Shown: in pieces, positions 1 to 64,000 of the stretch
Layout: every line of letters starts with the position of its first letter
How positions within the stretch are numbered: position 1 is the first letter of the stretch
Source: Antedon mediterranea
Lineage: Eukaryota; Animalia; Echinodermata
Reading direction: 5' to 3'
Length of the DNA: 64,000 nt
Assembly: GCF_964355755.1 (NCBI RefSeq)
Contig: NC_092672.1
Location: forward strand, 3,968,001-4,032,000
Notes under the pieces: generated by a model
The model's input: only the letters and a program-made list of their open reading frames with translations
The model's database searches: none
What the model was told of the DNA's origin: nothing
Made by a program: the position numbers and the translations under genes

Positions 1-337
1 GCATACACACTTTTTAAGAAATATGAAGCACCAAGTTGATTGACGTTCAGAAATAGACCAATCAGCATCTTCCTATTATTTTACCTAATGGGAAGAATTC
101 TTAATTATCTATGTTCACATGTGAGAGGGAGGTAGTTTATTGAACTTGAACAAAAACTGCAGAAGTCATCGGATATTGCAGTTCCGATTAGTAATCCGGT
201 TTGAATAGTTCCCTTTCCTAATGTTATTGTAACACAAAGAGCCGGTCTAATAAAGGTACTTAACAAGTTCAAAAGTCGTGGGAATCGCATGATATGTCCT
301 TTACATTGTGGTATAATATCAGAAAATGGACAAATTA

Positions 338-403
338 GGGAATTTTCGATTGCAAAATCACAACATATTGTTTACACGTGAGGAACAGATTTCATCTATA
401 AAA
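338..403 (+). promoter_or_regulatory. Proximal Pol II promoter of C1qDC gene 1, repeated before all nine genes
   Basis: GGGAATTTTC (kB-like, 338-347) next to ATTGCAAAAT (C/EBP-like), CACGTG E-box (375-380) and TATAAAA (397-403), ~100 nt before the exon-1 ATG. TGACGT and CCAAT lie further upstream (41-62). The block precedes each paralog. Confidence 0.6.
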
Positions 404-501
404 GTCAAGTGAATATTGAAACTGGATTTATACATACAACAGCAGATGACAGGGAAACATCCAGTTTACAGATCAACAGAAAAGACATTCAGAAAACAAC
501 A

Positions 502-2169
502 ATGTATCTCAGGTAAGTAAATTGTTATTTTAGGTTTTAATAATATTTAGGATGATATATGGTGCTACTGTACTTTAGCACTGCTACTCTGTACTTTGAC
601 ATACTGTCTTTTACTGTAGTACTAATTTGTTAGAATTCTGTAACCTTCCTTGTATAGTATATGTTGGCTGTGGGAAGGAAAAACAATATTAAAACACACA
701 AAAGGTACAATATGGGTCATGTGTACTCCAGTTAGGAATGAAATACAACTGAAGATCATTTAATACAAGTCAATTTCTGTTATTCTTTTACCATTAATGT
801 TCTATTTAGCATATCTGAAATCATTTTTTTTATACATTAACATTTTGTCACCGATTATTGTAAACTGGAGTCCATTCTAAACACAGTGAAATGAGCTGTT
901 AGGAGCTCAATGTTATAAGACATTATGTGATAGGCTGGCCAATTCCTTTCCATGCCGTATTATGCTTCCTAACATTTTCAATCAGGTACTCATTTACAGC
1001 TGAGCTGTTCTTATTGGGAAATTAACTTGGGTCTTATATCATATTCAAACATCTTGTTTGGCTTAGTTATGTTTTTTCCTTGTACAACTGGACAGCCAGG
1101 CTGCTTCTTGGTCCTGAGAATCGTATGTATGCTGTGAAATAAAAGGGTTGCAGAATGCTGGCTAATGATGACATCATGATCAGTGTGCAAAACATACTTT
1201 GACGAAACTCTGCTAGACAATGACTAATGGATTGCAACCTTTTTTTTAAATGAAAGGGGTATTTTTATAAATATGGTAGATTGGAAGAGTGCAATTATTA
1301 CTAAAATTTTTTCGAGGGGAAAAAGTTAACTTACAGTTTTTATATTGAATTTCAGATTTAATATGATGTTAACAATTGTGATACAGATTAGTATAATCTA
1401 TGTCATCAAATCAGCAGCTCAAACCAATTCTGAAGCTTGTAATAGCTGTTGTACAGCTGGGGTTCCTGGCATTCCAGGAAATCATGGTAATCCAGGTGCA
1501 ATAGGGCCACAAGGAATGAATGGAATACAAGGAATGAAAGGAGAACAAGGAATTAATGGAGAACAAGGAATTAATGGAGAACAAGGAATTAATGGAGAAC
1601 AAGGAATAAAAGGAGAACAAGGATTGAATGGAGAACAGGGAATGAAAGGAGATAATGGAAGCAATGGCTTAGATGGGATTCCTGGTAAATTAGGACCAAA
1701 AGGACCTCAAGGCCTCATTGGACTACCAGGTGCAAATGGTGTAAAAGGAGAAAAGGGTGAACAAGCTAGTCAGCAGAAATCTGCTTTTTCAGTAGTTTTT
1801 ACATCAAACCCAGGTCGTCACGCCATTAGCCCAATGAAGTACGACACAATAATTTCAAATGTAGGAAATCCCTACAACAAAGAAACAGGAAAGTTTGTCT
1901 GTACAATTCCAGGTGTTTATGTATTCCAGGTGACATCAATGAAATCAACTGGTGGAAAAATTCTAACAGCAATCAAGAAAAATGGGAATATTCAAATGAC
2001 CACAAGGATGGATGCTGCTGGGTATAATTCTGCAAGTACAATGGTGGTTCTTGATCTGGTATCAGGTGATGAAGTTTGGACTGAGCCATATAATTCAGGC
2101 ACTAACTATTACCAAAGTGACAGCAACAGATACTGCTCATTTTCTGGTTTCTTACTTTATGCAGCATAA
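502..2169 (+). CDS. C1qDC gene 1: secreted collagen + gC1q (C1q/TNF-related-like) protein, join(502..512,1356..2169), 274 aa, 34 Gly-X-Y
   Basis: ATGTATCTCAG|GTAAGT ... TTTCAG|A gives [14 protein letters not shown]. Hydrophobic signal peptide, CNSCC motif, Gly-X-Y run, gC1q motifs ([40 protein letters not shown]). Confidence 0.93.
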
Positions 2170-3840
2170 AGTAAACATACAAATACATGTATTGCTTTAA
2201 TCAATTAATTTGCAAATAGGCATAAAAAAAAGGGTAAAAAATCAGACTTTGAATACTGTAGGCTATTTTGCAGTTTTAATTAATCACTTCCATAGAAGAA
2301 CAAATGTTAAAAATAATGCTTTTACTTATAAAAAAACCCCCCAAATATACAGTTAAATTTAACCACAAACCCATTGGCTGGCAGGAAATTCACCTATTTC
2401 CACCCCACCCATTTTTGGTCAAAGTAAATAACTATTACATTAACATTTTCTTTTAGAAAGGTTAGTGATTTTTTATGTGAATTTTACTTACCAGTTAAAA
2501 AATTATAGATTTAACATTTATTTCATTCAAACTAAATGTTGTAAGTATATTTTAGAAATAAAAATATTAATATTCCGTATTTTGAGTGGATCATTATGTT
2601 GAACTATGAACTATATATGGTATAATTGTTTATGTGAGGTGAGAAAGTTGGATAAAAATCAAAGCCTCTTCTTTTTTTTAAAGTTTTTAATTCTTTGCTT
2701 GGCACACTTTATTTTATAAAATTCATATGAATCATAATATTGCTCATGACGACACTGGAAACCAGTTTGTTACAACTCGACATATAACTTTGCATAAAAT
2801 ATAAAACAGAACTGAACGTTAGAGGAAACATACCGTTAGAGGAAACAATAAACTCTGATAAAAAGAATTAAATATTTGACATACTACAAAAAATGCACTA
2901 AACATAAAAGAAAACATAACAAAATGGTAAAAAATACTGAAGAAGATTTTGAAAACTATGAAAACTAGAGAAATAAAAACACCTCCAAAATATTTAGACG
3001 AATTATATACCAAAGAAATATGAAGAGGCTTAAAAACAGGATCAATCATATTAATATTGACTACAGTAAAAAACAAAATATGGAAACATAACATTTACAT
3101 ATGTTGTTTTACATACTGTAATGGGATGAATAATATAAATATTTGAGTACAGTAAGAAATATGTTAATATAACATTAAATATTCTGTTTTACATACTCTG
3201 TATGTGGGACAAATTATATAAATATTTGACTACATTTACATATTTTGTTTTGCATACTACTGTAATGGACAAATTATATTTATGTTTGGCTGGAGTAAGT
3301 AACAATGCTCTTCAGTGTAAGAACTGACATGAATGCGCATACACACTTTTTAAGAAACACGAAGCATCAAGTTGATTGACGTTCAGAAATAGACCAATCA
3401 GTATCTTCCTATTATTTTACCTGATGGGAAGAATTAGTAATTATCTATGTTCACATGTGAGAGGGAGGTAACTTCACAAAAACTGCGGAAGTCATCGGAT
3501 ATTGAAGTTTTGATTAGTAATCCGGTTTGAATATGTTCCCTTTCCTAATGTTATTTTAACACAAAGAGCCGGTCTAATAAAGGTACTTGTTTGTTTAAAA
3601 AAAAACATTTAACAAGTTCAAAAGTCGTGGGAATCGCATGATATGTCCTGTATAATATCAGCAAATGGACAAATTAGGGAGTTTTCGATTGCAAAATGAC
3701 AACATATTGTTTACACGTGAGGAACAGATTTCATCTATAAAAGTCGAGTGAAAATTGAAACTGGATTTATTCATACAACAGCAGATGACAGGGAAACATC
3801 CAGTTTACAGATCAACAGAAAAGACATCCAGAATACAACA

Positions 3841-5451
3841 ATGTATCTCCGGTAAGTAAATTGTTATTTTAGCTTTTAATAATATTTAGGATATTTGGTG
3901 CTACTGTACTTTGGCACTGCTACTCTGTACTTTGACATTACTGTCTTTTACCGTAGTACTGATTTGTTAGAATTCTGTAACCTTCCTTGTATATGTTGCC
4001 GGTGGGAAGGAAAAAACAATATTAAAACACACAGAAGGTACAATATGGGTGTACTCCAGTTAGGAATGCAATACAACTGAAGATCATTTAATACAAGTCA
4101 ATTTCTGTTTAAATATTCTTTTACCATTGTGTTCTATTTAGCATATCTGAAATCATTTTTTTTTATACATTAACATTTTGTCACCGATTATTGTAAGGTA
4201 AACTGGAGTCCATTCTAAACACAGTTTAATGAGCTGTTAAGACTTAGCATTATGTGTTTCCACGCTGTATTATCCTTCCTAACATGTACTCATTTACAGC
4301 TGAGCTGTTCTTATTGGGAAATTAACTTGGGTCTTATACTGTATAATATCATATTCAAACTTTTTGGTAGGCTTAGTTATGTTTTTTCCTTGTACAACTG
4401 GACAGCCAGGCTGCTTCTTGATCTTGGGAATCTTATGTAGGCTGTGAAATAAAAGGGTTGCAGAATGCTGGCTAATGATGACATCATGATCAGTGTGCAA
4501 AACCTACTTTGACGAAACTCTGCTAGACAATGACTAATGGATTGCCTTTTTTAAAAATTTAATAAAAAGGGTATTTTTATAAGTATGGTAGATATGATGC
4601 AATTATTACTAAAATGTGTTAGGAGAAAAAGTTAACATACAGTTTTTATATTGAATTTCAGATTTAATATGATGTTAACAATTGTGATACAGATTAGTAT
4701 AATCTATGTCATCAAATCCGCAGCTCAAACCAATTCTGAAGCTTGTAATAGCTGTTGTACAGCTGGGGTTCCTGGTATTCCAGGAAATCATGGAAATCCA
4801 GGTGCAGCAGGGCCACAAGGAATGAGTGGAGTGAAAGGAGAACAAGGAATGAATGGAGAACAAGGAATGAAAGGAGAACAAGGATTGAATGGAGAACAAG
4901 GAATGAAAGGAGAACAAGGAATGAATGGAGATAATGGAAGCAATGGCTTAGATGGGACTCCTGGAAAGTTAGGACCAACTGGACCCCAAGGTATTGTTGG
5001 ATTACCAGGTGCAAATGGTGTAAAGGGAGAAAAGGGTGAACAATCTAGTCAGAAGAAATCTGCTTTTTCAGTAGTTTTTACTACAGACCCAGGTCGTCAT
5101 GCCATTAGCCCAATGAAGTATAACACAATAATTACAGATGTAGGAAATCACTACAACAAAGAAACAGGCAAGTTTGTCTGTACAATTCCAGGTGTTTATG
5201 TATTCCAGGTGACACCAATGAAATCAAGTGGTGGTGGTCAAATTTTAACAAGAATCATGAAAAATGGCCATATTCAAATGTCTGCATGGATGAGTGCTTC
5301 AGGGTATAATTCTGTAAGCACAATGGTGGTTCTTGATCTGATATCAGGTGATCAAGTATGGACTCAGCCAGGTAGTTCAAACACTAACTATTACCTCAGT
5401 GACGGCAACAGATTCTGCTCATTCTCTGGTTTCTTACTTTATGCAGCATAA
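3841..5451 (+). CDS. C1qDC gene 2, join(3841..3851,4662..5451), 266 aa, 31 Gly-X-Y
   Basis: Same 11-nt first coding exon (ATGTATCTCCG|GTAAGT), phase-2 intron, open collagen + gC1q exon. Confidence 0.93.
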
Positions 5452-6374
5452 AGTAAACATAAACAAATACTTTTATTTTTTTAAACAATTAATTTGCAAA
5501 TAGGCATCTAGAAGTCAAACTATAAATGTCAAAAATTAAAAATGTATTTTCCCTCAAAAACATGAAAAATTAAGATACAAAAATCAGACTTTTAATACTG
5601 TATACTGAGGACAAATATTAATATTATTATATTTTGGAGTTTTAATAAAGTTAATCATTTCCATAGAAAAATAAATTTAAAAATAATGCTTTCATTTTAT
5701 AAAAAAACCCAAAATTATACAGTTAAATTCAACCAATTCAACAGCCAATTTGCTGATTCACCCTCCCTCGAAATAAGTAAATAACCATCTTTTATTTGAC
5801 ATTAACATTTTTTTAGAAAGGTTAGTTTATTTCATTCAAACTAAATGTTGGAAGTATATATTACAAATAAAAATATTAATATTCAGTATATTGAGTAAAT
5901 CATTATGTTGAACTATGAACTATATATGGTATAATTGTTTATGTGAGGTGAGAAAATTGGATAAAAATCAAAGCCTCTTCTTTTTTTAAAGTTTTCAATT
6001 CTTTGCATGGCACACTTTATTTTATAAAATTCATATGAATCACAATATTGCTCATGACGACACTGGAAACCAGTTTGTTACAACTTGACATATAACTTTG
6101 CATAAAATACAAAACAGAACTGAACGTTAGAGGAAACAATAAATTCTGATAAAAGAATATTTGACATACTACAAAAATGCACTAAACATAAACGAAAACA
6201 TGACAAAATGATGAAAAATACTGAAGAGGATTTTGAAAACTATGAGAACTAGAGAAATACAAACACCAAAATATTTAGATGAATTATATACCAATGAAAT
6301 ATGAAGAAGCTTAAAAACAGGATAAATCATATTCATATTGAGTACAGTAAGAAACAAAATATGTAAACATAACA

Positions 6375-6680
6375 TTTACATATTCTGTTTTACATATTTA
6401 TACTGTATGTGAGACAAGTTATATAAATATTTGACTAAATTTACACATTTTGTTTTACATATTTATACTGTATGTGGGACAAATTATATAAATATTTGAC
6501 TAAATTTACACATTTTGTTTTACATATTTATACGGTATGTGGGACAAATTATATAAATATTTGACTAAATTTACACATTTTGTTTTACATATTTATACGG
6601 TATGTGGGACAAATTATATAAATATTTGACTACATTTACATATTTTGTTTTACATACTACTGTAATGGGACAAATTATAT
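6375..6680. repeat. Tandem repeat, ~61-bp unit, ~5 copies (local expansion of a degenerate array found upstream of every C1q promoter)
   Basis: Repeated TTTACACATTTTGTTTTACATATTTATAC(T/G)GTATGTGGGACAAATTATATAAATATTTGACTA. Confidence 0.85.
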
Positions 6681-7249
6681 TTATATTTGGCTGGAGTAAA
6701 TAACTACAACATATGCTCTTCAGTGTAAGAACTTGTGACATGAATGCGCATACACACTTTTTAAGAAACATGAAGCACCAAGTTGATTGACGTTCAGAAA
6801 TAGACCAATCAGCATCTTCCTATTATTTTACCTAATGGAAAGAATTATTGATTATCTATGTTCACATGTGAGAGGGAGGTACTTCACAAAAACTGCGGAA
6901 GTCATCGGATATTGAAGTTTCGATTAGTAATCCGGTTTAAATAGTTCCCTTTCCTAATGTTATTGTAACACAAAGAGCCGGTCTAATAAAGGTACTTGTT
7001 TCTTTAAAAAAAAACATTTAACAAGTTCAAAAGTCGTGGGAATCGCATGATATGTCCTGTATAATATCAGCAAATGGACAAATTAGGGAGTTTTCGATTG
7101 CAAAATGACAACATATTGTTTACACGTGAGGAACAGATTTCATCTATAAAAGTCGAGTGAAAATTGAAACTGGATTTATTCATACAACAGCAGATGACAG
7201 GGAAACATCCAGTTTACAGATCAACAGAAAAGACATCCAGAATACAACA

Positions 7250-9025
7250 ATGTATCTCCGGTAAGTAAATTGTTCTTTAAGCTTTTAATAATATTTAGGA
7301 TGATATTTGGTGCTACTGTACTTTAGCACTGCTACTCTGTACTTTGACATTACTGTCTTTTACTGTAGTACTGATTTGTTAGAATTCTGTAACCTTCCTT
7401 GAACATGTTGGCAGTGAGAAGGAAAAACAATATTAAAACACACAAAAGGTACAATATGGGTCGTGTGTACTCCAGTTAGGAATGCAATACAACTGAAGAT
7501 CATTTAATACAAGTCAATTTCTGTTTAAATATTCTTTTACCATTGTGTTCTATTAGCCTATTTGAGATTATTTTATTATATACCTTAACATTTTGTCACC
7601 GATGTGAAATTATTGTAAGGCAAACTGAAGTCCATTCTAAAAAAAGTGGAATAAGCTGTTAGGAGCTCAACGTAATAAGCCTTAGCATTACGTGGTAGGC
7701 TGGCCAGGTCCTTTCCATGTCGCCTTATCCTTCGTAGCATTTTCAATCAGATACTCATTTACAGCTGAGTTGTTTTTATCTGGAAATTAGCTTGGGTCTT
7801 TCTGTATGATAGTCAAGTGTCCAACCACTCAGCTACCAAACTTCTTCGGCTAACAAATTATTATAAATATCATATTTAAAACTTCTTGTTGGGCTTAGTT
7901 ATGTTGTTTCCTTGTACAACTGGACAGCTTATTGCTCCAGGGAGAATCGTATGTAGGCTGTGAAATAAAAGGATTACAGAATGCTGGCTGATGAACATAC
8001 TTTGAAAAAACCCTGCTTGACAATGATTGATTCCAAACATTTTTTTTTACAAAATTTTAATACGGGGTATTTTTTGCTTCATTTTGATATAAACAAGTTT
8101 GGTTGATAAGAGTGTAATTATTACTGAATGTGTTAAGGGGTATAATTAATAATAACATACAGTGTTTATATTGAATTTCAGATTTAATATGATATTAACA
8201 ATGGTGATACAGATTAGTATAATCTATGTCATCAAATCAGCAGCTCAAACCAATTCTGAAGCTTGTAATAGCTGTTGTACAGCTGGGGTTCCTGGCATTC
8301 CAGGAAATCATGGAAATCCAGGTACATCAGGGCCACAAGGAATGAATGGAGAAAAAGGAATGAATGGAGTGAAAGGAGAACAAGGAATGAATGGAGAACA
8401 AGGATTGAAAGGAGATAATGGAAGGAATGGAGAACAAGGAATGAATGGAGAACAAGGAATGACAGGAGACCCGGGAATGAAAGGAGAACAAGGAATAACA
8501 GGAGATGATGGAAGGAATGGCTTAGATGGGTCTCCTGGAAAGTTAGGACCAACTGGACCTCAAGGCCTCATTGGACTACCAGGTACAAATGGTGTAAAAG
8601 GAGAAAAGGGTGAACAAGCTAGTCAGCAGAAATCTGCCTTTTCAGTATTTTTTACATCAAACCCAGGTCGTCATGCCGTTAGCCCAATGAAGTATAACAC
8701 AGTAATTACAGATGTAGGAAATCACTACAACAAAGAAACAGGAAAGTTTGTCTGTGAAATTCCAGGTGTTTATGTATTCCAGGTGACATCAATGAAATCA
8801 AATGGTAGTGGTAAAATTTTAACAAGAATCATGAAAAATGGCAATAATCAAATGTCTGCATGGATGAGTGCTTCAGGGCATAATTCTGTAAGTACAATGG
8901 TGGTTCTTGATCTGGTATCAGGTGATCAAGTATGGACTCAGCCACATAGTTCAAGCCATAACTATTACTACAGTGACAGTGACAGATACTGCTCATTCTC
9001 TGGTTTCTTACTTTATGCAGCATAA
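7250..9025 (+). CDS. C1qDC gene 3, join(7250..7260,8182..9025), 284 aa, 37 Gly-X-Y
   Basis: Same exon/intron layout; ORF 8162..9025 contains exon 2. Confidence 0.93.
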
Positions 9026-9546
9026 AGCAAACATATACAAATAATTGTATTGTTTTAAACAATTAATTTGCAAATAGGCATCTAGAAGTCAAACTATATA
9101 AATGTCACAAGCTACATTACTATTAATTAAATGTTTGTCCCCAAAAACATGAAGATAACAAACTTTGAATACTGAAGGCTATATTGCAGTTTTAATAAAG
9201 TTAATCGCTTCCATAGAAGAACAAATTTTTTTAAATGCTTTTACTAAATATATAGTTAAATTCAACCAAAAACCCATTGGGTGGCAGCCAATTTTCTATT
9301 TTCTATTCCCCACCTATCTCCCACAATTGTTGGTCAAAATAAATAACTACTTTTTATGTGACATTAACATTTTTTAGAAAGGTTAGTGATTTTTTAGGTA
9401 ATTTTACTTACCAGTTGAAAAATTATAAATGTAACATTTATTTAAACTTATTTAGAACTAAATTTTTGTAAGTATATATTACAAATAAAAATATTAATAT
9501 TCAGCATTTTGAGTGGATCATTTGTTTGAACTATGAACGATATATG

Positions 9547-11299
9547 CAGGCCCGTATGCAGCATTTATAATGGGGGGGTGAGAGCGAAGCGAGCAACAAT
9601 GGCTGGGGGCCAGGGGGCCGCCAAGGGCCCCCGGTCAGGGTCCAGGGGCCGAAGGCCCTCGAAAAATTTGCGTTATTTGACGTTCTAAAGACTGATGTAA
9701 GACTCTCTGTTGTGGCTTGGGCTAGTTGAACGATGGACACCAGAACTTAACGCTTTCATGATGAGGCCAACTCAGCAGGGGTGGCGCCAGGATCTTCCCG
9801 ACGCGGGGGCTACATTCCCCGACGAGGGGGCTATGCGAGCAAAGCGAGCATCACTAGGCTGAGGGCCAGGGGCCGCCAAGGGCCCCCGGTGGGGGTCCAG
9901 GGGGCGAAGCCCCCGGAAGCAACGCGTTCTAGCGTCATTTGAGGTCTTTTTAATCAGATTTAGGGTAGCCATTTTTTATAATGCATAAAAAAAATACTGC
10001 GTGCAAAAAAACGATGCGCGATGACGGTTTCAATCCATATTTTTCAATTTAAAAAATAAAAGTTCAAAGAAAATTTTGAAAAATAGAGTTGGAGGTCCCG
10101 GAAATTGGACTTATTATACTTCAAAACATGAAAAAAAATATATAAGTCCCTATCATGGGTTGTGACTGAGCTAAGAAATGTTTGAAAAATAGAGATGTTA
10201 GGTCCCGGAAAATGTACTTCTTGTTCTTCGAAATATGACCAGCTTTATTGTTGGGGCTGAGCTAAGAAAATGTTTAAAACTAGAGCTGCAGGTCTTCAAA
10301 AAATTGCATTTTATACTTTGGAAACATCAGGCCTAGAGGCTTAAAAAACGCAAGCGTAGACCTTTTTCAGTCGGGGAAAAAAGTTTATTCCTCCCAGGTG
10401 TATGCATGCGTACCATCTGGACTTCCGAGTGGTGAGAAATTCATGACATACAGGATATTGAAAATGTAATAACTATAGCTATAATGTTGGCTAAGCGAAA
10501 ATGGCATGTTTTTTTGTTTAGTAATGGATGACAAATTTATTTTAGGTGCCCCACGGTACAGAAGGTTACTTGTAAATTAAAAAATTGGTGAACAAACGAA
10601 CAATTACCATAATTCGTTTTTGCTGTAGTGTAGCGTACGTCGACGCAGTACACGACGTAACCGTCGGTAAACTTCGCCTGGAAAATAACACATTACACAT
10701 TTTGGTCCCTGGATGAAACTTGATATCACGCGTCTCGACCCAACGTTGAACGATTCGTACAAAGGGATACCGCCAGACAAGTGCGTACCTAGCTATTGTT
10801 TAGTAGTAAGTTAGATCGCTGGCAATAATGAATGCATATAAAGTGCATAATATCACTCTGACGTACTCTCACGGTCAATGAAACGTCGCGGTTTTCTAGG
10901 CGCTGAAGCTAGCTACGAAGTGAACGCGAACGCTTTTTACTGTATATTATATTCCCCGACAAAAAGTACACGTGTTCCCTGACGTTAAGTTGTCTGTATT
11001 TCTCCAGCAAACACTTTACCGCGTACCGCGTACATGAAGCGCTAAGCTATTGCTTGTCGTCACATGATCGACTGCGCATGTTTTACATCGAGTTTGTAGT
11101 CCGTTCAGATTCCGTAATTTAATTACCGGTATTTTTTCATTTTATATTAGCATATTTTTGTTTGTATACCATTGATAATGTAAATTTTGTATATATATAT
11201 TTATTGACAAGAAAAAATACCAACCGAGGAAATAGTGGACCTTTTGGGACTTGGGGGGGTGCGTCTGCACCCAACGCACCCCCCCTGGATACGGGCCTG
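9547..11299. mobile_element. Non-autonomous TIR element (hAT-like, 5-bp TSD), probably composite
   Basis: TIRs CAGGCCCGTATGCAG / CTGGATACGGGCCTG; ATATG duplicated on both sides. Empty site AACTATATATGGTATAATTG in paralogous spacers (e.g. ~2610, ~5920). A second CAGGGGTGGCGCCAGG end at ~9776 and a duplicated GC-rich block. Confidence 0.8.
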
Positions 11300-12517
11300 A
11301 TATGGTATAATTGTTTATGTGATGTGAGAAAGTTGGATAAAAATCAAAGGATCTTCTTCTTTTAAGTTTTGAATTCTTTGCTTGGCACACTTTATTTTAT
11401 AAAATTCAGATGAATCACAATATTGCTCATGATGACACTGGAAACCAGTTTGTTACAACTTGACAAATAACTTTTTCATAAAATACAAAACAGAGCTGAA
11501 CGTTTAAAGGAAACAATAAATTCTGATATAAATAATTAAATATTTGAAAAACCACAAAAAATGCACTAAACATAAAGAAAACTTGACAAAATGGTAAAAA
11601 ATACTGAAGAGGATTTTGAAAACTATGAAAACTAGAGAAATAAAAATACCTCCAAAATATTTAGACGAATTATATACCAATGAAATATGAAGAAGCTTAA
11701 AAACAGGATAAATCATATTCATATTGACTACAGTAAGAAACAAAATATATAAACATAACATTTACATATGTTGTTTTACATACTGTAATGGGATGAATAA
11801 TATAAATATTTGAGTACAGTAAGAAATATGTTAATATAACATTAAATATTCTGTTTTACATACTCTGTATGTGGGACAAATTATATAAATATTTGACTAC
11901 ATTTACATATTTTGTTTTGCATACTACTGTAATGGGACGAATTATATTTATTTTTGGCTGGAGTAAGTATTACAATATATGCTCTTCAGTGTAATAACTG
12001 ACATGCATGCGCATACACATTTTTTAAGAAACACGAAGCAGCAAGTTGATTGACGTTCAGAAATAGACCAATCAGCATCTTCCTATTATTTTACCTGATG
12101 GGAAGAATTAGTAATTATCTATGTTCACATGTGAGAGGGAGGTAACTTCACAAAAACTGCGGAAGTCATCGGATATTGAAGTTTCGATTAGTAATCCGGT
12201 TTGAATAGTTCCCTTTCCTAATGTTATTGTAACACAAAGAGCCGGTCTAATAAATGATAACCACAGGTACTTGTTTGTTTAGAAAAAAACATTTAACAAG
12301 TTTGAAAGTCGTGGGAATCGCATTTGTCCTTTACATTATGGTGGAAATTTCAGCAAATGGAAAAATTAGGGAATTTGTACATACTGTTTACAGGTGAGGA
12401 ACAGATTTCATCTATTAAAGTCGAGTGAAAATTGAAACTGGATTTATTCATACAACAGCAGATGACAGGGAAACATCCAGTTTACAGATCAACAGAAAAG
12501 ACATTCAGAAAACAACA

Positions 12518-14761
12518 ATGTATCTCCGGTAAGTAAATTGTTATTTAAGCTTTTAATAATATTTAGGATGATATTTGGTGCTACTGTACTTTCACACTGC
12601 TACTCTGTACTTTGACATTACTGTCTTTAGTACTGATTTGTTAGAATTCTGTAACCTTCCTTGTACATGTTGGCAATGAGAAGGAAAAAACAATATTAAA
12701 ACACACAAAAGGTACAATATGTGTGTACTCCAGTTAGGAATGCAATACAACTGAAGATCATTTAATACAAGTCAATTTCTGTTTAAATATTCTTTTACCA
12801 TTGTGTTCTATTAGCCTATTTGAGATTATTTTATTATATACATTAACATTTTGTCACCGATGTGAAATTATTGTAAGGCAAACTGAAGTCCATTCTAAAA
12901 AAAGTGGAATGAGCTGTTAGGAGCTCAACGTAATAAGCCTTAGCATTACGTGGTAGGCTGGCCAGGTCCTTTCCATGTCGCCTTATCCTTCGTAGCATTT
13001 TCAATCAGGTACTCATTTACAGCTGAGTTGTTCTTATCGGGAAATTAACTTGGATCTTTCTGTATGATAGTGAAGTGTCTAACCACTCAGCTACCAAACT
13101 TCTTTGGTTAACAAATTATTATATAATATCATATTCAAAACTTCTTGTTGGGACCAGACTGGTTGGGACAGCCAGGCCGCTTCTTGGTCCTGGGAGAATC
13201 GTATGTAGGCTGTGAAATAAAAGGTTTACAGAATGCTTAAAGGACGTGTGGCGCAGTGTGTTGGACATTGGATTACTGATCGTGAGATCCAACTCTCACC
13301 ACATTGCTAGATCCTTAGGCAAGATACTTTATTTACATTTGCCTCTCTCCACACAGGTGTATAAATGGGTATAGACTTACGTCATTTGGTATAAACTCTG
13401 CAATAATGTCGTCCTTCTATAGCTCAGTTATAGAGTGTCATAACATATTCTTTAACGGTATGGTTCGGTAGCGCTACTGAAAATGAAAAGCGTGACCTAA
13501 ATAGAATAGTCAAGACGTATAAATGGATCTGCACAATTGCCTTTGGAGAACATATTTTCGGATCGTCTTCTGAAAAAGGCAGTGGCTATCAAAGATGATG
13601 AATTTCATCCGGTATGTTCCAGTTGATGCGCAGCGGTCGGCGACTTCATTCTATTAAGGCCAATAAGGCACGATTTACAAATAGTTTCTTTCCAGGAGCT
13701 ATTAGAGCCTTAAACATCATGTAGACAGTTTTTGTAATGTTTTTGTTTTGAGTTTGTGTTGTGTCCGTTGGATATTGTGCTCCGCACACAGAGCAAACAG
13801 AATTTCTATGTTTTTTTCTCAAAACAAATGACAATAAATGATACTTGACTTGACTTGGCGCTATATAAAAACGAATATTATTAATGCTGGCTCGATGACG
13901 ATATCACGATCAGCAAAATAAACTTTGACGAAACCCTGCTTGACAATGATTAATTGATTTAATTTTAAAAATGTTATAAAAAGAGCATTTTTATAAATAT
14001 AGTATAGATAAGATTGCAATTACTAAAATGAGTTAGAAGGTAAAAAAAGCTAACATACAGTTTTTATATTGAATTTCAGAGTAAATATGATGTTAACAAT
14101 TGTGATACAGATTAGTATAATCTATGTCATAAAATCAGCAGCTCAAATCAATTCTGAAGCTTGTAATAGCTGTTGTACAGTTGTGGTTCCTGGTATTCCA
14201 GGAAACCATGGTAATCCAGGTGTGTCAGGGCCACAAGGAATGAATGGAGAGAAGGGAAGGAATGGCTTAGATGGGATTCCTGGTAAATTAGGACCACAAG
14301 GCCTCATTGGACTACCAGGTACAAATGGTGTAAAAGGAGAAAAAGGTGAACAATCTAGTCAGAAGAAATCTGCTTTTTCAGTATTTTTTACATCAAACCC
14401 AGGTCGTCATGACACTAGCCCAATGAAGTATGACACAATAATTACAGATGTTGGAAATCATTACAACAAAGAAACAGGCAAGTTTGTCTGTACAATTCCA
14501 GGTGTTTATGTATTCCAGGTGACATCAATGAAATCAAGTGGTAGTGGTAAACTTAAAACAAGAATCATGAAAAATGGGAATGTTCAAATGTCTGCACAGA
14601 TGGATGCTGATGGGTATAATTCTGCAAGCACAATGGTGGTTCTTGATTTAGTATCAGGTGATGAAGTATGGACTCAGCCAGGTAGTCCAAGCTATAACTA
14701 TTACCACAGTAGCAGCCTAAGATACTGCTCATTCTCTGGTTTCTTACTTTATGCAGCATAA
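12518..14761 (+). CDS. C1qDC gene 4, join(12518..12528,14080..14761), 230 aa, shortest collagen (18 Gly-X-Y; first Gly changed to Val)
   Basis: Open reading frame with intact gC1q domain; intron lengthened by a SINE/LINE insert; promoter motifs degenerate. Confidence 0.88.
13238..13882 (+). mobile_element. tRNA-headed CORE-like SINE in intron of gene 4, interrupted by a LINE fragment
   Basis: A-box-like TGGCGCAGTG head; CCTTAGGCAAGATACTT...GCCTCTCTCCACACAGGTGTATAAATGGGTA (CORE-like); tail GGCGCTATATAAAA..TATTATT; AATGCT duplicated; absent from paralogous introns. Confidence 0.65.
13373..13857 (+). mobile_element. 5'-truncated Rex1/Babar-type (CR1-group) LINE 3' fragment
   Basis: Frameshifted translation RLTSFGINSAIMSSFYSSVIE..ITYSLTVWFGSATENEKRDLNRIVKT...FQLMRSGRRLHSIKANKARFTNSFFPGAIRALN matches the post-RT (DUF1891-like) region; ends AATAAA + (CTTGA)n. 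Confidence 0.75.
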
Positions 14762-15596
14762 AGTAAGCATATACAAATACTTGTATTGTTTTAAACACTT
14801 TAGATGAATGATGCTAATTCAAAAGAAGCCAGTTAAAAAATTATAGATATAACATTTATTTCATTTGAGGAACTAAATTGTTTAAATACATGTTAGAAAT
14901 AAAAATATTAATATTCAGTAGTTTGAGTAAATCTATGCAGGCGGTTCAAAAGGATTACATTTTTTTACACACTTTATTACAGCCTATTCACACTCAAATC
15001 AGGAAGGTTTTAGTAAATTCATCCACTACAATTCTGAATTAATTAATTAAAGACTGTCAACATTCAGTTCTTTGACATTTGACCTTTTAAAACAGATTTT
15101 ACACATTTATTTATTTAACCCATGGCTGGTAGTAGTAGTACTGCACTTTGCAAAGATTATGCTAAGAGAAATATATCAGCATGGGTAACTCTGCAAGTTC
15201 CTTGTTTAAAAATCAAAGCCTCTTCTTTTTTTAAAGTTTTGAATTCTTTCCTTGGCACACTTTATTTTATAAAATTCATATGAATCGCAATATTGCTCAT
15301 GACGACACTGAAACCAGTTTGTTACAACTTGACATATAACTTTACATAAAATATAAAAAAAAACTGAGCATACTTTTAAACTCGGTCTACACTATCAAAC
15401 TATTTTAACAAATATAGTAATAGTAATATGGTAGTAATATGCCAGAATATGGTCATCATATCCATATATTGTTGTTGTCACATAAACTTTTGATAGTGTA
15501 GACAGAGTTTTAGATGAAACAATGATACAAAAATTATTCCGTGCCCAATTATAGGAATAGTATGTGGAATAGACTACACTACTTTAGAATACTTAC

Positions 15597-18500
15597 GGAC
15601 AATTCCCTAGAAATTGGGCGTGGTTTCCAGACATCGTTACTGACACCATTCAATGTTAAACTCCTGACACGTTTTTGGCAATTTCCTCTTTAAATAAACA
15701 GTTGGCGGTGTCTGTTTAGAGAGAACCTTTTCAAAAGACATACCGACAAAAAACTCCATTCTTTTTAACGTTGCTAAGCAGCTTAGTCTTGCACATGGAT
15801 CTTTACAGAGTAACTACAGGAAAAAAAAGTGATCATAAAGAAAAATGCATAAACTACCAGAGACTATCGGGTTATTCAAGGTCAGGCTGTTGTATACTGC
15901 AAAAAAGAACGTATAGTTTGATTATCAAGATAAAAACGTGGTATTATTAGGGAACTATCAATCTGCGACGATCTAGAAATTAGTTGACGTGTTGCCAAAA
16001 CGGTGTCCAAAAATGAGTGTTCAAAAAGAATGTTGAAATGGATCTGTGTGCACACAATAATATGGCATAAAACTATAGTAGCTAATTCGGCATAAAATTA
16101 TAGTAGCTCCGAGTTCATTGATTGTCAGATGAGAATTTTACAAATTTAATTAAAAAGTAGTTAACTAAAAATGAATCAACTGTTACCTGAAGAATGACGT
16201 CCTGAGCTGGATAACTAACAAATGGAGGTAACTTGAATTCCTTATTTCTAACCTTATTATAAATCTCAATGTGATTGGTGGAACCGCTTAACGGATATTT
16301 ACCCGTCATCAAGCAAAACATTATAATGCCGAGTGACCACCAGTCAACACGATGATCATAGTCACCCATATTTAGTACTTCAGGCGCTGAAAAAATTAAG
16401 GTAGATGTTTAGTTGTCCTGTTAAAAAAAACATTAAAACTATGGTATAAATTTGGAGACTATTACAGAGCAGAATTTAGATTTGTGACCATGTTTAATTA
16501 GCGGTGGTCGATATAGGATTTTAAAAAAGATGGTAGGGCTGGAAATCAACAAAAGGAAGCAGTTCTGTGCATCTCCTATTCTAGCTTACATTAACTATTA
16601 ACTACATACTGTATTAACTACGAATTCAGCATTTTATTAATCAATTTAAAAAACTGTCTACCTGTTGAACAACAAACAATTTTGGATGATATTATTTAAA
16701 GATAGCAAAATGATTCACTTAGCCTTATTAGAGATAACTAGATGGCACGCTCGCTTCGCTCGCGTACCATCTAGGGGTGCTCACAGATGGTTCTCGAATA
16801 CAGTAGAATCCACGGACGGGGACTTTTTTGGGACACTAAACAAAAACGGAAGTGTCCCCCTAATTGGGGTATTCAGAAATAGAGACAACAAAACCAATAC
16901 TGGATTCCATAAAGGACAATTAATTTATGTGGATTAAAGAAATTAGGGAGAAATGGAAATGTATGTACGGGAATTGGGCGACACGTGGTGGTGGTGATGG
17001 AACCGCAGTAATAAAGTTGATTGTATTTATATATTATAAGAACCAAACTAAATAAATAGACCTAGACATTCTGCGAAATGAAAATCGGAAATGCAAGCTC
17101 CTATTCAGTGAAAAATTAAACTGTAGTCTACCTAAATATTTAGGGCAAATCATCGGTTGTGGTGTTGAAATTCCTGTAAACATTTGTGTGAACCAAACTG
17201 GGTCGAATTTCTGTCATGAGTACTGATTTGTTGGCCTGTGATTTATGACGCCTAAGGGATCTATCTAGACTTATTTTTTAGAATAATGTACGTACCTGTC
17301 AGATACAATTGTCTTGTGTCGTATAATAAATAAGTACTGTAATAGTTACTGAAGTTACTATTACAATCTCGTCAATGAAAACACGAAAATGTATATGCAC
17401 TTACTTATGAAAACGTATACAGTATTATACTCAGTTATTGAAACAGTAGGTTTAAAAAAGTTTCGTTTGTCTGTAAAATGATGTAATCAAGCTGTTTACA
17501 TGAGTCTTAATTTATAAGCACATCAATAATAAAATAGTTTATCTATCCTGTAATTGGCGAGATTATGGTCGCTGTTGAATGAAATAAAGCCAATCGGTAT
17601 CATATTTGTACAGAAACGTTTTCGCGGCCGAAGGGTGTAACCTAAATTCGTTGTATTATCGTCAAGAACTAACTGTAACTAAACTTACATAGAAAGTAGG
17701 GTATCATAAATTTGGCCTTAGCACTCGGGGGAGTGGCTAAGATGAAGTCCGTGGGACTACTAAATATAAATTTTAATGAACCTCGAGGGACATAAATAGG
17801 AATATTTCATGTTTCATTATCAATGTATAATAAATGGAAACTGTTTACCGATTCAAATAATAGAAATTGGTTTTTAACATTTTCCGAACCTATTGCAAGT
17901 TTATTCTCAAAGGGCCCATATATTTACCTACCGTATGTGTTAAACCAAGGGCTCATAAATTTACCTACAGTACTTGTGTTAAACCAAACTCTGGCAGACT
18001 GAGAGATTGGGATGTTCCATTCATCGCAAATCAATACATTTGTATAATCGTATATTAAATCTATCAAAATAGTATTTTTTAAAGAAAATCGGCCTGTCTT
18101 CAACATTATGATGGTGTACTCTAGCAATCTATCAAAATAGTATTTTTTAAAGAAAATCGGCCTGTCTTCAACATTATGATGGTGTACTCTAGCTGTTCAA
18201 CCGGTTTTCAGCTATTAAAAACAATTATCGTAGGAGGAGATAGGAAAATGCGAAGCCTCCTCGCTATGTAACATTAGGGTTGAGGGATGGGAAAGCGGAT
18301 AGGTACAAAGAGGAACAATTTTTAAATATATTCTTTATCCACTGAGTAACGAAATATTTTGTTCATGTTTTATAGGCCTATAAATAATATACCTCTAAAT
18401 ACAGTAGGCCTAAAACATTTGCGATTTAATACTTTGTTAAAACTGTCACTGTCATAATCGATTGAAATATTAAAGTACATGTCACGATACACCACTACGA

Positions 18501-19806
18501 CGTTTATATTTTTGGTAATTATTAATTAATACAAACGTTGAGAAGGAACTGTCAGTATAAAGTTTATTTGTATATCTAACAGTAGAGCCTATCCACAGTC
18601 TCAGTAATAAAGTTTATTTGTATATATTTTTATATTACATCTAACAGTACGAACATTCACAGTAAGAAATGTTCGATTCAAATGAAAAATAGTTAATAGG
18701 TATTTACAGTATTGTCAAAGTATTGCAAGTTTATTCTCAAAGGGCCCATATATTTACCTACCGTATGTGTTCAAGGGCTCATAAATTTACCTACAGTACT
18801 TGTGTTAAACCAAACTCTGGCAGACTGAGAGATTGGGATGTTCCATTCATCGCAAATCAATACATTTGTATAATCGTATATTAAATCTATCAAAATAGTA
18901 TTTTTTAAAGAAAATCGGCCTGTCTTCAACATTATGATGGTGTACTCTAGCTGTTCAACCGGTTTTCAGCTATTAAAAACAATTATCGTAGGAGGAGATA
19001 GAAAAATGCGAAGCCTCCTCGCATTTTTTTGGCGGGTATTTTTCAAGATGGACATCCATTAGACAGTGTATACCACGATCGGAAAACACCCCTATTTGGG
19101 GCAAATCGTTTAACCTAAATTCGTTTTAATCGTCAATAACTAATTATTTAACTCAATTTAATTAGTAAACAGGGTTACATCAGGCGGTTAAAATCAGTAC
19201 CGAAAGTACGAACCAACTTTACATACCATCGAGTGAAAATTCTAGAAGTAAGGCGCGATTTACCGAATTTTGCCCTTACGTAAATTTATATATAGATAAT
19301 AGATATACAATTACCCACCCATATACATAAGTGTCCCACAGACACTGGACGTCCTGCCTCCTTGCTTCAGCCATTTTGAAAATCCAAAATCGGACAGAAG
19401 TATATGACCGCCCTCATCAAGTAAAATATTCTCCATCTGAAAAGAAAAATTAGTGTTTAATGCTTTTTAAATCTTTCAGCCAACCCAATTTAAACTCCCT
19501 GCCTGTAATTTACTTCCAAAATCCAGAATTGGAATATGACCACTTTCAACTAGCAGAACAATCTGCATCTGCTATGAAAATAGAAATAATTATAGCAGAA
19601 GTTCTTTTATTATTATATATTAATATGCATATATATATATATAAATAATAAAAATTCTTATTATATAATATTTTACATTTTTTCGAATACATACCTTTAA
19701 ATCTCTATATATAATTCCTGCCCTATGTAAAAATGCCAAAGCCATCGCTATACGAATACGAATAGAACTTTACGAATACGATCTCCATGAGTGGCATAAT
19801 CCATTA
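15597..19806 (-). pseudogene. RSKR: RSKR-like AGC kinase 3' fragment, block 1: exons 19806-19695, 19436-19319, 16386-16187, 15813-15597 (terminal exon expected left of the window)
   Basis: ..FLHRAGIIYRDLK|[39 protein letters not shown]|APEVLNMGDYDHRVDWWSLG..ILQ|LLCKDPCARL with phase-compatible GT-AG introns. Net -37-nt lesion in the first exon and +1 frameshift at ~15660. Confidence 0.85.
16738..19296 (-). mobile_element. Non-autonomous Helitron (2.56 kb) in kinase intron
   Basis: Minus strand begins TCTATATATAAAT and ends in a GC-rich hairpin + CTAG. Inserted between A and T with no TSD; empty site GAGATAA|TAATAGAT at ~29140, ~41980 and ~62155. Confidence 0.9.
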
Positions 19807-19919
19807 CTTTAAATCAGAACAAACAAAATAAATTATATTATTTGGAATATTTTTGTATTTTCAAATTGATTTCCCTAATATTTTTTTTGCATTTATTAAA
19901 AAAAAAAAATATTGATTAG

Positions 19920-20045
19920 TATGTCCTTATCCGAGAAGACCACTAGGATTATGGCTGTGGAGTGCCTTGAACATGTGCTGATTTTATGGCTATGGTTGGC
20001 AGCGCCTCTGCCTTAAACCGCTTGATACTCAGCTGATGTAACTCT
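19920..20045 (-). mobile_element. Possible decayed tRNA-derived SINE (copies ~29755-29875, ~42600-42730)
   Basis: Minus strand AGCTGAGT(G)ATCAAGCGGTTTAAGGC (A-box/D-arm-like) and GTTCAAG (B-box-like); GC-richer than flanks. Confidence 0.3.
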
Positions 20046-21947
20046 CACATATATATAACTATATCTTTATTTCATTGTGTAAATAAAACACATGTTAACC
20101 ATAAATATGTACATCATCATCTTAAATCCTGATATCTTAATCTGTCATCACACAACTTACAAATTATATATAGCTATCGATATCAATACATATCTGAATT
20201 CAACAACAGTTTATCTAGGTATGCAGCTCACATAACAGCATCAACATTGGAGAAATGTATGTAACTGATTAAGAATTAACCATTAAGTTTCCATTACAAA
20301 AAGGCAAATTGTCCAACAAGAGCTAAATGTTAATATGAATGTATGACATAGATATGGAAATAAGAAAAAACTAAAGTATATTTAATATTTATTTTATTTG
20401 TAGCTTTGTGGATTTACAGTTTAAAAAAACATGATACAAAAAGAGACTATTTAGATGAGGGTGCATTAATTGAATTGTGGAACAGGAACGTCAGCACATT
20501 CCTGGTTAAATTAGAAAAAAAAAACAATAAACAACCATTTGATAGTACATTCACCAATTACTGTTTCAAGTTCTGTCTACACTATCAAACATTATTTGAC
20601 AAAAATGTGTGATTTGCACAAATATAGGGTAGTGATATGACATAATCATGTCCATATATGGGCACATCACATGTCTTTGTCACAAGTTTGATAGTATAGA
20701 CAAGGCTTTACTCCACCAAGCATTCTATGGTTGACAAGCATGAACAGAAGTTAAAATAATATCTGTTGCTTAAGTAACTATTATTTTACGTATACTAATC
20801 AGGGAAGATTTAGGCGGGGAAGATTTAGGTGGGCTAAACAGGCTTTAGGCCCCCCTTCCCCTAAAATTTAACAGCCATATCTTTTTTTTAAATAAAATTA
20901 TTCTGCAACCTGACGGATCATTTTATCATTTATGAAATATTTAGCGCCCAATAGCAATCAATATAGGCCTACCATTTACCTAAATTCATTCATGTTCGAC
21001 ATTTTAATCAATTTTTTAACACTGTATATTTCTTAATGAACATTTACCAAATAAAAATTTAGACAAATCTAAACTGAAATAGGACATACTTTTTAGCAAA
21101 TAATTTTAAATAGATACATGAAAAAAACAAAAAATATAACCTCATGGCGGAGGTATAACCGTTATATAAAACAAAAATATTTACATATAAAAAAACAACT
21201 TATATAAAATGTATAAACAATTCTGACAATGTTGGTAATTGTGATGTTGACATATTTGGATGAGCATATCTTTTAGAAAAAAATGGTACAATTGCACAAA
21301 TTAATGTTGAAAATGAGGTAAATTGTCAGCATAAGAGGAATATATATGTTTGACAGTACAAGCCTTTTTTTTTTTATAGCAGAGCTTATTATTATGTTTC
21401 TAGGTATAATTTCAATAATATTTGAAAAATCATGCTCAAATTAAAAATGTCTATTTAATATAAGTTTACAGGGTTTTATTATAAGCAGTGGTGACCCCAG
21501 GAAATGTCCGAGGGAAGGTAATTAACTATGAAGACTTGTGGGAATTTCTCTCCAAAGTATTAATACCTGTAGTATGATAGTATGCAATGTGTTATCAACC
21601 AATGCACTTTATTTTAACATTTACTGTAAATTCTTGCACCTGATTTGCACAAAAGAAATGTATAAATAATATAAATATAATAATATATATATAAAAAAAA
21701 CATTTATGAAAACAAAGGTTTTATGGTATTGTACATTTATACATTGACATATTACTATACATGGAAATTGTTGTTTTGGATAAAAATAAATATTAAAACA
21801 GATTGCACGTAGCAAAACTTGGAAAGTTTTACAATTAAATAATGTAGACTAACAGTACTATAAATCTAACACCAATTCACTATGTTGTTTTGAAGCAACT
21901 ACAATACACCTACTACACCTTTAGGACCCCAAAAAATGTTCCCTTAA

Positions 21948-22258
21948 AGATGTATTGTCCCCCAAAACATGAAAAATAAAGATTAATTAAATCAGACTTT
22001 GAATATGTGATTTAATAATTCCGTAGAAAAAACCCGAAAAAAAACCCAATGTTTTCACTTATAAATTGACAAAATAAATGGTCAAAATCAATCAAAAACC
22101 CATTGGCGGCCAGCTATTTTGACCACTTTTTATTTTAAATTACAGGTAAATACATTTTTTTCGATCCAATTTCTGGTCAAAGTGGAACTATTATGTGACA
22201 TTAAAATGGAATATTCAACAAAAATCTTGTTGAGAATTTTCAGGGGGACAATACATCT
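21948..22258. mobile_element. Kolobok-type MITE (copies 31787..32090, 44725..45125)
   Basis: TTAA|AGATGTATTGTCCCC ... GGGGACAATACATCT|TTAA: perfect 15-bp TIR, TTAA TSD, RR..YY termini. Confidence 0.85.
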
Positions 22259-22944
22259 TTAATAGGGATGTCCAAAAGGAAGGGTTTTTCTGTATATCTT
22301 TTTTGTAGTTTGTATTAAAGGTCTGTGTGGATTGAAAATCTATATACAGTATGGTTGGTTATCTAATGGTATAAATGTTGCCTTATAGGTCGCAGGTTCA
22401 AATCTTACCAGAGACATTTTTTTTTATTTAACAAAATGTTTGAAACTTCTGTTGATATATGAGCTATGTTTGATATACAGTATGTTCCAAAATGAGCAGT
22501 TTGGTTTCTAGTAATGATTATATAGGCCTATTACACTGTATTTATTGGCCTACTATACATGCCATTCTCTACTGTACAATTATATGACTAAATGTTATTT
22601 TCAAGGCCTTTGTAGAAAAGATACCACAATTATATGACATTTATTCAGGCTTTTAGTCACGTTTAATACGTCCTTTTTTAAGCAAAAACAAGCTGAATTG
22701 GCTCCAGGCCTTCAGTCACTTTGGAGAGTTCACCAGTCAATCCAATCGGCACCAGGCTTTTAGTCTCTGGGGCTTGGTCCTATTAAACACCACACAGCAC
22801 TGTAATAGTACCACTAACATTAGACAATAATGCATGTTAGTACTGACCCTTAAATAATCAACGTCGCTACTAAATATAACTTAACCTAACCTTCTCAATA
22901 TTCCCTTCTATAGGTAGTGTGTTAGTGGAGTCTATCCTAGAGTC

Positions 22945-23735
22945 ATATAACATCTAAATAAATTCCTGTCATTTGATTGTGGATCAAATGGCGTGCAATA
23001 GTACGCACTATTAAACGATCGTTTAACAGTACTTTTTTTGTGTACGAAAAAAAATAATTTTGTTTTATACTATTGCGTTTGAAATACAACAGCGCCACCT
23101 ATGTTGTACTTTCGCGGCGATTTTAATGTTATGACTGGTTTTTCGCGATGGAAGTACATTTCTGGAGAGATATATGTACTAATTTAGATCAAAAAGGCAT
23201 TTAAATTTATAGCTTCAGATCGTTTATAGGATTTTGATTAACTAATGGGAACATCTCTAAAAGATATGAAATCGTTGAAAAAACATAATTAGCCTAGATG
23301 AGTTCTAGTTGCCTGTCAAAGTTTTGCCTTTCAGCCTAGCTAGTAGGCCTGTTAGTATTAGGCCTAGCAAGGTTAAAACGTCTAGTTTGTTTGGTCGTTT
23401 GTTGACATAATTAACACTAAAGTAGGTGTGTTTATAAAATCCATATAAATATAACATTTAATATAATATTATAAAACACCAAATGTTACTGTCAATGTGA
23501 ATCAAATGTAAGCCTAAGCCTACCTTTTATTTGATTCCAATGACAGGATTCTATTTAGATGTTATATAAAACAAATAATGAATGCTTTATATTCGTGAAT
23601 GAATATTTGGTGAATGATGAAAGGTTATATATCAACTCGACTTCGCCTCGTTGAAATATAACCAGGCTTTCATCATTCACCTCATGCCATTATTTGTACC
23701 ATTACACTCATAAAAATTCATTTTTGTATATTATC
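22945..23735. mobile_element. Inverted-repeat element with terminal hairpin, possibly Crypton-like (copies ~32770-33530, ~46465-47245)
   Basis: ATATAACATCTAAATAAATTCCTGTCATT ... AATGACAGGATTCTATTTAGATGTTATAT inverted pair, followed by hairpin GGTGAATGATGAAAG..TCAAC-TCGACTTCGCCTC-GTTGA..CTTTCATCATTCACC. Confidence 0.5.
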
Positions 23736-24217
23736 ATTTACAAATAGTGTTGTGTGGTGTTTAGTAGAGGACCAAACAAACTCCCACTCTTTTTGGAGGG
23801 CTAAGGGCACTAGTCAATCCAACATGCTCAATGAGGCCCCTGCCTTTGGTCTCTCTGGAGTCAGTCCAAATGTTCACATAGCATGAAGAACAATCTTCAA
23901 ATGAATTCTGATAATAATGATTTACTTCATGGCGAATCTTTGTTGTTGTTATAAGTCGGTTTCTCTAATCCAATCAAAGTTATCAAACTGTAAAATAGAA
24001 AAAAGGATTATTATTATTATGTAATAATTGAAATGTCTAAATCAAAAATAAAAACTTAATATTGACTATTACAACATAATCTACACGAAGAGCCTTAAAC
24101 AAAGGAACAAAATATGTAACCATCACATCATATTTTGTTTTACATTAATCGGACGAATTATATTAATATTTGAATACAGTAAGAAATATGTAAACATAAC
24201 ATACATACTACTGTAAT

Positions 24218-24241
24218 CATGGAGGTATTTATACCTCCATG
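24218..24241. mobile_element. 24-bp hairpin with 8-bp TSD (P-superfamily-like footprint)
   Basis: ACTGTAAT|CATGGAGGTAT-TT-ATACCTCCATG|ACTGTAAT; paralogs have a single ACTGTAAT. Confidence 0.75.
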
Positions 24242-24839
24242 ACTGTAATGGGACAAATTATATTTATATTTGGCTGGAGTAAGTATTACAATATATGCTC
24301 TTCAGTGTAATAACTGATATGTGTGCGCATACACACTTTTTAAGAAACAAGAAGCATCAAGTTGATTGACGTTCAGAAATAGACCAATCGGAATCTTCCT
24401 ATTATTTTACCTAATGGGAAGAATTATTAATTATCTATGTTCACATGTGAGAGGGAGGTAGTTTATTGAACTTGAACAAAAACTGCGGAAGTCATCGGAT
24501 ATTTAAGTTTTGATTAGTAATCCGGTTTGAATAGTTCCCTTTCCTAATGTTATTTTAACACAAAGAGCCGGTCTAATAAAGGTACTTGTTTGTTTAGAAA
24601 AAAAGATTTAACAAGTTTAAACGTCGTGGGAATCGCATGATATGTCCTGTATAATATCAGCAAATGGACAAATTATGGAATTTTCGATTGCAAAATGACA
24701 ACATATTGGTTACACGTGAGGGACAGATTTCATCTATAAAAGTCAAGTGAAAATTGAAACTGGATTTATTCATACAACAGCAGATGACAGGGAAACATCC
24801 AGTTTACAGATCAACAGAAAAGACATTCAGAAAACAACA

Positions 24840-26930
24840 ATGTATCTCCGGTAAGTAAATTGTTATTTAAGCTTTTAATAATATTTAGGATGATATTTGG
24901 TGCTACTGTACTTCAGCACTGCTACTCTGTACTTTGACATTACTGTCTTTTACTGTAGTACAGATTTGTTAGAATTCTGTAACCTTCCTTGAACATGTTG
25001 GCTGTGGGAAGGAAACAACAATATTAAAACACACAGAAGGTACAGTATGGGTGTACTCCAGTTAGGAATGCAATACAACTGAAGATCATTTTAATACGTC
25101 GATTTGATGTGAAATTATTGTATTAGGTAAACTGTAGTCTTGTGTTCATTCTGAACAAAGTGGAATGAGCTGTATAGGTCGTGTGTACTCCAGTTAGGAA
25201 TGCAATACAACTATTAATTTGATCATTTAATACAAGTCAATTTCTGTTTAAATATTCTTTTATATCTGAGATCATTTTATTATATACATTAACATTTTGT
25301 CACAGATAATGATGTGAAATTATTGCAAGGTAAACTGGAGTCCATTCTAAACAAAGTGGAATGAGCTGTTAGGAGTTCAATGTAATAAGGCTCAGAATTT
25401 TGGGGTAGGCTGGCCAATTCCTCTCCACGCTGCCTTATCCTCCCTAGGATTTTCAATCAGGTACTCATTTACAGCTGAGTTGACTGATAGCCGTTTTTAT
25501 CTGGAAATTAACTTGGGTCTTTCTGTATGATAGTCAAGTGTCCAACCACTCGGCTACCAAACTTCTTCGGCTAACAAATTATTATATATCATATTTAAAA
25601 CTTCTTGGTCCTGAGAATCGTATGTAGACTGTGAAATGGGTTGCAGAATGCTGGCTGATGACGACGACAGTGTGCAAAATATACTTTGACAAAACCCTGC
25701 TTGACAATGACTAATTGATTGCAACCTTTTTTAAAAATTTAATAAAAAGGGTATTTTTATAAGTATGGTAGATATGATGCAATTATTACTAAAATGTGTT
25801 AGAGGAGAAAAAGTTAACATACAGTTTTTATATTGAATTTTAGATTTAATATGATGTTAACAATTGTGATACAGATTAGTATAATCTATGTCATCAAATC
25901 AGCAGCTCAAACCAATTCTGAAGCTTGTAACAGCTGTTGTACAGCTGGGGTTCCTGGTATTCCAGGACACCATGGTAATCCAGGTGCAATAGGGCCACAA
26001 GGAATGAATGGAGAACAAGGAATGAATGGAGAACAAGGAATGAATGGAGAACAAGGAATAAAAGGAGAACAAGGAATGAATGGAGTGAAAGGAGAACAAG
26101 GAATGAATGGAGAACAAGGATTGAAAGGAGAACAAGGAATGAATGGAGAACAAGGAATAAAAGGAGAACAAGGAATGAATGGAGTGAAAGGAGAACAAGG
26201 AATGAATGGAGAACAAGGAATAAAAGGAGAACAAGGAATGAATGGAGAACAAGGAATAAAAGGAGAACAAGGAATGAATGGAGTGAAAGGAGAACAAGGA
26301 ATGAATGGAGTGAAAGGAGAACAAGGAATGAATGGAGAACAAGGATTGAAAGGAGATAATGGAATGAATGGAGAACAAGGAATGAATGGAGAACAAGGAA
26401 TAAAAGGAGATGATGGAAGGAATGGCTTAGATGGGTCTCCTGGAAAGTTAGGACCAACTGGACCTCAAGGTATTGTTGGATTACCAGGTGCAAATGGTGT
26501 AAAGGGGGAAAAGGGTGAACAATCTAGTCAGCAGAAATCTGCCTTTTCAGTAGTTTTTACATCAAATCCAGGTCGCCATGCCCTTAGCCCAATGAAGTAT
26601 GACACAATAATTACAGATGTTGGAAATGACTACAACAAAGAAACAGGAAAGTTTGTCTGTGCAATTCCAGGTGTTTATGTATTCCAGGTGACATCAATGA
26701 AATCAAGTGGTAGTGGTAAAATTAGAACAAGAATCATGAAAAATAGGAGTGTTCAAGTGTCTGCACAGATGGATGCTGATGGGTATAATTCTGCAAGCAC
26801 AATGGTGGTTCTTGATTTGGTATCAGGTGATGAAGTATGGACTCAGCCAGGTAGTTCAAGCTACAACTATTACCACAGTAGCAGCCTAAGACACTGCTCA
26901 TTCTCTGGTTTCTTACTTTATGCAGCATAA
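24840..26930 (+). CDS. C1qDC gene 5, join(24840..24850,25844..26930), 365 aa, longest collagen (64 Gly-X-Y)
   Basis: Same layout (acceptor TTTTAG); collagen expanded by in-frame 9/18-bp repeats. Confidence 0.93.
26001..26410 (+). repeat. Coding minisatellite GGAGAACAAGGAAT(G/A)AA(T/A) (GEQ-GMN/GIK units)
   Basis: 18-bp units interleaved with 9-bp GGAGTGAAA units; shorter versions occur in every paralog. Confidence 0.9.
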
Positions 26931-27598
26931 AGTAAACATATACAATAAATACTTGTATTGTTTTAAACACTTTAGATGAATCATGCTAATTCAAAAGAAG
27001 CTTTTGTTAGTAATTTTTAAAGGTTAATTTTACCAGTTAAAAAATTATAGATATAACATTTATTTTATTAGAGGAACTAAATTGTTTAAATACATGTTAG
27101 AAATAAAAATATTAATATTCAGTATTTTGAGTAAATCTATGTTATGTTGAACTATGCAGGCGGTTCAAAAGGATTACATTTTTTTACACACTTTATTACA
27201 GCCTATTCACACTCAAATCAGGAAGGTTTTAGTAAATTCATCCACTACAATTCTGAATTAATTAATTAAAGACTGTCAACATTCAGTTCTTCGACATTTG
27301 ACCTTTTAAAACAGATTTTACACATTTATTTATTTAACCCATGGCTGGTAGTAGTACTGCACTTTGCAAAGATTATGCTAAGAGAAATATATCAGCATGG
27401 GTAACTCTGCAAGTTCCTTGTTTAAAAATCAAAGCCTCTTCTTTTTTTTTGTTAAGTTTTGAATTCTTTCCTTGGCACACTTTATTTTATAAAATTCATA
27501 TGAATCGCAATATTGCTCATGACGACACCGAAACCAGTTTGTTACAACTTGACAAATAACGTTGCATAAAATATAAAACAGAACTGAGCATACTTTTA

Positions 27599-27916
27599 AA
27601 CTCTGTCTACACTATGAAGCTATTTTAACAAAATATGGTAGTAATATGCCAAAATATGGTAGTAATATGCCAAAATATGGTAGTAATATGCCAAAATATG
27701 GTAGTAATATGCCAAAATATGGTAGTAATATGCCAAAATATGGTAGTAATATGCCAAAATATGGTAGTAATATGCCAAAATATGGTAGTAATATGCCAAA
27801 AGATGGTAGTAATATGCCAAAATATGGTAGTAATATGCCAAAATATGGTCATCATATCCATATATTGAGAAATCAAATTTTGTTGTCACATAAACTTTGA
27901 TAGTGTAGACAGAGTT
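27599..27916. mobile_element. PIF/Harbinger-like MITE carrying a 21-bp minisatellite (~10.5 x AAAATATGGTAGTAATATGCC); short copies ~15378, ~40229, ~54603
   Basis: TIRs AACTCTGTCTACACTAT / ATAGTGTAGACAGAGTT in TTA/TAA context. Paralogous copies carry only 1-2 units. A related MITE lies at ~20570, ~30403 and ~43250. Confidence 0.75.
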
Positions 27917-30631
27917 TTAGATGAAACAATGATACAAAAATTATTCCGTGCCCAATTATAGGAATAGTATGTGGAATAGACTACACTATTTTAGAATACT
28001 TACGGACAATTCCCTAGAAATTGGGCGTGGTTTCCAGACATCGTTACCGACACCATTCAATGTTAACTCCTGACACGTTTTTGGCAATTTCCTCTTCAAA
28101 TAAACAGTTGGCGGTGTCTGTTTAGAGAGAACCTTTTCAAAAGACATACCGACAAAAAACTCCATTCTTTTTAACGTTGCTAGGCAGCTTAGTCTTGCAC
28201 ATGGATCTTTACAGAGTAACTACAGGAAAAAAAAGTGATCATAAAGAAAAATGCATAAACTACCAGAGACTATCGGGTTATCCAAGGTCAGGCTGTTGTA
28301 TACTGCAAAAAAGAACGTATAGTTTGATTATAAAGATAAAAACGTGGCATTATTAGGGAACTATCAATCTACGACGATCTACAAAATAGTTGACGTGTTG
28401 CCAAAACGGTGTCCAAAAATGAGTGTTCAAAAAGAATGTTGAAATGGATCTGTGTGCACACAATAATATGGCATAAAACTATAGTGGCTTCGGCATAAAA
28501 GTATAGTAGCTCCGAGTTCATTGATTGTCAGATGAGAATTTAAAAAATTTAATTAAAAAGTAGTTAACTAAAAATGAATCAACTGTTACCTGAAGAATGA
28601 CGTCCTGAGCAGGATAACTAACAAATGGAGGTAACTTGAATTCCTTATTTATAACCTTATTATACATCTCAATGTGATTGGTGGAACCGCTTAACGGATA
28701 TTTACCCGTCATCAAGCAAAACATTATAATGCCGAGTGACCACCAGTCAACACAATGATCATAGTCACCCATATTTAGTACTTCAGGCGCTGAAAAAATT
28801 AAGGTAGATGTTTAGTTGTCCTGTTTAAAAAAAACATTAAAACGATGGTATAAATTTGGAGACTATTACAGAGCAGAATTTAGATTTGTGACTATGTTTA
28901 ATTAGCGGTGGTCGATATAGGATTTTAAAAAAGGTGGTAGGGCCGGAAATCAACAAAAGGAAGTTCTGTGCCTCTCTCCTATTCTAGCTTACATTAACTA
29001 TTAACTACATACTGTATTAACTACGAATTCAGCATTTTATCAATCAATTTAAAAAACTGTCTACCTGTTGAACAACAAACAATTTTGGATGATATTATTT
29101 AAAGATAGCAAAATGATTCACTTAGCCTTATTAGAGATAATAATAGATATACAATTACCCACCCATATACATAAGTGTCCCACAGACACTGGACGTTCTG
29201 CCACCTTGCTTCAGCCATTTTGAAAATCCAAAATCGGACAGAAGTATATGACCGCCCTCATCAAGAATATTCTCCATCTGAAAAGAAAAATTAGTGTTTA
29301 ATGCTTTTTAAATCTTTCAGCCAAGCCAATTTAAACTCCCTGCCTGTAATTTACTTCCAAAATCCAGAATTGGAATATGACCACTTTCAACTAGCAGAAC
29401 AATCTGCATCTGCTATGAAAATAGAAATAATTATAGCAGATGTTCTATTATTATATATTAATATGCATATATATATATAAATAATAACAATTCTAATTAT
29501 ATAATATTTTACATTTTTTCGAATACATACCTTTAAATCTCTATATATAATTCCTGCCCTATGTAAAAATGCCAAAGCCATCGCTATCTCTGCAATGTAA
29601 AATCGTGTCGCAATCACACTGAAAGCGCCCTCTAACAACCATAGACTATGAAGATCTCCATGAGTGGCATAATCCATTACTTTAAATCAGAACAAACAAA
29701 ATAAATTTATTATTTGGAATTTTTTTGCATTTATTGAAAAAAAAAATATTGATTAGTATGTCCTTATCCGAGAAGGATTATGGCTGTGGAGTGCCTTGAA
29801 CAAGTGCCGATTTTATGGCTATGGTTGGTGGCGCCTCTGCCTTAAACCGCTTGATAACTCAGCTGATGTAACTCTCACATATATATAACTATATCTTTAT
29901 TTCATTGTGTAAATAAAACACATGTTAAAATAAAATAAATATATACATCATCATCTTAAATCCTGATATCTTAATCTGTCATCACACAGCTGACAAATTA
30001 TATATAGATATCGATATCAATACATATCTGAATTCAACAACAGTTTATCTAGGTATGCAGCTCACATAACAGCATCAACATTTGAGAAATGTATGTAACT
30101 GATTAAGAATTAACCATTAAGTTTCCATTACAAAAAGGCAAATTGTCCAACAAGAGCTAAATGTTAATATGAATGTATGACATAGATATAGAAATAAGAA
30201 AAAACTAAAGTATATTTAATATTTATTTTATTTGTAGCTTTGTGGATCTACAGTTTAAAAAAACATGATACAAAAAGAGACTATTTAGATGAGGGTGCCT
30301 TAATTGAATTGTTGAACAGGAACGTCAGCACATTCCTGTTAAATTAGAAAAAAAAAACAGTAAACAACAATTTGATATTACATTCACCAATTACTGTTTA
30401 AAGCTCTGTCTACATTATCAAACATTATTGTGACAAAAATGTGTGATGTGCTCAAATATGGTAGTGATATGACATCATCATGTCCATATATGGGCACATC
30501 ACATGTCTTTGTCACAAGTTTGATAGTATAGATAAGGCTTTACTCCACCAAGCATTCTATGGTTGACAAGTATGAACAGAAGTTAAAATAATATCTGTTG
30601 CTTAAGTAACTATTATTTTACATATACTAAT

Positions 30632-30804
30632 CAGGGGAAGATTTAGGCAGGGCTAAACAGGCTTTATCCCCACTTCCCCTAAAATTTAACAGCCATATCT
30701 TTTTTAAAAATAAAATTATTCTGCAACCTGACGGATCGTTTTATCATTTATGAAATATTTAGCGCCCCCCTCCACCCTAATCTATAACGCTGGATCCACC
30801 CCTG
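30632..30804. mobile_element. Small hAT-like MITE with 5-bp TSD (copies ~20800, ~43518)
   Basis: CTAAT|CAGGGG ... GGATCCACCCCTG|CTAAT. Confidence 0.6.
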
Positions 30805-33800
30805 CTAATCAATATAGGCCTACCATTTACCTAAATTCATTCATGTTCGACATTTTAATCAATTTTTTAACACTATATTTCTTAATGAACATTTACCAAA
30901 TAAAAATTTAGACAAATCTAAACTGAAATAGGACATACTTTTTAGCAAATAATTTTAAATAGATACATGAAAAAAACAAAAAATATAACCTCATGGCAGA
31001 GGTATAACCGTTATATAAAACAAAAATATTTACATATAAAAAAACAACTTATATAAAATGTATAAACAATTCTGACAATGTTGGTAATTGTGATGTTGAC
31101 ACATTTGGATGAGCATATTTTTTAGAAAAAATGGTACAATTGCACAAATTAATGTTGAAAATGAGGTAAACTGTCAGCATATGTGGAATGCAGATATGTT
31201 TGTGTACACACCTTTTTTTTTATAGCAGTGCTTTTAATAATATTGGAAAAATCTACTCAAATTAAAAATGTCTATTTAATATAAGTTTACAGGGTTTTAT
31301 TATAACCAGTGGTGACCCCAGGAAATGTTCGAGGGAGGGTAATTAACGACGGAGACTTGTAGGAATTTCTCTCCAAATTATTAATACCTGTAGTATGATA
31401 GTATGCAATGTGTTATCAACCAATGCACTTTATTTGAACATTTACTGTAAATTCTTGCACCTGATTTGCACAAAAGAAACGTATAAATTATTTAAATATA
31501 ATAATATATATAAAAAAAACATTTATGAAAACAAAGGTTTTATGGTATTGTACATTTATACATTGACATATTTACCAAACATGGAAATTGAAATATAAAT
31601 TAAAGGAATGTTTTGGATTAAAAATAAATATTAAAACAGATTGCACGTAGCAAAACTTGGAAAGTTTTACAATTAAATAATGTAGACTTAATAGTACCAT
31701 AAATCTAACACCAATTCACTATGTTGTTTGAAGCCAACTACAGTACACCTACTACACCTTCAGGACCCCAAAAAATGTTCCCTTAAAGAAGTATTGTCCC
31801 CAAAAACATGAAAAATAAAGATTAATTAAATCAGACTTTGAATATGTGATTTAATAATTCCGTAGAAAAAACCCGAAAAAAAACCCAATGTTTTCACTTG
31901 ACAAAATAAATGGTTAAAATCAATCAAAAACCCATTGGCTGGCAGCCATTTTGACCACTTTTTCTTTTAAATTACAGGTAAATACATTTTTTTCGATCCA
32001 ATTTCTGGTCAAAGTGGAACTATTATGTGACATTAAAATGGCAGATTCAACAAAAATCTTGTTGAGAATTTTAAGGGGGACAATACATCTTTAATAGGGA
32101 TGTCCAAAAGGGAGGGTTTTTCTGTATATCTTTTTTGTAGCTTGTATTAAAGGTCTGTGAGGATTGAAAATCTATATACAGTATGGTTGGTTATCTAATG
32201 GTATAAATGTTGCCTTATAGGTTCAAATCTTACCAGAGACATTTTTTTTATTTAACAAAATGTTTGGAACTTGTGTTGATATATGAGCTATGTTTGATAT
32301 ACAGTATGTTCCAAAATGAGCAGTTTGGTTTCTAGTAATGATTATATAGGCCTATTACACTGTATTTATTGGCCTACTATACATGCCATTCTCTACTGTA
32401 CAATTATATGACTAAATGTTATTTTCAAGGCCTTTGTAGAAAAGATACCACAATTATATGACATTTATTCAGGCTTTTAGTCACGTTTAATACGTCCTTT
32501 TTGAAGCAAAAATCAGCTGAATTGGCTCCAGGCATTCAGTCACTTTGGAGGGTTCACCAGTCAATCCAATTGGCACCAGGCTTTTAGTCTCTGGGGCTTG
32601 GTCCTATTAAACACCACACAGCACTGTAATAGTACCACTAACTTTAGACAATAATGCATGTTAGTATTGACCCTTAAATAATCAACGTCGCTACTAAATA
32701 TAACTTAACCTAACCTTGTCAATATTCCCTTCTATAGGTAGTGTCTTAGTGGGGTCTATCTTAGAGTCATATAACCCCTAAATAAATTCCTGTCATTTGA
32801 TTGTGGATCACATGGCGTGCAATAGTACGCACTATTAAACGATCGTTTAACAGTACTTTTTTTGTGTACGAGAAAAAAAAAATTTGTTTTATACTATTGC
32901 GTTTGAAATACAACAGCGCCACCTATGTTGTACTTTCGCGGCGATTTGAATGTTATGACTGGTTTTTCGCGATGGAAGTACATTTCTGGAGAGATATATG
33001 TACTAATTTAGATCAAATAGGCATTTAAATTAGCTTAAGATCGTTTATAAGATTTTGATTAACTAATGGGAACATCTCTAAAAGATATGAAATCGTTGAA
33101 AAAACATAATTATCCTAGATGAGTTCTAGTTGCCTGTCAAAGTTTTGCCTTTCAGCCTAGCTAGTAGGCCTGTTAGTACTAGCAAGGTTAAAACGTCTAG
33201 TTTGTTTGGTCGTTTGTTGACATAATTAACACTACAGTAGGTGTGTTTATAAAATCCATATAAATATAACATTTAATATAATATTATAAAACACCAAATG
33301 TTACTGTCAATGTGAATCAAATGTAAGCCTAAGCCTACCTTTTATTTGATTCCAATGACAGGATTCTATTTAGATGTTATATAAAACAAATAATGAATGC
33401 TTTATATTCGTGAATAATATTTGGTGAATGATGAAAGGTTATATATCAACTGGACTTCGCCTCGTTGTTCACCTCATGCCATTATTTGTACCATTAAACT
33501 CATAAAAATTCATTTTTGTATATTATCATTTACATATAGTGTTGTGTGGTGTTTAGTAGAGGACCAAACAAACTCCCACTCTTTTTGGAGGGCTAAGGGC
33601 ACTAGTCAATCCAACATGCTCAATGAGGCTCCTGCCTTTGGTCTCTCTGGAGTCAGTCCAAATGTTCACATAGCATGAAGAACAATCTTCAAATGATAAT
33701 GATGATTTACTTCATGGCGAATCTGTGTTGTTGTTATAAGTCAGTTTCTCTAATCCAATCAAAGTTATCAAACTGTAAAATAGAAAATATTATTATTATT

Positions 33801-34568
33801 ATGTAATAATTAAAATGTCTAAATCAAAAATAAAAACTTAATATTGACTATTACAATATAATCTACATAAGAGCCTTAAACAAAGGATAAATTATATTCA
33901 TATTGAGTACAGTAAGGAACAAAATATGTAAACATAACATCATATTTTGTTTTAATACTACTGTAATGGGACAAATTATATTTATTTGGCTGGAGTAAGT
34001 ATTACAATGTATGCTCTTCAGTGTAAGAACTTACATGTGTGCGCATACACACTTTTTAAGAAACATGAAGCATCAAGTTGATTGACGTTCAGAAATAGAC
34101 CAATCAGCATCTTTCTATTATTTTACCTGATGGGAAGAATTAGTAATTATCTATGTTCACATGTGAGAGGGAGGTAACTTCACAAAAACTGCGGAAGTCA
34201 TCGGATATTGAAGTTTTGATTAGTAATCCGGTTTGAATAGTTCCCTTTCCTAATGTTATTGTAACACAAAGAGCCGGTCTAATAAATGATAACCACATGT
34301 ACTTGTTTGTTTAGAAAAAAAACATTTAACAAGTTCAAAAGTCGTGGGAATCGCATGATATGTCATTTTTATTATGGTGGAAATATCAGCAAATGGAAAA
34401 ATTAGGGAATTTTCGATTGCAAAATCACAACATATTGATTACACGTGAGGAACAGATTTCATCTATAAAAGTCGAGTGAAAATTGAAACTGGATTTATTC
34501 ATACAACAGCAGATGACAGGGAAACATCCAGTTTACAGATCAACAGAAAAGACATCCAGAATACAACA

Positions 34569-36167
34569 ATGTATCTCCGGTAAGTAAATTGTTATTTAAG
34601 CTTTTAATAATATTTAGGATGATATTTGGTGCTACTGTACTTTGGCACTGCTACTCTGTACTTTGACATTACTGTCTTTTACTGTAGTACTGATTTGTTA
34701 GAATTCTGTAACCTTCCTTGAACATGTTGGCAATGAGAAGGAAAAAACAATATTAAAACACACAGAAGGTACAATATGGGTGTACTCTAGTTAGGAATGC
34801 AATACAACTTAAGATCATTTAATACAAGTCAATTTCTGTTTAAATATTCTTTTACCATTAATGTTCTATTTAGCATATCTGAAATCATTTTTTTTTATAC
34901 ATTAACATTTTGTCACCGATTATTGTAAGGTAAACTGGAGTCCATTCTAAACACAGTGAAATGAGCTGTTAGGATCTCAATGTAATAAGACATTATGTGA
35001 TAGGCTGGCCAATTCCTTTCCATGCCGTATTATGCTTCCTAACATTTTCAATCAGGTACTCATTTACAGCTGAGCTGTTCTTATTGGGAAATTAACTTGG
35101 GTCTTATATCATATTCAAACATCTTGTTTGGCTTAGTTTTGTTTTTTCCTTGTACAACTGGACAGCCAGGCTGCTTCTTGGTCCTGAGAATCGTATGTAG
35201 GCTGTGAAATAAAAGGGTTGCAGAATGCTGGCTAATGATGACATCATGATCAGTGTGCAAAACATACTTTGACGAAACTCTGCTAGACAATGACTAATGG
35301 ATTGCAACCTGTTTTTTAAATGAAAGGGGTATTTTTATAAATATGGTAGATTGGAAGAGTGCAATTATTACTAAAATTTTTTAGAGGGGAAAAAGTTTAC
35401 TTACAGTTTTTATATTGAATTTCAGATTTAATATGATGTTAACAATTGTGATACAGATTAGTATAATCTATGTCATCAAATCAGCAGCTCAAACCAATTC
35501 TGAAGCTTGTAATAGCTGTTGTACAGCTGGGGTTCCTGGAATTCCAGGAAATCATGGTAATCCAGGTGCAATAGGGCCACAAGGAATGAATGGAATACAA
35601 GGAATGAAAGGAGAACAAGGATTGAATGGAGAACAAGGAATGAAAGGAGATAATGGAAGCAATGGCTTAGATGGGATTCCTGGTAAATTAGGACCAACTG
35701 GACCTCAAGGCCTCATTGGATTACCAGGTGCAAATGGTGTAAAAGGAGAAAAGGGTGAACAAGCTAGTCAGCAGAAATCTGCTTTTTCAGTAGTTTTTAC
35801 ATCAAACCCAGGTCGTCATGACACTAGCCCAATGAAGTATAACACAATAATTTCAAATGTAGGAAATCCCTACAACAAAGAAACAGGAAAGTTTGTCTGT
35901 ACAATTCCAGGTGTTTATGTATTCCAGGTGACATCAATGAAATCAACTGGTGGAAAAATTCTAACAGCAATCAAGAAAAATGGGAATATTCAAATGACCA
36001 CAAGGATGGATGCTGCTGGGTATAATTCTGCAAGTACAATGGTGGTTCTTGATCTGGTATCAGGTGATGAAGTTTGGACTGAGCCATATAATTCAGGCAC
36101 TAACTATTACCAAAGTGACAGCAACAGATACTGCTCATTTTCTGGTTTCTTACTTTATGCAGCATAA
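34569..36167 (+). CDS. C1qDC gene 6, join(34569..34579,35426..36167), 250 aa, 26 Gly-X-Y; closest to gene 1
   Basis: Same layout; gC1q identical to gene 1 except the [10 protein letters not shown] patch. Confidence 0.93.
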
Positions 36168-37851
36168 AGTAAACATACAAATACATGTATGGCTTTAATC
36201 AATTAATTTGCAAATAGGCATAAAAAAAAGGGTAAAAAATCAGACTTTGAATACTGTAGGCTATTTTCCAGTTAATCCCTTCCATAGAAGAACAAATGTT
36301 AAAAATAATGCTTTTACTTATAAAAAAAACCCAAATATACAGTTAAATTTAACCACAAACCCATTGGCTGGCAGGAAATTCACCTATTTCCACCCCAACA
36401 CCCCCCCTCCCCCACCCCACCCCACCCATTCCCACCCATTTTTGGTAAAAAGTAAATAACTATTACATTAACATTTTCTTTTAGAAAGGTTGGTGATTTT
36501 TTATGTCAATTTTACTTACCAGTTAAAAAATTATAGATATAACATTTATTTCATTCAAAACTAAATTTTTGTAAGTATATATATTACAAATAAAAATATT
36601 AATATTCCGTATTTTGAGTGGATCATTATGTTGAACTATGACCTATATATGGTATAATTGTTTATGTGAGGTGAGAAAGTTGGATAAAAATCAAAGCCTC
36701 TTCATTTTTTTTAAAGTTTTGAATTCTTTGCTTGGCACACTTTATTTTATAAAATTCATATGAATCACAATATTGCTCATAACGACACTGGAAACCAGTT
36801 TGTTACAACTCGACATATATAACTTTTGCATAAAATACAAAACGGAACTGAACGTTAGGGGAAACAATAAATTCTGATAAAAAGAATGAAATATTTGACA
36901 TACTACAAAAAATGCACTAAACATAAAAGAAAACATGACAAAATGGTAAAAAATACTGAAGAGGATTTTGAAAACTATGAAAACTAGAGAAATAAAACAC
37001 CTCCAAAATATTTAGACGAACTTATATACCAATGAAATATGAAGAGGCTTAAAAACAGGATCAATCATATTAATATTGACTACAGTAAGAAACAAAATAT
37101 GTAAATGTCAAATTTACATATTTTTTTTTACATTCTGTATGTACCGGTAATAGGATGAATTATATTAATATTAGAATACAGTAAGAAATATGTAAACATA
37201 ACATTTACATATTCTGTTTTACATAATTAATACTGTATGTGGGAAAAATTATATAAATATTTTACTACATTTACATATTTTGTTTTAATACTGTAATGGG
37301 ACAAATTATATTTATTTGGCTGGAGTAAGTATTACAATGTATGCTCTTCAGTGTAAGAACTGACATGTGTGCGCATACACACTTTTTAAGAAACATGAAG
37401 CATCAAGTTGATTGACGTTCAGAAATAGACCAATCAGCATCTTCCTATTATTTTACCTAATGGGAAGAATTAGTAATTATCTATGTTCACATGTGAGATG
37501 GAGGTAGTTTATTGAATTTCACAAAAACTGCGGAAGTCATCGGATATTTAAGTTTCGATTAGTCTAATAAATGGTAACCACAGGTACTTGTTTGTTTAGA
37601 AAAAAACATATAACAAGTTCAAAAGTCGTGGGAATCGCATGATATGTCCTTTACATTATAGTATAATATCAGCAAATGGACAAATTAGGGAGTTTTCGAT
37701 TGCAAAATCACAACATGTTGTTTACACGTGAGGAACAGATTTCATCTATAAAAGTCGAGTGAAAATTGAAACTAAATTTATTCATACAACAGCAGATGAC
37801 AGGGAAACATCCAGTTTACAGATCAACAGAAAAGACATTCAGAAAACAACA

Positions 37852-39558
37852 ATGTATCTCCGGTAAGTACATTTTTATTTTAGCTTTTAATATTTAGGAT
37901 GGTATTTGGTGCTACTGTACTTTAGCACTGCTACTCTGTACTTTGACATTACTGTCTTTTACTGTAGTACTGATTTGTTAGAATTCTGTAACCTTCCTTG
38001 AACATGTTGGCAGTGAGAAGGAAAAACAATATTAAAACACACAGAAGGTACAATATGGGTCGTGTGTACTCCAGTTAGGAATGAAATACAACTGAAGATC
38101 ATTTAATACAAATCAATTTCTGTTATTCTTTTACCATTGTGTTCTATAAGCTTATCTGAGATTATTTTATTATATACATTAACATTTGATGTGAAATTAT
38201 TGTAAGGTAAACTGGAGTCCTGTGTTCATTCTGAACAAAGTGAAATGAGCTATTAGGAGCTCAATGTAATAAACCTTAGCATTATGTGGTAGGATGGCCA
38301 GTTCCTTTCCACGCTACCTCATACTTCCTAGAATTTTCAATCAGGTACTCATTTACAGATGAGTTGTTCTTATCGGGAAATTAAATTGGTTCTTTCTGTA
38401 TGATAGTCAAGTGTCCAACCACTCAGCTACCAAACTTCTTCGGCTAACAAATTATTATAAATATCATATTTAAAACTTCTTGTTGGGCTAGTTATGTTGT
38501 TTCCTTGTACAACTGGACAGCTTATTGCTCCAGGGAGAATCGTATGTAGGCTGTGAAATAAAAGGATTACAGAATGCTGGCTGATGAACATACTTTGAAA
38601 AAACCCTGCTTGACAATGATTGATTCTAAACATTTTTTTTACAAAATTTTAATACGGGGTATTTTTTGCTTCATTTTGATATAAACAAGTTTGGTTGATA
38701 AGAGTGTGATTATTACTAAATGTGTTATTAAAGGGGTATAATTAATAATAACATACAGTGTTTATATTGAATTTCAGATTTAATATGATGTTAACAATTG
38801 TGATACAGATTAGTATAATCTATGTCATCAAATCAGCAGCTCAAACCAATTCTGAAGCTTGTAACAGCTGTTGTACAGCTGGGGTTCCTGGAATTCCAGG
38901 ACACCATGGTAATCCAGGTGCAGCAGGGCCACAAGGAATGAATGGAGAACAAGGAATAAAAGGAGAACAAGGAATGAATGGAGAACAAGGAATGAAAGGA
39001 GAACAAGGAATGAAAGGAGGACAAGGAATGAATGGAGATAATGGAAGGAATGGCTTAGATGGGTCTCCTGGAAAGTTAGGACCAACTGGACCTCAAGGTA
39101 TTGTTGGATTACCAGGTGCAAATGGTGTAAAGGGAGAAAAGGGTGAACAATCTAGTCAGCAGAAATCTGCCTTTTCAGTAGTTTTTACATCAAATCCAGG
39201 TCGCCATGCCCTTAGCCCAATGAAGTATGACACAATAATTACAGATGTTGGAAATGACTACAACAAAGAAACAGGAAAGTTTGTCTGTGCAATTCCAGGT
39301 GTTTATGTATTCCAGGTGACATCAATGAAATCAAGTGGTAGTGGTAAAATTCTAACAAGAATCATGAAAAATGGGAGTTTTCAAGTGTCCACAAGGATGG
39401 ATCCTGCTGGGTATAATTCTGCAAGCACAATGGTGGTTCTTGATCTGATATCAGGTGATGAAGTATGGACTCAGCCACATAGTTCAGCCTACAACTATTA
39501 CTACAGTGACATCAACAGATACTGCTCATTCTCTGGTTTCTTACTTTATGCAGCATAA
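37852..39558 (+). CDS. C1qDC gene 7, join(37852..37862,38778..39558), 263 aa, 30 Gly-X-Y
   Basis: Same layout; open collagen + gC1q exon. Confidence 0.93.
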
Positions 39559-41469
39559 AGTAAACATATACAAATAATTGTATTGTTTTAAACACTTTAG
39601 ATGAATGATGCTAATTCAAAAGAAGCTTTTGTTAGTAATTTTTTAAGATCAATTTTACCAGTTAAAATATTATAGATATAACATTTATTTCATTTGTGCA
39701 ACTAAATTGTTTAAATAAATGTTAGAAATAAAAATATTAATATTCAGTATTTTGAGTAAATTTATGTTATGTTTAAACTATGCAGGCGGTTCAAAAGAAT
39801 TACATTTCTTTACACACTTTATTACGGCTTATTCACACTCAAATAAGTCCTGAACTAGGAAGGTTTTAGTAAATTTATCCACTACAATTCTGAATTAATT
39901 AATGAAAGACTGTCAACATTCAGTTGTTTGACATTTGACCGGCAACTTTTAACAGATTTTATACATTTATTAACCCATGGCTGGTAGTAGTACTACACCT
40001 TACAAAGATTATGCTAAGAGAAATTTATCAGCATGGGTAACTCTGCAAGTTCCTTGTTTAAAAATCAAAGCCTCTTCTTTTTTTAAAGTTTTGAATTCTT
40101 TCCTTGGCACGTTATTTTATAAAATTCATATGAATCGCAATATTGCTCATGATGACACTGGAAACCAGTTTGTTACAACTTGACATATAACTTTACATAA
40201 AATATAAAAAAGAACTGAGCATACTTTTAAACTCTGTCTACACTATGAAGCTATTTTAACAAAATATGGTAGTAATATGCCAAAAGATGGTCATCATATC
40301 CATATATTGAGAAATCAAATTTTGTTGTCACATAAACTTTGATAGTGTAGACAGAGTTTTAGATGAAACAATGATACAAAAATTTTTCCGTGCCCAATTA
40401 TAGGAATAGTACATTCGGAATAGACTACACTACTTTAGAATACTTACGGACAATTCCCTAGAAATTGGGCGTGGTTTCCAGACATCGTTACCGACACCAT
40501 TCAGCGTCAACTCCTGACACGTTTTTGGCAATTTCCTCTTCAAATAAACAGTTGGCGGTGTCTGTTTAGAGAGAACCTTTTCAAAAGACATACCAACAAA
40601 AAACTCCATTCTTTTTAACGTTGCTAAGCAGCTTAGTCTTGCACATGGATCTTTACAGAGTAACTACAGGAAAAAAAAAGTGATCATAAAGAAAAATGCA
40701 TAAACTACTAGAGACTATGAGGTCATCGAAGGTCAGGCTGTTGTATACTGCAAAAAAGAAAGATATAAACGTGGTGTTATTAGGGAGCTATCAATCTGCG
40801 ACGATCTAGAAATTAGTTGTGTTGCCAAAAAAATGAATGTTCAAAAAGAATGTTGAAATGGATCTGTGTGCACACAATAATATGGCATAAAACTATAGTA
40901 GCTTCGGCATAAAATTATAGTAGCTCCGAGTTCATTGATTATGAGATGAGAATTTTAAAAATTTAATTAAAAAGTAGTTAACTAAAAATGAATCAACTGT
41001 TACCTGAAGAATGACGTCCTGAGCAGGATAACTAACAAATGGAGGTAACTTGAATTCCTTATTTATAACCTTATTATACATCTCAATGTGATTGGTGGAA
41101 CCGCTTAACGGATATTTACCCGTCATCAAGCAAAACATTATAATGCCGAGTGACCACCAGTCGACACAATGATCATAGTCTCCCATATTTAGTACTTCAG
41201 GCGCTGAAAAAATTAAGGTAGATGTTTAGTTGTCCTGTTAAAACTATGGTATAAATTTGGAGACTATTACAGAGCAGAATTTAGATTTGTGACCATGTTT
41301 AGTTATTGGTGGTTGATATAGGATTTTAAAAAAGGTAGTAGGGCCGAAAATCAACAAAAGGAAGCAGTTCTGTGCATCTCCTATTCTAGCTTACAATAAC
41401 TATAAACTACATACTACAAATTCAGCATTTTATTAATCAATTTAAAAAAACTGTCTACCTGTTGAACAA

Positions 41470-41925
41470 TTACCGATTTCCATCTGAAACTTTATTTAAA
41501 CGATTAAATATTTTTAATTTATTTGATATTAATAAAGTTCAATTATCAATATTTATGTTTCAGTATTTTATGAAAACGCTTCTTATGCCTATGTTAAAAT
41601 TGTTAGATACTACTAAGAAAACTCATTCACATAATTTTAGAAATCCTTCTGTTCCAGTTCCCTTCATATGGAATAATCTTGATGTTTCAATTAAAAATTC
41701 TGTTTCTTTACCAGCTTATAAAAGTAAATTAAAAAATAAATATTTATCACTGTACCAACAATAATTTTATATAACATTAATTAAGGTAGCCTTTTATATA
41801 TGTTTTTTTTGTCTCTCTTAGGGAAATGGTGAGACAAGTTTTTTACTTCTAATCATGACCCCAATGATGGCATTCCTTTCTCTTATTTACCTCTCCTTGT
41901 CTTTGTTTGAAATTGAAATAAATTA
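41470..41925 (+). mobile_element. 5'-truncated CR1/L2-group LINE 3' fragment in kinase intron
   Basis: YRFPSETLFKRLNIFNLFDINKVQLSIFMFQY..HSHNFRN..IWNNLDVSIKNSVSLPAYKSKLKNKYL resembles the ORF2 C-terminus of this LINE group; AATAAA at the 3' end; absent from the three paralogous introns. Confidence 0.7.
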
Positions 41926-43420
41926 ACTATTTTGGATGATATTATTTAAAGATAGCAAAATGACTCGCGTATTAGAGATAATAATAGATATACAATTACC
42001 CACCCATATACATAAGTGTCCCACAGACACTGGACGTTCTACCACCTTTCTTCAGCCATTTTGAAAGTCCAAAATCGGACAGAAATATATGACCGCCCTC
42101 ATCAAGTAAAATATTCTCCATCTGAAAAGAAAAATTAATGTTTAATGCCTTTTAAATCTTTCAGCCAAGCCAATTTAAACTCTCTGACTGTAATTTACTT
42201 CCAAAATCCAGAATTGGAATATGACCACTTTCAACTAGCAGAACAATCTGCATCTGCTATGAAAATAGAAATAATTATAGCAGAAGTTCTTTTATTATTA
42301 TATATTAATATGCATATATATATATATAAATAATAAAAATTCTTATTATATAATATTTTACTTTTTTTCGAATACATACCTTTAAATCTCTATATATAAT
42401 TCCTGCCCTATGTAAAAATGCCAAAGCCATCGCTATACGAATACGAATAGAACTTTACGAATACGATCTCCATGAGTGGCATAATACATTACTTTAAATC
42501 AGAACAAACAAAATAAATTATATTATTTGAAATATTTTTGTATTTTCAAATTGATTTCCCTAATATTTTTTTTGCATTTATTGAAAAAAAAAATATTGAT
42601 TAGTATGTCCTTATCCGAGAAGACCACTAGGATTATGGCTGTGGAGTGCCTTGAACATGTGCCGATTTTATGGCTATGGTTGGCAGCACCTCTGCCTTAA
42701 ATCGCTTGATCACTCAGCTGATGGAACTCTCACATATATATAACTATATCTTTATTTGTGTAAATAAAACACATGTTAAACATAAATATATACATCATCA
42801 TCTTAAATCCTGATATCTTAATCTGTCATCACACAGCTTACAAATTATATATAGATATCGATATCAATACATATCTGAATTCAACAACAGTTTATCTAGG
42901 TATGCAGCTCACATACAGCATCAACATTGGAGAAATGTATGTAACTGATTAAGAATTAACCATTAAGTTTCCATTACAAAAAGGCAAATTGTCCAACAAG
43001 AGCTAAATGTTAATATGAATGTATGACATAGATATGGAAATAAGAAAAAACTAAAGTATATTTAATATTTATTTTATTTGTAGCTTTGTGGATTTACAGT
43101 TTAAAAAAAACATGATACAAAAAGAGACTAATTAGATGAGGGTGCATTAATTGAATTGTGGAACAGGAACGTCAGCACATTCCTGGTTAAATTAGAAAAA
43201 AAAAACAATAAACAACCATTTGATAGTGCATTCACCAATTACTGTTTAAAGTTGTCTACACTATCAAACATTAGTTGACAAAAATGTGTGATTTGCACAA
43301 ATATAGGGTAGTGATATGACATCATCATGTCCATATATGGGCACATCACATGTCTTTGTCACAAGTTTGATAGTAATAGTATAGATAAGGCTTTACTCCA
43401 CCAAGCATTCTATGGTTGAC

Positions 43421-43446
43421 CATAGAGATATTATAATATCTCTATG
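43421..43446. mobile_element. 26-bp perfect palindrome with 7-bp TSD (P-superfamily-like footprint)
   Basis: GGTTGAC|CATAGAGATATTATAATATCTCTATG|GGTTGAC; single GGTTGAC at ~20730 and ~30561. Confidence 0.78.
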
Positions 43447-45192
43447 GGTTGACAAGCATGAACAGAAGTTAAAATAATATCTGTTGCTTAAGTAACTATT
43501 ATTTTACGTATACTAATCAGGGAAGATTTAGGCGGGGAAGATTTAGGTGGGGCTAAACAGGCTTTAGCCCCCCCTCCCCCTAAAATTTAACAGCCATATC
43601 TTTTTAAAAAATAAAATAATGACTATTATTCTGCAACTTGACGGATCGTTTTATTATTTATGAAATATTTAGCGCCCCCCCCCCCCAATCTATAATGCTT
43701 GATCCGCCCCTGCTAGTCAATATAGGCCTACCATTTACCTAAATTCGTTCATGTTTGACATTTCAATCAATTCTTTTAATATTGGATTTCTTAATGAAAA
43801 TTTACTAAATAAAAATTTAGACAAATCTAAATTATTTTAAACTGAAATAGGACATGCTTTTTAGCAAATAATTTAATAATAGATACATGAAAAAATAAAT
43901 TATATAAACTCCTTGGCGGAAGTAATAACTGTTACATAAAACACAAATATTTGCATATAAAAAAACAACTTATATAAAACGTATAAACTGACAATGTTGG
44001 TGATGCTGACATATTTGGATGAGCATATTTGTTTAGACAAAAATGGTACAATTGCACAAATTAATGTTGAAAATGAGGTAAACTGTCAGCATATGTGGAA
44101 TGCAGGTATGTTTGTGTACAAGCCTTTTTTTTTATAGCAGTACTCAATATGTTTCTAGGTATAATTTTAATAATATTTGAAAAATCTACTCAAATTAAAA
44201 ATGTCTATTTAATATATGTTTACAGGGTTTTATTATAACCAGTGGTGACCCCAGGAAATGTTCGAGGGAGGGTAATTAACGTCGGAGACTTGTGGGAATT
44301 TCTCTCCAAATTATTAATACTTGTAGTATGATAGTAGTATGAAATGTTTTATCAACCAACATGCACTTTATTTGAACATTTACTGTAAATTCTTGCACCT
44401 GATTTGCACAAAACAAACATATAAATAATATAAATATAATAATATATATAAAAAAAAACATTTATGAAAACAAAAGATTTGATGGTATGTACATTTATAC
44501 ATTGACATATTTACTATACATGGAAATTGAAATATAAATTAAAGGAATGTTTTGGATTAAAAATAAATATTAAAACAGATTGCACGTAGCAAAACTTGGA
44601 AAGTTTTACAATTAAATAATGTAGACTAATAGTACCATAAATCTAACACCAATTTACTATGTTGTTTGAAGCCAACTACAGTACACCTACTACACCTTCA
44701 GGACCCCAAAAAATGTTCCCTTAAAGAAGTATTGTCCCCAAAATATGAAAAATAAAGATTAATTAAATCAGACTTTGAATATGTTATTTTGTAGTTTTAA
44801 TAAAGTTAAAGATGTATTGTCCCCAAAAACATGAAAAATGAAGATTAATTGAATTAGACTTTGAATATGGTATTTTTTAGTTTTAATAAAGTTAAAAATC
44901 ACTTCTGTAGAAAAAAAAAACGAAAAAAATAATGTTTTACTTATAAAATGACAAAATAAATGGTTAAATTCAACCAAAAACCAATTGGCTGGCCGTTTTA
45001 AATTACAGGTAAATCAATTTTTTTTCGATCCAATTTTTGGTCAAAGTGGAACTATTATGTGACATTAAAATGGCATATTCAACAAAAATCTTGAGAATTA
45101 TTTTTTTCAGGGGGACAATACATCTTTAATAGGGATGTCCTAAAGGAGGGGTTCTTCTGTACTGTATATCTTTTTTTAGCTTGTATTAAAGG

Positions 45193-45248
45193 CTTAACTT
45201 AGAACTTCTGACGAGAACCGGTGTTTTAACGTGGTAAAGCCGTATTCA
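45193..45248 (-). pseudogene. 3'-truncated 5S rRNA retro-fragment (~56 nt) with 15-bp TSD
   Basis: Minus strand GAATACGGCTTTACCACGTTAAAACACCGGTTCTCGTCAGAAGTTCTAAGTTAAG resembles the 5' half of invertebrate 5S rRNA; flanked by AGCTTGTATTAAAGG direct repeats; empty site at ~32139. Confidence 0.75.
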
Positions 45249-45358
45249 AGCTTGTATTAAAGGTCTGTGTGTATTGAAAATCTATACAGTTTAGTTGGTT
45301 ATGTAATGGTATGAATGTCGCAGGTTCAAATCTTACCAGAGACATTTTTTTAATTTAA

Positions 45359-45950
45359 AGCTCAGGTACAGGCATGAATTTTAAATTTAATATTTGGTTA
45401 ATTGTACATAAATCAAATATTTGTAACAGAAATCGAGACGAAAAAACATGAATTTCACTTAATATGGTCAAATACAAAATTTGGCAAAATTCTTCCATAA
45501 AAACCAGGAAGACTTTTTTTCAGTAGTTAGGTAGTTAACCTAATGTAATAACATGTCTGGTGACTCCCTAGACGGTGAAAAAAGATGGTGGATATACGGT
45601 GGATAATTTTTTGCTATAGCATGAAAATAAAAATCTGAAGTTGAATAAAAATATCAGAAATGTAATATTCAAGTTATATTACCTATATTTAGTCATCTGA
45701 TAACATTTTTTACCACCGTTTATTTTTCATAGCTTTTTAAAATGCCTCTCTATTTACAAAATGTGTGTACAAACGAATAGAGATTTTACTGTGTAATTTG
45801 AACTATCCCCCACTGATAAGAAAGTGCTTATTTTCAACAAACTCGTGTAACACAAATAAAATCCCAAAAATTATGAAACATAGGGGAAACTATAGATCGA
45901 TAATTAATGGAATGTATGATCAATAGAAATTTTTTGCCCGCACCTGGCTT
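45359..45950. mobile_element. Kolobok-type MITE, present only in this block
   Basis: TTAA duplicated; imperfect TIRs AGCTCAGGTACAGGCA / TGCCCGCACCTGGCTT; empty sites at ~22428 and ~32252. Confidence 0.7.
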
Positions 45951-48379
45951 TTAACAAAATGTTTGGAACTTGTGTTGATATATGAGCTATGTTTGATATA
46001 CAGTTCATTCCAAAATGAGCAGTTTGGTTTCTAGTAATGATTATATAGGCCTATTACACTGTATTTATTGGCCTACTATACATGCCATTCTCTACTGTAC
46101 AATTATTTGACTAAATGTTATTTTCAAGGCCTTTGTAGAAAAGATACCACAATTATATGACATTTATTCAGGCTTTTAGTCACGTTTAATAGGTCCTTTT
46201 TTAAGCAAAAACCAGCTGAATTGGCTCCAGCCTTCAGTCACTTTGGAGGGTTCACCAGTCAATCCAATTGGCACCAGGCTTTTAGTCTCTGGGGCTTGGT
46301 CCTATTAAACACCACACAGCACTGTAATAGTACCACTAACATTAGACAATAATGCATGTTAGTATTGACCCTTAAATAATCAACGTCGCTACTAATATAA
46401 CTTAACCTAACCTTCTCAATATTCCCTTCTATAGGTAGTGTGTTAGTGGAGTCTATCCTAGAGTCATATAACATCTAAATAAATTCCTGTCATTTGATTG
46501 TGGATCACATGGCGTGCAATAGTACGCACTATTAAACGATCGTTTAACAGTACTTTTTTTGTGTACGAAAAAAAAAAAATTTTGTTTTATACTATTGCGT
46601 TTGAAATACAACAGCGCCACCCATGTTGTACTTTCGCGGCGATTTTAATGTTATGACTGGTTTTTCGCGATGGAAGTACATTTCTGGAGAGATATATGTA
46701 CTAATTTAGATCAAAAAGGCATTTAAATTAGCTTCAGATCGTTTATAGGATTTTGATTAACTAATGGGAATATCTCTAAAAGATATGAAATCGTTGAAAA
46801 AACATAATTAGCCTAGATGAGTTCTAGTTGCCTGTCAAAGTTTTGCCTTTCAGCCTAGCTAGTAGGCCTGTTAGTACTAGCAAGGTTAAAACATCTAGTT
46901 GTTTGGTCGTTTGTTGACATAATTAACACTAAAGTAGGTGTGTTTATAAAATCCATATAAATATAACATTTAATATAATATTATAAAACACCAAATGTTA
47001 CTGTCAATGTGAATCAAATGTAAGCCTAAGCCTACCTTTTATTTGATTCCAATGACAGGATTCTATTTAGATGTTATATAAAACAAATAATGAATCCTTT
47101 ATATTCGTGATGAATATTTGGTGAATGATGAAAGGTTATATATCAACTCGACTTCGCCTTGTTGAAATATAACCAGGCTTTCATCATTCACCTCATGCCT
47201 TTATTTGTACCATTACACTCATAAAAATTCATATTTTGTATCATTTACAAATAGTGTTGTGTGGTGTTTAGTAGAGGACTAAACAGACTGCCACTCTTTT
47301 TGGAGGGCTAAGGGCACTAGTCAATCCAACATGCTCAATAGGCTCCTGCCTTTGGTCTCTCTGGAGTCAGTCCAAGTGTTCACATAGCATGAAGAACAAT
47401 CTTCAAATGAATTCTGATAATGATGATTTACTTCATGGCGAATCTGTGTTGTTGTTATAAGTCAGTTTCTCTAATCCAATCAAAGTTATCAAACTGTAAA
47501 ATAGAAAATATTATTATTATTATTATTATGTAATAATTAAAATGTCTAAATCAAAAATAAAAACTTAATATTGACTATTACAACATAATCTACATGAAGA
47601 CCCTTAAACAAAGGATACATTATATTCATATTTGACTACAGTAAGGAACAAAATATGTAACCATCACATCATATTTTGTTTTACATTAATGGGACGAATT
47701 ATATTAATATTTGAATACAGTAAGAAATATGTAAACATAACATCATATTTTGTTTTACATACTACTGTAATGGGACAAATTATATTTATATTTGGCTGGA
47801 GTAAATACTACAACATATGCTCTTCAGTGTAAGAACTGACATGTGTGCGCATACACACTTTTTAAGAAACATGAAGCATCAAGTTGATGGACGTTCAGAA
47901 ATAGACCAATCAGCATCTTCCTATTATTTTACCTAATGGGAAGAATTCTTAATTATCTATGTTCACATGTGAGAGGGAGGTACTTCACAAAAACTGCAGA
48001 AGTCATCGGATATTGCAGTTCCGATTAGTAATCCGGTTTGAATAGTTCCCTTCCTATATATGTTATTGTAACACAAAGAGCCGGTCTAATAAATGATAAC
48101 CACATGTACATGTACTTGTTTGTTTGGAAAAAAACATTTAACAAGTTCGAAAGTCGTGGGAATTGAATGATATGTCCTTTACATTGTGGTATAATATTAG
48201 CAAATGGACCAATCAGGGAATGTTCGATTGCAAAATCACAACATATTGATTACACGTGAGGAACAGATTTCATCTATAAAAGTCGAGCGAAAATTGAAAC
48301 TGGATTTATTCATACAACAGCAGATGACAGGGAAACATCCAGTTTACAGATCAACAGAAAAGACATCCAGAATACAACA

Positions 48380-50022
48380 ATGTATCTCCGGTAAGTAAAT
48401 TGTTATTTAAGCTTTTAATAATATTTAGGATGATATTTGGTGCTACTGTACTTTAGCACTGCTCCTCTGTACTTTGACATTACTGTCTTTTACTGTAGTA
48501 CTGATTTGTTAGAATTCTGTAACCTTCCTTGTATATGTTGCCGGTGGGAAGGAAAAAACAATATTAAAACACACAGAAGGTACAGTATGGGTATACTCTA
48601 GTTAGGAATGCAATACAACTGAAGATCATTTAATACAAGTCAATTTCTGTTTAAATATTCTTTTACCATTAATGTTCTATTTAGCATATCTGAAATCATT
48701 TTTTTTTATACATTAACATTTTGTCACCGATTATTGTAAGGTAAACTGGAGTCCATTCTAAACACAGTGAAATGAGCTGTTAGGATCTCAATGTAATAAG
48801 ACATTATGTGATAGGCTGGCCAATTCCTTTCCATGCCGTATTATGCTTCCTAACATTTTCAATCAGGTACTCATTTACAGCTGACCTGTTGTTATTGGGA
48901 AATTAACTTGGGTCTTATATCATATTCAAACATCTTGTTTGGCTTAGTTTTGTTTTTTCCTTGTACAACTGGACAGCCAGACCGCTTCTTGGTCCTGAGA
49001 ATCGTATGTAGGCTGTGAAATAAAAGGGTTGCAGAATGCTGGCTGATGATGACATCATGATCAGTGTGCAAAACATACTTTGACGAAACTCTGACTAATG
49101 GATTGCAACCTTTTTTTTAAATGAAAGGGGTATTTTTATAAATATGGTAGATTGGAAGAGTGCAATTATTACTAAAAATTTTTAGAGGGGAAAAAGTTAA
49201 CTTACAGTTTTTATATTGAATTTCAGATTTAATTTGATGTTAACAATTGTGATACAGATTAGTATAATCTATGTCATCAAATCAGCAGCTCAAACCAATT
49301 CTGAAGCTTGTAATAGCTGTTGTACAGCTGGGGTTCCTGGCATTCCAGGAAATCATGGTAATCCAGGTGCAATAGGGCCACAAGGAATGAATGGAATACA
49401 AGGAATGAAAGGAGAACAAGGAATTAATGGAGAACAAGGAATTAATGGAGAACAAGGAATAAAAGGAGAACAAGGATTGAATGGAGAACAAGGAATGAAA
49501 GGAGATAATGGAAGCAATGGCTTAGATGGGACTCCTGGAAAGTTAGGACCAACTGGACCTCAAGGCCTCATTGGACTACCAGGTGCAAATGGTGTAAAAG
49601 GAGAAAAGGGTGAACAAGCTAGTCAGCAGAAATCTGCCTTTACAGCAGTTTATACATCAGACCCAGGTCGTCCTATTGGTCCATTAAAATATGACACAAT
49701 AATTACAGATGTAGGAAATCACTACAACAAAGAAACAGGCAAGTTTGTCTGTGCCATTCCAGGTGTTTATGTATTCCAGGTGACATCAACAAAATCACAA
49801 GGTGGTCGTCAAATTGTAACAAGAATCATGAAAAATAGGAATATTCAAATGTCCACAAGGATGAGTGCTGATGGGTTGAATTCTATAAGCACAATGGTGG
49901 TTCTTAATCTAGTATCAGGTGATGAAGTATGGATTCAGCCAGTTAGTTCAATCGATAACTATTACTGCAGTAGCGGTGCAAGATACTGCTCATTCTCTGG
50001 TTTCTTTCTTTATCCAGCATAA
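48380..50022 (+). CDS. C1qDC gene 8, join(48380..48390,49227..50022), 268 aa, 32 Gly-X-Y; most divergent head domain
   Basis: Same layout; [19 protein letters not shown] and [19 protein letters not shown] differ from all paralogs. Confidence 0.92.
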
Positions 50023-51587
50023 AGTAAAAATATACAAATAATTGTATTGTTTTAAACAATTAATTTGCAAATAGGCATCTAGAAGTCAAACTAAATGTCA
50101 CAAGCTACATTACTATTAATTAAAATGTATTGTCCCCAAAACATGAAAAATGAAGATAACAAACTTTGAATGCTGTAGGCTATTTTGCAGTTTTAATAGA
50201 AGAACAAATTTTAAAAATAATGCTTTTACTAAATATACAGTATAGTTAAATTCAACCAAAAACCCATTGGGTAGCAGCCAATTTACCTATTCACAACTTT
50301 TGGTCAAATAAATACCATTTTTTATGTGAATGTTTACATTTTTTTTTAGAATGTTTAGTGATTTTTTATGTCAAGTATATATATTAGAAACAAAAATATT
50401 AATATTCAGTATTTTGAGTGGATCATTTTGTTGAACTATGAACTATATATGGTATAATTGTTTATGTGAGGTGAGAAAGTTGGATAAAAATCAAAGCCTC
50501 TTCTTCTTTTAAAGTTTTGAATTCTTTGCTTGGCACACTTTATTTTATAAAATTCATATGAATCACAATATTGCTCATGACGACACTGGAAACCAGTTTG
50601 TTACAACTTGACATATAACTTTGCATAAAATACAAAACAGAACTGAATGTTAGAGGAAACAATAAATTCTGATAAAAACAATTAAATATTTGAAATACTA
50701 CAAAATTGCACTAAACATAAAGAAAACATGACAAAATGGTAAAAATACTTGGGAGGATTTTGAAATGAAATAGAGAAATAAAAACACCTCCAAAATATTT
50801 AGACGAATTATATACCAATGAAATATGAAGAGGCTTAAAAACAGGATAAATCATAATAATATTGACTACAGTAAGAAACCAAATATGTAAACATAACATT
50901 TACATATGTTGTTTTACATATTTATACTGTATGTTGGACAAATTATACAAATATTTGACTACATTTACATATTTTGTTTTACATAGTACTGTAATGGGAC
51001 AAATTATATTTATATTTGGCTGGAGTAAATAACTACAACATATGCTCTTCGTGTAAGAACTTGTGACATGAATGCGCATACACACTTTTTAAGAAACATG
51101 AAGCACCCAGTTGATTGACGTTCAGAAATAGACCAATCAGCATCTTCCTATTATTTTACCTAATGGGAAGAATTATTGATTATCTATGTTCACATGTGAG
51201 AGGGAGGTAGTTTATTGAACTTCACAAAAACTGCGGAAGTCATCGGATATTGAAGTTTCGATTAGTAATCCGGTTTAAATAGTTCCCTTTCCTAATGTTA
51301 TTGTAACACAAAGAGCCGGTCTAATAAAGGTACTTGTTTGTTTAAAAAAAAACATTTAACAAGTTCAAAAGTCGTGGGAATCGCATGATATGTCCTGTAT
51401 AATATCAGCAAATGGACAAATTAGGGAGTTTTCGATTGCAAAATGACAACATATTGTTTACACGTGAGGAACAGATTTCATCTATAAAAGTCGAGTGAAA
51501 ATTGAAACTGGATTTATTCATACAACAGCAAATTACAGGGAAACATCCAGTTTACAGATCAACAGAAAAGACATCCAGAATACAACA

Positions 51588-53916
51588 ATGTATCTCTGGT
51601 AAGTAAATTGTTATTTAAGCTTTTAATAATATTTAGGATGATATTTGGTGCTACTGTACTTTCTCACTGCTACTCTGTACTTTGACATTACTGTCTTTTA
51701 CTGTAGTACTGATTTGTTAGAATTCTGTAACCTTCTTTGAACATGTTGGCAATGAGAAGGAAAAACAATATTAAAACACACAGAAGGTACAATATGGGTG
51801 TACTCCAGTTAGGAATGCAATACAACTGAAGATCATTTAATACAAGTCAATTTCTGTTTAAATGTTCTTTTACCATTGTGTTCTATTAGCCTATTTGAGA
51901 TTATTTTATTATATACATTAACATTTTGTCACCGATGTGAAATTATTGTAAGGCAAACTGAAGTCCATTCTAAAAAAAGTGGAATGAGCTGTTAGGAGCT
52001 CAACGTAATAAGCCTTAGCATTACGTGGTAGGCTGGCCAGGTCCTTTCCATGTCGCCTTATCCTTCGTAGCATTTTCAATCAGGTACTCATTTACAGCTG
52101 AGTTGTTCTTATCGGGAAATTAACTTGGGTCTTTCTGTATGATAGTGAAGTGTCTAACCACTCAGCTACCAAACTTCTTTGGTTAACAAATTATTATATA
52201 ATATCATATTCAAAACTTCTTGTTGGGACCAGACTGGTTGGGACAGCCAGGCCGCTTCTTGGTCCTGGGAGAATCGTATGTAGGCTGTGAAATAAAAGGT
52301 TTACAGAATGCTTAAAGGACGTGTGGCGCAGTGTGTTGGACATTGGATTACTGATCGTGAGATCCAACTCTCACCACATTGCTAGATCCTTAGGCAAGAT
52401 ACTTTATTTACATTTGCCTCTCTCCACACAGGTGTATAAATGGGTATAGACTTACGTCATTTGGTATAAACTCTGCAATAATGTCGTCCTTCTATAGCTC
52501 AGTTATAGAGTGTCATAACATATTCTTTAACGGTATGGTTCGGTAGCGCTACTGAAAATGAAAAGCGTGACCTAAATAGAATAGTCAAGACGTATAAATG
52601 GATCTGCACAATTGCCTTTGGAGAACATATTTTCGGATCGTCTTCTGAAAAAGGCAGTGGCTATCAAAGATGATGAATTTCATCCGGTATGTTCCAGTTG
52701 ATGCGCAGCGGTCGGCGACTTCATTCTATTAAGGCCAATAAGGCACGATTTACAAATAGTTTCTTTCCAGGAGCTATTAGAGCCTTAAACATCATGTAGA
52801 CAGTTTTTGTAATGTTTTTGTTTTGAGTTTGTGTTGTGTCCGTTGGATATTGTGCTCCGCACACAGAGCAAACAGAATTTCTATGTTTTTTTCTCAAAAC
52901 AAATGACAATAAATGATACTTGACTTGACTTGGCGCTATATAAAAACGAATATTATTAATGCTGGCTCGATGACGATATCACGATCAGCAAAATAAACTT
53001 TGACGAAACCCTGCTTGACAATGATTAATTGATTTAATTTTAAAAATGTTATAAAAAGAGCATTTTTATAAATATAGTATAGATAAGATTGCAATTAATA
53101 AAATGAGTTAGAAGGTAAAAAAAGCTAACATACAGTTTTTATATTGAATTTCAGAGTAAATATGATGTTAACAATTGTGATACAGATTAGTATAATCTAT
53201 GTCATAAAATCAGCAGCTCAAACCAATTCTGAAGCTTGTAATAGCTGTTGTACAGCTGGGGTTCCTGGCATTCCAGGAAATCATGGTAATCCAGGTGTAT
53301 CAGGGCCACAAGGACTGAAAGGAGAACAAGGAATAAATGGAGAAGAAGGAATTAATGGAGAACAAGGAATGAAAGGAGAACAAGGAATGAATGGAGATAA
53401 TGGAAGAAATGGCTTAGATGGGATTCCCGGTAAATTAGGACCAAAAGGACCTCAAGGCCTCATTGGACTACCAGGTGCAAATGGTGTAAAAGGAGAAAAG
53501 GGTGAACAAGCTAGTCAGCAGAAATCTGCCTTTTCAGTAGTTTTTACATCAGACCCAGGTCGTCATGCCACTAGCAAATGAAGTATAACACAATAATTAC
53601 AGATGTAGGAAATCACTACAACAAAGAAACAGGCAAGTTTGTCTGTGCAATTCCAGGTGTTTATGTTTTCCAGGTGACATCAATGAAATCAAGTGGTAGT
53701 GGTAAAATTGTAACAAGAATCATGAAAAATGGCAATATTCAAATGTCTGCATGGATGAGTGCTTCAGGGTATAATTCTGTAAGCACAATGGTGGTTCTTG
53801 ATCTAGTATCAGGTGATGAAGTATGGACTCAGCCAGCTGGTTCAACCTCTAACTATTACCACAGTGACATTGGAAGATACTGCTCATTCTCTGGTTTCTT
53901 AATTTATGCAGCATAA
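51588..53916 (+). pseudogene. C1qDC gene 9, disabled: exons 51588..51598 and 53155..53916, 28 Gly-X-Y
   Basis: The splice junction creates a stop (CTC TG|A, where paralogs have CG|A or AG|A). A 1-nt loss at ~53576 (AGC-AA-ATG vs AGC-CCA-ATG) shifts frame at the start of gC1q. Confidence 0.85.
52313..52957 (+). mobile_element. Duplicate of the SINE + Rex1/Babar LINE composite, in intron of gene 9
   Basis: Essentially identical to 13238..13882, with the same AATGCT TSD and position. Confidence 0.75.
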
Positions 53917-55754
53917 AGTAAACATAAACAAATACTTGTTTATTAAATTAATTTGCAAATAGGCATCTAGAAGTCAAACTATATAAATGACACAAGCTAA
54001 ATTTAATATTATATTATTTTTGCAATTATTGATTATTTCTGCTTGAGATGCAACAGTTTAGATGAATGATGTCAATTTTACCAGTTAAAAAATTATAGAT
54101 ATAACATTTATTTCATTTGAGGAACTAAATTGTTTAAATACATTGTTAGAAATAAAATATTAATATTCAGTATTTTGAGTAAATCTATGTTATGTTGAAC
54201 TATGCAGGCGGTTCAATTTCTTTTGGCCTATTCACACTCAAATCAGTCCTAAATCAGGAAGGTTTTAGCAAATTCATCCACTACAATTCTAAATTAATTA
54301 ATGAAAGACTGTCAACACTCAGTAGTTTGACATTTGACCTGCAAAAACAGGTTTTACACATTTATTAACCCATGGCTGGTAGTAGTACTGCACAAAGATT
54401 ATACTTAGAAATATATCAGTATGGGTAACTCAATCAAAGCCTCTTCTTTTTTTTTTTTGGTTGAGTTTTGAATTCTTTCCTTGGCACACTTTACTTATAA
54501 AATTCATATGAATCGCAATATTGCTCATGACGACACCAAAACCAGTTTGTTACAACTTGATATATAACTTTTGAATAAAATACAGAACTGAACATACTTT
54601 TAAACTCTGTCTACACTATCACATTATTTTAACAAAATATGGTAGTAATATGCCAAAATATGGTCATCGTATCCATATATGGGCAAATCAATTTTTTTTG
54701 TCACAAACTTTGATAATGTAGACAGAGTTTTAGATGAAACAATGATAGAAAAATTATCCCATGACCAATTATAGGAATATAGTACATTCGGAATAGACTA
54801 CACTACTTTAGAATACTTACTGACAATTCCCTAGAAATTGGGCGTGGTTTCCAGACATCGTTACCGACGCCATTCAGCGTTATAGTCCAGATCCCTATGT
54901 ATTTTCGTGTGCAGATCATGGGGAAAGTGTAAACATTGTGTTTTATGAATATTTGAATCATGCTGGTTATAAAAACCCATGTTGTCAAATTTCTAAAATT
55001 TATCTTTGACCTCTGACCTCAATTTGAATGTTTTGACCCATTGAAAACAAAATGATCATATCTTTGCAACGCGTGGATTAAATGAAATAATTTTAGTGTC
55101 AAATTATTTGGGAGATGCATATTAATATTCGTTCTAATGGAAAAGTTTGTCCAAAAATGGCTGAAGTATGATTTTTGGCATATTTGACCTTTGACCTACA
55201 TATCATATAACTCCGTAACTAATAGTTGGACAAACTTAAAATAGGGCTCAAATTAATCTGAAGGTATATGTTTCTATTCAGTCTAATAAGAACTTTTACA
55301 AGAAAATGACCCAAAATCTTGTTATTGACCTTTGACCTGTACAGGTAGTACATATTTCTATAATCTCAAAAACTATGGGCCGTAAAATGGTTGTTTTTGT
55401 GAAATTGTTTGAACAATTTACATTTATATGTTGTATAATAACAACATTTTATAGAAATGTAAAAGAATTCTATTCATGATCACTAACTTTATAATTTATT
55501 AACATCACTAGCATTTGTTATAATATTAAAATGTGTTATATTTGCTGATTTTAAGCACTTCCCATGAATTTATCAGAATTATGTGTATTTAATATAAAGT
55601 TTGTTTTTTTTTTATATATAAAGAAAATTTAATTGTCTATCAAATAAGACTATTTTCAAATTATTATGGCTAAAACTTAATTAGATACAGGCAAAAAAGT
55701 GTATTTTTACTTGTGTGAACAGCGTCCTCAATCTTCATTTTTTCCCCAAAAATA

Positions 55755-58712
55755 TACGAAAGCCCATTAATGCCATTTGAAGTATATGTTTTTCGAACGT
55801 AATCCGTTCTAACGAATTAGTAATTCGTTTGAACGGATTAATAATCTGTTCAAACGAATTAGTAATCCGTTCAAACGAATTGCAACATATACAACAAGTG
55901 CCATTTAAAGTACATGTTGTAATTCGTTTAAACGGATTACTAATCCGTTCAAACGAATTACTAATTTGTTTAAACGGATTACTAATTTGTTCAAACGAAT
56001 TACTAAATTCGTTCAAACGAATTACTAATTTGTTTAAACGGATTACTAATTTGTTTAAACAAATTAATAATTTGTTTAAACGGATTACTAATTCGTTCAA
56101 AAGGAATTAGTAATCCGTTTAAACAAATTAATAATTTGTTTAAACAAATTAATATAAGTTGTTTAAACGGATTACTAATCTGTTTGAACGAATTAGTAAT
56201 TCGTTTCAACGAATTAGTAATTTGTTTAAACAAATTAATAATTTGTTTAAACGGATTACTAATTCGTTTAAACGAATTAGTAATTCGTTTAAACAGATTA
56301 GTAAGCCGTTTAAACAAATTACTAATCCGTTTGGACGGATTCCTAATTCGTTTGAACAGATTTAATCTGTTTAAACAAATTAGTAATTCGTTTGAACGGA
56401 TTAGTAATCTGTTCAAACGAATTAGTAATCCGTTCAAACCAATTGCAACATATACAACAAGTGCCATTTAAAGAATATGTACGAAAGCCCATTAATGCCA
56501 TTTTAAGTATATGTTTTTCGAACGTAATCCGTTCTAACGAATTAGTAATTCGTTTGAACGGATTAATAATCTGTTCAAACGAATTAGTAATCCATTCAAA
56601 CGAATTGCAACATATACAACAAGTGCCATTTAAAGTATATGTTGTAATTCGTTTGAACGGATTACTAATCCGTTCAAACAAATTACTAATTTGTTTAAAT
56701 GGATTACTAATTTGTTCAAACGGATTACTAATCCGTTCAAACAAATTACTAATTTGTTTAAACGGATTACTAATTCGTTCAAACGAATTACTAATTTGTT
56801 TAAACGGATTAGTAATCCGTTCAAACGAATTACTAATTCGTTCAAACGAATTAGTAATCCGTTTAAACGAATTAATAATTTGTTTAAACAAATTAATAAT
56901 TTGTTTAAACGGATTACTAATCTGTTTGAACAAATTAGTAATTCGTTTGAACGAACTAGTAATCCGTTTAAACAAATTATTAATTTGTTTAAACAAATTA
57001 ATAATTTGTTCAAACGGATTACTAATTCGTTAGAACGAATTAGTAATTCGTTTGAACAAATTAGTAATCCGTTTAAACAAATTACTAATCCGTTTGAACG
57101 GATTCCTAATTCGTTTTAACAGATTATTAATCTGTTTAAACAAATTAGTAATTCGTTTGAACGGATTAGTAATCCGTTCAAACGAATTACAACATATTCT
57201 TTAAATGGCACTTGTTGTATATGTTGCAATTGGTTTGAACAGATTACTAATTCGTTTGAACAGATTACTAATCCGTTCAAACGAATTACTAATTTGTTTA
57301 AACAGATTAATAATCTGTTCAAACGAATTAGGAATCCGTCCAAACGGATTACTAATTTGTTTAAACGGATTACTAATCTGTTTAAACGAATTACTAATTC
57401 GTTTAAACGAATTAGTAATCCGTTTAAACAAATTATTAATTTGTTTAAACAAATTAATAATTTGTTTAAACAAATTACTAATTTGTTTAAACAGATTACT
57501 AATTCGTTCAAACGAATTACTAATTCGTTCAAACAGATTAGTAATCCGTTTAAACAAATTATTAATTTGTTTAAACAAATTATTAATTTGTTTAAACGGA
57601 TTACTAATTCGTTTGAACGAATTAGTAATCCGTTTAAACAAATTATTAATTCGTTTAAACAAATTAGTAATCCGTTTAAACAAATTAGTAATTCGTTTGA
57701 ACGAATTAGTAATTCGTTTGAACAAATTAGTAATCCGTTTGAACAAATTAGTAATTCGTTTGAACGGATTAGTAATCCGTTTAAACGAATTACAACATAT
57801 ACTTTAAATGGCACTTGTTGTATATGTTGCAATTCGTTTGAACGGATTACTAATTCGTTTGAACAGATTATTAATCCGTTCAAACGAATTACTAATTCGT
57901 TAGAACGGATTACGTTCGAAAAACATATACTTAAAATGGCATTAATGGGCTTTCGTAATTATGTTGTAATTCGTTTGAACGGATTACTAATCTGTTCAAA
58001 CGAATTACTAATTTGTTTAAACAGATTAATAATCTGTTCAAACGGATTAGTAATTTGTTTAAACGGATTACTAATTTGTTCAAACGAATTACTAATTCGT
58101 TCTAACGAATTAGTAATCCGTTTGAACAAATTATTAATTTGTTTAAACAAATTAATAATTTGTTTAAACGGATTACTAATTCGTTCAAACGAATTACTAA
58201 TTTGTTCAAACAGATTAATAATCCGTTTAAACAAATTATTAAACAAATTATTAATTCGTTTAAACGGATTACTAATTCGTTTGAACGAATTAGTAATTCG
58301 TTTGAACGGATTACTAATCCGTTTAAACAAATTAGTAATTCGTTTGAACGAATTAGTAATCCGTTTAAACAAATTAGTAATTCGTTTGAACGGATTAGTA
58401 ATCCGTTTGAACAAATTAGTAATCCGTTTAAACAAATTAGTAATTTGTTTGAACGGATTAGTAATCCGTTCAAACGAATTACAACATATACTTTAAATGG
58501 CACTTGTTGTATATGTTGCAATTCGTTTGAACGGATTACTAATTCGTTTGAACAGATTATTAATCCGTTCAAACGAATTACTAATTCGTTATAACGGATT
58601 ACGTTCGAAAAACATATACTTAAAATGGCATTAATGGGCTTTCGTACTAATTCGTTAGAACGGATTACGTTCGATAAACATATACTTAAAATGGCATTAA
58701 TGGGCTTTCGTA
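55755..58712. mobile_element. Composite of IS3EU-like 21-bp-repeat elements (self-nested; doubled right end at 58646 and 58712)
   Basis: TIR TACGAAAGCCCATTAATGCCATTT... at 55755 and 56480; its reverse complement ends at 57957, 58646 and 58712. Confidence 0.8.
56480..57957. mobile_element. IS3EU-like element inserted in inverted orientation inside another copy of itself
   Basis: AATATG|TACG...CGTA|ATTATG (6-bp TSD, one mismatch) interrupts the internal motif TTAAAGAATATGTTGTAATT. Confidence 0.75.
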
Positions 58713-59028
58713 TAATTTTGAGCTAAAAGTTCATCTTTTTGGTTTAATAAAAGCTATCTAGCAGATATTAATACACACAATTCATATTTTATTGGATAGA
58801 TATTATGATTATCTTTCCAATAAAATATGCTGTTTGTGTAAGAATGGCTGTACAAGATTGTTTGTACTGGACCAAAAAGATGGATTTTTAGCACAAAATC
58901 AAAATCTTTTTTAGCATGCACCATGTAATAACCTCAGGAAAAATGTCAAGCTATCGAAATATTTTTCTCATTTTTTTTCATAAACTGACCTAGTACGTTA
59001 TAAAAGTGGTATGTAAATTACAGGTTAC

Positions 59029-60233
59029 TACGAAAGCCCATTAATGCCATTTTAAGTATATGTTTTTCGAACGTAATCCGTTATAACGAATTAGTAATTC
59101 GTTTGAACGGATTAATAATCTGTTCAAACGAATTAGTAATCCGTTCAAACGAATTGCAACATATACAACAAGTGCCATTTAAAGTATATGTTGTAATTCG
59201 TTTAAACGGATTACTAATCCGTTCAAACGAATTACTAATTTGTTTAAACGGATTACTAATTTGTTCAAACGAATTACTAATTCGTTCAAACGAATTACTA
59301 ATTTGTTTAAACGGATTACTAATTTGTTTAAACGAATTAATAATTTGTTTAAACGGATTACTAATTCGTTCAAACGAATTAGTAATCCGTTTAAACAAAT
59401 TAATAATTTGTTTAAACAAATTAATAATTTGTTTAAACGGATTACTAATCTGTTTGAACGAATTAGTAATTCGTTTGAACGGATTAGTAATCTGTTCAAA
59501 CGAATTAGTAATCCGTTCAAACCAATTGCAACATATACAACAAGTGCCATTTAAAGAATATGTTGTAATTCGTTTGAACGGATTACTAATCTGTTCAAAC
59601 GAATTACTAATTTGTTTAAACAGATTAATAATCTGTTAAAACGAATTAGGAATCCGTTCAAACGGATTAGTAATTTGTTTAAACGGATTACTAATTTGTT
59701 CAAACGAATTACTAATTCGTTCTAACGAATTAGTAATCCGTTTGAACAAATTATTAATTTGTTTAAACAAATTAATAATTTGTTTAAACGGATTACTAAT
59801 TCGTTCAAACGAATTACTAATTTGTTCAAACAGATTAATAATCCGTTTAAACAAATTATTAATTTGTTTAAACAAATTATTAATTCGTTTAAACGGATTA
59901 CTAATTCGTTTGAATGAATTAGTAATTCGTTTGAACGGATTACTAATCCGTTTAAACAAATTAGTAATTCGTTTGAACGAATTAGTAATCCGTTTAAACA
60001 AATTAGTAATTCGTTTGAACGAATTAGTAATCCGTTTAAACAAATTAGTAATTCGTTTGAACGGATTAGTAATCCGTTTGAACAAATTAGTAATCCGTTT
60101 AAACAAATTAGTAATTAACAGATTATTAATCCGTTCAAACGAATTATTAATCCGTTCAAACGAATTACTAATTCGTTATAACGGATTACGTTCGAAAAAC
60201 ATATACTTAAAATGGCATTAATGGGCTTTCGTA
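59029..60233. mobile_element. IS3EU-like non-autonomous element filled with 21-bp repeats
   Basis: GGTTAC|TACGAAAG...CTTTCGTA|GGTTAC. Confidence 0.85.
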
Positions 60234-62264
60234 GGTTACTGTAAATAATCAGTAAAACAAAGTTATAACCTGTTAAGTTTATGAAACCACATAAAAATGT
60301 GGTATTTTGAGCGGAAAATGAAGATTGAGGGCGCTGTTTACACAAGTAAAAAAATACACCTTTTTGCCTGTATCTAATTAAGTTTTAGCCATATTAATTT
60401 GAAAATGGTCTTATTTGATAGATAATTAAATTTTCTTTATGTCAAAAAAATAAAACTTTATATTTAAATACACATAATTCTGATAAATTCATGTGAAGTG
60501 CTTAAAATCAGCAAATTTAATATTATAACAAATGCTTACAAAGTTGGTGATCATAAATAAAATTATTTTACATTTCTATAAAATGTTGTTATTATACAAC
60601 ATATGAATGTAAATTTTTCGAACAATTTCACCAAAAAAAACCTTTTACGGCCAATAGTTTTAAGACTGTAGGAATGTGTACTACCTGTACAGGTCAAAGG
60701 TCAATAAGAAGATTTTGGGTCATTTTCTTGTAAAAGTTCTTATTAGACTGAATAGAAACATATACCTTCAGATTAATTTGAGCCCTATTTAAAGTTTGTC
60801 CAACTATTAGTTACGGAGTTATATGATATGTAGGTCAAAGGTAAAAAATGCCAAAAATCATACTTCCGGCCATTTTTGGACAAACTTTTCCATTAGAACG
60901 AATATTAATATTTCATTAATTATTTCATTTAAAATAAGCGTTGCAAAGATATGACCATTTTGTTTTCAATGGGTCAAAACATTCAAATTGAGGTCAGAGG
61001 TCAAAGATGAATTTTAGAAATTTGACAACATGGGTTTTTATAACCAGCATGATTCAATTATTCATAAAACACAATGTTTACACTTTCCCCATGATCTGCA
61101 CACGAAGGCACTTTTTTTGACATAGGGATCTGGACTATTAGCTCCTGACACGTTTTTGGCAATTTCCTCTTCAAATAAACAGTTGGCGGTGTCTGTTTAG
61201 AGAGAACCTTTTCAAAAGACATACCGACAAAAAACTCCATTCTTTTTAATGTTGCTAGGCAGCTTAGTCTTGCACATGGATCTTTACAGAGTAACTACAG
61301 GAAAAAAAAAAAGTGATCATAAAGAAAAACTGATAAACTACCAGAGACTATTGGGTTATCCAAGTTCAGGCTGTTTTATACTGCAATAAAGAACGTATAG
61401 TTTGATTACAAAGATAAAAACGTGGTATTATTAAGGAACTATCAATCTGCGACAATCTAGTTGTGTTGCCAAAATAGTGTCCAAAAATGAATGTTCAAAG
61501 AGAATGTTGCACTGAATAAAGATGGCATAACTACAGTAATTCCTAGTTCATTAATTATGAGATGAGAATTAAAAAATTTAATTACTTAGAAATCAATCAA
61601 CTGTTACCTGAAGAATGACGTCCTGAGCTGGATAACTAACAAATGGAGGTAACTTGAATTCCTTATTTATAACCTTATTATACATCTCAATGTGATTGGT
61701 GGAACCACTTAACGGATATTTACCCGTCATCAAGCAAAACATTATAATGCCGAGTGACCACCAGTCAACACGATGATCATAGTCACCCATATTTAGTACT
61801 TCAGGCGCTGAAAAAATTAAGGTAGATGTTCAGTTGTCCTGTTAAAAAAAAATATTAAAACTATGGTATAAATTTGGAGACTATTACAGAGCAGAATTTA
61901 GATTTGTGACCATGTTTAATTGCGGTGGTCGATATAGGATTTTAAAAAGACGGTAGGGCCGGAAATCAACAAAAGGAAGTTCTGTGCATCTCTCCTATTC
62001 TAGCTTACATTAACTATTAACTACATACTGTATTAACTACGAATTCAGCATTTTATTAATCAATCTAAAAAACTGTCTACCTGTTGAACAATAAACAATT
62101 TTGGATGATATTATTTAAAGATAGCAAAATGATTCACTTACCCTTATTAGAGATAATAATAGATATACAATTACCCACCCATATACATAAGTGTCCCACA
62201 GACACTGGACGTTCTGCCACCTTGCTTCAGCCATTTTGAAAGTCCAAAATCGGACAGAAGTATA

Positions 62265-63721
62265 TACGAAAGCCCATTAATGCCATTTTAAGTATATGTT
62301 TTTCGAACGTAATCCGTTCTAACGAATTAGTAATTCGTTTGAACGGATTAATAATCTGTTCAAACGAATTAGTAATCCGTTCAAACGAATTGCAACATAT
62401 ACAACAAGTGCCATTTAAAGTATATGTTGTAATTCGTTTAAACGGATTACTAATCCGTTCAAACGAATTACTAATTTGTTTAAACGGATTACTAATTTGT
62501 TCAAACGAATTATTAATTCGTTCAAACGAATTACTAATTTGTTTAAACGGATTACTAATTTGTTTAAACGAATTAATAATTTGTTTAAACGGATTACTAA
62601 TTCGTTCAAACGAATTAGTAATCCGTTTAAACAAATTAATAATTTGTTTAAACAAATTAATAATTTGTTTAAACGGATTACTAATCTGTTTGAACGAATT
62701 AGTAATTCGTTTGAACGAATTAATAATCTGTTTAAACAAATTAGTAATTTGTTTAAACAAATTAATAATTTGTTTAAACGGATTACTAATTCGTTTAAAC
62801 GAATTAGTAATTCGTTTAAACAGATTAGTAATCCGTTTAAACAAATTACTAATCCGTTTGGACGGATTCCTAATTCGTTTGAACAGATTATTAATCTGTT
62901 TAAACAAATTAGTAATTCGTTTGAACGGATTAGTAATCTGTTCAAACGAATTAGTAATCCGTTCAAACCAATTGCAACATATACAACAAGTGCCATTTAA
63001 AGAATATGTTGTAATTCGTTTGAACGGATTACTAATCTGTTCAAACGAATTACTAATTTGTTTAAACAGATTAATAATCTGTTAAAACGAATTAGGAATC
63101 CGTTCAAACGGATTAGTAATTTGTTTAAACGGATTACTAATTTGTTCAAACGAATTACTAATTCGTTCTAACGAATTAGTAATCCGTTTGAACAAATTAT
63201 TAATTTGTTTAAACAAATTAATAATTTGTTTAAACGGATTACTAATTCGTTCAAACGAATTACTAATTTGTTCAAACAGATTAATAATCCGTTTAAACAA
63301 ATTATTAATTTGTTTAAACAAATTACTAATTCGTTTAAACGGATTACTAATTCGTTTGAACGAATTAGTAATTCGTTTGAACGGATTACTAATCCGTTTA
63401 AACAAATTAGTAATTCATTTGAACGAATTAGTAATCCGTTTAAACAAATTAGTAATTCGTTTGAACGGATTAGTAATCCGTTTGAACAAATTAGTAATCC
63501 GTTTAAACAAATTAGTAATTTGTTTGAACGGATTAGTAATCCGTTCAAACGAATTACAACATATACTTTGAATGGCACTTGTTGTATATGTTGCAATTCG
63601 TTTGAACGGATTACTAATTCGTTTGAACAGATTATTAATCCGTTCAAACGAATTACTAATTCGTTATAACGGATTACGTTCGAAAAACATATACTTAAAA
63701 TGGCATTAATGGGCTTTCGTA
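62265..63721. mobile_element. IS3EU-like non-autonomous element (1457 bp) inserted in the kinase DFG exon
   Basis: AGTATA|TACGAAAGCCCATTAATG...CATTAATGGGCTTTCGTA|AGTATA; empty site CAGAAGTATATGACC at ~19395 and ~29240; interior is arrays of GTTYRAACRRATTASTAATYY. Confidence 0.9.
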
Positions 63722-64000
63722 AGTATATGACCGCCCTCATAAAGTAAAATATTCTCCATCTGAAAAGAAAAAATGAGTGTTTTTAAATCTTTCAGCCAAG
63801 CCAATTTAAACTCCCTGCCTGTAATTTGCTTCCAGAATCCAGAATTTGAATATGATCACTTTCAACAATCTGCATCTGCTACGAAAATAGAAATAATCAT
63901 AGCAGAAGATGTTTAATAATTAGTTCTTTTATAATAATATATTAATATGCATATATACACACAACAGGCAAAGAACATTAATTCTAAACCGCCCGGTGGT

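Follow-up and report, generated by a model that had tools for sequence, protein, structure and literature searches.

How nine collagen-C1q genes come to lie between repeated fragments of an unrelated protein kinase gene, on the opposite strand, is the question raised by a 64,000-nucleotide stretch of the Antedon mediterranea genome (NC_092672.1, positions 3,968,001-4,032,000; hereafter the window, in whose coordinates all positions are given). The C1q genes, each with two exons on the plus strand and eight of them intact, are grouped 4+1+2+2, which bears out the count per block made in an initial annotation. Each group sits behind one minus-strand kinase splice donor, that of the RELS exon, and a small exon encoding FDNFDW closes three of the four groups within the window. 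With a probability of about 0.78, we read the window as carrying 3' halves of an RSKR/S6KL kinase gene, four in tandem and all lesioned, with nine antisense C1q genes behind their last donors; it is likely a middle portion of an array that expanded through unequal crossover and that has a single working kinase gene upstream of it, outside the window.

C1q genes in the last intron of kinase 3' halves

The boundaries proposed earlier, with minus-strand RELS donors ending at 15597, 28004, 40448 and 54821 (the last a TCA variant) and FDNFDW acceptor exons starting at 23987, 33772 and 47493, are exact, and both junctions are in phase 0, as had been claimed. The donors read GTAAGT (4/4) and the acceptors TTACAG (3/3), and a search tolerating 3-4 mismatches recovered no further copy of either, which argues against chance matches. 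The antisense position of the C1q genes within the kinase intron holds for the stubs: five of the nine genes have both flanking kinase exons inside the window (Table 1), and for the four genes of block D the donor side alone is in view, the terminal exon falling outside.

Table 1. Features of the window in order of position
Feature	Position	Strand	Details
C1q D1, intact	502..2169	+	11-nt coding exon 1, intron, single large exon 2
Junction between neighbouring C1q units	2816..3071		copies at 6125, 11504, 36853, 50649 (89-97% identical)
C1q D2, intact	3841..5451	+	
C1q D3, intact	7250..9025	+	
C1q D4, intact	12518..14761	+	exon 2 identical to RefSeq XP_071943994.1 (P0014)
Kinase stub D	15597..19806	-	VMDY exon 19695-19806, DFG exon 19319-19436, APE exon 16187-16386, RELS exon 15597-15813
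Spacer C-to-D	19807..23948	-	terminal-exon 3' UTR and downstream flank joined to intron preceding VMDY exon
Terminal kinase exon, block C	23949..23987	-	FDNFDW to stop
C1q C1, intact	24840..26930	+	long collagen array, ~25 copies of 18-bp unit
Kinase stub C	28004..29679	-	VMDY exon 29531-29679, DFG exon 29163-29277, APE exon 28590-28789, RELS exon 28004-28219
Terminal kinase exon, block B	33734..33772	-	
C1q B1, intact	34569..36167	+	exon 2 identical to RefSeq XP_071945254.1 (P0009)
C1q B2, intact	37852..39558	+	
Kinase stub B	40448..42491	-	VMDY exon 42380-42491, DFG exon 42004-42121, APE exon 41004-41203, RELS exon 40448-40663
Terminal kinase exon, block A	47455..47493	-	
C1q A1, intact	48380..50022	+	head most divergent
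C1q pseudogene A2	51588..53916	+	stop at exon 1/exon 2 codon; frameshift near 53580
Kinase copy A	54821..63759	-	DFG exon 63721-63759 + 62179-62265, APE exon 61608-61807, RELS exon 61138-61294 + 54821-54882
Insertion in block A RELS exon (6.25 kb)	54883..61137		inverted arms ~870 bp (87.6% identical), TTA target duplication, nested MITE copies
MITE-like insertion in block A DFG exon	62266..63720		terminal inverted repeats, internal 21-bp tandem array, 8-bp target duplication

The C1q protein carries a C-terminal gC1q domain (PF00386, E=2e-25), whose model (pLDDT 97) reaches a TM-score of 0.92 to collagen X/VIII NC1 and C1QTNF5, preceded by a Gly-X-Y collagen region (PF01391) that differs in length among copies and by a hydrophobic N-terminal stretch, judged by eye; in D1, exon 2 encodes the signal-like N-terminus, a Cys pair, the collagen region and gC1q. 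The ninth gene is a pseudogene, a point not made in the initial annotation. Among the RefSeq proteins listed, two of the eight intact exon-2 products have an exact counterpart, and RefSeq appears to miss or merge several of these genes. The C1q exon 1/exon 2 joint, listed for gene C1, is present in sequencing run X5. What selection favours is likely a group of secreted C1q-type proteins whose stalks are conserved and whose heads vary, and which probably serve in ligand recognition. In the C1q protein tree an Antedon clade (93/90, not starred) stands apart from an Anneissia clade (95/93); its interior was unresolved and was not used to order events. A metagenome scan with a crinoid C1q alignment gave one locus from 132 candidates (1.2 kb, 31% identity).

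The kinase and its lesioned copies

Whole-length kinase models from two crinoid genera, Antedon (P0135, 396 aa) and Anneissia (P0133, 394 aa), end RELS-FDNFDWIRETDL, which confirms FDNFDW as the terminal kinase exon and makes the C1q-bearing intron the last intron of the kinase gene. In AGC kinases the C-terminal hydrophobic motif follows the consensus F-x-x-F-[D/E/S/T]-aromatic; the candidate motif FDNFDW fits it in both crinoids and occurs in a loose form in 73 of 119 relatives, and the four named non-crinoid echinoderm relatives lack the first Phe but keep N-F-D/E-W. P0135 matches PF00069 (E=8e-60), and its best PDB sequence matches are RSK and S6K1 (E ~1e-55); among the best 120 of its 1484 relatives, names were RSKR, S6KL, SgK494, F31E3.2 or generic, and none was S6K or RSK. 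On these names of whole-gene relatives, the earlier assignment to the RSKR/SGK494/S6KL family stands. RefSeq holds one whole and six truncated Antedon copies, all on one 38.96-Mb sequence, and one Anneissia member in the same cluster.

None of the four window copies combines an N-lobe containing the Gly loop and catalytic Lys with an unbroken C-lobe, as an active kinase does. Residues 1-156 are absent from the window (0 of 151 six-residue words, and likewise none in a second comparison), and each copy carries at least one lesion. The VMDY exon is 37 nt short in both B and D, and the RELS exon of D is 1 nt too long. Stub C has lost one codon of its DFG exon just past the catalytic loop and carries four missense changes; its splice sites are intact and its frame is open from VMDY to RELS. 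In copy A, insertions split two exons, and the VMDY exon lies beyond 64000; no Pfam match was found in two insertion ORFs. RefSeq models P0131, P0134 and P0132 match stubs D, C and B at 181/181, 231/231 and 200/200 residues, respectively, and of the 233 residues of P0001, 184 match copy A within the window and the remaining 49 form the VMDY exon. Every one of the 30 kinase splice sites seen in the window is intact, even though three of the four blocks are split or have a broken frame. A further putative kinase exon, near 30335, was discarded, since no residues of P0135 map there.

Contigs from sequencing runs bear on the splicing of the last intron. X5 and X9 were treated as RNA-like, a guess from their spliced contigs, and X1 as DNA-like; the run search listed no matching run recorded as RNA, which says nothing about expression. 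In X5, a 340-nt contig ends at the terminal-exon acceptor, leaving 30 letters over, and a second one begins exactly at the RELS donor; in X9, a 742-nt contig skips the APE-RELS intron and has 29 unplaced letters beside the RELS donor. No RELS|FDNF joint occurred among the rows listed, which excluded those next to a microsatellite. X1 contigs pass both boundaries unspliced. X5 also contains contigs that run through kinase introns without splicing; these may come from DNA, pre-mRNA or stub transcripts. The X5 RELS-exon contig differs from block C at 1 of 218 letters. The closest window match to the X5 RNA-like contig is the terminal exon and UTR of block A, with block A alleles at all six listed UTR sites (three for block B, none for block C). 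Contig depth was rejected as a measure of copy number or expression level.

Duplication, and probable exchange and selection, in the array

The initial annotation had proposed ~3.3-kb duplications within the intron and duplication of whole blocks comprising a kinase 3' half and its intron. Units are spaced 3339, 3409 and 3283 bp apart; the distance is 3208 bp in the block A pair and reaches 5268 bp where units are separated by insertions. Both levels rest on homologous spacers and a shared unit junction. The unit junction is present at all five intra-intron boundaries and nowhere else at length in the window, and the three inter-block spacers are homologous (3.4-5.0% apart). Such a single junction at each level, common to the copies, points to two founding duplications followed by unequal crossover. 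Comparison of the kinase blocks revealed all three two-versus-two partitions, in runs, and the nearest neighbour of each C1q gene switches along its length.

Over 203 codons, the stub exons contain 7 nonsynonymous against 15 synonymous alleles (omega 0.12, binomial p=1.9e-6; p=2e-5 once three further missense and zero silent changes are added). With so few amino-acid-changing relative to silent differences, neutral decay of the stubs is rejected. The copies had been called passengers: they are indeed stubs, but this deficit of amino-acid changes is too strong for simple passengers. This pattern, whose differences fall in mosaic tracts, most likely reflects ongoing exchange with the live gene, which needs ~5-9% silent diversity flowing through the array. 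Among the C1q genes, omega is 0.8 in the freely varying head and 0.2-0.3 in the conserved stalk (94 N : 32 S versus 15 N : 19 S; Fisher p=0.0015). Diversifying selection on the heads is unsupported, because the apex-loop omega of 1.11 does not significantly exceed 1 (p=0.42) and the apex does not differ significantly from the rest of the head (p=0.15).

We propose that a two-exon C1q gene entered the last intron of RSKR in the Antedon lineage, its promoter ~0.8-0.9 kb from the terminal exon. Nearly the whole intron would then have been duplicated once as a 3.3-kb unit, whose junction is preserved and whose place in the order is presumed. A segment from the intron preceding the VMDY exon to beyond the 3' UTR, the junction of which is likewise present, would have been duplicated once, yielding a stub devoid of promoter and N-lobe with a full C1q cargo. 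Unequal crossover and gene conversion at both levels could subsequently have altered the counts (4, 1, 2, 2) and shuffled the pieces, as the observed mosaicism suggests. Finally, exchange with the working gene would refill the stubs with selected exon sequence, which may be why silent differences outnumber amino-acid changes in them despite their lesions.

The low omega, the intact splice sites, the open frame of block C and the proximity of the X5 RELS contig to that block would also fit an unlikely reading in which the kinase halves form a bank of swappable C-lobe cassettes. The array would have been built by selection on C1q number, and N-lobe exons upstream would now splice onto alternative 3' halves after read-through, or recombine with them, under direct purifying selection; recognition-gene expansion would thereby drive diversification of an unrelated host kinase. 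However, blocks A, B and D cannot yield a whole C-lobe, block C has its missing codon and its four missense substitutions, and in the X9 contig 118 letters remain for the DFG exon, as many as it has when no codon is deleted. Moreover, AATAAA lies within ~290-460 nt after every terminal exon, and mosaic tracts already account for the low omega.

It is improbable that part of the array is a false duplication, with two divergent haplotypes of a shorter array assembled in tandem. The heads of D1 and B1 are only 1.2% apart, the intron 3' ends of D4 and A2 0.5% apart, and B and D share a lesion, yet four window blocks and seven RefSeq kinase models exceed two haplotypes, and the blocks differ in their insertions, in how many C1q genes they hold and, across aligned non-coding sequence, by 2-15%. 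Close identity comes in patches, with the partner changing along a gene, and runs X6 and X7 each contain three distinct terminal-exon versions; such an artefact would alter the count at most and leave the architecture unaffected.

That the C1q genes interleave dead stubs only, the working RSKR having lost or never had them, is very improbable: the working gene does lie unseen beyond the window, and in Anneissia none of 18 relatives lies on a contig of the same length as that of RSKR (for which reason the nesting looks lineage-specific), but in the window all three terminal exons adjoin a C1q promoter and all four RELS donors a C1q 3' flank, an X1 DNA contig with five of the six listed X5 UTR alleles crosses the acceptor into the C1q upstream repeat, and the RefSeq accessions of the whole kinase and C1q B1 are two numbers apart (a hint only). 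Nesting within the working gene is what we infer, because each of the four in-window copies is a lesioned 3' half and the whole gene is located beyond the window.

Comparison with known systems

Precedents exist for genes nested in antisense orientation, for C1qDC genes in tandem arrays and for modules that carry truncated kinase passengers, and the Antedon locus is a fresh instance of a recognised mode of gene-family growth. A literature search covering few subscription papers found no description of this locus, and no matching case appeared among the titles listed on RSKR, nested-gene expansion and truncated arrays. The locus illustrates a cost of nesting: with a fast-expanding guest in the last intron of a conserved kinase gene, easy duplications take host exons along, and broken copies can then exchange sequence with the host, a risk that CYP21A2 and TNXB face in human RCCX. 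It also offers a compact natural setting in which to test concerted evolution under a selective filter, from which constrained-looking pseudogene exons would be expected, and it carries a warning for annotation, as six RefSeq "RSKR-like" proteins are stubs.

The whole Antedon protein resembles RSKR, SGK494 and Drosophila S6KL (PMC4351882), its named relatives across animals; the four window copies have none of residues 1-156 and could not make up a kinase by themselves. Crinoid OXYL lectins (PMC6409975) are likewise secreted C1q-domain proteins with several paralogous copies, but OXYL and its like (sghC1qDC lectins) are intronless and without collagen, whereas the window genes have a collagen region and an intron and thus belong to a different C1qDC group. 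In the LRRTM genes of alpha-catenin introns (PMC3933685), an opposite-strand gene similarly entered the intron of an unrelated host and was duplicated with it; there, whole pairs were duplicated and persisted, whereas in Antedon the tandem copies take in only the 3' half of the host, and it is within the intron that the guest multiplies.

The closest analogues are bivalve C1qDC tandem arrays and human RCCX. The bivalve arrays (PMC6835236) share with Antedon the domain family, same-strand tandem clusters and proposed ongoing unequal crossover; the oyster genes described there lack a collagen tail, with no type I protein found, and that text reports no co-amplified host gene ("nested" occurs zero times). 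The human RCCX module comprises STK19-C4-CYP21-TNX, and extra modules carry STK19B, a truncated 3' kinase-named piece of 914 bases, and a truncated opposite-strand TNXA beside the amplified complement gene; unequal crossover alters module number, and gene conversion shifts sequence between live and dead copies (PMC8362596). The Antedon array likewise has tandem multi-gene modules, a truncated passenger and signs of inter-copy exchange, an analogy alone, without homology. The Antedon array has at least six stubs, where RCCX usually has one or two. In RCCX, genes that are amplified flank or overlap the truncated ones, whereas the Antedon cargo lies inside the last intron of its host and has its own 3.3-kb level of amplification.

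Kinase exons and the C1q-bearing intron

The initial annotation placed every C1q gene of the window antisense in the last intron of an RSKR-like kinase, and this architecture proved correct in motif positions, splice sites, C1q counts and two levels of duplication. All seven RELS and FDNFDW motifs lie exactly where they had been placed, without further copies in the 64-kb window at 3-4 mismatches allowed; a GTAAGT donor ends all four RELS exons, and a TTACAG acceptor precedes all three FDNFDW exons. The plus strand carries nine C1q genes (eight intact), each comprising an 11-nt coding exon 1, a 0.8-1.6-kb intron, and a single large exon 2. Four belong to block D, one to C, two to B, and two to A (claimed: at least 4, 1, 2, and 2). 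The three host introns in the window measure 4016, 6675, and 7327 bp, with 797-887 bp from the acceptor to the first C1q ATG and 836-1074 bp from the last C1q stop to the donor. The terminal exon of block D probably falls just outside, a few hundred bases before position 1, since its C1q gene D1 resembles the first C1q genes of blocks A and B.

Splicing of RELS to FDNFDW is strongly implied by protein models and by sequencing runs searched as contigs. RELS-FDNFDWIRETDL forms the C-terminal end of both whole-length models (P0135, Antedon; P0133, Anneissia), and a homologous N-F-D/E-W motif ends other echinoderm relatives. In the apparently RNA-like run X5, a 340-nt contig with UTR and terminal exon halts at the acceptor with 30 letters left over, and a second contig begins exactly at the RELS donor. 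In X9, also apparently RNA-like, a contig of 742 nt jumps the APE-RELS intron, with 29 letters next to the RELS donor unplaced, and two further contigs terminate at the acceptor. A 31-letter word graph yields overlaps of ~30 letters between neighbouring contigs at a splice branch. Contigs of the DNA-like run X1 run unspliced through both boundaries. The models that end in RELSVSILK (P0132, P0134), an ending proposed as evidence against this intron if borne by a whole kinase, are stub predictions.

Positions of features in the window
Feature	Position	Block	Observation
RELS donors	54821, 40448, 28004, 15597	A, B, C, D	
FDNFDW exons	47493, 33772, 23987	A, B, C	
C1q pseudogene A2	51588	A	stop at exon joint, frameshift
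MITE family	55756-58711, 59030-60232, 62266-63720		common terminal inverted repeats, internal 21-bp tandem arrays; clean 8-bp target duplications at two copies, possibly from a hAT-like parent; cluster at 55.7-58.7 kb nested or rearranged
MITE, 1.45 kb	62266-63720	A	in DFG exon
Inverted-arm element, 6.25 kb	54883-61137	A	in RELS exon; non-autonomous, ~870-bp inverted arms, termini begin TAG, TTA target duplication; resembling Academ or PIF/Harbinger types
LINE-like insertion	41390-41764		translation by eye like CR1/L2-type LINE 3' ends; no Pfam match
LINE-like insertion	~13230-13880 / 52310-52960	D / A	translation likewise; common to C1q genes D4 and A2
Block-specific insertion, ~1.8 kb	9540-11300	D	GC-rich ends; between D3 and D4
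Insertion, ~2.5 kb	16740-19285	D only	internal direct repeats; DFG-APE intron
Short palindromic repeat	27590-27930, 30390-30560, equivalents		very high-copy, swamping read-mapping tables; 21-bp unit, reaching 10.5 copies in C
CpG-richer short patch	~46500-46700, equivalents	each spacer	could be promoter remnant or transposon end
Collagen slippage	25997-26425, other C1q exons		in-frame, 18 bp
Unspliced X5 contigs	28140-30270		over kinase introns, alongside spliced ones; may be DNA, pre-mRNA or antisense read-through from C1q genes

Duplication levels and the C1q cargo

Each of the two duplication levels claimed has one common junction. The three spacers from terminal exon to next VMDY exon align over ~4 kb (3.4-5.0% different) and are homologous, and the block junction therefore arose once; one 235-bp sequence occupies every one of the five boundaries that separate adjacent C1q units in blocks A, B, and D, and the 3.3-kb unit duplication therefore also arose once. 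All three two-against-two block groupings occur, in runs, and the nearest neighbour of each C1q gene switches from promoter to intron to head; the copies were shuffled after the founding duplications. The usual cause of such mosaic patterns is unequal crossover with gene conversion. Both are described for RCCX (PMC8362596), and unequal crossover for oyster C1qDC genes (PMC6835236).

Exon 2 of two C1q genes is letter-identical to the RefSeq Antedon mediterranea proteins P0009 and P0014. The cargo contains domains PF01391 and PF00386, with a predicted gC1q head fold (pLDDT 97; TM 0.92 to collagen X NC1). Membership of the OXYL lectin group was rejected, OXYL being without collagen and introns (PMC6409975). 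Invertebrate C1qDC proteins are mostly viewed as pattern-recognition molecules, according to PMC10672478. Among the eight intact genes, omega is 0.29 in the N-terminal part (p=0.014) and 0.21 in the collagen end (p=0.001), both below 1, and 0.82 in the head (head vs stalk, p=0.0015). Head changes are concentrated in four putative apex loops, assigned from an adiponectin alignment, predicted strands, and gC1q topology; omega there reaches 1.11, with no significant excess over 1. This variation is compatible with either relaxed or diversifying selection acting at a putative binding surface. The collagen region has a ~five-fold length range between copies (the proteins run from 230 to ~366 residues), and stalk length would change with slippage. 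Outside the window, the same 38.96-Mb sequence holds nine more, mostly more divergent, C1q members (P0010-P0013, P0015-P0018, P0020), and accession order hints that a single C1q gene and a further stub come after block A.

Kinase stubs and their constraint

Three kinase halves fully match RefSeq models (P0132, 200/200; P0134, 231/231; P0131, 181/181), and the fourth matches its model in the 184 residues falling inside the window. The kinase cluster comprises eight members: six truncated Antedon models, whole P0135 (396 aa), and whole P0133 (394 aa); the 38.96-Mb sequence carries all seven from Antedon. Named relatives of P0135 across animals, among the matches listed, are RSKR, SgK494, and S6KL; PMC4351882 presents S6KL as the homologue in flies of human SGK494. 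Kinase residues 1-156 have 0/151 words matched anywhere in the window. A replacement common to blocks B and D leaves the VMDY exon 37 nt short, the block D RELS exon has one extra base besides, and block C is in frame despite one missing codon and four missense changes. None of P0135, P0129, and P0130 fully matches any of the four blocks compared; the whole gene and two further stubs therefore lie outside the window. Given the minus-strand orientation of the kinase gene, the whole copy is expected at coordinates beyond 64000; block A's own 5' context is likewise beyond the window.

The stubs had been regarded as passengers; they are indeed broken halves, but neutral drift is unsupported. Neutral passengers are expected to accumulate ~4 amino-acid changes per silent change, whereas the four stubs show 7 amino-acid-changing vs 15 silent changes (omega 0.12, p=1.9e-6) over 203 codons, excluding indels, the damaged VMDY portion, and the block C deleted stretch; after adding three missense and zero silent changes, p=2e-5. 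Stub pairs differ by 4.5-8.8% at silent and 0.4-1.3% at replacement sites. Direct use of the stub exons, as the uniformly intact splice sites and the in-frame block C might suggest, seems improbable. Exchange with the working gene is the likeliest cause: silent variants would move both ways between live gene and stubs, and replacements would be eliminated from the live copy and written over in the stubs. In line with exchange, the X5 contig spanning the RELS exon differs from block C by 1 letter (other blocks being 4-6 or more from C there), and the X5 UTR equals block A at 6/6 listed sites, otherwise differing by 1 letter and 1 gap in 255. Among the X9 contigs with the terminal exon, one shows a gap of 7 letters, which equals the block B deletion in size and may correspond to it.

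Age of the nesting and comparison with known systems

In the tree, the 18 Antedon heads (nine from the window, nine RefSeq from the same long sequence) stand apart from the main Anneissia group, and both genera therefore expanded the C1q family separately. The nesting looks younger than the Antedon/Anneissia split, because none of the 18 Anneissia C1q relatives among the matches listed (120 of 331) lies on a contig with the length of the one bearing Anneissia RSKR; they fall on contigs of nine other lengths. Runs from a second organism hold acceptor-side intron continuing into the C1q upstream repeat, together with three terminal-exon versions, so it probably shares the nested arrangement with Antedon mediterranea.

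No published account of this locus was found in the largely open-access literature searched. The locus combines known kinds, namely a nested antisense gene, a tandem C1qDC array, and an RCCX-like module; less routine are stubs that look constrained and a structure with two levels within a host gene. The likeness to RCCX lies in the module with a truncated kinase passenger, here as there.
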